Virus record (IMG/VR): IMGVR_UViG_3300028394_002659
Source of the DNA: a virus
Length of the DNA: 64,000 nt
Reading direction: 5' to 3' (one strand)
This document shows, in pieces, positions 1 to 64,000 of this stretch. Below the pieces are notes generated by a model that ran no database searches, was not told the DNA's origin, and saw only the letters and a program-made list of their open reading frames with translations. How positions within the stretch are numbered: position 1 is the first letter of the stretch; the number at the start of each line of letters is the position of its first letter. A program made the translations under genes and the position numbers.

Positions 1-1803
1 GCCAGTCAAGAAAATTATATTCGATTGGCCAACGACAACACAGCAGAACAAGAACTAGTAATTGAAGCCAATGCTGATGGATATGCAGCCGGTGGCGGCA
101 ATCCTGACAGCGGACAAGGTCCAGGCCAGGTGGCAGCTCTAGTGGATCCTGGCCTACAGCCTGATTTTGTCACGGACGCTGAACAAATTGCCACACGAGA
201 CAGAATTGCAGTAGGCCAGGCACAAGATTTTAACACCAACGAGGATCCATTTGAAACCTCAAGATTAGAAGCAGAACAAAATTTAGCCAACCAACAACCT
301 GCTGATACTAATTTAGATGTTGATCCACTGACCGACAATGAACTTGCAGTACAAGAAGCGTTTCAGCAAGATCAAAGAGATCAGTTGGCATCAGAAAATT
401 TTGTTGAATTTCCTCCACCAGTCGATGTAAACAATAGTGGTGAAGGATTTGGCAATGTATTTCCCGATGGCTTTGGTGGATTTGTCAACGGAGATGGTCA
501 ACCCGTTGATGCCAATGGATCATTGATACCCACTGGTGATAATGTTACTGAATCAGCCGCACTAGTCGATGTAAACAATAGTGGTGAAGGATTTGGCAAT
601 GTATTTCCCGATGGCTTTGGTGGATTTGTCAACGGAGATGGTCAGCCTGTTGATGCCAATGGATCATTAATACCCACCGGTGATAATCTAACCCAATCGG
701 CTGCACTGGTTGATCCAGGCACCGGCGGAGAAGGGTTTGATGTAAAGCCAGATCCAGAAGGTTCGGGCGGCTTTGTTGACAGTAGTGGCAATCCAGTTGA
801 TCAATTTGGCATGCCTATTGAGGCGGTACAACCCACAAGTTATCCACCAGACGCAGTTGATCCGTTGTCAACTGGTTATACCAGTGATGCTGAACAAATT
901 GCGTCGCAAAATCTTTTTCAAGGTGCCAACGATGCTGTGTCTGAAGAAGCGGCACAATCTGCCGCAATAGTGCGACGAGCCAAACAACAGTCCACAATTC
1001 AAGCACGTTACAAACAACCAGGCAACACCGACTGGCGTGTGAGACTTAGTCTTGGCCCAAAAGCACAGTACTTGTACAATGCCAATGATCCAGGTATACT
1101 AGCACCTCTCAAGGCCGGCTCGGGTACAGATGGCGTGATATTTCCTTACACACCAAACATTACCACAACTTATTCAGCCAACTATGAACAGTATGATCTA
1201 GTGCATTCAAACTATCGTGGACTGTTCTACAAGAACTCAAGAGTGGGAGACATACAAATTCGTGGCACGTTCACAGCACAGAACACTACAGAAGCCAACT
1301 ACTTGCTGGCAGTGATACATTTCTTTAGATCAGCAACCAAAATGTTCTACGGCCAAGACCCTGAACGTGGTACACCTCCTCCTATATGTTTGTTAAATGG
1401 ATTTGGAGGCTATCAATTCTCTGATCATCCGGTGGTGATCAGTTCGTTTAATTACACCTTGCCCAACGACGTGGACTACATAAGAACAACCAATCCCAAC
1501 AACTTTGGTCTGAATTTGAACAATCGCTACAACCCATCTGGGGCCAGTTTACCAGCCGGTGGATCACTATCTGGGTTGACTAGATTGGCCAATGCCTTGT
1601 TGACAAAAGGTGCACAGGCGCCACCCCCGTCCCCTAACTCAGTAGCAGGCAGTGTTCAAAATCTTGTGCCATCCAGTTATGTACCAACCAAAATGGAAAT
1701 TGATATCACACTAATACCTGCACAAACTCGTGCTCAAATCAGCAAACAGTTCAGCCTAGCAGGCTTTGCCAACGGTGACCTACTCAAAGGAGGGTTCTGG
1801 TAA
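1..1803 (+). CDS. Baseplate/tail-tube initiator (T4 gp48/gp54-like C-terminal domain) with acidic repetitive N-terminal extension; 5'-truncated by the window
   Basis: Frame 1 is open from base 1 (ASQENYIRL...). The C-terminal DWRVRL..GVIFPYTP..YSANY..HSNY..FTAQ..HFFRSATKMFYG..PPP..PVVISSFNYTLPNDVDY pattern is typical of myovirus tube-initiator proteins. It lies directly upstream of a LysM/gp53 gene. Confidence 0.65.
   Translation, partial: ASQENYIRLANDNTAEQELVIEANADGYAAGGGNPDSGQGPGQVAALVDPGLQPDFVTDAEQIATRDRIAVGQAQDFNTNEDPFETSRLEAEQNLANQQPADTNLDVDPLTDNELAVQEAFQQDQRDQLASENFVEFPPPVDVNNSGEGFGNVFPDGFGGFVNGDGQPVDANGSLIPTGDNVTESAALVDVNNSGEGFGNVFPDGFGGFVNGDGQPVDANGSLIPTGDNLTQSAALVDPGTGGEGFDVKPDPEGSGGFVDSSGNPVDQFGMPIEAVQPTSYPPDAVDPLSTGYTSDAEQIASQNLFQGANDAVSEEAAQSAAIVRRAKQQSTIQARYKQPGNTDWRVRLSLGPKAQYLYNANDPGILAPLKAGSGTDGVIFPYTPNITTTYSANYEQYDLVHSNYRGLFYKNSRVGDIQIRGTFTAQNTTEANYLLAVIHFFRSATKMFYGQDPERGTPPPICLLNGFGGYQFSDHPVVISSFNYTLPNDVDYIRTTNPNNFGLNLNNRYNPSGASLPAGGSLSGLTRLANALLTKGAQAPPPSPNSVAGSVQNLVPSSYVPTKMEIDITLIPAQTRAQISKQFSLAGFANGDLLKGGFW
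421..708 (+). repeat. Tandem 144-bp (48-aa) coding repeat, two near-identical copies plus a degenerate third to ~810
   Basis: gtcgatgtaaacaatagtggtgaaggatttggcaatgtatttcccgatggctttggtggatttgtcaacggagatggtca starts at both 421 and 565. Confidence 0.95.
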
Positions 1804-2102
1804 TGGCACAATACGACGCAACCAGTCCTTACTATCAAACTGGCTACAGTCAGTTCTTTCTTGAAACCATGGTCAATAGACCCATACCCAAGGAAAATGA
1901 CGACCTGACATTTACTATCAACACCACCTATCAGTATAGACCAGACCTGCTGGCATTTGACTTGTATGGCAACGCTGGTCTATGGTGGGTGTTCTATCAA
2001 CGCAACCCCAACACCTTGCAAGCACCACCCATGGACTTTGCTGTTGGTACATTGATCTACTTGCCAAAAATTACCACGCTGAAAACAGCCTTGGGATTCT
2101 AA
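1803..2102 (+). CDS. Baseplate wedge subunit, T4 gp53-like / LysM-type
   Basis: YQYRPDLLAFDLYGNAGLWWVF..NP..D F..G..IYLP motif; 99 aa; position in baseplate operon. Confidence 0.8.
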   Translation: MAQYDATSPYYQTGYSQFFLETMVNRPIPKENDDLTFTINTTYQYRPDLLAFDLYGNAGLWWVFYQRNPNTLQAPPMDFAVGTLIYLPKITTLKTALGF

Positions 2103-2105
2103 CCT

Positions 2106-5100
2106 ATGGCTACCGTGGCAGAACTACAGGCTAGATTATCTAACTTAGAACGTTTGATAGACGCTAACCTTGACAAGGTGGCGGCACTAGCACGAGAACA
2201 AGACAGCATACAAGAACAACGACGAAGGTTGTTTGCTGGCGGAGATAGAGAAGGTGCGGCAGTTTTACGAGCCCAGGAAGATGCAATTAATACCCAAATT
2301 GCATCTTTGCAAACTCAATATCAAGACGAAGCGGCCGTACTACGCCGGCAAATTGAAGGAGCTGAAGCGCAACAAGCAAACGCATCTCCAACGCAACCGC
2401 CACCGCCTGCTACTGCCAGTCAATCTGCCAGCGAAGATGGTCCTCAAGGTCCTACTAAACCAGCGGCTGCCCAAGTCAAAGCAGGCGGTCGCATAGTTGC
2501 TCCACCCGCTACCACCACTCCAACCAATGCTGATGTTCCAGTCACATCTGACACTGGTGGTACCACCGGCACTGATGCACCAACAAGAACCACGGAACAA
2601 ACACAGGCCACAGGTCCATACACACAAGGCATCAACGTCAGAGCCGAAGATGGCACACTATCTAATCTTAGAAAAAATCCTGAAACAGGTGAGTTGTATG
2701 ATCCCGGTGGCATACCTGGTGGCGTTGATTTGACCACAGAACCAGGCACACCCACTAGAGATGATGCCGCAAACAACAGTACTAATACCAAGCAAACCAA
2801 TCTAAATGCGGCCCAGGCCGATCCCATACAGGTTACGCCACAGCCTAATATTCTAGATCGCTACAACAATTATGCTTGGTCAGCATCGGTATATTTGATG
2901 AACAAGGCTCAGTATTCAAAATTGATGAACAGCAAAGATAAAAAAATTGATGGATACAACTTGCTGTTTCAATCGGGCGGTGCAGGAGTCAGTGACGGTG
3001 TCATTAGACCTCCATTCCCCACAGGCAGCAGTGGCGGCGATGCTGATGCACAAGAAGGCGGGTTTTATGGAACTGCCGCACCTGCATACCCATCAGCCAA
3101 TCGTAGTCCATTCTTCACAAACGATTTTTTTATTGACTCAGTTACATTAGAAACTCAGTGCATGGGCAAAGGCACAGGTGCCGCACATCTTGCCAGTACT
3201 CTCAAATTCACAGTTGTGGAACCTCAAGGCATCACACTGTTGGATCGCTTGTACGAAGCGGTGGCCAACTTTGAACCTAAAGAAAGCACTGGCAAGATAA
3301 ACTACACTGCCGCAACATATCTCATGGTCCTGCGTTTTTACGGCTACGACGAAAGTGGCAATATTGTATACCCTATCAAAGGCGGCCTAGATTCTCCTGT
3401 GAACACTAGCGACCCTGCGGCTGTGGTAGAAAAATTTATACCTTTCATAATTGCCAAGGTCAACTGGACCATTGGCACAAAAACAGTCGCATATGAATTT
3501 GAAGCCGCTCCTATTGGGCAAAACATTGGCGGCGGCTCCAGTCGCGGAACCATACCATATGATGTGCAACTGGTGGATAGCACTGTGGGAGGATTGCTGG
3601 GAGGAAATGCCAAGTACTCAACAGGCACAGCACCCAATGCTGATCCAGGCAAATCTACCAGTTTTAATATTCCCTTTGATACCGGGTCAGGAAGCGGTTG
3701 GGATAATCAAGCACAAACAGACCAAGATCGATTGAGAGCGGCTCAGGCCGCACCCGGCAGCGGTTCCTCATACAAACCTCCGCCTACTGCTACTGCGGCA
3801 CCCAGTCCCAAGAAAACAATCACCGAGGGCTTGATGGCTGCCATGAATGACTTTCAAAAAGAACAAGTTGAATCTGGAAACTATTTGATAGCCGATGAAT
3901 ACTCAATTGAATTTGTTGGCATACCAGGCCTGGCCAGCGCCGCTGACATCAGTGCCGCCAAAATACAACTTCCCAATGTCAAAAAAGATCATAGACGAAC
4001 ACCAAATGCAAAGCCACCAACTACAGATACAAAAGCATTAAATCAAAACACCATTTCAGTTGATTATGAAAATCGTAATTTCAGTATCACAGCCGGTCAA
4101 CAAATCTTGCAAGTGATTGAACTGGTTATTAGAAATTCAAGTTATATTGGCAAACAAAAACTAGTGGTAGTAGACGCTGACGGTGAACAAACACTCAATC
4201 AACAAACAACTAGAAATGTCACCTGGTTTACCATCAGCATGAGTTGTGAACGCAAGGACTTTGACAGCAATCGAAATGACTATGCTTACAAAATTAAATA
4301 TACTGTGAGCCCGTTTCTAGTAAAAAATCTCAACAGTCAATACTTTCCCGCTACCAAATTTTCCGGCATACACAAAAGTTATCCTTTCTGGTTCACTGGA
4401 CAAAATACCGCGGTCAAAGATTATCAAGAAACACTCAACACAATGTTTACAGCCACGTTGAGTGGCAACGGCCCTGGCACAAGCATGAGAAATCAACAGG
4501 GCAAAAGATTTACCAGTAGTATGGCAGACCTAGTGAAGTATGTTTATAGTCCAAGAAGCGGAGAAAGTAGTTTTGGTGCCGAAGGCAAAGAACTTGAACC
4601 CAATGCCAATGCCGCTGATCTATTGTACAGTCCCAGTGACCTTGCTGCCGCCAAGGTACGAATTATTGGAGATCCTGCTTGGATCATGCAAGGCAGTCAA
4701 TTCAGACCGGTCACTGCCAGCACAGTATACCCTGCGGCCAGAACAGGATTTGAAGCAGACGGATCCATAAGTTTTGACAGTCAAGACATCATGTTTGAAA
4801 TGTTATGGCAACGTCCAGAAGATTATGATCTCAGTACTGGCCTGGCAGATCCTTATGCAAAACGAACTGGCCCTGACAAAAAGCCTCTGCAGAGTCGTGT
4901 GTACATTGCCACCAAGGTTACAAGTGAATTCAAGGGCGGCAGTTTTGAACAAGCACTGGAAGGAACGTTGTATATGTTTCCAATACCGTCTGGCAAGAAC
5001 TCTGCCAATCCTGCGGCAGCGGCATCCACAGCCAATGCCAGCCCAGATACCAAGCGTGCCGGCACCGGTGGTCGTAACAATGCAAATACCAACTTTGGTG

Positions 5101-5543
5101 CTTTTGATTCAGGAACCGGGGGAAATAGTTGGGACAAACAAGCGTCATTACGCACCGGCAACTTTGGCGCTTTTGATTCGGGAACCGGGGGAAATAGTTG
5201 GGATAAACAGGCGGCAGTCGCAAGTACGCAAGGTAAACTGCCCCCGTTTGATTCAAACGGAGCAAGTGGTTGGGATAATAATAATGGTTCTCAACAAAGT
5301 GTTAACAACGGCAGTCGGGTATTGCCAGCAGGGGCACCAAGACCGCCCACAGACGGTACCGGCGGAACTATTGCGTCAACTGAGACAACCAATAGTGGAC
5401 CACCTAAACTAACTGGTGTAATAGCAAGGGCTAATGCGGCCGCTGCCGCCCGTGGCAATCAAGGACGCGGTAGTCAATCACCAGTCGGACCGACTAGCAC
5501 CACTAATCCCGCTATAAATCCAATAAACAAAACTGATGATTAA
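2106..5543 (+). CDS. Putative baseplate hub protein (gp27/gp44-like core) with coiled-coil N-terminus and low-complexity insertions
   Basis: Lies between gp53-like and gp5-like genes; NILD.Y..Y, FFIDSV..., F.V.EP.G..LLD.L and IIGDPAWI segments typical of large-myovirus hub proteins. Confidence 0.55.
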   Translation: MATVAELQARLSNLERLIDANLDKVAALAREQDSIQEQRRRLFAGGDREGAAVLRAQEDAINTQIASLQTQYQDEAAVLRRQIEGAEAQQANASPTQPPPPATASQSASEDGPQGPTKPAAAQVKAGGRIVAPPATTTPTNADVPVTSDTGGTTGTDAPTRTTEQTQATGPYTQGINVRAEDGTLSNLRKNPETGELYDPGGIPGGVDLTTEPGTPTRDDAANNSTNTKQTNLNAAQADPIQVTPQPNILDRYNNYAWSASVYLMNKAQYSKLMNSKDKKIDGYNLLFQSGGAGVSDGVIRPPFPTGSSGGDADAQEGGFYGTAAPAYPSANRSPFFTNDFFIDSVTLETQCMGKGTGAAHLASTLKFTVVEPQGITLLDRLYEAVANFEPKESTGKINYTAATYLMVLRFYGYDESGNIVYPIKGGLDSPVNTSDPAAVVEKFIPFIIAKVNWTIGTKTVAYEFEAAPIGQNIGGGSSRGTIPYDVQLVDSTVGGLLGGNAKYSTGTAPNADPGKSTSFNIPFDTGSGSGWDNQAQTDQDRLRAAQAAPGSGSSYKPPPTATAAPSPKKTITEGLMAAMNDFQKEQVESGNYLIADEYSIEFVGIPGLASAADISAAKIQLPNVKKDHRRTPNAKPPTTDTKALNQNTISVDYENRNFSITAGQQILQVIELVIRNSSYIGKQKLVVVDADGEQTLNQQTTRNVTWFTISMSCERKDFDSNRNDYAYKIKYTVSPFLVKNLNSQYFPATKFSGIHKSYPFWFTGQNTAVKDYQETLNTMFTATLSGNGPGTSMRNQQGKRFTSSMADLVKYVYSPRSGESSFGAEGKELEPNANAADLLYSPSDLAAAKVRIIGDPAWIMQGSQFRPVTASTVYPAARTGFEADGSISFDSQDIMFEMLWQRPEDYDLSTGLADPYAKRTGPDKKPLQSRVYIATKVTSEFKGGSFEQALEGTLYMFPIPSGKNSANPAAAASTANASPDTKRAGTGGRNNANTNFGAFDSGTGGNSWDKQASLRTGNFGAFDSGTGGNSWDKQAAVASTQGKLPPFDSNGASGWDNNNGSQQSVNNGSRVLPAGAPRPPTDGTGGTIASTETTNSGPPKLTGVIARANAAAAARGNQGRGSQSPVGPTSTTNPAINPINKTDD
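5091..5213 (+). repeat. 69-bp-period coding repeat (NFGAFDSGTGGNSWDKQA x2)
   Basis: aactttggYgcttttgattcRggaaccgggggaaatagttgggaYaaaca at 5091 and 5160. Confidence 0.9.
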
Positions 5544-5552
5544 AGGACACAC

Positions 5553-7076
5553 ATGGTAGATAATGTACAGCGTAGCAAAGGCCGTCCTGGTAACTATAAA
5601 CTAGACCGCGGAGGTGTACCTTCGGAGTTTGGTCCATTTACTGGTGTGGTCATGAGCGCCGTAGACCCGACTCGTAGCGGCCGACTACAGGTGTACATTG
5701 AAGCATTTGCAGACGGCGGGGAAGACGGCATGAAAAACGATGCCAAGTGGACCACAGTGAGTTATATGCCGCCTTTTTATGGCAACACGCCAACAACTGC
5801 CACCAATGGTCAAACCCAGGACAATGGTGGTTACCCTGGCACCCCCAACAGTTATGGCATGTGGTTTACTCCGCCAGATGTGGGAGTCACTGTAATTTGC
5901 ATTTTTGTAAATGGTGACCGCAGCCAAGGTTATTACATTGGCGTTGCTCCTGAACAAGGCACAGGGCGCATGGTTCCGGCCATTGGCTCAGTGGCTAAAT
6001 CACAAGCAGAAGTACAGAATCAAAATCAAGAATCATATTTTGCCAATGCTTCACGTTTGCCTGTGGCAGAAATCAACATCAACAACGATGAACTGTTTAA
6101 CAATCCAAGATTTTTTGACGGCATAAAACCTGTGCAAAGTGTTGTGGCTCAAGCATTGCTTCAACAAGGTCTTATAACCGACAACGAACGCGGCACAATC
6201 AACTCCAGCAGTCAACGAGAGACCCCCAGTGCTGTGTTTGGAATCAGTACCCCTGGCACAGCCATTTATCAGGGCGGCATGAAACCCAACGATATCAATG
6301 CCAAACTCAATGCCGGCGAAATCAAACCAGGTGATGCCAAAGTCATTGGACGTGTGGGCGGCCATAGCTTTGTGATGGATGATGGTGATACCGAAGGCAA
6401 CAATGCCCTGCTGAGATTACGCACCTCAAAAGGCCATCAAATCACCATGAGTGATACTGGAAACTTTTTCTATATTGTTCATGCCAATGGACAAACTTGG
6501 ATTGAATTTGGAGTAGAAGGCACAGTGGATGTGTATGCCACAAACTCAGTAAACATTCGTACCAAGGGTGATATAAACCTGCATGCTGATCGTGACATCA
6601 ACATGTTTGCTGGTCGTTATTTAAAAATGAAAAGCATGGAAGATATGCAGTTAGAAACAAATACATTCTTGAGTGTGCAGGCACAAGATGATATTACTTT
6701 GTATAGCAAAGGCACCATTGGAGTCAAAGCAGATGGCACACTTACATTAAACAGCACATCAGGGTCTTGGGGTGCAGGATCTGCGCTGGCTTTACAAGCA
6801 GGTGGTATTGATCTCAACGGTCCTGCCGCCGGCACGGTCTCTAATCCACAACCATTGACCACAACCTTGTTGGATGATACTGAATGGGATACCAGCAAGG
6901 GTTGGATAGTCAAACCTGAAGGACTTGAGAGCACCGTGAGCCGTGCGCCTACGCACGAACCTTATCCTTATCATAACAAAGGTGTGGATGTTGAAATTGC
7001 ATTTGAAGAGGGTAAACCCTCACCGCCACCAGGCGCAGTACCAGTACCTCCTGGTATAGAAATACAGGCGCAATAA
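5553..7076 (+). CDS. Baseplate central spike, gp5/VgrG-like (OB-fold plus beta-helix), no lysozyme domain
   Basis: DPTRSGRLQVYI, SYGMWFTPPDVG.V.C.F.NGD...GYYIG OB-fold; GGHSFVMDDG..LRTSKGHQI.M.D beta-repeats; C-terminal PTHEPYPYH His motif. Confidence 0.8.
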   Translation: MVDNVQRSKGRPGNYKLDRGGVPSEFGPFTGVVMSAVDPTRSGRLQVYIEAFADGGEDGMKNDAKWTTVSYMPPFYGNTPTTATNGQTQDNGGYPGTPNSYGMWFTPPDVGVTVICIFVNGDRSQGYYIGVAPEQGTGRMVPAIGSVAKSQAEVQNQNQESYFANASRLPVAEININNDELFNNPRFFDGIKPVQSVVAQALLQQGLITDNERGTINSSSQRETPSAVFGISTPGTAIYQGGMKPNDINAKLNAGEIKPGDAKVIGRVGGHSFVMDDGDTEGNNALLRLRTSKGHQITMSDTGNFFYIVHANGQTWIEFGVEGTVDVYATNSVNIRTKGDINLHADRDINMFAGRYLKMKSMEDMQLETNTFLSVQAQDDITLYSKGTIGVKADGTLTLNSTSGSWGAGSALALQAGGIDLNGPAAGTVSNPQPLTTTLLDDTEWDTSKGWIVKPEGLESTVSRAPTHEPYPYHNKGVDVEIAFEEGKPSPPPGAVPVPPGIEIQAQ

Positions 7077-7077
7077 C

Positions 7078-8943
7078 ATGGCTGAATTTACATTTGATCT
7101 CAATCAACTCAATAGTTCTGCAACCGCTCTTGGTGCAGGTATCAATACCAACCTTTTTTCTCGCACTGCCGATTCAGACTTGACATATACAGGTAACGAT
7201 TATATAATTTGGGATAGAACCAATGCTGAACGTCTGCGTCGAGGGTTACCCAGCCTCACAAGCCTTGGATACCCAAGACCACCTGAAGACACTTCTGGAA
7301 CACAGGCACCGGCATCCTCAAATCTAACTCAAACAACTGCTCAAGGTACATCGTCCACGTTCTCGCTCAAAGGACCCCCGGGGCTCACTCGAGAACAGGC
7401 ATTTGCAATCTTCAAAAAACAAGCAGACACCGGAAGTCTAACAGGATTCAAACCAGGCGAAAGTTTATCTGCGGCTTCACAAGCAGCCGACGGCCTTGCA
7501 AGTGCCCAATCCGCCCTGCAACAAGCACAAGGCAGCCTGGCTGGTGCACTTGGCAGTGTGGGAAGCACTGTACCATTAGGATCTATTAGTACCTCTCTTG
7601 GTGGTGCAGGCGGAGCACTCGGAGGATCACTAGCAGGCATTGCCGCAGGATTAACTGCCGCAGTAGGTCCCGCGGTCTCGGCCATATCCGGTGCATTATC
7701 AAAGATACCCGGTGCCGCAGGAGCAGGCAACCCTTTGGTAAGTGCGGCAGTGATACAAGGATCCACAGCGGTTTCCTCTATTCAAACTATAAACAAAACC
7801 ATAACTGGCTTTCCTGTAACTAACCCTATCAACACTGCTGACTTCACAAAAGTGGCCAGCAGTATCACTGGTGCCGGTGCTGTGAGTGGCATTGGTCCCA
7901 TGAGCATACCAGAAGTAAATGGTGTGTTGGCACAGGCAAAGAATCTAGTGGGACAGGCCGCTGATGCTGTCAGCAACAGTAAGGGACTTGGATCATTTGG
8001 ATTTGACCTAAAACAGCTAGAGACCGCAGGCTATGTCAAACCTGGCGTGGCAGCCTTGGCAGCCAAGGGTGCTAGTTTATTTGCCAATGTGGTCAAGAGT
8101 CCGGCAGCCTGGACCGGGAAAGATGGCATCAAAGGTGTGGGTGATTTGTTAGGCAATGCCGGCAAACAAAGTCAAATACAGCAAGACCTTATGACCAAAG
8201 GTGTGGCAGGACTGGGTGCAGTAGGGGTGCCTGTGCAAAACTTATCCAGTCAGGGCATTGCCGGCATGGCACTGAATGCCGCCAAAAGTCTACCCAACGC
8301 AGAAGCATTTGCAAAAGGTTTACCTATTCCAGGCGATGCCACAGGCTCAATACAAGCAGCCTTTTCAAGTTCTGTGCGCGACAGTGCGTTCGCAGTAAAC
8401 TTGGTTAACACCAAGATACCCACAGCATTCAAACAACAAGATATTCCTGTGCCCAAGATAGACACAGTGAATCGAGCCACACTGGATGCTGCCAGCACCA
8501 GAGTAGTAGGTGATCCAAAAATCCCTGTGCCTAGTTACACAGCCAAGGCCAGTACAGGCACAGCACAAGAATACATAGATCGAGCCACAGCATATTTCAA
8601 CAATTACCTCAATCCCACTGGACAAAAGTTGGCCGCGCTGGATTCAAAATTTGCAGCCTTGGAGAATCAACAGACCATCACACAGGCGCAGTATGATGCG
8701 CTCAACTCTGAACGTGATGCCATCCGAAACTACTACAACATCAATGGTCTTCCTTTAGTTACAGCAATAGTTGACTCGTTCGCTACTCTGCCCGCCAGTG
8801 AACAGGCCACAATAAAAAGTACAGAATTCTCAGTTGATGCCATTGCCGCAAAAGTTCAAGCCACATTGGCATTATCAACTCAACAAAAACAAAGATTGTA
8901 TGCATTGAGTCTCAAGATTGAAGGGCGCGGCGCCAACGAATAA
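7078..8943 (+). CDS. Ala/Gly-rich baseplate-associated protein with a degenerate lysozyme-like domain
   Basis: GLGSFGF..QLETAGYVKPG...WTGKDGIKGV.DLL.N..KQ..IQQ resembles phage lysozyme-like folds; located between spike and gp25. Confidence 0.45.
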   Translation: MAEFTFDLNQLNSSATALGAGINTNLFSRTADSDLTYTGNDYIIWDRTNAERLRRGLPSLTSLGYPRPPEDTSGTQAPASSNLTQTTAQGTSSTFSLKGPPGLTREQAFAIFKKQADTGSLTGFKPGESLSAASQAADGLASAQSALQQAQGSLAGALGSVGSTVPLGSISTSLGGAGGALGGSLAGIAAGLTAAVGPAVSAISGALSKIPGAAGAGNPLVSAAVIQGSTAVSSIQTINKTITGFPVTNPINTADFTKVASSITGAGAVSGIGPMSIPEVNGVLAQAKNLVGQAADAVSNSKGLGSFGFDLKQLETAGYVKPGVAALAAKGASLFANVVKSPAAWTGKDGIKGVGDLLGNAGKQSQIQQDLMTKGVAGLGAVGVPVQNLSSQGIAGMALNAAKSLPNAEAFAKGLPIPGDATGSIQAAFSSSVRDSAFAVNLVNTKIPTAFKQQDIPVPKIDTVNRATLDAASTRVVGDPKIPVPSYTAKASTGTAQEYIDRATAYFNNYLNPTGQKLAALDSKFAALENQQTITQAQYDALNSERDAIRNYYNINGLPLVTAIVDSFATLPASEQATIKSTEFSVDAIAAKVQATLALSTQQKQRLYALSLKIEGRGANE

Positions 8944-8948
8944 GCACC

Positions 8949-8956
8949 CATAAATA
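8949..8956 (+). promoter_or_regulatory. T4-type late promoter-like (CATAAATA)
   Basis: cATAAATA 4 nt before the gp25 ATG. Confidence 0.55.
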
Positions 8957-8960
8957 CCAC

Positions 8961-9338
8961 ATGGCACAAACATTCATTGGATTCAACACACAAAAACAAT
9001 ACAAAAAGTTCACTCTCACGGACTTTGAGTTGATCAAACGCGACCTGCTAAACGCATTTAATATACGTCAAGGGCAACTGCCCGGTCGCCCCGCGTACGG
9101 AACTACCTTGTGGGACTTCTTGTTTGAGAATCAATTGGAAGACTTGCAAACCAACATAGTGACAGAGATTCAACGAGTGGCCGGCGGCGATCCAAGAATC
9201 TACATCAGTGACACACAGGTATATCCACAAGAGAATGGCATACTACTTGAAATTCAACTGGCAGTGGTGCCTAGCACAGAAGCACAAAGGCTGAGTATTT
9301 TCTTTAATTTAGAACAACGTTCAGCATCATACGTATAA
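8961..9338 (+). CDS. Baseplate wedge subunit, gp25-like
   Basis: LTDFELIKRDLLNAFNIRQGQLPGRPAYGTTLWDFLFE...DPRI, the GPW/gp25 signature. Confidence 0.9.
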   Translation: MAQTFIGFNTQKQYKKFTLTDFELIKRDLLNAFNIRQGQLPGRPAYGTTLWDFLFENQLEDLQTNIVTEIQRVAGGDPRIYISDTQVYPQENGILLEIQLAVVPSTEAQRLSIFFNLEQRSASYV

Positions 9339-9358
9339 ACTGAGCGGTTTTTAACTTC

Positions 9359-9366
9359 CATAAATA
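9359..9366 (+). promoter_or_regulatory. T4-type late promoter-like (CATAAATA)
   Basis: Intergenic, upstream of the gp6-like gene. Confidence 0.55.
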
Positions 9367-9385
9367 AAAGAAGAGGCTCAGTACA

Positions 9386-12300
9386 ATGGCAAAAACAACT
9401 AGACAAACAGCGATATTTGGCGTAGAAGATTGGAAACAAATCTATCAAACCTATCGCGAAGCCGATTTTCAAAGTTATGATTTTGAAACTCTGCGCAAAA
9501 GTTTTGTTGATTACCTGCGTTTGTACTACCCAGAAACATTCAATGACTACATTGAATCGTCAGAATACATTGCTCTATTAGACGTTATTGCGTTCATGGG
9601 ACAGGCACTGGCCTTCCGTACAGATCTAAACACTAGAGAAAACTACATGGACACGGCAGAACGTCGTGATTCAGTGGTACGCCTGGCCAACTTGGTCAGT
9701 TACACTGCCAAACGCAACGTTGCCGCACAAGGGCTACTCAAAGTATTTTCAGTTACCACAACAGAAAACGTTGTGGACTACCAAGGCGTAAATTTAGCAA
9801 ATTTCACAATCAACTGGGCTGACCAAACCAATCCAGACTGGCAAGAACAATTCACCACAGTTATCAATGCCAGTTTGGTTGATACACAAAAAGTCGGACG
9901 ACCTGGCAACAAACAAACTATATTAGGTGTAGTTACCAGCGAGTATGGTATCAATCTAGTGCCGGGATATTTGCCAGTGGTACCGTATACTGCCACAGTA
10001 GACGGTGTGAACATGCCATTTGAAGCCATGACATCCACATCAGTAGGCGAAACTTACGTGTACGAGCCGCCGCCACAGGCCAATCAACCATTCAACATCT
10101 TGTTCCGTAACGACAGCCTGGGATTTCAATCAGCCAACACTGGTTACTTCTTTATGTTCAAACAAGGCGTGTTACAGAACCAAGACTTTAACTTGGCTGA
10201 AAAAGTCAGCAACCGTACTGTAAACATCAACATTGAAGGCGTCAACAATGAAGATCGTTGGTTGTTCCAGTTAGACAACGTGGGCAACATCAATCGCGAA
10301 TGGGCATATACTGAAAACATTTACTCTGCTGGTGCCGAGCAAGTGGGCACCACCCTTCGTCCTATCTATACTGTTACATCAAGAACCAACGACCAAATTA
10401 CCATGGTGTTTGGCGATGGTGTGTTCTCAGAAATTCCAGTAGGCACATTCCGTGCTTATGTTCGTGCATCAAACGGTTTACAATACATCATTAATCCTGC
10501 AGAAATGCAGGCCGTACAAATTCCAATCAGTTATATCAGTCGTGCTGGCAATCTTGAAACACTGACATTCACTTGTGGCATTACTCAACCTGTTTCAAAC
10601 AGTCAAGCACGTGAAACTATTGATGCTATCAAACAACGTGCTCCTGCCCGCTATTACACACAAGACCGTATGGTCAACGGAGAAGATTACAACCTCTTTC
10701 CATACACACAATACAACTCAATTGTCAAAAGCAAGGCCCTAAATCGTGCATCAATTGGCACAAGTCGTTACCTTGACTTGGTTGACAACACAGGCAAGTA
10801 TTCCAGCACCAACAGTTTTGGCAGCGACGGCGGCTTGTGGGAACAAAACATTCTTCCCACTATCTTGTTCTCCTGGACCAATCGCAATGAGATTGCTGAT
10901 TTCACTACCAATCAAGTTCAGCCGGCCATTGGTGCAAACACCATGCGCCAGTTTTATTATGAAAACTTCCCAAGAGTCACAGACACTTCATTGCCCACAT
11001 ATGGCGGCACAACCTGGGTCACTGACGCAAGTTGGACACAAAGTACTACACTGGCTAACGAAACTACTGGATACTTTAAAAATGCAGTTTATTCAACTGC
11101 CTGGCCCACGGGCTCACCTATTCCGGTAGGCACAACCACAACCACAGCATTCAAATATGTGGCTGTGGGAAGCTTGATTAAGTTTGTACCGCCCACTGGT
11201 TACTATTTTGATAAAAACAACAAGTTACAACAGGGTACACCAACTTCAACAGATCAGACATTGGAAATTTGGGCCAGCCCAATCAGTATTGAAGGGTCGG
11301 GCTACAACAACGGCCTTGGCAACTTGCCTTCTGGTGCAGGCCCTGTGGCACTCAATAATTTTGTGCCCACAGGCGCACTGGTTGACACTATTATTCCGTT
11401 ATTTGTCACTGACTTACCGGTGAGTATAGAACAAAGTATTGCCGAACAAATTTTGTTGAATCGAAATTTTGGCTTGGGGTATGACAACAACGGCGACATT
11501 ACTGGCACACCTAATACTTGGTATCTAATTACCAGCACCAACCTAGCACAGGATTCGACCTGGAGTCAGGCGTATGCCGGCAACACATCAGGCACTAATC
11601 AGGATGCATCCTGGTTGATACAATTTGTTGTACAAAATCAAAACTATACAGTGACCTTTCGTGGACTTGCATACTCATTTGGATCAGTGTTACAAACACG
11701 ATTCTTCTACTATGATGGTGGACAAATTTATGACAGCCGCACAGGCACAGTGATCAAAGACTTTATCAATGTGCTGGCAGTGAATACTCAGCCAGATTCC
11801 ACAGATCACTTGTCTGGTGATATCTACATGACCATTATTGGACAGCCTGTAGAGAGCGACGGCTATGTTGATGACTTCCAGGTCCTGGTAGGATATCGAG
11901 ACAGTGACAATGATGGTGTGCCTGATAATCCAGACTTCTTTAGTGAGATTGTTGCACCAACTGTAAACTCCACACAAAAATATATCTATCTCCAAAAGAC
12001 TGTGGACTTTGATAACCTGCAACGCTACCTGTTGGTAGAGCCAGGTGTGGTGACCAGTGACTATGGCACCCTTGACGAGATTGAATTGCAAAAAAGTGCT
12101 TGGACTCCGGGCCAAGTATTTTATGCCTACGAGCAAGAGGCTTTCTATCAGTTGTCAGTGAATTACATAGGAACAAGAACCTTGGTTGACGTCACTGATG
12201 AATGGATTGCCAGAACTGGTCGTCAAGCATTGTATTTCCAATATCGTCACAACGCACCTTTGACTTCACGTATTGACCCAGGCACAACCAACATCATTGA

Positions 12301-12862
12301 CTTGTATGTTGTTACATTGAGTTATTATACTGCTTATCAAAACTGGATTCGTGATACAACAGGTACTGTAGTAGAACCTGATGTGCCCACTATTGATGAG
12401 TTGTCAACTGAATACCAAGGCCTACAAAATTACAAAATGTTGAGTGACAATATTATTTTAAATTCAGTGATATTCAAACCCTTGTTTGGCCAAAAAGCCG
12501 CACAAGAATTACGTGCCACAATCAAAGTGATTCGGGCACAAGGATCAACTGCTAGTACCAGTGAAATCAAAAGCAGTGTAGTTACTGCAATGAACACATA
12601 CTTTTCAATTGACAAGTGGAACTTTGGGGACACCTTCTACTTCTCAGAACTTGCCGCATACCTACACAGAGAACTTGGAACAATTGTTAGTTCAGTGGTT
12701 TTGGTACCACTCAACAGCCAAAAGTACTTTGGCGATCTATACGAGATTCGTTCAGCACCAAATGAAATATTTGTAAATGGTGCCACAATCAACAACATTG
12801 AAGTTATTGAAGCATTGACCAGTACTAACTTACGTACCGCACCTGGTAGCGGAGTAATTTAA
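9386..12862 (+). CDS. Baseplate wedge subunit, T4 gp6-like (extended)
   Basis: DFETLRKSFVDYL..FNDYIESSE..LLD..A, TAERRDSV.RLA..VSY, FGDGVFSEIP, ETIDAIKQRAP..Y.TQDRMVNGEDY. Confidence 0.88.
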   Translation: MAKTTRQTAIFGVEDWKQIYQTYREADFQSYDFETLRKSFVDYLRLYYPETFNDYIESSEYIALLDVIAFMGQALAFRTDLNTRENYMDTAERRDSVVRLANLVSYTAKRNVAAQGLLKVFSVTTTENVVDYQGVNLANFTINWADQTNPDWQEQFTTVINASLVDTQKVGRPGNKQTILGVVTSEYGINLVPGYLPVVPYTATVDGVNMPFEAMTSTSVGETYVYEPPPQANQPFNILFRNDSLGFQSANTGYFFMFKQGVLQNQDFNLAEKVSNRTVNINIEGVNNEDRWLFQLDNVGNINREWAYTENIYSAGAEQVGTTLRPIYTVTSRTNDQITMVFGDGVFSEIPVGTFRAYVRASNGLQYIINPAEMQAVQIPISYISRAGNLETLTFTCGITQPVSNSQARETIDAIKQRAPARYYTQDRMVNGEDYNLFPYTQYNSIVKSKALNRASIGTSRYLDLVDNTGKYSSTNSFGSDGGLWEQNILPTILFSWTNRNEIADFTTNQVQPAIGANTMRQFYYENFPRVTDTSLPTYGGTTWVTDASWTQSTTLANETTGYFKNAVYSTAWPTGSPIPVGTTTTTAFKYVAVGSLIKFVPPTGYYFDKNNKLQQGTPTSTDQTLEIWASPISIEGSGYNNGLGNLPSGAGPVALNNFVPTGALVDTIIPLFVTDLPVSIEQSIAEQILLNRNFGLGYDNNGDITGTPNTWYLITSTNLAQDSTWSQAYAGNTSGTNQDASWLIQFVVQNQNYTVTFRGLAYSFGSVLQTRFFYYDGGQIYDSRTGTVIKDFINVLAVNTQPDSTDHLSGDIYMTIIGQPVESDGYVDDFQVLVGYRDSDNDGVPDNPDFFSEIVAPTVNSTQKYIYLQKTVDFDNLQRYLLVEPGVVTSDYGTLDEIELQKSAWTPGQVFYAYEQEAFYQLSVNYIGTRTLVDVTDEWIARTGRQALYFQYRHNAPLTSRIDPGTTNIIDLYVVTLSYYTAYQNWIRDTTGTVVEPDVPTIDELSTEYQGLQNYKMLSDNIILNSVIFKPLFGQKAAQELRATIKVIRAQGSTASTSEIKSSVVTAMNTYFSIDKWNFGDTFYFSELAAYLHRELGTIVSSVVLVPLNSQKYFGDLYEIRSAPNEIFVNGATINNIEVIEALTSTNLRTAPGSGVI

Positions 12863-15800
12863 TGGCCAACACACGTAGCGTAGATTTTCTTCCTGAAATT
12901 TTTCAGACCGATGCCAACAAACAATTTTTGGCCGCCACTCTTGATCAACTGATCCAAGAGCCTAACTTTAGAAAAACACAAGGTTTTATTGGTCGTACAG
13001 TTGGCCCAGGTGTAAACCCCAACGACAAGTATGTGGTTGAACCCACAAAAACACGGGCAGACTATCAACTTGAGCCAGGCGTGGTCAGTCTGGTGCCTGA
13101 TACTGATACTATCAAAAATGCCATTACCTATCCTGGATTGAATGATGCAGTAAGTTTCCAAGGCGGCAACGGTGGCCGCCCAGACAGATTATATTCAAGT
13201 GAATATTATACCTGGGATCCGTTTGTTGATTTTGATGCATTTATAAATTTCAGCCAATACTATTGGATTCCTGGCGGTCTAGCCGCAGTTGATGTGGCAT
13301 CTGCTGGTATTTCCACCACAGACAATTTTGTAGTAACCACCAACAACAGTGCTTACAATTTTTCAGGCGTCAATGGCAACAATCCTGTGATTGAATTGGT
13401 GCGTGGCGGCAGTTACACGTTCCAAGTATCAGATGAATTTTGGATACAGTCAGCACCAGGTATATCAGGTACAATACCTGCCACTCCAAACATTAGCAGT
13501 AGAGATGTTTACGGAGTGGCCAACAACGGTGAAACATCAGGTACTGTGATTTTTAATGCTCCACTAAAGGATGCACAAAGTTTTTATTACAATCTAACCA
13601 GTATTGGCACCATTGATTTGGTAACTGAATTGGCTTACAATGATATTAACGGACAACCATTGATTGATTTTGTTGTTGCAACAGGCGGCATCGATGGTGT
13701 AACCAATTTAAACAATCGCACGTTGATTTTTATTGACAACCCTGCACTCACACAAAAATATCAAATTACCTATGTCACTGTTGACAGTGTGGTTTACCTA
13801 CAACTGGCAGAAATTGCAACAATCAACAGCCTGGAAAAATGGATCACCAGTTACGGCACAGTTTACAGTAATACTCAATGGTACAAAGATCCGGCTGGCG
13901 TTATTCGCAGTATTCCATTGTTGAGTGCGGTACAAGATACATTGTACTATCAGTCTGGAACCAATTCAGAAATTTTTGGTCGTATTCTTTTGGTTGAGCC
14001 GGGCAACAGTAGCACGCTCGATGTTGACAGTATCATTGGTCAAGAAACATACACCAGTCCCAATGGAGTAGCGTTTACCAATGGTCTCAAAGTACGATTC
14101 ACTGGAGATGTTGTGCCTGCTAGTTATGGATCAGGCACAAGCACTTTCCAATGTACTGCTACAGAAGCCGGCACAAACTATATCACTTATTACAATGCAA
14201 CCTACTTGTATGTTGGGCAAGGAGTTGTGTTTTTAGCCACAACCCTTGGAGGTCTCGAACCAGGCACAACTTACTATGTGAGATCCATTGCGGTCAACGG
14301 ACTGAAATTTACTGTGAGTGCAGTACCCAATGGTCCAGCAGTGACACTACAAACTGGCACAGGTACTATGAATGCAATTGCGGTTAGCAATCATGAATAT
14401 TATGTAAGTGGAGTAGGTACTGCAATTGAATTGTTGCCTGTTGAAAATTTTGCAGTGTACGAAAGTTATGCAACTGATTATACTGACAGTACCATTGCTG
14501 TGGAGCCAGCAGATATAGATTATCTAACCATCAGTCGCGCCAGCAAGGATCTAAATGCCTGGACAAGAAGCAATCGTTGGTTTCATATCGATGTGATCAA
14601 TGCCACAGCCACATATAATAACACAGCCGCAGACATTGACAACAATTTCCGTGCCAAGAGACCAATCATACAATTTCGTCCAGGCATACGACTATGGAAC
14701 ATGGGAACCCGTGGTAAAGCACCGGTGGATATCATTGACTTTACTGAAACTGATGCGTTTTCAAATGTGGAGGGATCTACTGGTTACACAACTGACGGTT
14801 ATACCCTGGTAGAAGGCTCACGAGTTATTTTTGCCGCAGACGAAGATTTAAATGTACGTGATAAAATTTATGTAGTAAGTTTTGCAACGCCTGACACTGT
14901 GCCTCCGTTGATTACACAACCAATTATTGTGTTGACCGAAGCCACTGATGGTGCAGTTCAACTAGATGAGTCCACTGTGTGTATAGATGGTGACACCATT
15001 GCCGGACTAACATTCTGGTTTGATGGAACTGCCTGGATTGAAGCACAACAAAAAATCAGTGTACAACAGGCACCGTTATACAACGTATACGATATAGATG
15101 GTGTGAGTTTTGGCGATCGAGTCAAGTATCAATCCAGTGACTTTGTGGGCTCAAAATTGTTCAGTTATGCTGTGGGCGACACAACCATACTTGATACCGT
15201 TTTGCAATTTCCTTTACAATACCTTAACATCAACAACGTTGGTGATATTCTGTTTGACAACAACCTGTACGTTGACACATTCACTTATACAATTGACAAT
15301 GTCAGCACAGCAACTCCTATCAGTTCGGGCGCCGCAAGAGAGTATGAAGATCGCGTAACTTATTACAAGTTAATTGGTTGGCAAACTGCGGTAGTTGAAC
15401 AACAAATCTATCAACAGTTTAAATTTACTTACACAGGACAGAGTCTCAAACTTGATATTGCAGTGACATCACAAACTGTAATTGCAGTTCCTGTGATAAA
15501 AATCTATGTTGGCAGTGTGTTTATTGATCCCAGCACGTATACCTATACTGTTGGCACAAACAGTACAGTTATTACACTGACTAACACCTACTTGCCTACA
15601 GATATTATTGAAGTATTGGCATTGAGCGATCAAACCAGCACAGTAGGTTTTTATCAGGTGCCAGATAATTTACAAAGTAATCCTCTCAATGCAAACAGCC
15701 CTGCATTTACATTAGGTACTATTCGTACTCATTACGAAACCATTTGTGAAAACTTATTGGACTTGACCGGACCAATCAACGGATCAAACAACAGTCGTGA

Positions 15801-18800
15801 CCTTGGCAATATTGTTCCGTACGGCCTTGAAATTCTACAACAAAGCGCACCGTTGACCCTGGCTGGCTACTTCATGCGTAGTCCCAGTTACAATATATTT
15901 GCATCTTTGCAATATAATAGCCGTGAGTATACTAAATTCAAAGCGCAAATGCTGGATGCAGTGTTGACTCAAAACAACATTGCTTTTAAAACCACTGCCA
16001 CAATTCTCGATCAAGCCATACAAGATATCACCCTGGGCAAATTAGAAACTCAACCTTTCTACTGGAGTGACATGATCCCACAAGGCGTCACAAGTTATAG
16101 CAATACCTACACTGTGGGTCTAACCACTAGAGCCACATTTGATACTGTACAAGTGTACAACTACACATCAGCCAACTACCTTGGACTTTGTGTATATCTA
16201 AATGATGAGATATTGACCAGAGATCTAGAATATGTTGTGGCCACCGACGGCCCAAGACTAACAATATCAGCGACTCTCGCAGTTGGCGACACAGTCACAA
16301 TCAATGAATACAGTGCCACCTATGGAAATTTTGTACCCAATACTCCTAGTAAAATGGGCCTGTATCCAAAATATGAACCAGAGATAACAACACTGGTAAC
16401 TTCGAATGGCACAGGCGAATTTATTATCGGACACGACGGCAGTGAAACTCCGGTGTTTGGAGACATACGAGACCAAGTGTTGCTAGAATTTGAAACAAGA
16501 ATCTACAACAATATCAAACAAGATGGCAACCCTGTACCTCTCACAATAGAAAATGTATTGCCCGGACAGTTCCGTGACACAGGATATACCTTTGAAGAAA
16601 TTAACAATATCTTTGCCGAGGACTTGTTGAGTTACTGCGGATGGAACAAACTAAATTACAAAGAACAAACATTTAGTGCCACCAATGAGTTTACCTGGAA
16701 CTATAGTGGCACTACCAACCGCCTCAACAACGAAAATTTACTAGGCGCATGGCGCGGTATCTATCGCTACTTCTATGATACTCAACAGCCCGAGTACACA
16801 CCCTGGGAAATGTTGGGCTTAGAAATTGAACCCACCTGGTGGCAAGATCGTTATGGTCCAGCGCCGTATACCGCAGACAACTTGGTGTTGTGGGACGACT
16901 TGGAAGCCGGCCTTGTGGCAGATCCTGTTGTGCCTTATTACAAGCCTAATTACGCAAGACCGGGGTTGACATCGGTCATACCCACAGGCGGTGAAGGCGA
17001 GTTGCTGAGCCCACAAAACAGTGTTGTGGGCGGCGTGCCATTGAATCAAAATGTCAGCGCCAGATATCAAAAGAGTTGGGCCATTGGCGACGGTGGCCCA
17101 GTTGAAGCGTCATGGTGGAATTCCAGTTCATATCCTTTCTCGGTAATGCATGTGTTGGCAGTTACTCGTCCGGCCGAGTTCTTTGCGTTGTTTGCCGATC
17201 GTGATTTGTACAAGTTCGATACTGACTACAATCAATATCTCTATAATCAACGGTATAGATTGGATGCCAATGGTATTGAAGTGTATGGCAACGACGTCAG
17301 CAAAGCCAGTTACATTAACTGGATTGTAGATTACAATAGACAAACAGGTATCAACTCAACCGATCTTTTGACTGCGGATCTTGCGGCATTGGATGTTAGA
17401 TTATGCTATAGAATGGCCAGTTACTCAGACAAACAATATGTCAAATTGGTTACTGAGAAGTCTAGTCCCAACAGTACCAACACAACGCTGACGATTCCAG
17501 ACGAAAGTTACAACATCTTGTTGTACAAAAATCAGCCGTTTGATCAGATACGATACAGCAGTGTGGCTGTGCAAAAAGTTGACGGTGGCGGATACGCTGT
17601 ATTTGGTTATGGCACAACACAACCGTATTTTGAAATACTACAAAGCCAAGCAGTGGGCAAACTGCAAGAATACAGCGCCGGCGGTATCACTGTGCTTGTA
17701 CCAACTTTTTATTCAGACAATGTGACACAGGTTCCGTATGGATTTGTGTTTGTGAATGAAACCGCAGTGAGTGATTTCTTGCTGAGTTACGGCAAACTGT
17801 TGGAAACCCAAGGACTAACATTTACCGACAGAGCCAATGGTTACACACTAGACTGGCCAAGAATGGTCACGGAATTCTTGTACTGGAGCCAACAAGGCTG
17901 GGGCACAAATGCCATTATCAATTTGAATCCATTGGCTGGAGGGCTGACTGTTACTCGACCAGGTGCAGTGGTCGACAGCATTGTGACCGAAACTAGCGAA
18001 AACTTATTACTGGATCAAAATTCAAACGAAATACCCACACGTTCATTAAATGTTGTTCGCCTGGGAAATACATTCACTATTCAGCCACTGACCACACAAA
18101 GCATCAGTTATATCAATTTGAGATTTACCAACTACGAACACATGATGGTACTGAACAACAAGAGCGTGTTTGGAGATTTGATTTATAATCCAGTCACTGG
18201 AGCAAGACAAAGTAGATTGACACTGGTGGCAGTGACCACCAGCGACTGGAACGGAAGTGTAGATACTCCTGGATTTATTTTAAATCAAGACAATGTTCAA
18301 GAGTGGACAGGATTAAGAACTTATAGCAAGGGCGAAATTGTCAAGTATAAAAACGTATACTGGTCGGCCCTGACCATTGTGCAACCCAGTGTAAAGTTTG
18401 ACTTCAATACTTGGACACAAAGCGACTACACACAAATTGAACTTGGATTGTTACCCAACCTGGCCAACAAAGCCGACCAACTGGCCAACAGTTACAACAT
18501 CAATGCTGCCAACATTGAAACAGACAATGATTTGTTATCTTATGGCTTGATTGGATTCAAACCACGTCAGTACCTGGCTGCGTTGAATCTTGACGATGTG
18601 AGTCAGGTCAATGTTTATAGACAATTCCTAGGCACCAAAGGTACTAGACTGGCCACAGACTTGTTCAAGTCTGCCAACCTAGGTAAAGAAGCCGCTGACT
18701 ACACAATCTATGAAAACTGGGCAGTACAACGTGCGACATATGGTGCCAATGCCAATCGTAGTTTTGTTGAATTGCGTTTGAACCGTGCGTTGTTGAGTGC

Positions 18801-21800
18801 AAATCCTAGCCTGGTACAAGTGGTTGTGCCACAACAAGCAAGTGCCGCAGACCAACAAATATACTTGACCGATGTGTGGCGTAGTAGTTACAAACTGACC
18901 AGTACAGACATTCTTCCAACCACTACTGAATTGCCCACAGATATCGGGTTACCCACAGCAGGTTATGTGAGTCTTGACGATACTGATATCACAGTGTTCG
19001 ACATAACAAACACAGAAAGTCTGGCAGCAAATATTGATTCAATTCAGGTAGGTACCAGTATCTGGGTTGCCAAGATCAACGATTACGATTGGAACATTTA
19101 TCGTGCGCAAGCAGTACCAGGACAAATTCAACACGTTTGTGACAACCTGAACGGTACAAGTCGTGTGATTTTTAATGATCAACACGGCCTGACAACCGGT
19201 GATAAACTGATCATCAAATTCTTTGACAGTGAAATCAATGGAGTATATCAGGTACTCAGTGTTCCCAATCTGGACACAGTAAACATTGCATTTGCATTTA
19301 CCAGCAATCGTGCAGTGGCCAATGGCACAGGAATTGGATTCACATTGCAGACCATGCGAGTGGCTCAGGCCAGTGATGTTGACAGTTTGCCTTATGCTCT
19401 AAATATCTTGCCAGGCGCCAAAGTTTGGGTCGACGACAACGGTGACGGCTTGTGGGAAGTGTTGCAAAAGAATGATGTGTTCTCAAGCATTGTTGCACTA
19501 AATCCAGTACTGCTAGATGCTGGAGAACAATACGGTGCCAGCGTGGCACAGGCCAGAAACAAATTGGCCGCATTTGTGGGTAGTCCAAACTATGGATTTT
19601 ACACAGGTACTTCAAAAGGCGCAATATATGTATACGTCAAGAGTTACAGCGATCAGTACACACCTGTAAGTCCGTTAGGCACAGGCGATGCAATACTCAC
19701 ACTAGATGCAACAGGTGTGCGTGGATACGGTAATGCCATAGACTTTGGCAATCAATCCTGGGCAGTGGCCGGTGCTAGTGCTAGTTTGGGATCTGGCAGC
19801 CAAGCCAACAACGGCTATGCTTGTGTGATCTATCGCGACCCGACACTGGGAGTTCCGGGATCTATTCCTTTTGGGCAATGGCAATTGCTCACACAACCTG
19901 CGGCATACGGTACATTATTAACTGGTGCAGGAGAATTTGGTTACAGTGTGGCCATGAGTCTAGACGAGCGTTGGATGTACATTGGCGCACCAGGACTAAA
20001 CAGCGTACATGCATATGGCTATGTTGATTGGCAGAATCAAGTTATCAAAACGATCGCCGACGGAGTGACCACAGCATACACTATCAATGATACCATACAA
20101 ATCAACAACGACTACCAACTCAAAGTTACCTTGAATGGACAAATACAAACAGTCGGAACTGACTACACAATCAGTGGCAGTTTCGGCACAGTTACTTTTG
20201 CATCTGCACCAGGAAATACTATAGCAGGCAGTTTTGTACCAGGTGCCACATACACAATTTTAACTTTGGGTACCACCGACTTCACAGCAATTGGCGCAAG
20301 TTCAAACACTGTGGGGGTTGAATTCGTCGCTACCGGGGCAGGTTCAGGCACAGGCACAGCTGTTGCCCAATTATTGATTGAATTTGCACGTTATAACAGT
20401 TTTCAAATTCCCTACTCGGCTGCAACGTACAATCTTGCTGGAACATCATCATCTTTGCCCGGACTGTTCACAGCCACAAACATATACTCATTCAGTATTG
20501 AAGTTAATGGAGCGTTGTTGCGACCCAATATTGATTACACATTTGCAGGCACAACAGTGACATTTACCGGATCATATATCAGTAGTGATATCATAATCGT
20601 AAGAGCCAACGGTTACTTTGAATATACAAATACTCTTACTGTGGCTGGACTTGGTGCTTCTGATCGCTTTGGTCACAGCATTTCATGTACTACAGATGGT
20701 CGCCAGGTCCTGGTGGGAACTCCTTATATCACAATTGATGGCAACGTGGAAGCCGGACAAGTTTATGTGTTTGACCGTAATGTACAAAGATTCATTTGCA
20801 ATAGCAATTCTTCCAGCACCAATTTCACAGTACTAGGATCTGCACCAACTGCGCCTGTGAGCGTGATTGTCAACAATGAATTCTACATCAATCAAACTGA
20901 CAGCGTGATTGATGCACCTAACTCTTTCACAGTAAGTGGAAACACAATTACTATCTTGGGTGACCTCAAGGTAGGCGATGTAGTTGAAATTGAGACCAAT
21001 CAATTTAATTTATTACAAACAGTTTCGCAAAATACCGTGGCTAACTTTTCAAACTTTGGGCAAGCAGTAGAAATTTGCGACAACAATTGCAGTCTATATG
21101 TGGGAGAACCACAAAGCAGCCAACAGATTTTTAAAGGTGGTGTGGTTGAACGTTTTGTAAACCAAAGCCGAGTTTATGGCACAATCACTGCCACAGTGGC
21201 CAATCCCACATTCACTGTTGGCAACACCATTAGAGTCAACAACATGGATGTGGTACTGACTGGTACCACTGTGGCAAGCCTGGCCAACGCAATCAATTCT
21301 ACAGTTCCAAACGTGTTGGCCACAGTCAGTACCGCTGGATACCTAACAATCAATGTTAAAAATTCTGCGGCAGCCGCACCGTTCAACAAGGTACAAGTAG
21401 CACCTGGTAGTGTGGGCACGGCATTTACAACTTTGGGCTTTGATACATTTGCTTGGACACAGTTGATTACCAGTCCATATCCTGTGGAGTATGCGGCATT
21501 TGGTAGTGCCATCAGTGTCAACGACAATGCTATCAACTTGGTTGTTGGCGCACCACGAGGTACGCTGTACCTTGAAACTATATTTGATGATGGCACAACT
21601 TATTTTGATGCTGGCAGTACCATATTCTTCTCTGTGATTGTACAAAGTGGTGCAATTTATACTTTTGATTATTTGCCAAGCAGTACACTGACTGTTACTA
21701 ACCCAGGCAAATTTGTATTTGGACAACAAATCAACAACAGTCAAGTCCAATCATATGACACATTTGGCGCCGCAGTAAATTACACTTCGGGTGTGCTCAT

Positions 21801-24800
21801 GGCTGGCGCACCCAAGAACGACAGCGGAGATAGCACCGCCAATTTTGGTGCTGTGTTTGTTTTTGAAAACCCAACTGGTTCTCCAGCATGGTCAGTGGCA
21901 GAGATTGAACAGCCCACTGTTGATATTCGACTGTTGAACAGTGTGTTCTTTTACGATAGAATCACCAGCGCCAGAACACAGTTCTTGGACTTCATCAACC
22001 CACTGCAAGGCAAGATATTGGGCGCGGCACGTGCCAATATCGATTATGTCGGTGCAGTGGATCCTGCCGCTTACAACACAGGCCCGTCCAACCTCAAAGG
22101 CACAACATGGTTTGCAGATCACGTGGGAGAAATTTGGTGGGACATCAGTACAGTAAGATTTATTGATCCCAATCAAGACAGTGTTGTGTATGCTTCTCGA
22201 CGTTGGGCACAATTGTTCCCAGGCAGCGAAGTTGATGTGTATCAGTGGATACAAAGCACAACGCCTCCTTCCGCCTACACCGGTGAAGGAACTCCGTTGA
22301 ACACAGCATCTTATACTGTGAATACCAATCTGTCACAAGACGGAACCTTTGCTACCTATTACTATTTCTGGGTGAGAGGTATCACGGTAACTGCAACACA
22401 ACTGGGCAAAACTTTACCAGCCAGCACAGTTGCATCTTACATTGCTGATCCCAGAGCTAGTGGTATTGCTTATCTAGCACCAATCAATGCCAGCACCGTT
22501 GCTCTGTACAACAGTGCTGACTATATTGAAGCCAGCGATACTATTATCAACATTGAGTACGATCGAGAATACACAAATGACAATGTACACGTTGAGTATG
22601 AACTGATTCCACAAGATCGTGCCGATGGCTTCTTGAGTGACAGCCTGTATCGTAAACTTCAAGACAGTTTGTGCGGGGTAGATACATTTGGTAACAAAGT
22701 TCCTGATCCTAATTTGAACCCAGCAGAACGTTATGGTGTACAATTCCGTCCACGACAAAGTATGTTTGTGAATCGTTTTGCGGCATTGAAAAACTATTTA
22801 AAACGTGCAAACACAGTATTGGCACAATATCCAATCAGTGAAAGTAGATCATTCAATCTACTCAACAGTAGCGCACCTATCCCTCCACAAACTGAAATAG
22901 TAGACAGCGTCTCTGTGACCAATTGGAACCTACAGGTGGCCAATTTAGAAATACTAGGATTCCAAACACCGTTCTGGTCCAACACCAGCGGGTCAATACC
23001 ATTGGGTTACAAATATCTTGTGACCACAGACAGTAGCAACAATGGACTGTGGACGGTCTACACCGTTGAACTAAGCGACACGCAGGCCAACACAAGAGTT
23101 TTAAAATTGACTCAAGTGCAAGGATACAACACACCTGACTATTGGAGTTATATCAACTGGTACCGTCCAGGATATAATGCCAGTACCAAAGTTGTGGCCG
23201 AAGTAGCCACATACTCCGCATTGACTACATTAATATTACCGGTTGGTAGTAGTGTTAAAGTCACTGCCAATGCACAAGGCAAGTTTGAAATTTATTTGCT
23301 AACCGATCTTGGGTTTGAACGAGTTGCACTGCAAGATGGCACCATTGAATTCTCTGCAGAACTATATGACTATGCCCTGGGACGTTTTGGCTTTGATGTT
23401 GAAGTATTTGATGCACAATATTTTGACCAAGAGCCTGTGATTGAAACAAGAAAAATTATTCAAGCCATCAACGAAGAATTGTTGATTGATGATCTTGCAA
23501 TACAACGCAACAAGGCCTTGGTCTTGATGTTTAACTTTGTGTTGAGCGAATTCTCTGCACCTGAATGGCTGGTCAAGACCAGTTTGATTGATGTAGATCA
23601 CAGAATTCGCCAATTGATCCCATATCAGAATTACATCATTGACAATCAAGAATTTGTGAGTGACTATATTCAAGAAGTCAAACCATATCATGTCAGTATC
23701 CGTGAATTTAATTTGAAGTACACCGGCGCCGATGAGTTCTTTGGCGATTTAACTGACTTTGATTTGCCGGCCTATTACAACACAACGTTGGAAATAGCCA
23801 AATTTACAAGCCCAATCTTGTTGCCGTACAATCACGGCAATGCATTTAATTCACCAACCAATACACAAAGTGATTTGCCTGCAACCAGTACGCTGTGGTC
23901 AACTTGGCCATACAATCAATGGTACAGCAATTATTTGTTGATATTAGACAGTGTGGAAATCATTGATGGCGGGTCAGGATACACAGAACCACCTGTGGTT
24001 ATTATCACAGGCGACGCAACCGAACCAGCAGAAGCCACAGCGGTGATCAGCAGTCTGGGGCGGGTAGTTGCTGTGAATGTTACCAATGCAGGATCAGGAT
24101 ACGGTCAAACCCCTACAATCACATTTGACGGTGGCAATGGCACTGAGGCCAGAGCGTATGCCATAATGACCAATGATCTTGTGCGCAGTTTCCGCACGGT
24201 GATCAAATATGATCGTTTCCAATATTTTAGTGATGTGTTGACCTGGAGTCCAAATGGTACTTATTTGTCTGGCATGCTGGTACGGTATGATGATCGTGTG
24301 TGGTCGGCCACACCCACAGATTCTACCGCAGTGGTTGGTCCAGAATTTAATCTTGAAGACTGGACTGTGGTTCCAGCAAGAACACTAACTGGCGTAGACC
24401 GTACCATGGGCTATTATGTGCCCGGCGTTAATCAGCCAGGACTAGAATTGCCTTTGTTAATCGATGGGGTTGACTATCCTGGTGTACAAGTTTACGGCGA
24501 CTACTTCTTGCGCGATCCACTGAGCATAGATGCCACATACTCTAGTGAATTTACAGATACCACACTGGGAGAACTGCCCACAGATATCAATGTTGATGGC
24601 GGCCAGTTCATTGGCTTGTATGAAGGACACTCTCCTGAAGAATTGATCAATGGCGCAGAATTTGACACTCTTGATTTCCGTGTTTATACTCGTCCAGGCG
24701 CAGACTGGAACAGAGACGGCCACGGATTCCAATGGAGCATAATTCGCTACACATACGACCCTGCCATTGAAACAGCGTACAGTTGGGCAGGCACAGTAGA

Positions 24801-27051
24801 ACATCCTGTACAGGTCCTGATCAGCAATATCACCACTGGCTTAGACCTTGCACTTGACATTGATTATACTGTTGACTGGATCAACCAAACAGTTTCTTTA
24901 CTGACCTTGACATCTGGAGATCAGTTCCAGATCAATGTGTTTGAATTGGGGGGTGGCAGTCAGTTGTACCGTGCCAATTACATCGGCGGCGATATTGGTG
25001 AGACAGTGGTAGTTCCAGTTAACACAGCAGAAATTGTCAGCATTGCGGTATTTGTAAATGGTGAAAATGTTGACAGCGTGACCTGGCAACCGTATGTTGA
25101 CAGCGCAAATTGGAATATACTAGATAGTTACGGCAAACTTGATATTGTGAATAATAGTGGCATCTACTATCGCGCCTTGCAAAATGTGCCAGTTGGTATA
25201 AACATCACCAACGTGCTGTATTGGTTTGCATTTGTTCCTACACTAGAAAGTCTAGTAGACTTTGGTACCGACTATGGTGCTACAGATGGCATTGCCATGG
25301 TGATATTTGGAACCAACACTGTAGATGCAGGATATTTTGTAATAGGCAAGTCCTATACAATTACCACGGTTGGAACAACCAACTGGACTGCTATTGGTGC
25401 CGCATCAGGTACCGTGGGTGTGAGTTTTGTAGCCACAGGCGCTGGATCAGGAACAGGGCAAGCATCCACTGCATACTCATGGAGTACCCCACAGGTTCAA
25501 TATCAAGTGGCCGATGCCAACATGGTATCAAACAAGATCATAGTATTAACCAACAGTGTGCAAGGTTCAAATTCAGCCAATGCTGTAATCACTCGTAACG
25601 GATTGAGATTGCGGCCGCCGGCAGGAATTGAATGGATTGGCGACGACTCTAGTGTGAGTTTTGGGTTACCACAACGCGGCAACTACAGTCAATCAGCAAT
25701 CAATGCCAATAGTGATGTTAATGTTTGGATAGATAATATTTTACAGGTTCAAAACGTTGGGTCCACTCAGGGCAACTATGCTGTGACTGCTTGGACCGGC
25801 AACAACACACCAGGTCGTCAGGTTGTGTTCTTTACCCCTCCACCCAGCGGCGCAAGAATTTTGATTGCTGTGAACACTCAGGCAGACTATGCGATTGTTG
25901 GAAACCAAGCGCAAATCAGCGCCACAGTAAACTTGAATGACGTGTTTGCAGTGACTACCTGGAATGATACGTCGCAACAATGGCCGTTGACTCTGGTGTT
26001 TCAAGGCCCGGTTACAGAAGGCCTAACGCTTACTGAAGGTTATGACACCACAGTTTATGATGCCGCCTCAGTGAGCGATACCCCAGGATCATATGATTAT
26101 TCTGTAGGGACCACTATATCTGTTAATAATTTCTATCTAGAAAGAAGCCTAAATGAAGCCAGCAGATTGTGGGCCACACTAAATGGTAATAGACTGTTTG
26201 AAGGTATTGATTATACTGTGGAAGGTGATTATTTAATATACTCTGGTGGCGTAATTGGCACAACTGATATTATGGTCATTGAAGAATATACCAATAGTGT
26301 GGTGCCAGATGCTATGGCATTCCGCATATTCCAAGACATGCGTGGAGTACAAGCAACTTACAGAATTACTGAAGCAACTACCACAACCCTAGCACAAGAT
26401 TTATCAAGCACTGCTAGTATTGCTTATGTCACAAACGCTGGTCAATTGAGCGAACCTGATCTTGACCCTGTGCGTAAGACAGGAATTTTTGGTGTGGTCA
26501 CAATTGATGGCGAGCGTGTGATGTATCGTGCAAGGGACATAGTGGCAAATGTCATTTCAGGACTCATGCGTGGAACCGCTGGCACTGCCGCCGCAGATCA
26601 CAGTGCTGGTACTGACATATATGACACAGGTCGCGGCAACTTGTTGCCCTCACAATTCCAAGACTACATTGTGAGCGATACTAGTACAGGAGATGACAGC
26701 ACCACAACATTCTATGCACCCAGTATATTATTTGAGGACTTTCTGGATTCTAGCAGTGAAACTCCGGCAATTGAAGTTTATGTTGGTGGGCAACGTCAGT
26801 ATGCCTACAGCGATACCACCGCTGAAAGTCGCTATCGTTATTTTGTAACAGACTATGATCCATTGGCTGTGGAATTCATTGTAGACACCAACGTCTTCCC
26901 ACCACTACTACCGCCTGCCGCAGGCGTAGAAGTAACAATTTTAGTGCGCCAGGGCGTTACTTGGTACGCACCCGGTGACGGCACTGCCAGCGATGGAATT
27001 GCGCTACAAGACACCCAAACACAAGCCGCAAGGTTCTTGCGTGGGTTATAA
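12862..27051 (+). CDS. Giant (4729 aa) baseplate wedge/receptor-binding structural protein (gp7-like position) with FG-GAP propeller and carbohydrate-binding-like modules
   Basis: Uninterrupted 14.2-kb ORF coupled to the gp6-like gene. It has an N-terminal DFLPEIFQT, YIQEVKPYH near the C-third, seven FG-GAP-type repeats, GGSGY..P.V.I repeats and W....Y..G..V.Y....W/Y motifs. Confidence 0.7.
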   Translation: MANTRSVDFLPEIFQTDANKQFLAATLDQLIQEPNFRKTQGFIGRTVGPGVNPNDKYVVEPTKTRADYQLEPGVVSLVPDTDTIKNAITYPGLNDAVSFQGGNGGRPDRLYSSEYYTWDPFVDFDAFINFSQYYWIPGGLAAVDVASAGISTTDNFVVTTNNSAYNFSGVNGNNPVIELVRGGSYTFQVSDEFWIQSAPGISGTIPATPNISSRDVYGVANNGETSGTVIFNAPLKDAQSFYYNLTSIGTIDLVTELAYNDINGQPLIDFVVATGGIDGVTNLNNRTLIFIDNPALTQKYQITYVTVDSVVYLQLAEIATINSLEKWITSYGTVYSNTQWYKDPAGVIRSIPLLSAVQDTLYYQSGTNSEIFGRILLVEPGNSSTLDVDSIIGQETYTSPNGVAFTNGLKVRFTGDVVPASYGSGTSTFQCTATEAGTNYITYYNATYLYVGQGVVFLATTLGGLEPGTTYYVRSIAVNGLKFTVSAVPNGPAVTLQTGTGTMNAIAVSNHEYYVSGVGTAIELLPVENFAVYESYATDYTDSTIAVEPADIDYLTISRASKDLNAWTRSNRWFHIDVINATATYNNTAADIDNNFRAKRPIIQFRPGIRLWNMGTRGKAPVDIIDFTETDAFSNVEGSTGYTTDGYTLVEGSRVIFAADEDLNVRDKIYVVSFATPDTVPPLITQPIIVLTEATDGAVQLDESTVCIDGDTIAGLTFWFDGTAWIEAQQKISVQQAPLYNVYDIDGVSFGDRVKYQSSDFVGSKLFSYAVGDTTILDTVLQFPLQYLNINNVGDILFDNNLYVDTFTYTIDNVSTATPISSGAAREYEDRVTYYKLIGWQTAVVEQQIYQQFKFTYTGQSLKLDIAVTSQTVIAVPVIKIYVGSVFIDPSTYTYTVGTNSTVITLTNTYLPTDIIEVLALSDQTSTVGFYQVPDNLQSNPLNANSPAFTLGTIRTHYETICENLLDLTGPINGSNNSRDLGNIVPYGLEILQQSAPLTLAGYFMRSPSYNIFASLQYNSREYTKFKAQMLDAVLTQNNIAFKTTATILDQAIQDITLGKLETQPFYWSDMIPQGVTSYSNTYTVGLTTRATFDTVQVYNYTSANYLGLCVYLNDEILTRDLEYVVATDGPRLTISATLAVGDTVTINEYSATYGNFVPNTPSKMGLYPKYEPEITTLVTSNGTGEFIIGHDGSETPVFGDIRDQVLLEFETRIYNNIKQDGNPVPLTIENVLPGQFRDTGYTFEEINNIFAEDLLSYCGWNKLNYKEQTFSATNEFTWNYSGTTNRLNNENLLGAWRGIYRYFYDTQQPEYTPWEMLGLEIEPTWWQDRYGPAPYTADNLVLWDDLEAGLVADPVVPYYKPNYARPGLTSVIPTGGEGELLSPQNSVVGGVPLNQNVSARYQKSWAIGDGGPVEASWWNSSSYPFSVMHVLAVTRPAEFFALFADRDLYKFDTDYNQYLYNQRYRLDANGIEVYGNDVSKASYINWIVDYNRQTGINSTDLLTADLAALDVRLCYRMASYSDKQYVKLVTEKSSPNSTNTTLTIPDESYNILLYKNQPFDQIRYSSVAVQKVDGGGYAVFGYGTTQPYFEILQSQAVGKLQEYSAGGITVLVPTFYSDNVTQVPYGFVFVNETAVSDFLLSYGKLLETQGLTFTDRANGYTLDWPRMVTEFLYWSQQGWGTNAIINLNPLAGGLTVTRPGAVVDSIVTETSENLLLDQNSNEIPTRSLNVVRLGNTFTIQPLTTQSISYINLRFTNYEHMMVLNNKSVFGDLIYNPVTGARQSRLTLVAVTTSDWNGSVDTPGFILNQDNVQEWTGLRTYSKGEIVKYKNVYWSALTIVQPSVKFDFNTWTQSDYTQIELGLLPNLANKADQLANSYNINAANIETDNDLLSYGLIGFKPRQYLAALNLDDVSQVNVYRQFLGTKGTRLATDLFKSANLGKEAADYTIYENWAVQRATYGANANRSFVELRLNRALLSANPSLVQVVVPQQASAADQQIYLTDVWRSSYKLTSTDILPTTTELPTDIGLPTAGYVSLDDTDITVFDITNTESLAANIDSIQVGTSIWVAKINDYDWNIYRAQAVPGQIQHVCDNLNGTSRVIFNDQHGLTTGDKLIIKFFDSEINGVYQVLSVPNLDTVNIAFAFTSNRAVANGTGIGFTLQTMRVAQASDVDSLPYALNILPGAKVWVDDNGDGLWEVLQKNDVFSSIVALNPVLLDAGEQYGASVAQARNKLAAFVGSPNYGFYTGTSKGAIYVYVKSYSDQYTPVSPLGTGDAILTLDATGVRGYGNAIDFGNQSWAVAGASASLGSGSQANNGYACVIYRDPTLGVPGSIPFGQWQLLTQPAAYGTLLTGAGEFGYSVAMSLDERWMYIGAPGLNSVHAYGYVDWQNQVIKTIADGVTTAYTINDTIQINNDYQLKVTLNGQIQTVGTDYTISGSFGTVTFASAPGNTIAGSFVPGATYTILTLGTTDFTAIGASSNTVGVEFVATGAGSGTGTAVAQLLIEFARYNSFQIPYSAATYNLAGTSSSLPGLFTATNIYSFSIEVNGALLRPNIDYTFAGTTVTFTGSYISSDIIIVRANGYFEYTNTLTVAGLGASDRFGHSISCTTDGRQVLVGTPYITIDGNVEAGQVYVFDRNVQRFICNSNSSSTNFTVLGSAPTAPVSVIVNNEFYINQTDSVIDAPNSFTVSGNTITILGDLKVGDVVEIETNQFNLLQTVSQNTVANFSNFGQAVEICDNNCSLYVGEPQSSQQIFKGGVVERFVNQSRVYGTITATVANPTFTVGNTIRVNNMDVVLTGTTVASLANAINSTVPNVLATVSTAGYLTINVKNSAAAAPFNKVQVAPGSVGTAFTTLGFDTFAWTQLITSPYPVEYAAFGSAISVNDNAINLVVGAPRGTLYLETIFDDGTTYFDAGSTIFFSVIVQSGAIYTFDYLPSSTLTVTNPGKFVFGQQINNSQVQSYDTFGAAVNYTSGVLMAGAPKNDSGDSTANFGAVFVFENPTGSPAWSVAEIEQPTVDIRLLNSVFFYDRITSARTQFLDFINPLQGKILGAARANIDYVGAVDPAAYNTGPSNLKGTTWFADHVGEIWWDISTVRFIDPNQDSVVYASRRWAQLFPGSEVDVYQWIQSTTPPSAYTGEGTPLNTASYTVNTNLSQDGTFATYYYFWVRGITVTATQLGKTLPASTVASYIADPRASGIAYLAPINASTVALYNSADYIEASDTIINIEYDREYTNDNVHVEYELIPQDRADGFLSDSLYRKLQDSLCGVDTFGNKVPDPNLNPAERYGVQFRPRQSMFVNRFAALKNYLKRANTVLAQYPISESRSFNLLNSSAPIPPQTEIVDSVSVTNWNLQVANLEILGFQTPFWSNTSGSIPLGYKYLVTTDSSNNGLWTVYTVELSDTQANTRVLKLTQVQGYNTPDYWSYINWYRPGYNASTKVVAEVATYSALTTLILPVGSSVKVTANAQGKFEIYLLTDLGFERVALQDGTIEFSAELYDYALGRFGFDVEVFDAQYFDQEPVIETRKIIQAINEELLIDDLAIQRNKALVLMFNFVLSEFSAPEWLVKTSLIDVDHRIRQLIPYQNYIIDNQEFVSDYIQEVKPYHVSIREFNLKYTGADEFFGDLTDFDLPAYYNTTLEIAKFTSPILLPYNHGNAFNSPTNTQSDLPATSTLWSTWPYNQWYSNYLLILDSVEIIDGGSGYTEPPVVIITGDATEPAEATAVISSLGRVVAVNVTNAGSGYGQTPTITFDGGNGTEARAYAIMTNDLVRSFRTVIKYDRFQYFSDVLTWSPNGTYLSGMLVRYDDRVWSATPTDSTAVVGPEFNLEDWTVVPARTLTGVDRTMGYYVPGVNQPGLELPLLIDGVDYPGVQVYGDYFLRDPLSIDATYSSEFTDTTLGELPTDINVDGGQFIGLYEGHSPEELINGAEFDTLDFRVYTRPGADWNRDGHGFQWSIIRYTYDPAIETAYSWAGTVEHPVQVLISNITTGLDLALDIDYTVDWINQTVSLLTLTSGDQFQINVFELGGGSQLYRANYIGGDIGETVVVPVNTAEIVSIAVFVNGENVDSVTWQPYVDSANWNILDSYGKLDIVNNSGIYYRALQNVPVGINITNVLYWFAFVPTLESLVDFGTDYGATDGIAMVIFGTNTVDAGYFVIGKSYTITTVGTTNWTAIGAASGTVGVSFVATGAGSGTGQASTAYSWSTPQVQYQVADANMVSNKIIVLTNSVQGSNSANAVITRNGLRLRPPAGIEWIGDDSSVSFGLPQRGNYSQSAINANSDVNVWIDNILQVQNVGSTQGNYAVTAWTGNNTPGRQVVFFTPPPSGARILIAVNTQADYAIVGNQAQISATVNLNDVFAVTTWNDTSQQWPLTLVFQGPVTEGLTLTEGYDTTVYDAASVSDTPGSYDYSVGTTISVNNFYLERSLNEASRLWATLNGNRLFEGIDYTVEGDYLIYSGGVIGTTDIMVIEEYTNSVVPDAMAFRIFQDMRGVQATYRITEATTTTLAQDLSSTASIAYVTNAGQLSEPDLDPVRKTGIFGVVTIDGERVMYRARDIVANVISGLMRGTAGTAAADHSAGTDIYDTGRGNLLPSQFQDYIVSDTSTGDDSTTTFYAPSILFEDFLDSSSETPAIEVYVGGQRQYAYSDTTAESRYRYFVTDYDPLAVEFIVDTNVFPPLLPPAAGVEVTILVRQGVTWYAPGDGTASDGIALQDTQTQAARFLRGL

Positions 27052-27057
27052 ACAAGG

Positions 27058-27063
27058 TAAATA
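27058..27063 (+). promoter_or_regulatory. Late promoter-like TAAATA
   Basis: Intergenic, 7 nt before the ATG at 27071. Confidence 0.45.
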
Positions 27064-27070
27064 AAAGACC

Positions 27071-27220
27071 ATGTCAAACACACAGCAAAATCAACAAGTT
27101 GAGCAGAAAAATGAGCAAAAGCCCGGCAAACCCAACGAAACCGGCACCGTCAACGTGCAAGGATACTTTAGAGTGTTTGATCCAACGACGCAAAAGACTT
27201 ATGTGGAGGGGCGAGCATGA
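27071..27220 (+). CDS. Small 49-aa protein (not in ORF track): MSNTQQNQ...PNETGTVNVQGYFRVFDPTTQKTYVEGRA
   Basis: Manual translation; fills the gap exactly and overlaps the next gene by ATGA. Confidence 0.75.
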   Translation: MSNTQQNQQVEQKNEQKPGKPNETGTVNVQGYFRVFDPTTQKTYVEGRA

Positions 27221-27822
27221 TTGAGTCAGGACTAGCCAAAATATCAGGGCATGTCAAGATCTATGACCCTGCAAGCGGTGAAATATTCTATAATGATCAC
27301 AACGCTATTCACTACGAAAACATTTCAGTAGCAATGGCTCAGAGTCTAGCAGACCGTAACGTAGGCTATATCTATCAAATGGCATTTGGCAATGGCGGCA
27401 GTTCAGTAGACCCCACAGGAGTTATTACATATTTGCCCCCAAACACCACAGGACAGAATGCTGACTTATACAACCAAACATATCAAAAGGTAGTTGACGA
27501 TAATTCAGCCGCTGACACAGACCCTGAAAACAACAAAATGACCGTACTACACACAGCAGGAAATCTTTACACTGATATCTTAGTGACCTGTTTGTTGGAT
27601 TACGGTGAGCCTGCAGAGCAACAAGCATTTGACAACTCAACCAACTACAATGGTGAGTTCGTGTTTGATGAACTAGGGCTTAAAACTTGGAATGGCGCCA
27701 CTGACAACCTGCGCCTGATTACCCACGTGATTTTTCACCCGGTACAAAAGAGCTTGAATCGACAAATTCAAATCGATTACACGCTGAGAATACAGACATT
27801 GAGCAACATCAATGCTGTATAA
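27217..27822 (+). CDS. Virion structural protein, probable tail-fibre attachment/collar protein
   Basis: GHVKIYD..NAIHYEN, MAFGNGG, FDELGL, LITHVIFHPVQKS.NR.IQIDYTLRI; directly upstream of the fibre gene. Confidence 0.55.
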   Translation: MIESGLAKISGHVKIYDPASGEIFYNDHNAIHYENISVAMAQSLADRNVGYIYQMAFGNGGSSVDPTGVITYLPPNTTGQNADLYNQTYQKVVDDNSAADTDPENNKMTVLHTAGNLYTDILVTCLLDYGEPAEQQAFDNSTNYNGEFVFDELGLKTWNGATDNLRLITHVIFHPVQKSLNRQIQIDYTLRIQTLSNINAV

Positions 27823-27825
27823 ATA
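27818..27825 (+). promoter_or_regulatory. T4 late promoter consensus TATAAATA
   Basis: Exact consensus upstream of the tail fibre gene. Confidence 0.65.
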
Positions 27826-27843
27826 TAGGAACAGGTAACCGAA

Positions 27844-29793
27844 ATGGCATATACAATTAATCTTACTGACGGAAATATCTTTGCTACTGTAGCAGATGGC
27901 ACCATCAACACCTCCAGTAGTGTGACTTTGGTAGGTAAAAATTATGCTGGATACGGTGAATTCTTGGATGAAAACTTTATCCAGATGTTGGAAAACTTTT
28001 CAAATCCCACTGCGCCAGTTGCACCACTTACTGGACAACTTTGGTGGGATAAAACCAACAGTTTACTCAAAGTTTATAACGGTACAACGTTTAAAACAAT
28101 TTCAGCCGCAACTGCCAGCGGCACAGCGCCGGCCTCAAATGTAACTGGCGATCTTTGGTATGATACTACCAACCAACAACTGAAAGTTTGGACTGGATCT
28201 GCATTTTTGGTAGTGGGTCCGGCCTATTCAAGTTCAACAGGCCTTGCAGGTGCAATTCCCGAAGCAATTCCTGACTCTGGTAACACAACACAGTATATAA
28301 CTTCAATATACTCAGGTAACATACGAGTGGCAATTTATAATGCCAACGCTACATTCACTGCGGCTGCGCCTGTAAGCACCTTGTTCCCCACAGTGTTCAA
28401 GGGCGTGACCATGAGCAACGACACAGGTACCAACATGAGTGGTAACTTGATTGGTGCTGGCAATGTAACTATCACTACTGCTAGTAGTAATACAGTGGCC
28501 ACATTCACAGGCACTGGAGCCAATATTACTGGCTACACCACAGTGAGTGGTAACGTAACTGGTGGTAACATTTTGACCGCTGGACAAGTATCTGCCACTG
28601 GTAACGTAACAGGTGCTAACTTTATTGGCAACGTGATCCCTCCAGCAGGCGGCGCAGTGAGCACAACTGGTAACATCACAGGTGGCAACATTCTAACCAG
28701 TGGGTTAGTAAGTGCTACATCAACAATTACATCAGCAGCCAACGTTACCGGTGGTAATGTCTTAACTGTTGGTGTGATGAGTTCAACTGGTAATGCCATA
28801 CACGGTAATATATTAACTGCTGGTATCGTCAGTGCCACTGCCAACATAACCGGCGGCAACATCTTAACTGGCGGCATTATAAGTGCAGGTGGCCAAGTCA
28901 CGGTAGCCAGCGTAGCAAGTAACAGTATTATTACCACTGGTAATATAGCCGGGGGTTACCTTTTTGGTAACGGTTCGCAACTTACTGGTCTAAGCGCCGC
29001 AGTCAGTGTAACACAAATTCAAAACGGCAACTCCAATGTAAGAGTTGCCGCATCGGATGGAAACGTAACGATTGGTGTAAACAGCACAGCCGTGGCAGTA
29101 TTTGACACAACCACAATATACATCAACTCTGCCAACGTGGTCAGTCTCGCACACAGCGGCACAAATGCTGTGGGTAACATTGGATCAAGTGCTCAATACT
29201 TTAATCAGGCATTTACCGACAGAGTCAATGCCACCACGCTCTCGGCCAGTGGCAACGTGACAGGCGGCAACTTGATAACTTCGGGCACCGCAGGTATTTT
29301 AAGCGTAAATACTATCACTCATACTGGTACTAATGCTGTAGGTAATATTGGAAGTTCCAGCAGTTATTTTAACCAAGTGTTTGCCACAGCAACCACAGCA
29401 CTGTATGCTGACGTTGCAGAACGTTTTGCCGCAGATGAAGTTCTAGAAGCAGGCACAGTAGTTGAACTGGGCGGATCAGCAGAAATCACTAGATCTCTTG
29501 AAGAATTAAGCGAAAATGTGTTTGGCGTGATAAGTACTAGAGCGGCATACCTGATGAACGGTGGAGCCGGCGAAAACGACACACATCCTCCAGTTGCAAT
29601 GACCGGACGTGTGCCAGTCAAAGTAATCGGTACAGTGCGCAAAGGTGACAGATTGGTTTCGGCAGGAGCGGGCATTGCTAGAGCGGCCCAGCCCGGAGAA
29701 GCCACTGCATTCAACGTAATTGGACGAAGCCTGGTCGACAAGACCACCCCAGAATCAGGTACAATTGAAGCAATTGTGACCATCAAGAACTAA
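27844..29793 (+). CDS. Tail fibre protein with GN(V/I)TGGN repeats and C-terminal intramolecular chaperone (peptidase G2/S74-like)
   Basis: N-terminal LVGKNYAGYGE..ENF..MLENF..P..GQLWWD; repeated shaft; C-terminal YADVAERF..GTVVELGG..FGVIST..AYLMN..GRVPVKV.G..KGDRLVS. Confidence 0.8.
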   Translation: MAYTINLTDGNIFATVADGTINTSSSVTLVGKNYAGYGEFLDENFIQMLENFSNPTAPVAPLTGQLWWDKTNSLLKVYNGTTFKTISAATASGTAPASNVTGDLWYDTTNQQLKVWTGSAFLVVGPAYSSSTGLAGAIPEAIPDSGNTTQYITSIYSGNIRVAIYNANATFTAAAPVSTLFPTVFKGVTMSNDTGTNMSGNLIGAGNVTITTASSNTVATFTGTGANITGYTTVSGNVTGGNILTAGQVSATGNVTGANFIGNVIPPAGGAVSTTGNITGGNILTSGLVSATSTITSAANVTGGNVLTVGVMSSTGNAIHGNILTAGIVSATANITGGNILTGGIISAGGQVTVASVASNSIITTGNIAGGYLFGNGSQLTGLSAAVSVTQIQNGNSNVRVAASDGNVTIGVNSTAVAVFDTTTIYINSANVVSLAHSGTNAVGNIGSSAQYFNQAFTDRVNATTLSASGNVTGGNLITSGTAGILSVNTITHTGTNAVGNIGSSSSYFNQVFATATTALYADVAERFAADEVLEAGTVVELGGSAEITRSLEELSENVFGVISTRAAYLMNGGAGENDTHPPVAMTGRVPVKVIGTVRKGDRLVSAGAGIARAAQPGEATAFNVIGRSLVDKTTPESGTIEAIVTIKN

Positions 29794-29806
29794 CAAGGAA
29801 AAGAAA

Positions 29807-30817
29807 ATGACATATTCAAGTGCAGGACTAATACAAGCGGCAGACTATAATGGTTTTGTTGGACCCACTGCCAGTGGCGGCACAGCCGGGGCCAACTTAA
29901 ATGACATCTGGGGAGTTGGCGCCACCGACAAAGGTTGGGGACAAACAGCAGTGGCAAATCCCTCAGCCGCCAGTACAGTCACAGCTACACAATGGGCCAG
30001 CCTGGTCAACAACTTGGCCACAGCAGGAACACAAACCTCAACCACACTCACCGCAAGATCAGCACCCACTTCAGGGCAAACAATTGGCATTTTGGCAGCA
30101 CTCAATGCCGACCTGACCAGTGTCACGACCAATCGTGGCAACGCCGCGGCCTCGGGAACTGAATACGGAACATTCTCGGGCACCACAAGCAAAACCACAG
30201 CCACTGGTGCAGCGCAGGCAGCCTGGACCATTACGTTTACACACACTGTGACATTTCCGACGGCTGACCAAGCACGTTATTTTTGGAATGCAGGCGGCAT
30301 TGTGCGTATCAAGTATGGCAAGAGTTCCACAGGAACCGACTCAGATCCAGATTGGAACACTTTTGCTGGACAGTGCGGCACAATCAACCTTACTGGTCGT
30401 GTGAATTCAGCGGCCCAGACCATTGCAGGTCAAAGTTACACAGGAACCACACGTCTCAGCGGCACAGGTGGAACACAAACCACTCTTGCCACCACAACAG
30501 GCTGGTACAATCTTACTGGCACTCCTGCAACCATATTCCAATTAAACAACGCAACCGCTCCGTATTCGGGAGAGTACATTCGTACCACAGCCACAGCCAC
30601 AAGTTCCACAGTGTTGACCTTGGTCACAACCTGGGTAAGTGATGGGTCATCGGGTGCAGGTACCACTGCTGATATTTCAGGCGGTACAGGAACTGCCAGT
30701 CCCTCAACCACAATTGTGGGCTCAGCACCAACTACCTTGGTCACTTACATTCCACCAAGCACAGCATCATTGACTAATACTTGGGGTACTCCGGCTATTG
30801 CCGCTTCAGTAGCCTAA
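29807..30817 (+). CDS. Thr/Ala/Gly-rich virion structural protein (fibre/collar-like)
   Basis: Extreme Thr content; IQAADYN, GWGQ, VTATQW..L, ARYFWNAGG motifs; last gene of the structural run. Confidence 0.55.
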   Translation: MTYSSAGLIQAADYNGFVGPTASGGTAGANLNDIWGVGATDKGWGQTAVANPSAASTVTATQWASLVNNLATAGTQTSTTLTARSAPTSGQTIGILAALNADLTSVTTNRGNAAASGTEYGTFSGTTSKTTATGAAQAAWTITFTHTVTFPTADQARYFWNAGGIVRIKYGKSSTGTDSDPDWNTFAGQCGTINLTGRVNSAAQTIAGQSYTGTTRLSGTGGTQTTLATTTGWYNLTGTPATIFQLNNATAPYSGEYIRTTATATSSTVLTLVTTWVSDGSSGAGTTADISGGTGTASPSTTIVGSAPTTLVTYIPPSTASLTNTWGTPAIAASVA

Positions 30818-30835
30818 TCGGTTAAACTCCTGCTC

Positions 30836-30860
30836 AAGAGGTAGACTTCTACCTCTTTTT
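30836..30860 (+). terminator. Rho-independent terminator
   Basis: aagaggtag-actt-ctacctctt 9-bp stem followed by a T run. Confidence 0.8.
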
Positions 30861-30870
30861 CTTGTATAAT
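30842..30870 (+). promoter_or_regulatory. Sigma70-type promoter TAGACT-17-TATAAT overlapping the terminator
   Basis: -35 at 30842-30847, -10 at 30865-30870, ATG at 30877. Confidence 0.55.
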
Positions 30871-30876
30871 AAATCT

Positions 30877-31185
30877 ATGGAAACTGAAAAACTTGTGGCC
30901 CATGCACGGGCTAGATTCGATCACGCCACCGCTAGGCGCACCCTAAAAGAAAAATACGAGGCCCGAATGTTGTTTGCCCATGCAGGCGGAATGTGGCGTG
31001 CCGGACCTGAACTGCAATGTGTGTTGTTGGCCTGTGCCCAGGACAAGGATGTTGTGTTACTGGACCTATACGAAACTCCGGTAAAAGTAAATGTTCCCGA
31101 ATTGTTTGCTCTATCACATGCTCGCTGGCAAGAGCAAATGAATGCCTGGCGGGTAGAACATGAAAATCTCAACCGTAACCGATGA
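30877..31185 (+). CDS. Hypothetical protein (possible fibre-assembly factor), first gene of the tailoring cluster
   Basis: ORF; start moved to ATG 30877 behind the promoter; ATGA-coupled to the next gene. Confidence 0.6.
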   Translation: METEKLVAHARARFDHATARRTLKEKYEARMLFAHAGGMWRAGPELQCVLLACAQDKDVVLLDLYETPVKVNVPELFALSHARWQEQMNAWRVEHENLNRNR

Positions 31186-31988
31186 CCACAGGCGCACTGA
31201 TATTTGCTTTTGACAATGAATCGACCGACTACGTTGCTATGGCTGAGTGGAGTGCTAGAAACATTCGTAGGCACCTCAACATACCTACCGCCGTGGTCAC
31301 TGATACCCGGCCCGAGGATCCGCGACTTCGGGGCTTTGATCAAGTCATCAGCGCCGCACCTGAATCGGGAGGAACACGTTGGTTTGAGGATTATCAGGCA
31401 ACTGTTACGTGGCACAACGCAGGTAGAACTGATGCCTATACTCTTTCTCCTTGGGATCAAACCCTAGTACTGGACGCTGACTATGTGGTGGCCAGTGATC
31501 AGTTAAAGATCTTACTCGATAGCAATCAAGAGTTCTTGGCACATGATCATGCTTATGACATTACTGGAGTTGATAATTTTGTAGGATTAAATCACTACGG
31601 TGAATACAATATGCCCATGTCATGGGCCACAGTAATGATGTTTCGGAAGAGCACTCATGCTCAATTGATATTTGACTGCATGCGAATGATTCGAGCCAAC
31701 TGGCGGCACTATAAAGATCTGTATCGAATCGCCAGTTCTACCTATCGCAATGATCATGCACTAAGCATAGCACTCAATATTGTAAATGGACAAACATTGG
31801 AATATAAAAGTGTGCCTTGGGATCTAGCCAGTGTCACCCCTGAACATACTGTGACTAGAACCAGCAAAGATTGCTACAGAATAGATTATATAGACCAACA
31901 CAAGCGCCCACGTTGGACCACCGTACGCAATCAAGACTTTCATGCCATGGGTAAACAACATTTGGAGAAAATAATTGAAACCTGTTGA
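31182..31988 (+). CDS. GT-A fold nucleotide-sugar transferase-like protein
   Basis: N-terminal GALIFAF..DYV.MA, LSPWDQTLVLDADY (DxD), WATVMMF, RND.ALSIA. Confidence 0.6.
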   Translation: MTTGALIFAFDNESTDYVAMAEWSARNIRRHLNIPTAVVTDTRPEDPRLRGFDQVISAAPESGGTRWFEDYQATVTWHNAGRTDAYTLSPWDQTLVLDADYVVASDQLKILLDSNQEFLAHDHAYDITGVDNFVGLNHYGEYNMPMSWATVMMFRKSTHAQLIFDCMRMIRANWRHYKDLYRIASSTYRNDHALSIALNIVNGQTLEYKSVPWDLASVTPEHTVTRTSKDCYRIDYIDQHKRPRWTTVRNQDFHAMGKQHLEKIIETC

Positions 31989-32760
31989 GGAAAAAGGCTA
32001 CCTAATAGTAGCAACTAATACTCAAGACACAGACTATGTGAATTGCAGTGAAACTCTGGCCAAGACCATCAAGTACTGGCACCCTGATGCAAAAATTTGT
32101 TTGTTGACCAATGAAGACCGTGAGCCTGATCATTTGTTCGATTACGTTCGCAAGTTTCCGTTTCCCATTGATACGGCTAACCCTTATGCCAATGACTGGC
32201 AAGTGTTCAACGCTACACCATTCCGTGAAACAATCAAACTAGAGGCAGACATGTTGATCACCAGCCCTGTTGATCACTGGTGGACCATGTTACGTCATCG
32301 TGATGTAGTGGTATCAACAGGCTGTAGAGACTGGAAAGATCAGCGAGCCAAGTCTAGACACTATCGTCAAGTGTTTGATGCCAACCATTTGCCAGATGTT
32401 TACAATGCAATTACCTACTGGCGCTTGAGTAAAACAGCACAGGAGTTCTTTGTGACTGTACGCAACATATTTGAAAACTGGCCGCAGTATCGTGCCATGT
32501 TAAAATTTCCCGAACAGTCACCGTCGACGGATGTGGTATATGCCATTGCGGCCATGATCCAGGGACCTGAAACATGTACCATGCCTTTTGCCAGTTACCC
32601 CACTATCATACACATGAAACGTCATATTATTGCCGCCAAGCGAGATCCTTGGGTGGACGAATTGATTTGTGAATACCGCGATTATGAACTGCGAGTAAAC
32701 ACTGTCGTGCAACGTGGTGCATTTCATTACAACGTTAAGAATTGGCACCATGAACGCTGA
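31975..32760 (+). CDS. GT-A fold nucleotide-sugar transferase-like protein, paralog of 31182-31988
   Basis: GYLIVA..DYV.C, TPFRETIKLEADM (ExD), PDVYNAITY, STDVVYAIA. Confidence 0.55.
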   Translation: MKPVEEKGYLIVATNTQDTDYVNCSETLAKTIKYWHPDAKICLLTNEDREPDHLFDYVRKFPFPIDTANPYANDWQVFNATPFRETIKLEADMLITSPVDHWWTMLRHRDVVVSTGCRDWKDQRAKSRHYRQVFDANHLPDVYNAITYWRLSKTAQEFFVTVRNIFENWPQYRAMLKFPEQSPSTDVVYAIAAMIQGPETCTMPFASYPTIIHMKRHIIAAKRDPWVDELICEYRDYELRVNTVVQRGAFHYNVKNWHHER

Positions 32761-33082
32761 AGAATTCTGGGCAATCTTGCATGCCATGCCTGAACCACAA
32801 TCAGTGTCATGGCGCTTGTACCACGACGAATCAGGTGAGCCAATAACCTACAGCATGGAAGATTTACCTGGTACATACATTGATGTTGATGCTGAAACTT
32901 ATGCTCGGGCACCCATGAATGTTCGAGTGCAAGCGGGTCAACTGATTGAATTAAAATCTGCTGTGCGCAGACTTACACCTACAGATACAGGAACTGCTTG
33001 CCATCCCGACAACGTGGCCATAGTAGTGCCTGCAACAGAGCCTTACCAAAGATGGAGTATGAAAACACATGAATCCTATTGA
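32750..33082 (+). CDS. Hypothetical protein
   Basis: ORF; likely ATG at 32750 (MNAEEFW...), overlaps both neighbours. Confidence 0.6.
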   Translation: MNAEEFWAILHAMPEPQSVSWRLYHDESGEPITYSMEDLPGTYIDVDAETYARAPMNVRVQAGQLIELKSAVRRLTPTDTGTACHPDNVAIVVPATEPYQRWSMKTHESY

Positions 33083-33995
33083 CATTGCAGACCTAGACTG
33101 CATCTACCTATCATATGACGAACCCGAAAAAGAACAATATTGGATCCGAATTAAAAACATGGTGCCTTGGGCCCGTAGGGTCGATGGTGTACTGGGAAGC
33201 GATGCGGCACACAAAGCCGCGGCCCTGGCAAGTGACACCGAAAGATTTATCCTTGTGGATGGAGACAATATCCCCGATCCGGCGTTTTTTAATCAAACAC
33301 TTGATTTTGCCACATCAGACCATGAGCGGGCTGTGTTCCGGTGGCGGGCTCGTAATCATGTGAACGGACTCATGTATGGCAATGGTGGCCTGAGTTCATG
33401 GACTCGAGAACATGTGATGAACATGCGCACACACGAGAATACAGACGGACGCGATGAAACTGTGGTAGAGTTTTGTTTTGATCCCTTGTACTGGGCCATG
33501 CATGACTGCTACAGCACAACTTATCCCAACCAAAGCCCATTCCATGCCTGGCGTGCCGGCTTTCGTGAAGGTGTAAAGATGTGTTTGAATCAAGGTTCCA
33601 AACCCACTATACAAGACTTCAAACAACGTGTGCATCAACGCAACCTAGATAATTTGACTATTTGGCACAACGTGGGTGCAGATGTGGAAAATGGCATGTG
33701 GTGCATTGCAGGAAGTCGTATGGGCACATATATGACCATGCTGACCAATGTGGATTACATAATGGTACAGGACTTTGAACGACTACGTGAACTGTGGGAC
33801 ACAGTAAAGGATAGTGATCCGCGCTTGCTGGCCAACCGTGTGGCAGAAGAATTAGGGACCACACTAGACCTGCCCTTGGCCATGCTGGAAGCAGAACAAA
33901 GCCAATTCTTCAAGCATCACTATCGATCAAACTTTACAAACCGTGGCATCATGACTAGAGAAATAGACATTATTCGTCAACAAGAGGGCTGGTAA
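33069..33995 (+). CDS. GT-A-like glycosyltransferase-family protein
   Basis: DCIYLSYDEP..RVDGV.GSDAAHKAAA..TERFILVDGDN (DxD); RARNHVNGLMYGNGG; AWRAGFREGVK. Confidence 0.55.
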   Translation: MNPIDIADLDCIYLSYDEPEKEQYWIRIKNMVPWARRVDGVLGSDAAHKAAALASDTERFILVDGDNIPDPAFFNQTLDFATSDHERAVFRWRARNHVNGLMYGNGGLSSWTREHVMNMRTHENTDGRDETVVEFCFDPLYWAMHDCYSTTYPNQSPFHAWRAGFREGVKMCLNQGSKPTIQDFKQRVHQRNLDNLTIWHNVGADVENGMWCIAGSRMGTYMTMLTNVDYIMVQDFERLRELWDTVKDSDPRLLANRVAEELGTTLDLPLAMLEAEQSQFFKHHYRSNFTNRGIMTREIDIIRQQEGW

Positions 33996-35374
33996 TGGAT
34001 AACAAGAGTGTGTTCATGGGCTCAGCAGAGCAAATGAAAGACAAACTGGGTCCTGCACTATGTTTGGCCAAATGGAAACAAGTCAGCCTGCACTTGCCTA
34101 CAGGACTCAACAATTCCTGCTACCATCCACCGCTACATGCCATAGACCCCGAAGCAGTCAAACTCAATCCCAGTGCTCTACACAATACCGAGCACAAAAA
34201 ACAACAGAGACAAATAATGTTGCGCAATGAGCGGCCACAAGAATGCTCCTATTGCTGGAACATGGAAGATCGGGGCAAATTGAGTGATCGACACTATCGT
34301 TCGGGCGAACCCTGGGCCGCCATGGACTTTGAACAAATAAAAAATTCGACAGGAGCCGAAGATGATATTATCCCTAGTTATGTTGAAGTTAATTTTAATC
34401 ACGCTTGCAATCTCAAGTGTAGTTATTGTAGTCCTCAATTTAGTAGCAGTTGGCACGATGAAGCACAGAGAATGGGGCCTTATGCTACCAGTACTCCGCA
34501 CAACAGTCTGGACCATTTTACCGGGAATAGGCGCATTATTCCTGCCCGAGAGCATAACCCTTATGTAGAAGCATTTTGGGCCTGGTGGCCCCAACTATAT
34601 CCCACACTGGAACACTTTAGAATGACCGGTGGTGAACCGCTAATGGACAAGAACACATACAGAGTGTTTGACCATGTGATTGAAAATCCGTCAAAGAAAC
34701 TGCACTTGAACGTTACATCAAACTTCTCAGTAGATGAAGTGTTGTTTCAAAAGTATCTGACCGCTGTCAAAACCATTTGTGATGGCCGCATAGAACATTT
34801 CATGCAGTATGTGAGTTTAGATGGCTGGGGTGCTCAAGCAGAGTACATGCGACACGGTATGACGTTTGATCTAGTGTGGTCACGTGTGGATCAATACTTG
34901 ACTCAAGTGCCCTCCTACAACAGTCTAACGTTTATTATCACAATGAACAATCTGTCAGTGAGCAGTCTGCAACAACTGCTGGAGGGCATACTGGAACTAC
35001 GTCGGAAACATAGCACAACATATCAGCGTGTGTGGTTTGATACACCTGTGCTTAGACAGCCTGCCTGGCAAAGCCTACAGACCTTGCCTGAATCATATGC
35101 ACAGCGACTAGAAAGTGTTCGAGACTGGATGAGTCAAAATTTAATCACAGACACCAATCCCTATCACGGATTCAAAGACTATGAAGTGGCACGCCTGGAT
35201 AGAGACATTGCCTGGATGCGTAGTGCGCAGGCACAAGATCATTCTGTGGCTCGTGCAGATTTTTATCGTTTCTTTGCGGAACATGATTGCCGCCGAGGCA
35301 CAGACTTCTTGGCAACATTTCCTGAAATGCGTGCCTGGTGGGCCGAATGTGAGTATCATGCCAAAAACACATAA
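33995..35374 (+). CDS. Radical SAM protein with N-terminal Twitch/SPASM-like domain (#1)
   Basis: CNLKCSYC, TGGEP; N-terminal CLAKW..SCYHPP..ECSYC. Confidence 0.9.
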   Translation: MDNKSVFMGSAEQMKDKLGPALCLAKWKQVSLHLPTGLNNSCYHPPLHAIDPEAVKLNPSALHNTEHKKQQRQIMLRNERPQECSYCWNMEDRGKLSDRHYRSGEPWAAMDFEQIKNSTGAEDDIIPSYVEVNFNHACNLKCSYCSPQFSSSWHDEAQRMGPYATSTPHNSLDHFTGNRRIIPAREHNPYVEAFWAWWPQLYPTLEHFRMTGGEPLMDKNTYRVFDHVIENPSKKLHLNVTSNFSVDEVLFQKYLTAVKTICDGRIEHFMQYVSLDGWGAQAEYMRHGMTFDLVWSRVDQYLTQVPSYNSLTFIITMNNLSVSSLQQLLEGILELRRKHSTTYQRVWFDTPVLRQPAWQSLQTLPESYAQRLESVRDWMSQNLITDTNPYHGFKDYEVARLDRDIAWMRSAQAQDHSVARADFYRFFAEHDCRRGTDFLATFPEMRAWWAECEYHAKNT

Positions 35375-36476
35375 ACTCATATGCGATACTTTCTGTGAAA
35401 TATATCCACAGATAGCACAGTTTTGTGACAATACATTTTGGGATTTTGATCAGCATGAGCCGCAAGCAGGCTCTGTCACAGTGATAAGTCGTCAAGCATT
35501 CAATCAGCACCATGTGAAGATTAAAGAATTGGCCAGTACTGGTTTCTTTTATCCTGTGTTGGCCAACCCTACAGAAGGATCTAGTACATTGAAACATCAA
35601 TGTGAACGCCTGGGTCTAATAGATTTATTAAAACAGAACAAAATGGCCCTGGTAGGCTGTGGTGACATGGAATCTGACCTACCGCACTTGTTCTACGACA
35701 GTTATTTGTGCAAACCATATGAGTACAAAGAAAATCGTGATCAATGTGCCAGAGTAGATGAAATATATGCCAAACTACATAAACCCTACAAGTTCTTGTT
35801 TTTAAATGGCCGCACACGCCCGCACAGAAAATACATGATTGAAAGTCTGCGTACATTGTTAGATCAGGCATTGTGGACCAATCTAGACATTGCACCAGTG
35901 TACCATCACACATACCAAACTGATCTGTTGTCCAGACCTTCAAAAATACAGTTGTTGCCCGCAAAATATGAAGTTGACCAATTTCGTGTGGGCTTGGATA
36001 TGGCACACCAAAACTCCTTTGTCAAGGCAGAATTATTTAATGACCATTGGGGAGAAATCTACATACAGGCTGAACCTTATGTTGATACCTATTTTAGTTT
36101 GGTAACAGAAACAGTATGCGATTATCCATACAGTTTGCGCAGTGAAAAGATATACAAACCCATTGCCATGGGCCATCCCTGGATAGCAGTGGCCAATTGT
36201 GGTTTTTATCGGGACTTAAAAAAACAAGGATTCCAAACCTACAGTCATCTAATAGACGAATCATTTGATCTAATGGACAACAATCAAGACAGACTAGATA
36301 GAATTGTAGCGGTGGTACAAGATCTATGTCAACAAGACCTGGCAAAATTCCTGGTTGCGGCGGAACAAATAAGTAAGTATAATCAACAGCATATGGCCGA
36401 CCTTGGCCCTAAAATTCGCGCTGAATTCCCCCAGCAGTTCCTGGACTTTGTGGACCGCACATTCAACCTCAAATGA
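35358..36476 (+). CDS. GT-B/GT10-like glycosyltransferase-family protein (#1)
   Basis: FLFLNGRTRPHR, YFSLVTET..SEKIYKPIAMGHPW, GFQTY..IDESFD; start at ATG 35358. Confidence 0.55.
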   Translation: MPKTHKLICDTFCEIYPQIAQFCDNTFWDFDQHEPQAGSVTVISRQAFNQHHVKIKELASTGFFYPVLANPTEGSSTLKHQCERLGLIDLLKQNKMALVGCGDMESDLPHLFYDSYLCKPYEYKENRDQCARVDEIYAKLHKPYKFLFLNGRTRPHRKYMIESLRTLLDQALWTNLDIAPVYHHTYQTDLLSRPSKIQLLPAKYEVDQFRVGLDMAHQNSFVKAELFNDHWGEIYIQAEPYVDTYFSLVTETVCDYPYSLRSEKIYKPIAMGHPWIAVANCGFYRDLKKQGFQTYSHLIDESFDLMDNNQDRLDRIVAVVQDLCQQDLAKFLVAAEQISKYNQQHMADLGPKIRAEFPQQFLDFVDRTFNLK

Positions 36477-37570
36477 TCACAAGTATAATTAATTCCTTTC
36501 CTGAACAATGGGTTTATGGCAGTTACGAACAGTCAATACTTCGCGGTATTCAGCAACAGATTGATCAGACTTTCCCCACGCAACGCAATCTGCTGTTCAA
36601 TACCACCTGGCGCTTGCCGCCCAGCGAGGATGCGGAACTGCAACAAATACTCACAGCAGGAGAACAGTTTGACAACTTGTTTGTGGTGTCCACTGTGGAT
36701 TACTTTTCACAGCATCACGAACCAGTGGTACTGGAACTAATCCAACGCCTGGCGATCAAACACACATACTTCCTGGGCAACTTTGACACCCCCAGCCCCA
36801 TCTGGGCGCCTGCAGACAGCACAACCATTTACTTTAACTTTTTTGCTATTGTGTGCAGAGATCATTTTGAAATATATCAAACACAAGAATTAGTATTGAC
36901 TGATCCCAAGTACTTGTTTATCAGTTACAATCGCAAACCTTACCCACATAGATTGGCATTTGTAAAAAAGTTAATCGAACACAATCTAAAGGATCTTGGA
37001 GTAGTGACCCTGGGAAGATCTTTCGACGGGGATACAGGGCCGGACAAGGATCTTTATTTCTCCATTGGAGAGAAAAATCAGGACTATGTAAAATACGGAC
37101 ACTGGTACCCTGAAAGCTCAGCCGCTACCCCACACGACATCCCACACGACCTTTTTAGTTTGCACAATATGCATTATTGGCAACATCATTTCTTGCACAT
37201 AGTAGGTGGCACCAGTAACAATCCTCGAAATCAATTTATAAATCAAATTGATTTTAAACCCATTATTGGCCTGCGACCTTTCTTGATCAACGGACAAACA
37301 CAACATTACGAATTCTGGGAACACAATGGATTTCGTATGTTTGATCATTATTTTCCGGGACTGAAACTTCGTCCTGATCCCACAATAGATCCCAATGACA
37401 CACTACACACTGCATTGATTGCGGCAATAAAACAACTGAGTACAGCCAGCCCAACTGAACTACTAGATATGTACAACCGCATGCTACCGGACTTGTTGCA
37501 TAATAGACAACGTTGGTATGAATGGGCTGATGAACAAAACCACATAGTTAGTAACTTATTCAATGAATGA
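36473..37570 (+). CDS. GT-B/GT10-like protein (#2, divergent motif)
   Basis: FISYNRKPYPHR, DFKPIIGLRPFLING, GFRMFD, LLHNR; lacks ET/SEK. Confidence 0.5.
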   Translation: MITSIINSFPEQWVYGSYEQSILRGIQQQIDQTFPTQRNLLFNTTWRLPPSEDAELQQILTAGEQFDNLFVVSTVDYFSQHHEPVVLELIQRLAIKHTYFLGNFDTPSPIWAPADSTTIYFNFFAIVCRDHFEIYQTQELVLTDPKYLFISYNRKPYPHRLAFVKKLIEHNLKDLGVVTLGRSFDGDTGPDKDLYFSIGEKNQDYVKYGHWYPESSAATPHDIPHDLFSLHNMHYWQHHFLHIVGGTSNNPRNQFINQIDFKPIIGLRPFLINGQTQHYEFWEHNGFRMFDHYFPGLKLRPDPTIDPNDTLHTALIAAIKQLSTASPTELLDMYNRMLPDLLHNRQRWYEWADEQNHIVSNLFNE

Positions 37571-38894
37571 TCTAGAATTTAAACACACAGTATTAGACCC
37601 TCTCTCAGCCAGTTTCTGTGCGGCGAAATGGTACAACGCAACCATTTGGTTAGGATCAGGGCAGACTACCAGTTGCCATCACCCGCCAGCCCATTTGGTG
37701 GACCCGGATCGAGTACGTTCCAACCCTAGGCTACTGCACAACACTGATCAAAAGAAAGAGGATCGTCGTAAAATGCTTGCGGGCGAACGTCCTGCAGGTT
37801 GTGAGTATTGTTGGAAGATCGAAGACATGGGATTGGACGCTGTGTCAGACCGTGTGTACAAAAGTAAGATATACCCCATAGAGGCCTTGAATGAAGCATT
37901 TAATACTGCACCCGATACCGACGTCAATCTCCGCACACTGGAAATTGCTTTTGATCGTACTTGTCAGTTTGCTTGCTCCTATTGTAATCCTGCTTTTAGC
38001 ACAACTTGGGTCAAGGACATACGTACAAATGGACCCTACAATGATCTTGTCAGTGACGGTCGCAACCACTTTACTCATACTCACGATAATGCACAACTGT
38101 TTAGGATCACAGAGGCTAATCCTTATATTGACGCATTTTTTGCTTGGTGGGAAACAGATCTACATCATACCCTTCAGGAACTTAGAATTACCGGAGGAGA
38201 GCCCCTTATGTCTGCCCATACCTGGCGACTCATTGATTGGTTTCGAGATAATCAGGGCAAGAGTAGCACACGCTTGGCTATCAATAGTAATCTGGGCACC
38301 GAAGTTGACATTGATCGATTACTTGCCAGTACACATGGCATGGCCATCGACTTATACACAAGCAATGAGGCAATCTCCACTCAAGCAGAGTATATACGTG
38401 ACGGCCTGATCTGGGACGACTGGGCCAACAATGTAGAACGCTTGTTAGATTCGGGGCAGTTCCGGGGCATACACGTTATGTGTACCATTAATGCACTGTG
38501 CCTGAGCACACTGGATCAGTTGTTAGAGTGCATAATGAATTGGAAAATGGAATACGGAAAGGATGCTATAAGTTTCACACTAAATATCTTACGCTTTCCG
38601 TCATTTCAATCACCATTGATTCTACCCGACGCCCAGCGCCAAGTATATAGACAACGCTTGGTCACATGGCTGGCGCATTGGTCTGACAGTGACGTCATAC
38701 ACGAACACGAAGTCAATCACACACAACGATTAATAGATTACTTGGATGTGGTCAAGACCCCGCATTCAGAAGCATTTGATCGCCCCAAACTATTAAATGA
38801 TTTTCGACAGTTTTATTCACAGTATGATCAACGTAGATCAAAAGACTTTGACACAGCATTTCCCGAATTAAAAGAATGGTACAACGCATTATGA
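37563..38894 (+). CDS. N-terminal-Twitch radical SAM protein (#2)
   Basis: CQFACSYC, TGGEP; FCAAKW..SCHHPP..GCEYC. Confidence 0.9.
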   Translation: MNDLEFKHTVLDPLSASFCAAKWYNATIWLGSGQTTSCHHPPAHLVDPDRVRSNPRLLHNTDQKKEDRRKMLAGERPAGCEYCWKIEDMGLDAVSDRVYKSKIYPIEALNEAFNTAPDTDVNLRTLEIAFDRTCQFACSYCNPAFSTTWVKDIRTNGPYNDLVSDGRNHFTHTHDNAQLFRITEANPYIDAFFAWWETDLHHTLQELRITGGEPLMSAHTWRLIDWFRDNQGKSSTRLAINSNLGTEVDIDRLLASTHGMAIDLYTSNEAISTQAEYIRDGLIWDDWANNVERLLDSGQFRGIHVMCTINALCLSTLDQLLECIMNWKMEYGKDAISFTLNILRFPSFQSPLILPDAQRQVYRQRLVTWLAHWSDSDVIHEHEVNHTQRLIDYLDVVKTPHSEAFDRPKLLNDFRQFYSQYDQRRSKDFDTAFPELKEWYNAL

Positions 38895-40573
38895 TACTAG
38901 CACACGAGATAAACAGATTAAAACAACAATATGACATAGTGTCAGTCATTGATCTAGACCAATGGCATGACTTGTCTGACTTTGATAAAAAAGCCTGGCT
39001 ACGAACAGTATTTGGTTCTGTGCATCAGCCGGTGTTTGAAAATAACCAACGCATACTGCTCACACTCACTCGTGGTGACGTTTACTCAGACAACTACAGT
39101 TTGGTTGGACAACTGCTAGAACAAGTGCAAAGACGTCTAAACGAAATTGATATCAGCAATTTTTTTGTTATATTGTTAACCACAGATGCTACCTTGCCCG
39201 AAGCATACAGCAAATCGTTTGATAGGATCAGCAGTGACCGTGTGCCAATTGAAATTGTTGTGTATGCCCAAGACATAACAAAAAAGATCGTGCGCAACGC
39301 ATATAATTCCCAAGAACCATTGAAAATAGATCTGGCTCAGTTGACTCAAGTTGACCAGGATCTACTGACCAAAAGCAAAACATTTTGTATGCTGCCTTGG
39401 ATTCATTTCCACGCCTACCCCAATGGCAAAGCATATCCTTGTTGTTCAGCAGACATGCAGTTCCCGATGGGGGACATGCGCCAGCACACCATAAAAGAAA
39501 TATGGAATCAGGAGCCCCTACGCGAGATCCGCAGAAACATGCTGAATAGCACTCCAGTACATGCTTGTAATCGTTGTTACGAGCAAGAGGAAGTGGGATT
39601 CATGAGTGGACGTATCAGTGCCAACAAACACTTTGGACACCATATAAACAAAACTCACAACACACAGCCGGATGGTACATTGGATGAATTTGAATTGACT
39701 TACTGGGACATTCGATTTAGTAATCTATGTAATTTAAGTTGTCGCAGTTGTGGCCACATCTTTAGTTCAAGTTGGTACAAAGATCAAGCCCAATTGGCAG
39801 GTCCTGAATGGAAAAAACACAACAAGGTACTAAACTATGCTGGAAGATTCGAAATAGACGCATGGGATCAATTGGTAGAACACATTGAGCACGTGGAGCA
39901 GATTTACTTTGCCGGCGGGGAACCATTGTTGATGGAAGAGCATTATCGCATCTTAGACGAACTGGTGCGACGCAAAATGTTCCATGTACGGTTGGTGTAT
40001 AACACCAACTTTACCCACACAGATTTAAAAGGACGCAGTGTATTTGAATATTGGAAACAGTTCAAATCAGTATCTGTTGGCGCCAGTCTAGATGGCATGG
40101 GACTGCCCGCTGAATACATACGCAAAGGTACCCGCTGGTATGATGTGGTAAAAAACCGTCACGAGATGATTGCAATATGTCCTGGGGTGGATTTTTATAT
40201 TAGCCCTACCTTGAGCATAATGAATGCTTGGCACCTGCCAGATTTTCATCGCGAATGGGTGGCTGCCGGGTTGATTCGTGCCCAGGATCTCAATGTAAAT
40301 ATCTTGCAAGATCCCCCGTACTATAGAATAGATATTGCACCGCAGGAATACAAACAACGACTGGAAGAAAAATATCGCAAGCACCTGAGTTGGATGAGCG
40401 ACCGGGATCCGCTACAGCGTGCCACACAAGGGTTTGAATCGGCCATTACCTTTATGAACGCAACAGACAACAGCCATTTAATTGACAAGTTCTGGGAAAA
40501 GACCAATCAACTTGATGGAATCAGAAATGAATCGTGGGCAGACGCATTGCCTGAATTGGCAGCATTAAAATGA
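38891..40573 (+). CDS. N-terminal-Twitch radical SAM protein (#3) with an extra ~150-aa N-terminal domain
   Basis: CNLSCRSC, AGGEP; FCMLPW..PCC..CNRC; ATGA coupling favours start 38891. Confidence 0.9.
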   Translation: MILAHEINRLKQQYDIVSVIDLDQWHDLSDFDKKAWLRTVFGSVHQPVFENNQRILLTLTRGDVYSDNYSLVGQLLEQVQRRLNEIDISNFFVILLTTDATLPEAYSKSFDRISSDRVPIEIVVYAQDITKKIVRNAYNSQEPLKIDLAQLTQVDQDLLTKSKTFCMLPWIHFHAYPNGKAYPCCSADMQFPMGDMRQHTIKEIWNQEPLREIRRNMLNSTPVHACNRCYEQEEVGFMSGRISANKHFGHHINKTHNTQPDGTLDEFELTYWDIRFSNLCNLSCRSCGHIFSSSWYKDQAQLAGPEWKKHNKVLNYAGRFEIDAWDQLVEHIEHVEQIYFAGGEPLLMEEHYRILDELVRRKMFHVRLVYNTNFTHTDLKGRSVFEYWKQFKSVSVGASLDGMGLPAEYIRKGTRWYDVVKNRHEMIAICPGVDFYISPTLSIMNAWHLPDFHREWVAAGLIRAQDLNVNILQDPPYYRIDIAPQEYKQRLEEKYRKHLSWMSDRDPLQRATQGFESAITFMNATDNSHLIDKFWEKTNQLDGIRNESWADALPELAALK

Positions 40574-40668
40574 CAGCATTGGCACTGGGTTGTAGCCATA
40601 GTGCTGTGTGTCACGGACAATGGGCACAACGATTACATGGATCATTAAATGAAATTACCACAAGATAA
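40570..40668 (+). pseudogene. 32-aa ORF MTALALGCSHSAVCHGQWAQRLHGSLNEITTR; probable internally deleted SGNH-hydrolase remnant
   Basis: ATGA-coupled to rSAM#3; GCSHS resembles SGNH block I and H..WA..L resembles the C-terminal helix after block V. Confidence 0.45.
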
Positions 40669-41863
40669 ATTTTGTGTACTACCTTGGATTAGCCTAGAAG
40701 CCTCACCCATTGGTACAGTGCGTCCATGCTGTCTGGCCGATGACGAAATTGTAGACAACGCAGGAAATAAGTTTGAATTAAGCACTGCCAATTTTGTGGA
40801 CATACAAAACTCAAATTACATGCGCAATCTACGCCAACAATTCCTGGACAGCGAACAACCACAAACATGTCGCAAGTGTTGGTCAGAAGAGCGTTCGGGG
40901 CGCACAAGCAAAAGAATGCACACCTTGGATAGACTCAAGCACATGGGCATTGGGTCAGAATTCACAGCAGATGCCAAACCCCTGATGTTTCTGGACCTTA
41001 AATTAGGCAATATATGTAATCTTAAATGTCGTATATGCGGGTCATGGTCCAGCAGCCAATTTGCCGCAGAAGAAATTGCACAATTGCCCCGGGACGAACA
41101 GAAAAAGTCACACGCTTACACAATGCTACGTGCTGGTGCTTGGCCCAGGGACAATCCTCAATTCTGGGATCAAATTGACTCAGTGGTCGATGACATACGC
41201 TATATTGAATTCACTGGCGGTGAGCCATTTATGATTGCAGAACACTTTGACATGCTTCGAGGCATTGTGGATCGCGGTATAGCGCATCAAGTAGAAATAC
41301 ACTACAACACAAATGGCACACAATATCCTGAGCAGGCTGAGTCAATTTGGAAGCATTTTAAAACAGTGGAAATAGCATTTTCAATAGATGATGTGGGCGA
41401 GCGTTTTGAATATCAACGCTCCAATGCTGAGTGGGCTCTGGTTTGTGAAAATCTAGATCGTTTCACAGATCTAAAGGAAATACACCCCAATATTCAACTG
41501 CAAGTGTGTACCACAGTCAACGTGTTCAATGTGCGTTATCTTGGCAACGTTGCGACTTGGCTGGAACGCAACCGTGCGAGTTTCTCTTTTGTGTACTGGA
41601 ACATGATGCACGATGCCTGGTATTTCTCAATTGCTTGTTTGCCCGATGTGGCCAAACAAGCCATCACCGAATACTTGGATTCAGTGAATACCATTTATCG
41701 TGGGGAATTTGATCGTATACGGGACTTTATGAATTCAGGTGCATCAACCGACGGCTTTATGACACGCATGAAAATTGCTGACCTAGATCGCAAACGCAAC
41801 CAAGACCTGCGCCGAGTAGCACCAGAATTGGCTGACTTGTTGCAGTACCAAAAACATGCGTAA
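40649..41863 (+). CDS. N-terminal-Twitch radical SAM protein (#4)
   Basis: CNLKCRIC, TGGEP; FCVLPW..PCC..CRKC. Confidence 0.9.
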   Translation: MKLPQDKFCVLPWISLEASPIGTVRPCCLADDEIVDNAGNKFELSTANFVDIQNSNYMRNLRQQFLDSEQPQTCRKCWSEERSGRTSKRMHTLDRLKHMGIGSEFTADAKPLMFLDLKLGNICNLKCRICGSWSSSQFAAEEIAQLPRDEQKKSHAYTMLRAGAWPRDNPQFWDQIDSVVDDIRYIEFTGGEPFMIAEHFDMLRGIVDRGIAHQVEIHYNTNGTQYPEQAESIWKHFKTVEIAFSIDDVGERFEYQRSNAEWALVCENLDRFTDLKEIHPNIQLQVCTTVNVFNVRYLGNVATWLERNRASFSFVYWNMMHDAWYFSIACLPDVAKQAITEYLDSVNTIYRGEFDRIRDFMNSGASTDGFMTRMKIADLDRKRNQDLRRVAPELADLLQYQKHA

Positions 41864-42896
41864 GATTGTGTACATGTTTCTGCAGGATCAGTCACCGAAT
41901 TGGTTTCGACCGGCCGTGCCTGTGGATTATCCTGTGGATTATTGGGATCCTGATTGCACATATGATGCAGACACTATATTTTATTATGACATGTATGGGC
42001 CATATCACAACACAATACAAACTCATTTAGATCGCGGACATTGCGTGATATTTGACGCAAAGAATGAACACTATGTGCATTATGGTCTGCATTGGGTATT
42101 TGTGCTCATGCTACAACATCCTGGGCAAGGAACAATTATTGTAAGTGGTGATAGTGCAAAGATCATTCCAGGAGTGAAAATTATTGCCACACCGTATTGG
42201 TATTGGATAACAACTCAAAGTGCGCTACATGCTTTTGAGTTAGATCAATATCAACCACAGTCACCTGGGGTAAAAAAGAAATTCTTTATGAGCATTGGGC
42301 TACACCGCCCGGAACGTGATTATCTTTATGACAGTCTGGGGGATCTATTAGAGGACAGCATACACAGTTATAGACACCGTGGAGTCTTTTTACCCGATGA
42401 TTGCTCTATGACACTACAAAATGCAGTGCCGTTAACGCTTAAAGATGCCTGGCAACGATACATCAATACAGACTGGATGGACAGTACCGTCTTTACCCTG
42501 GCTGTGGAAACTTATATTGATGATTGTGCTTTTACGGGCTACAGTTTGACTGAGAATGATCGTTTTTTCTTGAGTGAAAAGAGTTACAAGCCCATGGCCT
42601 GCAAGCATCCTATATTAATGGTCAGCACATCGGGTAATCTAGCACACTTGCGCAGTCAAGGATTTGAAACATTTCCTGAATTATGGGACGAAACATATGA
42701 TGATATCACTGACTGGCGAGAAAGAATCGACCGCATAGTACAAATTGTGCGGGACTTTGATCACAGGCTGCTCGATAATCCTGCAATTAAAGAAAAATTG
42801 TTGTATAATAGCGCAAGGTTCTTTGATCAAGACCTAACAAAAAAATTGCTCAACACCAGTATTGTTGAACCTGTATTGGAATTCGTAAATGCATAA
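41856..42896 (+). CDS. GT-B/GT10-like protein (#3)
   Basis: FTLAVET..FLSEKSYKPMACKHP, LRSQGFETFPELWDETYD. Confidence 0.55.
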   Translation: MRKIVYMFLQDQSPNWFRPAVPVDYPVDYWDPDCTYDADTIFYYDMYGPYHNTIQTHLDRGHCVIFDAKNEHYVHYGLHWVFVLMLQHPGQGTIIVSGDSAKIIPGVKIIATPYWYWITTQSALHAFELDQYQPQSPGVKKKFFMSIGLHRPERDYLYDSLGDLLEDSIHSYRHRGVFLPDDCSMTLQNAVPLTLKDAWQRYINTDWMDSTVFTLAVETYIDDCAFTGYSLTENDRFFLSEKSYKPMACKHPILMVSTSGNLAHLRSQGFETFPELWDETYDDITDWRERIDRIVQIVRDFDHRLLDNPAIKEKLLYNSARFFDQDLTKKLLNTSIVEPVLEFVNA

Positions 42897-44178
42897 ACCT
42901 GATACCATGTGTCTAGCCCCCTGGGTGCATACATATCTCTCCCCGCAAACAGAACGCAGAATGTGCTGTGCCAGCCGTGAGCCTGCACAGAACTTTGAAC
43001 AGTACATAGACACTGCCGCAGGTACAGGGCGATACATACCCGTGACTCTTGAGGCTCACTGGAATTCAGAGCACATGCGATCGGTACGGCGCAGAATGAT
43101 GGCCGGAGAAACACTACCAGAATGTGAGGTTTGCAATGACCGGTTACTCAATGTATCCGTATACCGCGATTATTTTTGGCACCTGTTCCAGGGAAGACTT
43201 GATCAAATATGGGATAGCACTGACTCAACTGGATCGACTCATATGCGCCCTGTTTCATGGGATTATAGGTTTTCAAACCTGTGCAATTTCAAATGTAGAA
43301 CCTGTGGCGACATGCTGTCCAGTGCATGGGAGACTGAACAAAAACAAAACAAAATGGTTGACTGGACTAATCCTAAAAACAATTGGATGCGAAACGATAC
43401 ACGTGCCGAAATCACAAACTTTCAGGACAGTCAAATTGAAGCCGAATTCAGTGCGGCTGTGGAGCAACATCGAGTAGAAGAAATATATTGGGTGGGTGGG
43501 GAACCGTTGATGTATGAACAGCATTGGCGCTACATGAAACGCATAATAGAACTAGAGGATGGAGGAAAATTATATGCTAGATACAATACTAATCTCAGCA
43601 GGATTGCTTATGGTGGGATTGATCTTTACCAAGATATACTTTCGAACATACGTGACTGGCAAATCTGCGCCAGTCTTGATGGAACAGGACACACTGGAGA
43701 GTATATTCGCACAGGCTTACATTATGAATCATTCCTTGACAACTTCCGACAGGGATTAAAGATAGCCACAAATCCGCGTCAAATGCGCCTGGACTTCACA
43801 CTCACACTACCGGGCATGACTGAAGTGGATCGTATGACGGCATTGGCCGCTGAGTTGGGTGTGGAAATGTTGGCCAAGGTGATCTTTAGTTTCTCACCTG
43901 ATATCATCTTGAGTCCATTGGCACTGCCTAGGCATTTATTAGACCCATGGGTTGACGAGTTAGCAGGCCGCTCCGCAGGTGCCATGCGTGATGTACTGTT
44001 ACAATTAAAGAGCCGGCCTTGTTTTGAAGAACAGTGGCCGGACACTTATCAAGCAGGGCTTGCAAAAGGCAAAGCCCGTGTGTTACGATTAGAACAAATA
44101 AGAACACAGTCAGTGACAATGACAGATATCCTGGGCTCACGTCCAGATGTATTAGAATGGTGGATGAAAATTGCTTGA
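42889..44178 (+). CDS. N-terminal-Twitch radical SAM protein (#5)
   Basis: CNFKCRTC, VGGEP; MCLAPW..MCC..CEVC. Confidence 0.9.
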   Translation: MHKPDTMCLAPWVHTYLSPQTERRMCCASREPAQNFEQYIDTAAGTGRYIPVTLEAHWNSEHMRSVRRRMMAGETLPECEVCNDRLLNVSVYRDYFWHLFQGRLDQIWDSTDSTGSTHMRPVSWDYRFSNLCNFKCRTCGDMLSSAWETEQKQNKMVDWTNPKNNWMRNDTRAEITNFQDSQIEAEFSAAVEQHRVEEIYWVGGEPLMYEQHWRYMKRIIELEDGGKLYARYNTNLSRIAYGGIDLYQDILSNIRDWQICASLDGTGHTGEYIRTGLHYESFLDNFRQGLKIATNPRQMRLDFTLTLPGMTEVDRMTALAAELGVEMLAKVIFSFSPDIILSPLALPRHLLDPWVDELAGRSAGAMRDVLLQLKSRPCFEEQWPDTYQAGLAKGKARVLRLEQIRTQSVTMTDILGSRPDVLEWWMKIA

Positions 44179-45205
44179 TACAATTGAGATAGACCTACGC
44201 GGCACAAAGAACATACTAACTGTGTACATAGACATTGCAGACAACAGTCTCAGCCGCAAATGGCTGACGGCATTAAATGATATTGTTCAAAATAGTCTGC
44301 ATTTAGAAAAGAACTACTGCTGGCTTGGCTGGACTGAAAGCGCCAGAACAGCAGAGTATCTGTGTACACAGATCAATAGATCAATCAACGCTATCAATGC
44401 CAGCACGTTGGATTATCGCATACAAGATTTCTTTAGCCCGGGCACAGTAATACAAGCAGATCTAGACGTCAATCATGCGCAAATGAATCAACTGCACAGA
44501 TACTTTGAAGATCTGCAGGGCACCGCAGGGGCAATGAGTCCGCATTACACAGCCGCAGATGATCACACACGCTGGCACATACGTCAATTGAACCTGTTGT
44601 GTCACGAACTGGAAAGTTTGGTGCTGAGCATGCGCAAGGCAGTACAGGCGCCTGAATGGCGCAGGCCCAGTCAACTCATGTGCTGGTTGAATGCCCCGCG
44701 ATTTGAATTAGAGGAACAGGATCTTGAATTGTTTGGTATAGACACAATCAATAGAAAACTGGGTGGTGTGTATGTGGGCGTAAATAAAGCAGTAGGCAAG
44801 CATCACTGGGAGGTGTTTCAAGATGAAGGTAGGGATTCGCGTATTGGTGAACTGGTTACTACAAGTCTTCGAACACAGACTCAAGCCGCTGGAGACTTTG
44901 ATATTGAATGGGCACGTGATCCCGGCGCATACCCGTGGCAAATTGCGCAATTGGCCGAATTTCGAAGGTGGCTTGAACGGAATGGATTCGACCCAACTGA
45001 CCCCGGTCTCACAATCGGCCACCCTTGTATCGGGCAAGTTGATCTTGAAAGATCATTTGGTACACAAGACCATCAAGCGATCTGGGCACAACTAGCCCAA
45101 CACCTGGATGTGTGTGCTGTGCGTACTGGTCAAGCACAGGTCACATATGATTATCACTGGAGCGATCCGGACTATATAGAGCAACAAATTAGGAGTTTAA
45201 AATGA
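44171..45205 (+). CDS. Hypothetical protein within the tailoring cluster
   Basis: 344-aa ORF coupled on both sides; His-containing motifs MNQLHRYFE, LNLLCHELE, VGKHHWE. Confidence 0.7.
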   Translation: MLDTIEIDLRGTKNILTVYIDIADNSLSRKWLTALNDIVQNSLHLEKNYCWLGWTESARTAEYLCTQINRSINAINASTLDYRIQDFFSPGTVIQADLDVNHAQMNQLHRYFEDLQGTAGAMSPHYTAADDHTRWHIRQLNLLCHELESLVLSMRKAVQAPEWRRPSQLMCWLNAPRFELEEQDLELFGIDTINRKLGGVYVGVNKAVGKHHWEVFQDEGRDSRIGELVTTSLRTQTQAAGDFDIEWARDPGAYPWQIAQLAEFRRWLERNGFDPTDPGLTIGHPCIGQVDLERSFGTQDHQAIWAQLAQHLDVCAVRTGQAQVTYDYHWSDPDYIEQQIRSLK

Positions 45206-45303
45206 ACTGGATTCGAAGACTTTGGGATAGAATTACATTAGAAATACGCTATCGTAAAAAATTAAAAGAACTGCGCAAACGAGATCCATTTATCTACAAA
45301 TGA
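45202..45303 (+). CDS. 33-aa basic peptide MNWIRRLWDRITLEIRYRKKLKELRKRDPFIYK (carbamoyltransferase-associated; not in ORF track)
   Basis: AGGAG RBS at 45191; ATGA overlaps at both ends. Confidence 0.75.
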   Translation: MNWIRRLWDRITLEIRYRKKLKELRKRDPFIYK

Positions 45304-46787
45304 ATATATTGGGCATTTCAGCAGGCTTTCATGATGCAGCCGCCACGGTCATAAGTCCCAACGGAGACATATTGTTTGCCGGCCATTCGGAACGTTATAG
45401 CAAAAAGAAAAATGATGCTGACTTCTGTACACCATTGATTAGAGAATTAGAAAACTACAATCCAATTAGCACAGTGGCATACTATGAACGCCCGGTTATG
45501 AAACAGTTGCGTCAATTGTACAGCGGCCAGGGCATTGAGTGGAACCGACTCAGTGTGAAGAAAAACATACACGATCAAATAGGTCATGCCAATTGGCAGG
45601 ACGTCAAACACTACAAGAATTACAATCATCATTTATCGCATGCGGCAGCAGGCTTTCAGACGTCACCATTCGAACGTGCCACTGTAGTTGTCATTGACGC
45701 CATTGGTGAATGGGATACCGTCAGTATCTGGGGTGCAACGTATGATCGAACAGGTCAGGCACGGTATAAAAGACTATGGCGTCAGGTTTATCCACACTCA
45801 ATCGGACTGTTCTACAGTGCAGTTACCAAGCGTATCGGCCTACATCCACTAGACGAAGAATACATCACCATGGGTATGGCAGCCTGGGGTCGCAACACCT
45901 GGTATCATGACATGCGTGAGCACGTGATAGCCAACGAGCGTGATATTGAACTGCGACACAACTTTCACACAGGCATGAGCAACGATTTCCTTATGGGTGC
46001 CAGCAACGAAAACATTGCGGCTGCCGGGCAGTTGGTGGCAGAGGATCTTATAAAACAAGTAATGATTCGCGCCAGAAACTTTGAATTTAGTTCAAATCTG
46101 GTATATATGGGTGGGGTTGCACTAAACTGTAGCGCCAATCGCATGTTAGGAGAATACTTTGATAATATATGGATTATGCCTTGTCCCGGTGATGCTGGCA
46201 GTAGCCTTGGTGCTGCCGCTTTGGCTCTTGGACATAGAATTAACTGGCGCGGTGCTAGTCTGGGGCACAATATTCCTGGGCCTTATCCCGTTAATGGCCT
46301 TTTGGATCGGCTACTTATTGAACAGATTGTTGGAGTTGCCTCCGGACGAGCCGAGTTCGGCCCCAGAGCACTGGGAAACCGTAGCCTCCTTGCAGACCCT
46401 AGAGGCAGCGAGATCAAGGAGAAAGTAAATGCAATCAAACGTAGACAACAGTTCAGACCCTTTGCGCCTGTTATTCTGGAGGAGATGGCTGACATGTACT
46501 TTGATATGCCTCGTGGTTTCAGTAACAGTAGGTATATGCAAACAATCGCTAGGTGTAGGCATACTGAGTTATTTCCTGCTATCGTTCACGTTGATGGCAC
46601 TAGTCGTGTACAAACTGTTCCCAAAGACGGATCAGGCATAAGAGAACTGCTGGAAAAATGGTACGTAATGACCGGCTGTCCCATGCTGTTAAACACCAGC
46701 TTAAACATACGTGGAGAGCCCATGGTCAATGATCGAGCAGATGCTGATCGTTTTGAACAGTTGTATGGCGTAACTGTTTGTAGTTAA
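45300..46787 (+). CDS. O-carbamoyltransferase (NodU/CmcH/TobZ family)
   Basis: ILGISAGFHDAAA, ERYSKKKND, HHLSHAA, DAIGE, GGVALNC, GDAGSSLGAA, EFGPRALGNRS, FRPFAP, HVDGTSRVQTV, LLNTSLNIRGEP. Confidence 0.95.
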   Translation: MNILGISAGFHDAAATVISPNGDILFAGHSERYSKKKNDADFCTPLIRELENYNPISTVAYYERPVMKQLRQLYSGQGIEWNRLSVKKNIHDQIGHANWQDVKHYKNYNHHLSHAAAGFQTSPFERATVVVIDAIGEWDTVSIWGATYDRTGQARYKRLWRQVYPHSIGLFYSAVTKRIGLHPLDEEYITMGMAAWGRNTWYHDMREHVIANERDIELRHNFHTGMSNDFLMGASNENIAAAGQLVAEDLIKQVMIRARNFEFSSNLVYMGGVALNCSANRMLGEYFDNIWIMPCPGDAGSSLGAAALALGHRINWRGASLGHNIPGPYPVNGLLDRLLIEQIVGVASGRAEFGPRALGNRSLLADPRGSEIKEKVNAIKRRQQFRPFAPVILEEMADMYFDMPRGFSNSRYMQTIARCRHTELFPAIVHVDGTSRVQTVPKDGSGIRELLEKWYVMTGCPMLLNTSLNIRGEPMVNDRADADRFEQLYGVTVCS

Positions 46788-47821
46788 AGATAAGTTTCTA
46801 ATCCGCCCCGGCGACGGATATCTTGTGTACAGCATGAGATACCACCGTCCCAGAAGTAACTGTGACGCAGTTCACTAATGATAGGCTCTATCCGGTGCCG
46901 ACGGCAGTAGTCAAACACTTCCCGATTGTAAGCACTAAAAATCACATGTGATTCATCTAGTACCAAGCAGTTGACATCAAACACAGTTTCGGCAACAAAG
47001 CCAGTCCACTTGTTTAGATAAGTGTCCACAAACTGTGTGAACTCTTGCGTGGGTGTTTGTCCTTGCACATACCAAGCACCTGGTGATTGTTCGTATTTGA
47101 ACTTGCCAACTTCCATTGCGGCCCAGATACTTGAATCCCAGATCTTGCATACGTCCCAGCCAGGAAAGTCTCGGGCCAAGTCCAAGTTAACATCGTGCTT
47201 GGAACTCAGCAACACTCCGGGCTTGAGAATAGCAAACACAGCATCTCCATGGCCATCTGTAATGGCTTCATGGATGCGATATTCAGGACCTAACACATTG
47301 TCCACAATCCAACGGGTCTGCTCAGGCTTTAAGAAGTCTGAGTTATCAAAAAACACATCACGACCCACACGCACAATACAACTAGCACTTGCACCATTAA
47401 GAACGCAGTTCTCGTCCCAGCCTGTAGGTCCATGCGGATTGATCACTGTGCCGCCCGCAGACTCGTACTCGCCGCACAGCCCGTCTAGTTCAGACATGGC
47501 CAACACACGCAACAGTCGGTCGCCTAGTGTGATTTGCCAGTCTCTTGGTGTGAGTGGTGGAAGAGGTGCACCGCTACCGTGAACCTGTGATTGAATAAAG
47601 CGATCACGGTCGGGCAAGTCGGGACGACGTACTCGAGCACCAAACTTTTCTATTGTGCGTTGCAAGTTAGCAAGGTCTTCTTCAGTTTCCAAAAGGATTT
47701 GTTGTAACTGATTGCGCACTTGTGCGTTCTCGATGAAGTCAAAATAGTCTGGGCTGTACGCACGGCCGACTATGACTTCTTCAAGGGGTTGCCAACTTGT
47801 ATAACTGTTAATAGGATTCAT
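46784..47821 (-). CDS. Amidinotransferase (glycine/inosamine-phosphate amidinotransferase family)
   Basis: NSYTSWQPLEEVIVGR, PRD, GHGD, FDVNCLVL, FWDGGISCCTQDIRR (catalytic Cys, His and Asp positions present). Confidence 0.85.
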   Translation of the reverse strand: MNPINSYTSWQPLEEVIVGRAYSPDYFDFIENAQVRNQLQQILLETEEDLANLQRTIEKFGARVRRPDLPDRDRFIQSQVHGSGAPLPPLTPRDWQITLGDRLLRVLAMSELDGLCGEYESAGGTVINPHGPTGWDENCVLNGASASCIVRVGRDVFFDNSDFLKPEQTRWIVDNVLGPEYRIHEAITDGHGDAVFAILKPGVLLSSKHDVNLDLARDFPGWDVCKIWDSSIWAAMEVGKFKYEQSPGAWYVQGQTPTQEFTQFVDTYLNKWTGFVAETVFDVNCLVLDESHVIFSAYNREVFDYCRRHRIEPIISELRHSYFWDGGISCCTQDIRRRGGLETYL

Positions 47822-48989
47822 TTATGTGCTCGAGTAGGATATTTAAGCGGGCTGTCTTGAGTTCAAGAAATAAACGTTGGTTGTGTTCTATGTCTGCCCT
47901 GGCACGAGCATGTAATCTAGGCAAATCAGATTGTGCCCGGACTATTGCATTGCGCAGTTTGGTCCAACGATGTGTATTATTATGATCGTAATCATAACTG
48001 TTATCCAGGATGCCGTCAAATGTTCTATAACCCAGATTGCGTAGGGTTTGTAGACTGCCTGCTGGTCCTACTACAAAAAACATCTGTCCGTGTTTGATAG
48101 GTTTGAATGTTTTTTCTGATAAAAGTACTCCACTAGACTGATCAGCATCAAAATGTGTTTCCAGTGCAATATGACAATAACTATTTGAGAAGTACTTGCC
48201 CACAAGGTTGGCATGATTGTTACGTTCTGTTTGATTTAACTCATCGCTGTAGTACGGTGCTGACTTTAAAAATTGCTCTGTTCTGGCTCTTAAATCATCA
48301 AACGAATCAATCTCAATAGGGTTTTCTTCATCCACAACCTCACCCGATTCGCAATAACTCCAATAACTGTTGTCCAACACATGATGCTGTAGTAAATCGG
48401 CCATTGCAGTGGCACGCCATGTTTTGTGTAATCTGTTCAAGGCAGTGAACTCACGCTCACGTGGTTGATCGTGTATGACCATTGGTGCTGTGGCATGATT
48501 TCGATGCCAATACCATAGTTCAGAATCAGCAAAGTACACAAAGCCTTTGACATCACGTGCGGCTGTGTTACCGCTGACAAATTTATAACAACAAGGGGGC
48601 AGTTGATGATTGGCCACTAATTCATCTAGTCGTTGTTTGATCTTTACAGGATTGTCACCTTCGTGATAATAAAACAATACACGTATGTTACCGTGCCCAA
48701 GTTCAGAGACCACACGGCCGGGTAATAGTTCAAAATAGTCTATGTCAAAATCAAAAAAACCCAGGCCAACCGGATAGAATGTATTTTTAGGCCAGGCCTC
48801 GTTCAACTCAAATATGTTCAATTCAACGCCATGATGTTCGCAATATTCCTGTAGTCTAAGTGGCACAGTAAACGGCCAGTGCTGTTCAAACTCACGCCAT
48901 GATTGTGTGTAAGGCTCTGCTTGATGTCTTGCAAAAGCAGGATATATTTTACCCCGGACTGTCTGGTCCGATATCAGATTCAATTTCAT
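47808..48989 (-). CDS. GT-B/GT10-like protein (#4)
   Basis: FTALNRLHKTWR, YCHIALET..LSEKTFKPIKHGQMF, LRNLGYRTFDGILDNSYD, IEHNQ. Confidence 0.55.
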   Translation of the reverse strand: MKLNLISDQTVRGKIYPAFARHQAEPYTQSWREFEQHWPFTVPLRLQEYCEHHGVELNIFELNEAWPKNTFYPVGLGFFDFDIDYFELLPGRVVSELGHGNIRVLFYYHEGDNPVKIKQRLDELVANHQLPPCCYKFVSGNTAARDVKGFVYFADSELWYWHRNHATAPMVIHDQPREREFTALNRLHKTWRATAMADLLQHHVLDNSYWSYCESGEVVDEENPIEIDSFDDLRARTEQFLKSAPYYSDELNQTERNNHANLVGKYFSNSYCHIALETHFDADQSSGVLLSEKTFKPIKHGQMFFVVGPAGSLQTLRNLGYRTFDGILDNSYDYDHNNTHRWTKLRNAIVRAQSDLPRLHARARADIEHNQRLFLELKTARLNILLEHINESY

Positions 48990-50133
48990 TCAACATCTCC
49001 TGTAGTTCTGCCCACAGCACGGCTTCGAAGCCACCATTATAAAAATGATTCCAATTGTGTTCTACAACTTCTCGTGCCTGATCAAACAGGTCTTGCTTGC
49101 CTTCTGGGGGCAGTTCGTCTAGACTACGCAACAAACTAGCAACACGCTCGATACGCACTGAATCTTCTGCCAAGTCATAACTTTCATCCCATATACCCTC
49201 AAATGTACGGAATCCATAACTACGCAAGTACTCAAGACTGCCACGAGTACCTACAATGACAAACGGCATGCCCAGGGCTATGGGTTTGAATGTCTTTTCT
49301 GTCAGGTGATGTCTGCGCCCTGTTGCTATAGTTTCTGTCACAAGATACAGTAAACTTTCTGCCGACTCACCGAACAGGCTCAACCAACATGAATGCATGG
49401 GATGATCTGTTTCGCCTGCAAAGTTAATGGGCAGTGTTTGTTGTGCAAACACTTGTTCAATATCTGGATACTTGTTCACCAATGGTTTGACTGCATCGTG
49501 TATACTGATATTTTCTGCTGGGCAAGTTTCTGGACAACTGATATGATTGTTTAATAATTTATTTTTGAATAGGTGATACAGCACTTCTAGCCTGTGTTGA
49601 CGCTCACCTGCCACAATACGATTGGGTGCAATAAATGTTCGAGTAATAGTGCGTTCTGCTGGCGGTGAAATCAAGAATGTTCGATCATATCCACGATACC
49701 AATCTAGTGCGGCCCAGCCATGAAAGAAATAATATAGTGATTTCCATTGGTACTTGTTGCAAATAGCCTCAACGTTTTCACTATCACGCTCACTGGTCAC
49801 AATGTAACCAGGTGCAACAAATCCCGGAGGTCTTGGTATTTTTCCTGCCATTTTGTACTTGCCGTTGTTTCTCTCCCAGTAGCAGTTGGTATGTATGTCT
49901 TCATTAAGCGTGACAACTTGTTCAAAAGTAGGCTGATGTATGTTCAAATGAATAGGCTCTTGGTCAAAAAAGAATATATAATTGTGTTCGTGACAATCGT
50001 CTCTTCCATAGTTCATCACGCTGTCCGGGTCGCTTCTCCCGAATGGTTCACAAAAAAATTCTCTAAAGCCTGGTCTATTCTTTCTAATCCAGGGCCAGAA
50101 TGTATTGTTATAAATTTCATCTATTCTAATCAT
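48949..50133 (-). CDS. GT-B/GT10-like protein (#5)
   Basis: FIAPNR..RQHR, LYLVTET..LTEKTFKPIALGMPF, LRSYGFRTFEGIWDESYD, VEHNW. Confidence 0.55.
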   Translation of the reverse strand: MIRIDEIYNNTFWPWIRKNRPGFREFFCEPFGRSDPDSVMNYGRDDCHEHNYIFFFDQEPIHLNIHQPTFEQVVTLNEDIHTNCYWERNNGKYKMAGKIPRPPGFVAPGYIVTSERDSENVEAICNKYQWKSLYYFFHGWAALDWYRGYDRTFLISPPAERTITRTFIAPNRIVAGERQHRLEVLYHLFKNKLLNNHISCPETCPAENISIHDAVKPLVNKYPDIEQVFAQQTLPINFAGETDHPMHSCWLSLFGESAESLLYLVTETIATGRRHHLTEKTFKPIALGMPFVIVGTRGSLEYLRSYGFRTFEGIWDESYDLAEDSVRIERVASLLRSLDELPPEGKQDLFDQAREVVEHNWNHFYNGGFEAVLWAELQEMLNEIESDIGPDSPG

Positions 50134-52138
50134 GTTTGACGTATTCTATTCGGGTATTAAACCCAATCAATTTGCACACGAGCGTGAGGCTGATTCGATT
50201 GAGCATGCACAGACCATGAGCCGCACAAGATATTTTTGGTGGATCTCATACTTATGTGACTATTCCAAGTGGGATTGGCTTTGGGAGCCTGTTCCTTGGC
50301 AATCCACACAACGTCATGCATGGCCCAGTCAATGGCAAAAGGATTCTGGTACATATTTGATTCCTAAAGCAGTATTCACTGACACAAACTATCATGACGC
50401 ACCAGTTATTATACGTGTCTGTAGAGATACTGTCAACTGGACTGTGCCAGAAGGCATTGAGGCATTTGATACCACGTGGCACCCAGATCCAACTGAACCA
50501 CCAATGACTTATCAATTTGGCACACAACATCAACGCACAGGTGGGCCAAGATACCGCAATGGTGGCACCCTGGTCAAGTATGTTGACGCACCCAGGGCTG
50601 TAAAAATATCACAAGACAATTGCTGGATCATTCCCGAAGGCGCAGATACTGATAGTTTTGATTGGACTTGGCACCCAGATGATACAGATCCTCCTTATGT
50701 CTATCAATTTGGCACACAACATCAACGCACTGGCGGTCCACAGTATTGTGTGTCCGGTGCCCTGGATACAAAATTCATTGGACAAATGGTCATACAAACC
50801 AACCGAGTGGCCACAGCCATATATGAAATTGATCATATGGACGGTAATACGGGCAACATTGCCAACACCACTCGACGTGTGCGTTACTTTGACAACTACC
50901 GCGATACACTCATACGCATAGCAAAAAGCATAGGCCCTGAGCATGAGTTTGTGTGGATATGTTCCTCAATCTGTGACTACAGCGACTTTGACTTTTCGTG
51001 GCACCCTGAACAATGGCAAGCAGGTATGTTACATGTGTTTGCCAGTGATGGCGAAAAGTTTGGGGACACATTCTTCATGCATGTGCCCACATTTGCATAT
51101 CGTGCAGAACGTGTGGCTTTGTTGGAATGGTACGACTGTAACTTTGTTGAGACCAGTGTTCCACGTAGACCTATGCCGGTGATCAATCATGCCCTTGACA
51201 GTCAGGCTGAAGCAGTTCGAGCACTGCCATTCGACGGTCCGCTGGCCCTGTATACCACAACAGATTATGTGCCGGGCAACTTGGTCACAGTTCCGTTATG
51301 GCGCCAGGAAACCAAAACTATTGTGCCGTTGAGTGAGGGCGCAACCAGTGTGATTGTGCCCAAGGCCGCAGTAGGAGACATACGCACACAGTTGTACGAT
51401 TACGCTTACATAGACCGAACACATCGCATGTTAAAAGATCAACCCTTGGACATTGTGTTTATTTCAAATGGCGAACCCAATGCTAGATCTAATTTTTTGC
51501 AGATGACAATGTATTTGGCCAACGAGTCAAGATACACAAACAAAGTTCACTTAGTAGACGGTGTAAACGGACGAGTGGCAGCATACCATGCGGCTGCTAG
51601 AGCCAGCACCACACCTTGGTTCTTTGCTGTGTTTGCCAAATTAGAAGTGGATCAACTGTTTGATTGGTCCTGGCAACCAGATCGTATGCAACAGGCCAAG
51701 CATTATATCTTCCATGCACGTAATCCTGTCAATGGATTACAGTACGGGCATCAGGCCATGATTGCCTACAACAAAAAATTAGCATTGGAGAATACTGGTG
51801 TTGGGCTAGATTTTACGCTGGATCAAGCACATGAAGTTGTGCCTATTGTATCCGGAACAGCAAACTATTATATCAACGATTGGATGTGTTGGCGTACTGC
51901 ATTTCGCGAAGTGATCAAACTCAAGGCAAGTTTACCAGATGTAGAAAATGAGTATAGACTTTGTCAATGGCTCGCTGTAGATAACACACAGTCTAAGTGG
52001 AGCATGAAAGGTGCCCAGGATGCAGTGGAGTTTTATGACTCTGTAAATGGCGATCCCGCTGAACTCCAGAAGAGTTATGAGTGGGCATGGCTTGCAAGTT
52101 ATGCGTTTGTCAAACGATCTCTAACAACTGATCAATAA
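50132..52138 (+). CDS. Multi-module GT-A-like protein (repeated FD(W/F)SWHP units), C-terminus paralogous to 33069-33995
   Basis: LDIVFISNGEP..VDGVNGRVAAYHAAA..ARNPVNGLQYG..WRTAFREVIK matches the 33069 protein. Confidence 0.6.
   Translation: MFDVFYSGIKPNQFAHEREADSIEHAQTMSRTRYFWWISYLCDYSKWDWLWEPVPWQSTQRHAWPSQWQKDSGTYLIPKAVFTDTNYHDAPVIIRVCRDTVNWTVPEGIEAFDTTWHPDPTEPPMTYQFGTQHQRTGGPRYRNGGTLVKYVDAPRAVKISQDNCWIIPEGADTDSFDWTWHPDDTDPPYVYQFGTQHQRTGGPQYCVSGALDTKFIGQMVIQTNRVATAIYEIDHMDGNTGNIANTTRRVRYFDNYRDTLIRIAKSIGPEHEFVWICSSICDYSDFDFSWHPEQWQAGMLHVFASDGEKFGDTFFMHVPTFAYRAERVALLEWYDCNFVETSVPRRPMPVINHALDSQAEAVRALPFDGPLALYTTTDYVPGNLVTVPLWRQETKTIVPLSEGATSVIVPKAAVGDIRTQLYDYAYIDRTHRMLKDQPLDIVFISNGEPNARSNFLQMTMYLANESRYTNKVHLVDGVNGRVAAYHAAARASTTPWFFAVFAKLEVDQLFDWSWQPDRMQQAKHYIFHARNPVNGLQYGHQAMIAYNKKLALENTGVGLDFTLDQAHEVVPIVSGTANYYINDWMCWRTAFREVIKLKASLPDVENEYRLCQWLAVDNTQSKWSMKGAQDAVEFYDSVNGDPAELQKSYEWAWLASYAFVKRSLTTDQ
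50510..50730 (+). repeat. Direct repeat, 29-bp exact core at 192-bp period (YQFGTQHQRTGGP x2)
   Basis: tatcaatttggcacacaacatcaacgcac at 50510 and 50702. Confidence 0.9.
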
Positions 52139-53270
52139 CGTATTCAACTTCAAGGTCTGTGAGTTCAGGATAGATAGGCAAACTTAGGCAACGTCTGCTT
52201 AGTGCAGATGCTGGACTTAGTAACCCGCCGGGGTTGTCCAGGTGCTGATAAGCAGGCAATTCATGCAGGGGTTCAGCATAGTGAACTTTGGTTTCAATTT
52301 TGCATATGGCAAGGTTACGTTGCACAATATCTCTGGCATCCACTTCAATCACAAACTTGTGATAGCAATGAGTTGAGAAGTTGCTGTCGTCAATTAGCGA
52401 ACGTACATTGCGCTTCTTTAGTTGTTCAATCCAGTGTGCCGCAATCTCACCACGTCGTTTTTGCCAAGCATCTATGTGCCGAGTCTTGACCATCATTTGC
52501 GCACAATCAATTTCGCTCATCCTTGAGTTTGTACCAGTTTCGGCATGACGAGTATGCTTGCCATTGTTCACCCAGTCTCTTGCATAGTCCAAGAGATTTC
52601 TATCATCGGACACCACAGCACCACCGTTGCCATAATTGGCCAAGTTCTTTGTGGGATCGAAACTGATAGCGGTGGCCTCGCCTTGTCTGTTACAGTTGTC
52701 ACTCAACCAATGCTGTGCGCCATCTTCCAGCAGGATGGCCCGATTACGTGCTGGTTGCATGTCACGTAATGCCGCACCATACAATCCCACAGCACACACA
52801 GCATGATAATGCGAATCCATATCCTTGAGTGTCTTTCGTATGTCTAACTGACCATAGTAGTCAGTCTCACCAATCATCACCTGCCATCCTGCTCGTATGA
52901 AAGCATTAGCAGTGGCCGGATAAGTCAATGCAGGAACAAGCACAGTAGGAGGTTTTACATAACTCAATTCGGTTTGAGCATAGTAATTGGCCAAGATCTC
53001 AAGTGCCTGCGTGCCTGAGTGACAAGTCACAGCATAACTCACGTGATTTTTTTTAGCCAGCCAGTTTTCAAACTCAGCAGTATAGTTGCCACCCATGAGA
53101 ATACCTGAACGCAACACTTCATCTGTTGTGTCCAGTATTTCTGTGCGGAGATTGTTATACTGCTTTTTTAGACCAGTAAACGGAATTGTCAATCCAGTTG
53201 TAGTAATTTTCAAATCCTTGTTCAACATCCACTTGGGGATCATACCCAAGTATGGTCCTGGCACGATCAA
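52110..53270 (-). CDS. DegT/DnrJ/EryC1/StrS PLP-dependent sugar aminotransferase
   Basis: HSGTQAL, EDGAQ, SFDPTKNLANYGNGGA, GTNSRMSEI, LSLPIYPEL; true start probably a downstream TTG/ATG (53192-53228). Confidence 0.93.
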   Translation of the reverse strand: MIVPGPYLGMIPKWMLNKDLKITTTGLTIPFTGLKKQYNNLRTEILDTTDEVLRSGILMGGNYTAEFENWLAKKNHVSYAVTCHSGTQALEILANYYAQTELSYVKPPTVLVPALTYPATANAFIRAGWQVMIGETDYYGQLDIRKTLKDMDSHYHAVCAVGLYGAALRDMQPARNRAILLEDGAQHWLSDNCNRQGEATAISFDPTKNLANYGNGGAVVSDDRNLLDYARDWVNNGKHTRHAETGTNSRMSEIDCAQMMVKTRHIDAWQKRRGEIAAHWIEQLKKRNVRSLIDDSNFSTHCYHKFVIEVDARDIVQRNLAICKIETKVHYAEPLHELPAYQHLDNPGGLLSPASALSRRCLSLPIYPELTDLEVEYVIDQLLEIV

Positions 53271-54126
53271 TATTTAATGCGCCGCGTGACGGGAAGTCTG
53301 CATCCTTGTCGCGTATCTCAATGGTGCCCTTGCCCACAATCTTAACAATCATCTCTGCGGCTTCTAACAAACTGACTGAGTGTGATTTGGTAATGTTATA
53401 GGTCTTGTTGGCAGCCATAATGCGTGTCGCGGCAGCCACAATACCATCCGCGGCATCATCCACATAGGTAAAGTCTAGTGTCTCGGATACCCCATTAACA
53501 TGGAGAACGCTGCCTCGCATGGCGGCGAGCATAAACTTTGCAACCACTCGGTCTTCCACGTCCAAGGGTCCGTATACAGCACTAGGCCTGATAATAGCGT
53601 AGTCAAAGCAACCACGACGATGATAATCTTTAACAAGGTCTTCTCCAGATAATTTCATAATTCCATATTGTCCAATAGGACGGCATTCAGCATCCTCTAG
53701 CACTTGATCTTCAAAGTCTCCGTAGACCATACTGCTGGATATGTACACCACACGCTCCACACCATGCTTTTTGGCACTCTCGCAAACGTTGATCAAACCT
53801 TCCGTCATGACTCTGGCACCCCATGCAGGGTTGGCATTCACAACTTTCTGTCGAGGAAAGCTGGCCATGTGTATGATCACATCAGGCTTGTGTTCTTCTA
53901 CCACACGATCAAATGCCTCGGCGTCTGAGATATCAGTGCGATATATGTCCTGTGTTGCAATCTTCTTGCGCCGTTCGTCCAACAAGTACTCTAGTTCGTC
54001 TTGCGGAATGATACCATAGTTAGTCATGATGTCCACAATCACAACTTCATGTTCTTTTGCTTCTAGTCGTTGTACCACGTTGTGCCCAATCAGACCCATG
54101 CCCCCGGTTACTAAAAATTTACTCAT
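53155..54126 (-). CDS. NAD-dependent NDP-sugar epimerase/dehydratase (extended SDR)
   Basis: VTGGMGLIG, ISSSMVYG, YGIMK (YxxxK), RPSAVYGP, DFTYVDD. Confidence 0.93.
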   Translation of the reverse strand: MSKFLVTGGMGLIGHNVVQRLEAKEHEVVIVDIMTNYGIIPQDELEYLLDERRKKIATQDIYRTDISDAEAFDRVVEEHKPDVIIHMASFPRQKVVNANPAWGARVMTEGLINVCESAKKHGVERVVYISSSMVYGDFEDQVLEDAECRPIGQYGIMKLSGEDLVKDYHRRGCFDYAIIRPSAVYGPLDVEDRVVAKFMLAAMRGSVLHVNGVSETLDFTYVDDAADGIVAAATRIMAANKTYNITKSHSVSLLEAAEMIVKIVGKGTIEIRDKDADFPSRGALNIDRARTILGYDPQVDVEQGFENYYNWIDNSVYWSKKAV

Positions 54127-54449
54127 TTAATATCGCCCCATTTGAGTTGCCAAAAAGTTTCGTTCTGTTCGCTGAGCCTGGCCACAATGCGATACATGTG
54201 TCCATAATTGTGAGGATCCATGCTACGAGACCAATAAGGTTTGTCCTCAGCATTTTCCATTATGAATCGACCAGCATCTGATTCTTGCCACTTCCATATG
54301 GGTTCAGCAACCATCAAATCCGGATCTTCTACATCGCCCATGCGAATCTCATGCACACATACGTCGCGAAAACGTACTGCCTTATCGTTGATGATTTTTA
54401 CTTGTTCAGGTTGCCAATGCTCTACTTGCTCATTGTGTGTTATTGCCAT
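54123..54449 (-). CDS. Hypothetical phage protein
   Basis: Likely start ATG 54449 (MAITHNE...) just downstream of a promoter; VHEIRMGDVEDPDL motif. Confidence 0.65.
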   Translation of the reverse strand: MAITHNEQVEHWQPEQVKIINDKAVRFRDVCVHEIRMGDVEDPDLMVAEPIWKWQESDAGRFIMENAEDKPYWSRSMDPHNYGHMYRIVARLSEQNETFWQLKWGDIK

Positions 54450-54454
54450 ACACA

Positions 54455-54483
54455 AGTATAGCAGAGCAGTTAGTTTTTTGCAA
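54455..54483 (-). promoter_or_regulatory. Sigma70-type promoter TTGCAA-17-TATACT
   Basis: Correct spacing; would drive the hypothetical-epimerase-aminotransferase genes. Confidence 0.55.
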
Positions 54484-55141
54484 CCAAGTCGGTGGCCAAT
54501 GGGAAGATTGCGGCAATGGCTCGAGCACACTCAACAGCCACCGCTTGGTGTTCCAGTTGTGTGCCATTACCTGAACGTAGTTCAATAAAGTGTATCCATG
54601 ATCTCAAGGTACCGTTCATGTATAGTCGACTTTGAATCAAGCCTTCTGGTAGCACAGCACGTGCCTGTTCCTTGGCAATACCGTTCTTGATAGCCCATTC
54701 ATACTCACGTCGGGCCGCATAGATAACCCGCTGTTGAGCACGATACCATTCGTTCTCCAACAAGTTGTTGTCGTGCTCTATGCTATTTTGTCGATTCTTT
54801 GGGTCTTGAAGTCTTCCACTGCGGGTAACGAATTCAAGATCCGTTGTCGGGTCAGCATATCGTTGACTGAACTCTTGGAAACTGAAACTTCTGTGTCTGA
54901 GGATTTGCCGTGCAATATCTCGTGTTGTCGTAATTTCCATGCAAGCTGAGACCATTTCGAGTGGACTCCAGTGTTGGTGTCTGACAAGGTATCGGATGAG
55001 TTTTTCGCTGGTTTCATTGTTGAACTGGTTGGTGGGATTGGATACTCGTGCGCAGAAAGCGATAAGTTCTTGAGCATCGTCAATGCCCTGGGCTCTAAAG
55101 TCTTCTGTTGGTTGTGAATAGGAGACAAGTTTAACATTCAT
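54470..55141 (-). CDS. thyX: FAD-dependent thymidylate synthase
   Basis: HWSPLE, QILRHRSFSFQEFSQRY (RHRxxSxxxxSxR), AKEQARAVLP, LRSWIHFIELR. Confidence 0.97.
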   Translation of the reverse strand: MNVKLVSYSQPTEDFRAQGIDDAQELIAFCARVSNPTNQFNNETSEKLIRYLVRHQHWSPLEMVSACMEITTTRDIARQILRHRSFSFQEFSQRYADPTTDLEFVTRSGRLQDPKNRQNSIEHDNNLLENEWYRAQQRVIYAARREYEWAIKNGIAKEQARAVLPEGLIQSRLYMNGTLRSWIHFIELRSGNGTQLEHQAVAVECARAIAAIFPLATDLVAKN

Positions 55142-55440
55142 AGATCTTTTAAAAGTTTATCGGTTTCGGGCTGTACAAGTTTGGCAACTTCAGTAACATC
55201 GACCACAAAGTCAATGTCACGAACAGTGTCTCCAAGTTCAGTTAGTGTACGGGTCAAGATAGTTTCAACTTCTTCTAGGTCAAGACCCTGTCGTCTTAGT
55301 GCGGCCAGATTAATCGTTTTTTGACGACGATCACCTAGTCTAATTACAACTTTTTTAATGCACTCAAGTGGGACTTCTGTTTTATTGACTTGTTCAATAA
55401 TGTGTTCCCACTGTTGAATGAATTCATCACTGAACGGCAT
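55138..55440 (-). CDS. Hypothetical protein
   Basis: ORF coupled to thyX. Confidence 0.7.
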   Translation of the reverse strand: MPFSDEFIQQWEHIIEQVNKTEVPLECIKKVVIRLGDRRQKTINLAALRRQGLDLEEVETILTRTLTELGDTVRDIDFVVDVTEVAKLVQPETDKLLKDL

Positions 55441-56170
55441 CGGCAGTCGCTACCTTGGCTTTAGGAGGACGACCTTTTTTTGGTGCCGTGGGGGCGACTG
55501 ATTCTGCGACAGGTGTAACATACTCTTTTGCATTGACACTGGGATTTAAACCTTGTGCTTGTTTCTTCATGCGGGCGGCTTCGGCAATCATGCCTTTGGC
55601 TTCTATTTCCATACGTTTGGCCTGTGCCAACATGTTGGCCGCAAGAGTCTTGTCATCCAGTGCACCGTCGGTGCTGGTCAATGGTGGAACATAAGGTGTG
55701 GCTGTGTCTTGTGCCTTGCGTTCTTCTCTGCGTTTGTATTCTGCTTCGGCCTTGCGCTTTTGTGCAGGATCAACCATGCCGGCGCTGGCATCAAGTTCTT
55801 GTAGACGTTTGAGTGCTTCTCCGCCTTGTTCCATTTCGCGAATGATTTTGTTCATCTCGTCCAGTTTCACACTGCTTTGTGCGCTGGGAGTTACAATAAC
55901 TTGGTTGGTAGAGATCTTCTTGATCATGCCTTCACGATGCATGGCTTCCAGTTGTGGACGGCCATCGGGCAGGAGATTGCGGTGCAACACTTCTGACAAG
56001 TTTGTTGCGGCCTGTCCTGGAGCACTTTCCAGCGTGGCCATGATTGAGTTGTGAATATGTGTGGGCATGGTTTCTGGATATACCACAAGGCACATGTGCT
56101 CCTCGCCGGGTACTTCTCTGTAGAGAATAGCAACCTTGCGGTCACCGTGTCGTCCTATATGTTTAAGCAT
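55427..56170 (-). CDS. Hypothetical protein with coiled coil and C-terminal basic KKGRPPK motif
   Basis: 247-aa ORF with GGAG RBS. Confidence 0.75.
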   Translation of the reverse strand: MLKHIGRHGDRKVAILYREVPGEEHMCLVVYPETMPTHIHNSIMATLESAPGQAATNLSEVLHRNLLPDGRPQLEAMHREGMIKKISTNQVIVTPSAQSSVKLDEMNKIIREMEQGGEALKRLQELDASAGMVDPAQKRKAEAEYKRREERKAQDTATPYVPPLTSTDGALDDKTLAANMLAQAKRMEIEAKGMIAEAARMKKQAQGLNPSVNAKEYVTPVAESVAPTAPKKGRPPKAKVATADAVQ

Positions 56171-56372
56171 TTTGATCTCCTTGAGGTTGTGCTTGTTCTG
56201 CTTCTTGGGCTTGCTGTTGGGCTACAATAGAGTCCAAGAATGCAGAAAGTTTATCATAAACATCACCAACAGATTTCATCTCTGCGGCTCGGAATGCACC
56301 GCGAGTACATGCGGCATCGATGATTTGTTTGAGACTTGCTAAATCAGCAATAGTAAGTTGTGCGTTTTCCAT
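56163..56372 (-). CDS. Small helical hypothetical protein
   Basis: MENAQLTIADL..IIDAACTRGAFRAAEM; ATG 5 nt after a TAAATA motif. Confidence 0.7.
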   Translation of the reverse strand: MENAQLTIADLASLKQIIDAACTRGAFRAAEMKSVGDVYDKLSAFLDSIVAQQQAQEAEQAQPQGDQNA

Positions 56373-56377
56373 ATAGA

Positions 56378-56383
56378 TATTTA
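56378..56383 (-). promoter_or_regulatory. Late promoter-like TAAATA
   Basis: Intergenic on the minus strand before the 56372 ATG. Confidence 0.45.
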
Positions 56384-56411
56384 ACAATCAAATCTCAGAA
56401 GATTTTATTTT

Positions 56412-57281
56412 CTATATAATTTCGGGCAAATTAACCAATCCTAATTGCTGTCTAATTTTGGCAACAGGTATATAGAGATCTATCAGTTCTGGCATGTGTA
56501 ATTTTAACAGATCTTGGTGCTTATCTTTTATATGGTGCAATCTCTCAAACCCATTCATTTTGGATCTACGTTTCATCTCGGGCCATGCACGATGGAACTC
56601 TAATATTTTTTCGGGACTGGAGCCGATTGGGTTAGAAACAAAGTAATTAACATCCTGACAAATAAGTTTAAGTACTGGACTGTCTAAATATGCAGACATA
56701 AGTTCGGGAGTGGTTTCAAAAAAACTAGGGTAATGATGATTACCAGTCGCTTGATTCCACTCATGGCTCATAATATGCCCAAGGTCATAACGTATTGCTG
56801 GACGTTTTTTGTAACGACTGATTGCTTCCTCACGGCCGCCCATGACCAGACTATATCCTTGTTGCCCTGCCTGTTCCATTAACCAAAGTTGAAGATATCT
56901 AAAAACTTCGTGACTTTTATACCCTTGATCAATATAAGATCTTGTGCCTTGTGACATAAAACCTAATATGTCAACGTCTAGCACAATAGGGGTAATCTTA
57001 TTTTCAGTACAAAACTTAAACGCCCAAGATATATCCTGGGTGTTAAAATCATCGTTGAATTTCATGATGAATACCCTAAAGTCTATATCTTGTTCTAGCA
57101 AACTGCGACAAATAACTTCACTATCAATCCCACCACTAAACGCAACTGCCATTGGTCGTTTGATTGTTCCAGCAATCAATTGTAGTGCGGCATCAACTTC
57201 TTCTCGCAAAGATGCTACTGGTCTCTGTATTGATCTAAAGGTAATTTCAAAAGGATCTAGAGTATATTCAAAAGCAAGCAT
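56412..57281 (-). CDS. PP-loop (adenine nucleotide alpha-hydrolase-like) protein
   Basis: AVAFSGGIDSEV motif. Confidence 0.65.
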   Translation of the reverse strand: MLAFEYTLDPFEITFRSIQRPVASLREEVDAALQLIAGTIKRPMAVAFSGGIDSEVICRSLLEQDIDFRVFIMKFNDDFNTQDISWAFKFCTENKITPIVLDVDILGFMSQGTRSYIDQGYKSHEVFRYLQLWLMEQAGQQGYSLVMGGREEAISRYKKRPAIRYDLGHIMSHEWNQATGNHHYPSFFETTPELMSAYLDSPVLKLICQDVNYFVSNPIGSSPEKILEFHRAWPEMKRRSKMNGFERLHHIKDKHQDLLKLHMPELIDLYIPVAKIRQQLGLVNLPEII

Positions 57282-57283
57282 CT

Positions 57284-57493
57284 TTAACTGTGTAAGAATT
57301 CGTTCAGGCGGTCAACTGCCTCGTTGAAGTCCACTGCCCAAACCCGTGCCTCTAATATGTTGCCTGTGATCTGCATGTCAAACGGTATGACACCGCGAAA
57401 GCCAAAATCATCTGGAAGTTCGGTAGTGACTGTAAATTCCTGTAAATTCTTTGCCCTAAAGATCAAGTTAGTGGCCATGTCGACTGAGTTCAT
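57284..57493 (-). CDS. Hypothetical protein
   Basis: AAGGAG RBS; ATGA coupling. Confidence 0.65.
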   Translation of the reverse strand: MNSVDMATNLIFRAKNLQEFTVTTELPDDFGFRGVIPFDMQITGNILEARVWAVDFNEAVDRLNEFLHS

Positions 57494-57729
57494 TTATACT
57501 CCTTAATATCCTTGTGCTTGACAATGATAAAGTTATATATCTGATTATCGAACCGGATAGGTAAATCTAGGTGTATAGTAATCTCAGGACCATCACGATG
57601 GTTGAGCAAACGATCGTTACCAACCGTGCCCACAAACGGTATCTTGTTCCACTTACCAAACACACGATCGCCTATATCCCATACGGCTTGGTAGCCTATA
57701 CGGTCAAAGTAATCAGTTTGATTGCCCAT
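57490..57729 (-). CDS. Hypothetical protein (SH3-like IGDRVFGKW)
   Basis: Likely start MGNQTDYF at 57729. Confidence 0.6.
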   Translation of the reverse strand: MGNQTDYFDRIGYQAVWDIGDRVFGKWNKIPFVGTVGNDRLLNHRDGPEITIHLDLPIRFDNQIYNFIIVKHKDIKEYK

Positions 57730-57898
57730 GACTACCCATTTTTTTGCCAGACAGCAACAAGTTTGCCACTGAAACAAACAGGCTCAAACTGCCATATGCC
57801 ATGTCGCCACGAGCAAAGTAATCTGCGGCAACCATCAAACTAACACCTGACACAAAGCCAGAAATAACATCTTGATGTTTTATTATCCATGCGTACAT
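57713..57898 (-). CDS. Small membrane protein
   Basis: Two hydrophobic segments; coupled to neighbours. Confidence 0.55.
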   Translation of the reverse strand: MYAWIIKHQDVISGFVSGVSLMVAADYFARGDMAYGSLSLFVSVANLLLSGKKMGSHGQSN

Positions 57899-58080
57899 TA
57901 TATAAAATCCTTAAACATTTTTTTACGTCCTTCTTCACCAATGTGATAGTCGAACAATTCCCTTGTGCGTTGCAACATAGCACAAGCCATCATCAATTGA
58001 TCTTCACGGTCATCGCACATGAGTATCTGTTGCTCTATTGGACGCATGAGGTCAGTCATGCGTTTTTGAATCTCGCTCAC
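57898..58080 (-). CDS. Hypothetical protein
   Basis: GTGA coupling; fills gap. Confidence 0.6.
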   Translation of the reverse strand: MSEIQKRMTDLMRPIEQQILMCDDREDQLMMACAMLQRTRELFDYHIGEEGRKKMFKDFI

Positions 58081-58286
58081 ATCTTTCTTTCGTGAATCAT
58101 GGATTCAAATGTGTTCCACAAGAGATTGAACTTGCGCTCGTAGTATTCGGCCAATACCTTGAAATCTTCTGTTGCGGAATCTTGATCAATGTACATTTGA
58201 ATGTCAGCAGTGACTTTCCAGCACTCCAAGATCTCTTGCTCTAGATCAAACCGATCTTTTGTTTTCTCAATCATTTCAACTTCCAT
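58077..58286 (-). CDS. Hypothetical protein (DRFDLEQEIL..W)
   Basis: GGAGG RBS before ATG 58286. Confidence 0.65.
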   Translation of the reverse strand: MEVEMIEKTKDRFDLEQEILECWKVTADIQMYIDQDSATEDFKVLAEYYERKFNLLWNTFESMIHERKM

Positions 58287-58422
58287 CGTGGTTCCTCCAT
58301 TCCTTCCTGGCCAGTTTAGCCTCTTCAACAACCCTCTTGCACAAAGTCCATACAGGATGCCAAAAGTATCCTAGTACAAAGCCCCAGACAAACGGTCCTA
58401 ACGCTTGTAAAAAGTCATTCAC
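58276..58422 (-). CDS. 48-aa membrane peptide (not in ORF track): MNDFLQALGPFVWGFVLGYFWHPVWTLCKRVVEEAKLARKEWRNHDGS
   Basis: Manual translation; GTGA-coupled to the upstream gene. Confidence 0.6.
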   Translation of the reverse strand: MNDFLQALGPFVWGFVLGYFWHPVWTLCKRVVEEAKLARKEWRNHDGS

Positions 58423-58643
58423 GTTTCGACTCCAAAATGTTCTTTGATTCTCATACCGTTAGTTTTAGTAATATATCCACAACCAAGTGAATTGGATCTC
58501 TCTGTATCAGCGATCATAGCACATTCTCCAACAATCAACTGGGCCAATTTTTCTAATTTGTGCTGTTGGCGATAACAAGTCATTCCGTTAACAAACTGTA
58601 ATAATTCAGCCTGTTCAGCAAGTTGTTTAGTTAGTTCGTGCAT
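58419..58643 (-). CDS. Small phage protein, paralog A (..LIV.EC...IKEHFG)
   Basis: Start MHELTKQLA with GGAG RBS. Confidence 0.65.
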   Translation of the reverse strand: MHELTKQLAEQAELLQFVNGMTCYRQQHKLEKLAQLIVGECAMIADTERSNSLGCGYITKTNGMRIKEHFGVET

Positions 58644-58815
58644 GTTGACTCCATTTGATATATCCACCATTGGTCTCACTCCACGGACAATATTGTTCCC
58701 ATAGTGCTTGGCCTGTGTCAGGATTTTCTTTCATCAATCGGTCTATGCCGGGTCGAGTCGTATATCCGTCCAAACTCCAGTTGTGATTTTTCAGTGCAGT
58801 TTCAAGTTCGGTCAT
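58627..58815 (-). CDS. Hypothetical protein
   Basis: ATGA coupling. Confidence 0.6.
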   Translation of the reverse strand: MTELETALKNHNWSLDGYTTRPGIDRLMKENPDTGQALWEQYCPWSETNGGYIKWSQHARTN

Positions 58816-59042
58816 GGTTCAAGTCCAAAATGTTCTTTAATTCTCATGCCGTTTGTTTTGGTAATATATCCACAACCAACTGAATTGGATCTCTCCGTAT
58901 CGGAAATCTCAGCACATTCTTGCACAATCAATCGGGCGAATTTCTCAATATCAAAGTGCTCGTCAATCATGAATGTTCTGTTGCCATACACTTGATTCCA
59001 GGCACCGCACTCACGTGCAAATTTTTCTATGCGTTGGTTCAT
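58812..59042 (-). CDS. Small phage protein, paralog B (..LIV.EC...IKEHFG)
   Basis: C-terminal ~39 aa nearly identical to 58419-58643. Confidence 0.7.
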   Translation of the reverse strand: MNQRIEKFARECGAWNQVYGNRTFMIDEHFDIEKFARLIVQECAEISDTERSNSVGCGYITKTNGMRIKEHFGLEP

Positions 59043-60316
59043 TACTCAGCCTCGTCATAGTAAGCATATTGACCCCAAGGTGGTTCAATGGTTGTGGTAC
59101 CATGCAAGATCCAAACAGTATCTGCATAGTTCTCATCGCCCCATGAACCAAAAGGGTAGCCGTCTGTGAACACAACCAGTCGCTTGGGTTCAATTTCATT
59201 GTCCTTCAAATACTTGAAGATACAATCAAAGTCAGTGCCACCGCCACCTGTTACTTCGTAGTCGCAGATGTCCTCCAGGTTGTCTGAGTCGTATTGTGCA
59301 GGGTTGTATGCATCAGTATCAAACGTGATAACATGAATACGATATGCAGGGAACGAGTCCATAATACCTTGGATCTCACCCAAGAAGTCCTTCAACATCT
59401 TTTCTGAGATTGAGCCCGAAGCGTCCAGTGCAATAGCAATATCAATCATGGGATCCAGTTTCATACCGGGCATGACCGCATCCATGTGCCAACCTTTACG
59501 GCTGGCTCGCATCCAGGTGTAGTCACTCTTGATGGTGGATTCCAATTGCATACGCAACAATTCACGCCAGTTCATCTTGGGCTCGGTCATGTCTTGTATA
59601 AGACGCTTGACACCTGCTGGGATATTGCCTGCACCATCCACTGTAGCGGCTGCCGCCAACATGGCTTCTTTGATCTCGTCGCGGATTTGTTGGCGCTCTT
59701 CAGGTGTTAGTTTAGGACGACCTTTGCCTTCTTGGTCGCCATCGCCACCATCAGCAGGATCGCCCTCACCATCCATGTGCTCGTCAATCATCTTGTCCAA
59801 CAAGTCACTGATGTTGATCTTTTCTGCTTTCTCGTACAACTGGTCGTAGATTTCTTCTGAACTCATGCCGTCATACTTGCGATCAAACAGGCAAGGCACT
59901 GTGGTAATCATCTCACCTACCTTGTGTTTGACCAAATCTTGGTTGACAGCAAAGTCATTGGCAATATTAAACAACTGTGGGTCGCGATTGCCGCGACGTC
60001 CAAAGTGATCATAAACACAATGCAGGACCTCGTGTCCAAACAAGAATTCAATCTCTTTGGGCTTGAGCATTTTAATAAAGCGGCTATTGTAATAGAAGTT
60101 TCTGCCGTCTGTTGCGGCAGTGGCACACCACTCGTCTGCGTTTACCAGTTTCAAACGAGTAGCAAGATTGCCAAAGAATGAAGCCTTGAGCAACAGGCCC
60201 ACACGGGCAGTGATCAACATTTCACGCACAATTTTGTCGAGTTTTGGGTCCATGGGTCCAATAAGATCTTTGAACTTATCAGACTCTTTTTTGTTAGTAG
60301 TAGTAGCGGTAGTCAC
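59042..60316 (-). CDS. DUF2201-type metallopeptidase-like plus vWA domain protein
   Basis: TAATDG, GHEVLH (HExxH), IALDASGSIS (MIDAS), GGGGTDF, VFTDGY. Confidence 0.9.
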   Translation of the reverse strand: MTTATTTNKKESDKFKDLIGPMDPKLDKIVREMLITARVGLLLKASFFGNLATRLKLVNADEWCATAATDGRNFYYNSRFIKMLKPKEIEFLFGHEVLHCVYDHFGRRGNRDPQLFNIANDFAVNQDLVKHKVGEMITTVPCLFDRKYDGMSSEEIYDQLYEKAEKINISDLLDKMIDEHMDGEGDPADGGDGDQEGKGRPKLTPEERQQIRDEIKEAMLAAAATVDGAGNIPAGVKRLIQDMTEPKMNWRELLRMQLESTIKSDYTWMRASRKGWHMDAVMPGMKLDPMIDIAIALDASGSISEKMLKDFLGEIQGIMDSFPAYRIHVITFDTDAYNPAQYDSDNLEDICDYEVTGGGGTDFDCIFKYLKDNEIEPKRLVVFTDGYPFGSWGDENYADTVWILHGTTTIEPPWGQYAYYDEAE

Positions 60317-60345
60317 GGGCTGTTCCTTTTGTTGTTTATGTGTAT

Positions 60346-60374
60346 ATTATAACAGATCACGATTTATTGGTCAA
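60346..60374 (-). promoter_or_regulatory. Early sigma70 promoter TTGACC-17-TATAAT
   Basis: Upstream of the vWA gene; one of five copies. Confidence 0.8.
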
Positions 60375-60388
60375 GTAGTACTTGGGTA

Positions 60389-60718
60389 CTATGACACAGG
60401 GTGACTCAACAAGAACCAACTGAGTTCTTTGTCTGTTGCAACATAGATTCGGTAGTCATTGTATTTGGCACTGAAGGACCAAGTGGAGTTGATGTCATCC
60501 GGCTCAAATTCTTCCTCATGATGTTGTCGGGTACGAAGCAGTTCACTTCGAACTTCCACGTCTTGACCCCATCCATAGGTTGTGGTGAACCAACGTCGGG
60601 CACGATCAAAACTCAACACTCCTGTGCCAATCCAGTGTCCTTTTGAAAACTCAATCATGTACTGGTAGGCGGTATGATGACTGTACCTTGCATCTAATTT
60701 TATAACTTTGTATTTCAT
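60389..60718 (-). CDS. Hypothetical protein
   Basis: 109-aa ORF between the AAA and vWA genes. Confidence 0.7.
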   Translation of the reverse strand: MKYKVIKLDARYSHHTAYQYMIEFSKGHWIGTGVLSFDRARRWFTTTYGWGQDVEVRSELLRTRQHHEEEFEPDDINSTWSFSAKYNDYRIYVATDKELSWFLLSHPVS

Positions 60719-60726
60719 ACCTGGAG

Positions 60727-60779
60727 AAGAAAAGGGGCCATGTGTCCACAGCCCGTGTATTTAATCCACACGACCCCTT
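60727..60779 (-). terminator. Large-loop hairpin/terminator-like element after the AAA gene
   Basis: AAGGGGUCGUGUG/CACAUGGCCCCUU 13-bp stem (2 GU pairs), 22-nt loop, U-rich 3' end (CCCCUUUUCUU). Confidence 0.5.
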
Positions 60780-60783
60780 AAAC

Positions 60784-61866
60784 TTAGGCCGACGCCTGCA
60801 AGATGTACTTGCCAAAGCGTTGGTGAAACTCGTCAAAGTTCTTCAACTTGGTTGGGAGGAAGGGCAAGTCGTATGTGGTCAATGCAATACGAGCACCCAT
60901 CACAGTCAACTCTGTCTCAAAGTTCTTCATCATGTAGCCCAGGAAGTTATCGGCCATCTCATGGAACTTTTTGTCTTCCACTTTGTTCTCCACTGCACCC
61001 TTCAACTCATAGCACATGGAGATTACCAGGCTGTACATGGCTGACACTTCTTTGACATTCAAGTCTTTGACTTTGCCGTTCAAGATGTCTGTAGGGTTAG
61101 GCATGCGGCCGGCAACCTTTTTATGGGCCATAAACTTCACTGCCAACCCTTCACCCACAGTACCTGCAATCAAGTTCATTATGGTGTCGTCGTCATCGCC
61201 TTCGTCAAGTAACTGGCTCACAAAGGTCCACGAACGTGGTGTAGCAAATGCACGGCTGGCACTCTTGGCATCAAAGTCGTACAAGTCTTGCTTGGCAAAA
61301 CTCAAGTAACCGACCACGTCCTTGTGGATACGGTTGTTCACCGCCCACTCTTGCCATGATGCAAAGTCCACTTTCATCTCTTGGTGGATGAAACGGTTTG
61401 CCAGCGGAGTCGGCATTCTATAAGTAACGCCTTTGTCGCTTTCACGGTTACCTGCGGCAACCATCACAACATTGTCGGGTAATTTATACTTGCCAATGCG
61501 TCGATTCAAAATAAGTTGATAAGCGGCACTCTGGACAGACGGTGCGGCACTGTTAAGTTCATCCAAGAACAAAATTACAATAGGGTAGTCCTTGGACATT
61601 TCTTCATCGGGCAGTTCCACAGGAGGAGCCCAATCCATCTTGCCAATGTCCTTGTTGTAGAACGGAATACCACGGATGTCTGTGGGTTCCATCTGACCCA
61701 GGCGCAGGTCAATCATCAAGCCACCAAGTTCCCGGGCAATGCCTTCAACCAGTTCACTCTTGCCAATGCCGGGAGGACCCCACAAGAACAAAGGACGTTT
61801 TACTTTGAATGCTTTGAGCAAAGATTTTTTTGCTTGAAGCGCGGTAACGGTGCGGGATTCTGACAT
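60784..61866 (-). CDS. MoxR-like AAA+ ATPase
   Basis: WGPPGIGKS (Walker A), ILFLDELN (Walker B), AAGNR, PLANRF, FATPRSW. Confidence 0.92.
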   Translation of the reverse strand: MSESRTVTALQAKKSLLKAFKVKRPLFLWGPPGIGKSELVEGIARELGGLMIDLRLGQMEPTDIRGIPFYNKDIGKMDWAPPVELPDEEMSKDYPIVILFLDELNSAAPSVQSAAYQLILNRRIGKYKLPDNVVMVAAGNRESDKGVTYRMPTPLANRFIHQEMKVDFASWQEWAVNNRIHKDVVGYLSFAKQDLYDFDAKSASRAFATPRSWTFVSQLLDEGDDDDTIMNLIAGTVGEGLAVKFMAHKKVAGRMPNPTDILNGKVKDLNVKEVSAMYSLVISMCYELKGAVENKVEDKKFHEMADNFLGYMMKNFETELTVMGARIALTTYDLPFLPTKLKNFDEFHQRFGKYILQASA

Positions 61867-61896
61867 GGGCTGTGCCTTTCAAGTTAATAAGTCTAT

Positions 61897-61925
61897 ATTG
61901 TAGCAGATGTTGATTTTGTGGTCAA
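61897..61925 (-). promoter_or_regulatory. Early sigma70 promoter TTGACC-17-TACAAT
   Basis: Upstream of the AAA gene. Confidence 0.75.
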
Positions 61926-62092
61926 CTGTTTATTGTTGTAAAAGGGCTGAGAACTTCTTCAGGTTCTTGTGCCTCTGGCTTCTCGTAAACCCAAGATACT
62001 GGGATTTCAAGTTCACGGGCAATGTCCATTGCAGTCCGGCCCTTCTCCAGCAAGTACCGGATATCCAAATCAAGTTCGCTCATTCTGCTCAT
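61922..62092 (-). CDS. 56-aa helix-turn-helix protein (not in ORF track)
   Basis: MSRMSELDLDIRYLLEKGRTAMDIARELEIPVSWVYE...; HTH pattern; ATGA-coupled, GGAG RBS. Confidence 0.7.
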   Translation of the reverse strand: MSRMSELDLDIRYLLEKGRTAMDIARELEIPVSWVYEKPEAQEPEEVLSPFTTINS

Positions 62093-62361
62093 GCTGTCTC
62101 CCTGTCCATGATGTAAGTGAATAAAATAAATTTTGCACGGTTCAGAGTCAAACGCTGGTCTTCCAAGATGTTAGCAAGGTTGTCGCTGTTGTGAGGACCA
62201 TAAGCCACCATCTCTTGGCTATCGCTCATTAGCCCGGCTACCATCATGGCAGGTCCTGACGTACGAAATGTGATGCTACGTTCCACACTCTCGCGAAGTT
62301 CGACTTCGGTAACACCATACATGCGAACTTCACGTTTTTGGCTTTCAGTCAGTTGTTTCAA
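62089..62361 (-). CDS. Hypothetical protein
   Basis: AAGGAG RBS, TTG start. Confidence 0.7.
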   Translation of the reverse strand: MKQLTESQKREVRMYGVTEVELRESVERSITFRTSGPAMMVAGLMSDSQEMVAYGPHNSDNLANILEDQRLTLNRAKFILFTYIMDRETA

Positions 62362-62391
62362 TTTAGGCTCCTTTTGTGTCTGTATGTGTAT

Positions 62392-62420
62392 ATTATAGCA
62401 AATCGGTAATTATCGGTCAA
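62392..62420 (-). promoter_or_regulatory. Early sigma70 promoter TTGACC-17-TATAAT
   Basis: Exact spacing. Confidence 0.8.
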
Positions 62421-62650
62421 CCAATTGCTTTGACTAGTCCTGTGAGCCCGATTGCCAGTGCAACAATGTTTACCAGTAACTGTGGGCGATTTGCAACACG
62501 GATTGACCATGCCATGAACAGTATAGTTCCCAGGAAAAATGCAAGAATGTTCCAAGGGTAGGCCGCAGGGCCCACGGCGTTGAGACTGTGGCCTGCAATG
62601 ATAAACACTGCCCCGGTCCACTGTAGTATTTCGTTAATTTCTAATTTCAT
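62417..62650 (-). CDS. Small multi-pass membrane protein
   Basis: Three hydrophobic segments (LQWTGAVFIIAG, YPWNILAFFLG, QLLVNIV). Confidence 0.7.
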   Translation of the reverse strand: MKLEINEILQWTGAVFIIAGHSLNAVGPAAYPWNILAFFLGTILFMAWSIRVANRPQLLVNIVALAIGLTGLVKAIG

Positions 62651-62656
62651 GTTATG

Positions 62657-62685
62657 ATTATAACCGATCTTGAATATTTGGTCAA
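62657..62685 (-). promoter_or_regulatory. Early sigma70 promoter TTGACC-17-TATAAT
   Basis: Exact spacing; ATG 6 nt after the -10. Confidence 0.8.
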
Positions 62686-62688
62686 GTC

Positions 62689-62718
62689 AAAAAAAAGCCC
62701 TACACGCAGTAGGGCTTT
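62689..62718 (-). terminator. Rho-independent terminator
   Basis: aaagccctac-acgca-gtagggcttt stem with an A8 run (U8 on the minus strand). Confidence 0.85.
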
Positions 62719-62740
62719 GGTAGTACTAAAGTATTACTTT

Positions 62741-63346
62741 TTACATAGTGGGTCCGTTACCGCTCTTAAACCCTAATACACCACCTTCTGCTTCGATGCG
62801 TTTATATACATCTTCCAACAAGATTGGTGCAAAGTCTGTCTGCTCCACGCATACACAATGATAGCGAGAGTCAATCTCATTGCCGTATAATACAGTTCCG
62901 GCCTTGGCATCAACACCACGTGCCTTCTTCACACGACTGGCATGCAAGTGTCCGTGTATGTTTACACCAAAGCGGCCCAATGAAGCCTCATGCACAGGGA
63001 TATGACTCAAGATCATTCCGTTCATCACATGGTATGCACGTAACTCACGAAAGTATTCGCGGTACTCGTCATCACGGAAGATGTCGTGATTGCCACGGAT
63101 CAATACTTTGTCCCCGTTCAACCTGGCCAATGTCTTCAAGGCCTTGCGGTTGATAACAACATCACCCAAGTGATACACCTTGTCGTTTGGACGAACACGA
63201 TCGTTCCAGTTTTTGATCATGGCCTCGTCCATCTCGGCAGGATCAGTCCATGGCCGTAATTTCACTTCAGGATCGTCAGGGTGTGTGAAGTGACAGACGC
63301 CGGCGTGTCCGAAGTGTGTGTCACTGACTAAAAATACTGCTGGCAT
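62741..63346 (-). CDS. Calcineurin-like metallophosphoesterase
   Basis: SDTHFGH, HLGDV, RGNHD, LSH, HGHLH; start MPAVFL at 63346 with AAGGAG RBS. Confidence 0.92.
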   Translation of the reverse strand: MPAVFLVSDTHFGHAGVCHFTHPDDPEVKLRPWTDPAEMDEAMIKNWNDRVRPNDKVYHLGDVVINRKALKTLARLNGDKVLIRGNHDIFRDDEYREYFRELRAYHVMNGMILSHIPVHEASLGRFGVNIHGHLHASRVKKARGVDAKAGTVLYGNEIDSRYHCVCVEQTDFAPILLEDVYKRIEAEGGVLGFKSGNGPTM

Positions 63347-63371
63347 CTTGTGCTCCTTTCTGTAATTGTTA

Positions 63372-63400
63372 ATTATAGCATTTTGGGAATATCTGGTCAA
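63372..63400 (-). promoter_or_regulatory. Early sigma70 promoter TTGACC-17-TATAAT
   Basis: Exact spacing. Confidence 0.8.
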
Positions 63401-63406
63401 GTAGTA

Positions 63407-63883
63407 CTAAGTTATTACTTCTTGCCAGGTATGATCACCCATGTACTTGACCTGCATTAGGTACTGGTAATCTTCTGGCACGCCAGTGTTCCAATCGTCG
63501 GGTCCAGTAAGTACCAGTAGATTTTTGTTATGCCTCTTGTGCCATACCAACCAATAGCAATGACCCATCACGATCTGAAAACTGTATTCTGCGGCATATA
63601 CTGCATCAGTAACATCCAGTCTACGTCGAATGTCATCCGCTTGGCGTTGCAGTACTGTGACCAATTCCATTATGCGATCGTATTCCTGCTGGGCATACAT
63701 CCTGGCATGGTTGATCATCAAGTCCTTTTGCTTCTCAACAGGCACAAGATCAAATGTAGGACCTAGTGTGCTGGTAGCGTAAGGTGTTACATTTCTGTTG
63801 AAAAAATGTACTAGAGTATTGCCAGTGGTGACATCAAAACTTTCACGGCCCTTGGCTGAGTTTGGCTGATCAGAATCCGCCAT
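63407..63883 (-). CDS. DUF2452-like protein
   Basis: QEYDRI.E....LQ.QA..I..R......VY.A.Y.F....G..YWL pattern; start MADSDQ at 63883 (AAGGA RBS). Confidence 0.55.
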   Translation of the reverse strand: MADSDQPNSAKGRESFDVTTGNTLVHFFNRNVTPYATSTLGPTFDLVPVEKQKDLMINHARMYAQQEYDRIMELVTVLQRQADDIRRRLDVTDAVYAAEYSFQIVMGHCYWLVWHKRHNKNLLVLTGPDDWNTGVPEDYQYLMQVKYMGDHTWQEVIT

Positions 63884-64000
63884 ATTCCTTGAAGCGACGA
63901 CGTGGTTCGATGTCCAACTGCTTGTACAGATACTCACGACCGATCAACCGGTGTTCGATCTCTTTGAGAGCCGTGACTACTGCACTGTGTTTAGGACCAT
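63870..64000 (-). CDS. 3' end of a gene truncated by the window (..GPKHSAVVTALKEIEHRLIGREYLYKQLDIEPRRRFKEYGGF*)
   Basis: Open frame from the window edge to TGA at 63870. Confidence 0.5.
   Translation of the reverse strand, partial: GPKHSAVVTALKEIEHRLIGREYLYKQLDIEPRRRFKEYGGF

Follow-up and report, generated by a model that had tools for sequence, protein, structure and literature searches.

The 23-kb block of about 22 genes described here, reported as genes for soluble enzymes, has as its most likely product an unusual sugar chain that bears decorations, and it is best explained as a conserved, self-contained cytoplasmic pathway for glycan tailoring and assembly. The lineage that carries it consists of ~340-kb freshwater jumbo phages, and hundreds of related giant phages from freshwater have the cluster beside their tail-fibre genes. 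More specifically, we propose, with a probability of roughly 0.4, that a cytoplasmic amino-/guanidino-/carbamoyl-sugar pathway assembles an oligosaccharide on the phage's own Thr/Ser-rich fibres; a rival to be taken seriously is that the host LPS core is remodelled.

In the window (the whole stretch of 64,000 nucleotides that was analysed), positions 30877-54126 hold 21 genes and an unannotated gene of 33 codons, with ORF coordinates that were checked and hold. This agrees with the sequence-only reading of about 20 tightly coupled genes that start at the terminator of the structural operon: most junctions overlap (1-19 nt), the single real gap being the 75 nt between g10 and g11. Genes g01-g15 lie on the plus strand, g16-g18 on the minus strand, g19 on plus and g20-g21 on minus. 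The block starts at a terminator/promoter junction immediately 3' of genes that encode baseplate, fibre and other virion proteins, and its features are as follows:

30836..30857 (+): intrinsic terminator hairpin (9-bp stem and T-run), closing the baseplate/fibre operon
30842..30870 (+): sigma70-like promoter, TAGACT-17-TATAAT
30877..31185 (+): g01, small protein, no Pfam match, present in 80/80 related loci
31182..31988 (+): g02, putative GT-A-like protein (LDAD motif), no Pfam or PDB match, paralogue of g03 (hhalign 98.9%)
31975..32760 (+): g03, g02 paralogue (LEAD motif), phrog_1903 (unknown function) at 1e-10
32714..33082 (+): g04, small protein, no matches, present in 80/80 related loci
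33069..33995 (+): g05, DGDN-motif family, putatively GT-A-like
33995..35374 (+): g06, radical SAM with N-terminal twitch domain, NF033640 320 bits
35361..36476 (+): g07, family X (see below), BLASTP to g12, g17 and g18 at 1e-8 to 1e-15
36473..37570 (+): g08, divergent family X, accessory, BLASTP to g18 at 3e-4, in only 3/80 relatives
37563..38894 (+): g09, N-twitch radical SAM, NF033640 292 bits
38876..40573 (+): g10, N-twitch radical SAM with an additional 165-aa N-terminal region, NF033640 409 bits
40649..41863 (+): g11, N-twitch radical SAM, NF033640 331 bits
41856..42896 (+): g12, putative GT-B member of family X by paralogy, accessory by the conservation survey of relatives
42889..44178 (+): g13, N-twitch radical SAM, NF033640 273 bits
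44171..45205 (+): g14, highly conserved protein, modelled as a cyclophilin-like barrel with a helical insert
45202..45303 (+): unannotated basic micro-protein of 33 aa ending in DPFIYK, ATGA overlaps with g14 and g15
45300..46787 (+): g15, O-carbamoyltransferase of NodU/CmcH/TobZ type, PF16861 1e-47, PF02543 1e-33
46784..47821 (-): g16, amidinotransferase, matching AGAT, StrB1, HsvA and SxtG at E 4e-15 to 6e-10
47808..48989 (-): g17, putative GT-B member of family X by paralogy
48949..50133 (-): g18, family X, modelled GT-B fold
50132..52138 (+): g19, 668 aa, residues 431-660 forming a g05-family domain (hhalign 100%, E 6e-56)
52110..53270 (-): g20, PLP sugar aminotransferase (DegT/DnrJ/EryC1), Pfam DegT 7e-56
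53155..54126 (-): g21, extended SDR (NDP-sugar epimerase, dehydratase or reductase), phrog_540 2e-61

At the start junction the hairpin and the cluster promoter overlap, and the -10 box ends 6 nt 5' of the g01 ATG (30877), so the g01 transcript is probably leaderless. The hairpin is retained in relatives with differing stem sequences, and an exact TATAAT stands no more than 20 nt upstream of the g01 ATG in 42 of 60 distinct relatives, variants such as TACAAT being found in others. A late-type motif, (T/C)ATAAATA, lies 12-27 nt 5' of three baseplate or virion genes and is absent from the sigma70-like cluster promoter. The cluster is thus more than an extension of the late structural operon, and co-expression with the late virion genes is not indicated.

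Gene order is strongly conserved: that of the 5' half (giant protein-s1-(s2)-s3-g01...g14) is kept in 80/80 related IMG/VR contigs and that of the 3' half (g09...g21) in ~70/80, at 50-90% identity, making a fixed syntenic core of ~19 genes across the contigs examined. The cluster is thus one module, and the random scattering in relatives that had been named as a refutation is not seen. The genes on the opposite flank, ThyX and others, are just as syntenic as those on the fibre side, so that adjacency is weak evidence. In the distant, cultured Ralstonia jumbo phage RsoM2USA, a part of the cluster (g02-g03-x-g05-g06(rSAM)-g05-like) sits a few genes 3' of ORF356, ORF359 and ORF361, which have been reported as virion proteins (PMC8504454).

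Several of the enzymes can be assigned with catalytic detail, and the carbamoyl-, amidino- and aminotransferase proposed earlier are all borne out. The Pfam matches of g15 cover its C-terminal (1e-47) and N-terminal (1e-33) domains, and it matches phrog_1601 at 2e-88. In g16 the catalytic residues are present, H191, D193 and C330/C331 being invariant across 73 orthologs (median identity among relatives, 87%), and K208 is invariant in g20. For g21, earlier called an epimerase, the NDP-sugar SDR family stands (GxxGxxG, S130-132, Y154 and K158 are invariant); the reaction could be that of an epimerase, dehydratase or reductase, as the NCBIfam matches to dTDP-glucose 4,6-dehydratase (8e-36) and GalE (9e-31) all fall below the equivalog cut-offs. 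RmlB-type 4,6-dehydratases typically carry a TDE motif; the g21 sequence lacks it, so that the source of the keto-sugar is putative. The five radical SAMs (g06, g09, g10, g11 and g13) are confirmed as NCBIfam N_Twi_rSAM proteins, with 273-409 bits against NF033640 (cut-off, 170 bits). The first retains CxxxCxxC, four N-terminal Cys and GGEP, and g09 has an ortholog in RsoM2USA (53% identical). Each paralogue forms a separate conserved ortholog group, suggesting distinct, fixed roles. Taken together, this co-conserved, syntenic set of SDR, DegT, amidinotransferase, carbamoyltransferase, twitch radical SAMs and GT-B proteins makes nucleotide-sugar tailoring and glycan assembly a reasonable reading.

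The 33-aa DPFIYK peptide has an invariant C-terminus and a mean identity of 88%, vs 74% for g15, and of 35 bacterial loci, 12 have a peptide ending in DPFIY 5' of the carbamoyltransferase gene; the phage peptide looks like an accessory of g15. Such a conserved peptide inside the operon could also mean that the SPASM/twitch radical SAMs, the cyclophilin-like g14 and the enzymes around the peptide act directly on a peptide or on fibre residues, introducing cross-links, epimerising residues or converting Lys to homoarginine, for instance. SPASM/twitch enzymes frequently serve as peptide maturases, the NCBIfam matches to such families being weak and partial here. We judge this improbable: in bacterial loci the peptide accompanies carbamoyltransferases, with no radical SAM gene noted (the Edaphobacter locus is the only one fully annotated), the cluster lacks an RRE/PqqD domain, a protease and an exporter, and DegT, SDR and the GT-B fold indicate sugars. 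Quite unlikely, too, is that the infected cell produces a free small molecule, for instance an aminoglycoside-like or guanidino/carbamoyl pseudo-oligosaccharide, that acts as inhibitor or signal. The enzyme types fit aminoglycoside and saxitoxin toolkits, and the authors who described cyanophage S-SCSM2R term its homologs "antibiotic synthesis genes" (PMC12801897), but the cluster has no recognisable cyclitol synthase, exporter or resistance gene, and a set of five to nine transferases points to an extended chain attached to a macromolecule. The aminoglycoside toolkit named in the sequence-only reading thus stands as a set of enzyme classes; an aminoglycoside pathway as such is rejected, there being no cyclitol-forming enzyme in the cluster.

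About nine proteins had been called GT-like. Five of them (g07, g08, g12, g17 and g18) are paralogues of one family, here family X, which has no Pfam match and is assigned to GT-B through one modelled member, g18 (pLDDT 84). A sixth family-X paralogue is encoded outside the window. The other four, g02, g03, g05 and g19, have no match in Pfam, NCBIfam or PDB sequences and no demonstrable nucleotide-sugar fold, their GT-like features being DxD-like motifs only. Relatives of g02 number 2894 in metagenomic clusters, none of them named; the g05 family pairs with N_Twi_rSAM genes in Bdellovibrionota; in g19 the g05-family domain lacks DxD, and the N-terminal part carries repeated WxWxPD...Y.F motifs. 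A search of GenBank phages gave no homolog of family X or g14, and for g05 only that of RsoM2USA.

Glycosylation of a modified DNA (or RNA) base by the GT-B proteins, the other enzymes tailoring the sugar or side chain, would suit the early-type promoter, the adjoining ThyX gene and the sixth family-X paralogue. It is nevertheless very unlikely. In keeping with the earlier remark that neither a cytosine hydroxymethylase nor TET is visible, no ThyA-type dCMP/dUMP hydroxymethylase was found in the phage's own contig or in four 93-99% complete relatives, nor TET/JBP in these relatives (the TET search had no positive control). Pyrimidine DNA glycosylation is therefore unlikely, which weakens DNA as an acceptor; moreover, the matches of the g18 model to T4 glucosyltransferases are tied within 1 Z unit with those to protein and lipid glycosyltransferases, and nine GT-like proteins are many for base modification.

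Remodelling of the host envelope is the serious rival, albeit a somewhat doubtful one: from the cytoplasmic face, the same soluble enzymes would modify the host's LPS/LOS core or some other lipid-linked glycan, exported by a host flippase, and the altered cell surface would block superinfection or keep progeny from sticking to debris. No membrane segment is predicted in any cluster protein, which is compatible with a cytoplasmic pathway. LPS-core glycosyltransferases are likewise soluble cytoplasmic enzymes that rely on the host's own flippase, and the missing export genes, held earlier to favour virion glycosylation, are hence a weak argument. The early-looking sigma70 promoter also fits remodelling, as does the sole chromosomal relative of family X (Bdellovibrionia), which adjoins genes for a GT9 heptosyltransferase, a GT2 and a UDP-glucose dehydrogenase, an LPS-core-like context; similar GT and radical-SAM cassettes near pelagimyophage fibre genes have been read this way (PMC7029224). 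However, surface-modifying genes usually vary among phages, unlike the fixed and strongly conserved core of this cluster; a survey of 185,579 bacterial genomes gave almost no family X, with 5 loci of which at least 2 are phage contigs; and the cluster has no lipid-carrier enzyme, ligase or flippase.

For the fibre glycan that we favour, we infer substrates, order of steps and acceptor as follows. A keto-sugar nucleotide would be made by g21, or by a twitch radical SAM acting as a BtrN-type dehydrogenase, and aminated by g20; g16 would convert the amine to a guanidino group, and g15 with its DPFIYK partner would O-carbamoylate a hydroxyl. The remaining N-twitch radical SAMs may carry out further C-H chemistry (e.g. 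epimerisation, dehydration or oxidation), and the five GT-B paralogues, possibly also g02/g03 and g05/g19, would join the sugars into an oligosaccharide. The likeliest acceptor would be the phage's Thr/Ser-rich fibre and baseplate proteins, encoded directly 5': Ser+Thr+Asn make up 32.5% and 36.3% of two proteins just upstream, vs 15.8% of the cluster enzymes. The position of the RsoM2USA genes close to virion-protein ORFs also speaks for it. In addition, a distant amidinotransferase homolog from S-SCSM2R (37% identity over 43% of g16) was found in purified virions (PMC12801897). Against the fibre glycan speak the cluster's own sigma70-like promoter, the weak adjacency argument, the putative status of four GTs, the missing TDE motif of g21 and the LPS-core-like context of the family-X relative.

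Virus-encoded glycosylation of virions is not new: mycobacteriophage virions reportedly bear O-glycans on capsid and tail tube (Freeman et al. 2023, as cited in PMC12619734), and Mimivirus fibrils and chlorovirus capsids are decorated by virus-encoded glycan clusters. There, cytoplasmic viral GTs and sugar-nucleotide enzymes (4,6-dehydratase or SDR, DegT-type aminotransferase) modify structural proteins of the same virus, and export machinery is not needed; for the present cluster the acceptor is putative. A radical SAM, amidinotransferase or carbamoyltransferase is not known from those systems. In aminoglycoside and saxitoxin tailoring the same four enzyme classes come together (BtrN twitch rSAM, BtrS/DegT, StrB1/SxtG, TobZ/SxtI), g16 directly matches StrB1 and SxtG, and just as a small accessory gene adjoins g15, sxtJ and sxtK are small accessory genes beside the saxitoxin carbamoyltransferase. 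The phage cluster differs in that 2-deoxy-scyllo-inosose synthase, inositol-phosphate synthase, a polyketide starter, an exporter and a resistance gene are missing, and in that its twitch domains are N-terminal and not C-terminal as in BtrN-type enzymes. The T4 alpha- and beta-glucosyltransferases (PDB 1y6f, 1c3j) share 6-9% sequence identity, a match tied with many other GT-B enzymes, and differ by their hydroxymethylase partner, none having been found in the present lineage. Cultured T4-like cyanophage S-SCSM2R (PMC12801897) shares a DegT-family aminotransferase, a radical SAM, amidinotransferases, many GTs and NDP-sugar epimerases, at low or partial homology (as with g16); unlike here, they lie dispersed over >40 kb, interspersed with auxiliary genes for photosynthesis and other functions. 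The host-recognition cluster of pelagimyophages and cyanomyophages (Zaragoza-Solas et al. 2020, PMC7029224), also T4-like aquatic myophages, resembles the present one in that GTs, sugar-nucleotide enzymes and radical-SAM cassettes adjoin a VrlC-like giant protein and fibre genes, and in that these cassettes are gained and lost among relatives. That cluster, of putative function, is described as hypervariable and non-syntenic, whereas the core here is fixed, and the present cluster has in addition five paralogous N-twitch radical SAMs, an amidinotransferase, a lineage-specific GT-B family and the DPFIYK peptide.

On its source, a single 148.9-kb IMG/VR contig for which CheckV estimates 43% completeness, the window occupies positions 63006-127005 and is read from the minus strand. 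Relatives bearing the cluster (genes g01-g21) reach 320-349 kb at 93-99% completeness, so that this is a freshwater jumbo phage with a genome of about 340 kb. Seven freshwater metagenome runs contain near-identical DNA. The features that frame the cluster are as follows:

5' of the cluster: gp5-like hub, gp25-like and gp6-like wedge proteins, baseplate/virion genes
12862-27051, + strand: 4729-aa virion structural protein (phrog_10938, 992 bits)
5' of the cluster: three smaller proteins, s1, s2 and s3, in the baseplate/virion gene block
56412-57281, - strand: g26, PP-loop ATPase with an SGGIDS motif (weak matches to Asn synthase, QueC and MnmA models)

The giant virion gene is flanked by the gp6-like wedge gene and the small fibre-like genes, and g26 is found at the same position in 1 of 80 relatives. 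The ORF map agrees with the coordinates of the sequence-only reading, which had also placed the cluster directly after the terminator of the structural operon; a 9-bp hairpin followed by a T-run is indeed present at 30836-30857. A promoter, TAGACT-17-TATAAT, overlaps this hairpin, leaving 6 nt between the end of its -10 box and the ATG at 30877, and the same layout recurs in 60 distinct relatives (a hairpin of varying sequence, a TAGACT/TTTACT -35-like element, a TATAAT/TACAAT box, then ATG). In the whole 64-kb window there are just three copies of the motif (T/C)ATAAATA, similar to the promoter of T4 late genes (8949, 9359 and 27818, + strand), each 12-27 nt 5' of a baseplate or virion gene and none within the cluster. 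This, together with the cluster's own terminator/promoter junction, suggests that the cluster forms a separate transcription unit with an early-looking promoter. Within it, g18 (-) and g19 (+) diverge back-to-back at 50132/50133, their start codons overlapping by 2 nt at CATG; many relatives have the same junction (g19 end at 10002, g18 start at 10001), and since no intergenic DNA separates the two genes, the promoter of each must sit inside the other.

The cluster core is fixed. All 80 loci found with g05 read giant protein-s1-(s2)-s3-g01-g02-g03-g04-g05-g06-g07-g09-g10-g11-(g12)-g13-g14, and about 70 of the 80 found with g18 read g09-g10-g11-(g12)-g13-g14-g15-[variable insert]-g16-g17-g18-g19-g20-g21-g22-ThyX-g24-g25 (315 and 176 IMG/VR stretches were matched by g05 and g18, respectively). 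The genes g08 and g12 are accessory, and some genomes carry inserted extra copies of radical SAM, glycosyltransferase (GT), SDR, DegT or amidinotransferase genes. Further copies also lie outside the window, namely a sixth paralogue of the GT-B family X about 50 kb past its end (G000:C1:11119-11724) and a g21-like SDR (G000:C1:27582-28370). Among phage records, a megablast search with the entire cluster gave no match in 50,697 entries, and Vibrio phage K566 has only radical SAMs in common with it. The cultured 344-kb Ralstonia jumbo phage RsoM2USA carries g02-g03-x-g05-g06-g05-like near its reported virion genes and g09-x-x-g15 at a separate genome site. A 'Haliscomenobacter sp.' MAG includes two contigs, 148 and 183 kb long (L082/L087/L220 and L083/L088/L222), that encode the whole cluster at 70-100% protein identity; these are evidently misbinned phage contigs, and the MAG hints only weakly, if at all, at the host. 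In a Polynucleobacter MAG, short contigs (5-8 kb) encode g15 homologs at 62% (L223) and 48% (L230) identity.

Most of the enzyme families proposed from the sequence alone withstand profile searches. The five predicted radical SAM enzymes all score above the curated 170-bit cut-off of NF033640 (N_Twi_rSAM, NCBIfam) over their full length (g06 320, g09 292, g10 409, g11 331 and g13 273 bits), a family with zero true members in 14 model genomes. Across 26 paralogues and orthologs, the CxxxCxxC cysteines C123/C127/C130 and the stretch G190-G191-E192-P193 are invariant, as are the N-terminal C9/C27/C74/C77 examined as auxiliary-cluster ligands; the Pfam SPASM match also lies N-terminal to the radical SAM domain. 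N-twitch radical SAM genes occur in several copies on Bdellovibrionota chromosomes, often next to one or two genes of the g05 family (L097, L108, L110, L111, L114-L123, L125, L129, L130), so this pairing is older than the phage cluster. At one such pair (L114, Bdellovibrionia) the neighbours are MoxR, DUF58, SppA, an M15 peptidase and further radical SAMs, with no obvious polysaccharide context and no functional clue.

The carbamoyl-, amidino- and aminotransferase and the SDR likewise belong to the families claimed for them. The two domains of g15 match Carbam_trans_N (117.6 bits) and Carbam_trans_C (162.4 bits; Pfam cut-offs 24 and 27), and by these profiles g15 is a member of the NodU/CmcH/TobZ superfamily; it is not NodU proper, the NF041651 equivalog giving 142.5 bits against a cut-off of 1000. 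The amidinotransferase g16 matches no Pfam family, the amidinotransferase model included, but is homologous to AGAT, StrB1, HsvA and SxtG (E 3.8e-15 to 6e-10): its C-terminal GG-x-x-C-x-T-x-D-x-RRRG aligns with AGAT, and all 73 orthologs compared keep H191 and D193 (His-x-Asp) and C330/C331. The aminotransferase g20 is a DegT/DnrJ/EryC1 protein (PF01041, 190.4 bits vs a cut-off of 19.8) with an invariant PLP lysine, K208, and falls below every NCBIfam equivalog cut-off (the best being PseC, 131 vs 423). The extended SDR g21 (phrog_540, 2e-61) keeps G8/G9/G11/G14, S130-132, Y154 and K158 invariant and is also below every NCBIfam equivalog cut-off; identity with the dTDP-glucose 4,6-dehydratase RmlB was rejected (TIGR01181, 123.7 bits vs an equivalog cut-off of 365), and g21 reads SSSMVYG where RmlB has TDEVYG.

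Of the roughly nine GT-like proteins that had been proposed, the five of family X (g07, g08, g12, g17, g18) are upheld, whereas g02, g03, g05 and g19, examined by sequence methods, could not be tied to a known fold. The family X proteins have a C-terminal region in common, and the g18 model (pLDDT 83.9) adopts a GT-B fold whose two Rossmann-like domains superpose on solved GT-B enzymes; the significant Foldseek matches to this model are all glycosyltransferases. The family has zero homologs in 50,697 GenBank phage records, and 185,579 prokaryote genomes contain just five loci, of which at least two lie on phage contigs that were assigned to the same MAG and one is a clear chromosomal relative, adjoining GT9, GT2 and UDP-glucose dehydrogenase genes. 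Searched by profile against PDB sequences, family X, g05 and g14 gave no match, and g02 and g03 gave nothing but noise. These last two are paralogues with no Pfam, NCBIfam or PDB-sequence match; hhalign against the E. coli GT8 enzymes WaaJ/WaaO aligned the DxD stretch alone, at 4% probability, and gave no support for g05. The g02 profile matched 2894 protein clusters, and each of the 120 listed is an unnamed close ortholog that lacks Pfam domains. In g19, the C-terminal domain belongs to the g05 family and has lost the DGDN motif that g05 keeps, and neither g05 nor this domain matches Pfam or PDB; in the ESM Atlas, the lead for the g05 family is weak (0.85, the matched cluster having PF00535 in 32% of its members) and g19 yields only unnamed viral clusters.

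Next to the carbamoyltransferase gene lies a small ORF that was missing from the gene list of the sequence-only reading:

45202-45303, + strand: 33-codon ORF, product ending DPFIYK, filling the g14-g15 gap with an ATGA overlap at each end

The peptide, which has no Pfam match, is better conserved than g15 itself (mean identity 88% vs 74%). Of 35 bacterial loci encoding a g15 homolog, 12 have an ORF ending DPFIY directly 5' of the carbamoyltransferase gene (L226, L231, L235, L236, L237, L243, L247, L250, L254, L259 and L261 are DPFIY loci). These are reading frames of at least 33 aa whose start codons are not defined in all cases; the loci include Reyranella, Edaphobacter, Sorangium, Geodermatophilus, a Bacteroidota MAG and a Bdellovibrionales MAG. 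At the Edaphobacter locus an SGNH-like gene adjoins the pair, and some phage relatives have GDS-motif ORFs at this site. Peptide chemistry is an unlikely function for the cluster. We considered whether the 33-aa ORF supplies the radical SAMs with a RiPP precursor or a scaffold, and downgraded this given the recurrent position of the peptide and that the sole fully annotated locus lacks a radical SAM. Rather, the DPFIYK peptide is most likely a carbamoyltransferase accessory, and the DPFIY micro-protein seems to be a general accessory, so far undescribed, of this carbamoyltransferase subfamily. The adjacent g14 is very conserved and confidently modelled; the model has no convincing structural relative, and the ESM Atlas was uninformative (its best match, 0.89, is an unrelated endonuclease family).

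What these enzymes build, and on what, can be approached from family knowledge and gene context. The pathway would proceed by keto-sugar formation, transamination, amidination, O-carbamoylation, radical SAM tailoring and finally glycosyl transfer. A free metabolite is an improbable product; an aminoglycoside/aminocyclitol gene cluster in particular was rejected, no cyclitol-forming enzyme (2-DOI synthase, inositol-phosphate synthase) being matched in Pfam or NCBIfam among the cluster proteins, some of which match no family. A nucleic acid acceptor is more improbable still: as the sequence-only reading had noted of the window, neither a cytosine hydroxymethylase nor a TET gene is seen, the ThyA family (PF00303) being unmatched in our contig and in five related records, of which four reach 93-99% completeness, and TET/JBP (PF12851, searched without a positive control) in five related records, making pyrimidine DNA glycosylation unlikely; a 7-deazaguanine target is conceivable. 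The virion is the most likely acceptor, at somewhat less than even odds. It is favoured by a linkage to fibre genes that is fixed even in RsoM2USA, by the Thr/Ser-rich adjoining proteins (Ser+Thr+Asn 32.5% in s2 and 36.3% in s3 vs 15.8% in the cluster enzymes), by a core whose strict conservation is unusual for host-surface modifiers, and by a distant amidinotransferase homolog contained in virions of the cyanophage S-SCSM2R (PMC12801897); the separate, non-late promoter of the cluster speaks against it. Decoration of the host envelope is a serious though less likely alternative, to which the absence of export genes is neutral. All cluster products are soluble: no real cluster ORF has a 19-residue window with a Kyte-Doolittle mean above 1.6, and Pfam matched no Wzx/Wzy, ABC or Gtr-type flippase, polymerase or initiating transferase. 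However, LPS-core glycosyltransferases are soluble too, so that this does not separate virion from host-surface targets and the earlier use of missing export genes as a pointer to the virion is weak.

The most far-reaching reading, to which we give a probability of about 0.25, is that the widespread lineage of freshwater jumbo phages and, in reduced form, RsoM2USA, attach to their own Thr/Ser-rich fibres an oligosaccharide of guanidino- and carbamoyl-sugars tailored by five dedicated N-twitch radical SAMs. If true, this would be (i), the first virus-encoded radical-SAM-dependent glycan tailoring pathway; (ii), the first virion glycosylation in T4-like/jumbo phages of Gram-negative hosts; and (iii), the first function for the NF033640 family and its g05-type partner. 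A single strictly conserved enzymatic pathway takes up about 7% of a ~340-kb genome in a lineage abundant in lakes, and it brings together uncharacterised families: N-twitch radical SAMs, a phage-specific GT-B, the g05 family, the g14 fold and the DPFIY micro-protein, which accompanies carbamoyltransferases across bacterial phyla. Product and acceptor would tell whether large phages that infect Gram-negative bacteria put glycans on their virions or remodel host surfaces, and give these families their first functions; RsoM2USA offers a cultured model for this.

Comparable gene sets have been described. In pelagimyophages and cyanomyophages, blocks of GT and radical SAM genes of predicted function adjoin the fibre genes (PMC7029224), S-SCSM2R has a similar enzyme set, again with predicted functions (PMC12801897), and the 'Moraphage' jumbo-phage paper mentions GTs in general remarks only (PMC12619734). 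Compared with the pelagimyophage and cyanomyophage blocks and S-SCSM2R, the present cluster is set apart by a number of key differences: a fixed, syntenic core, five paralogous N-twitch radical SAMs, a private GT-B family, and g14 with the DPFIYK peptide.
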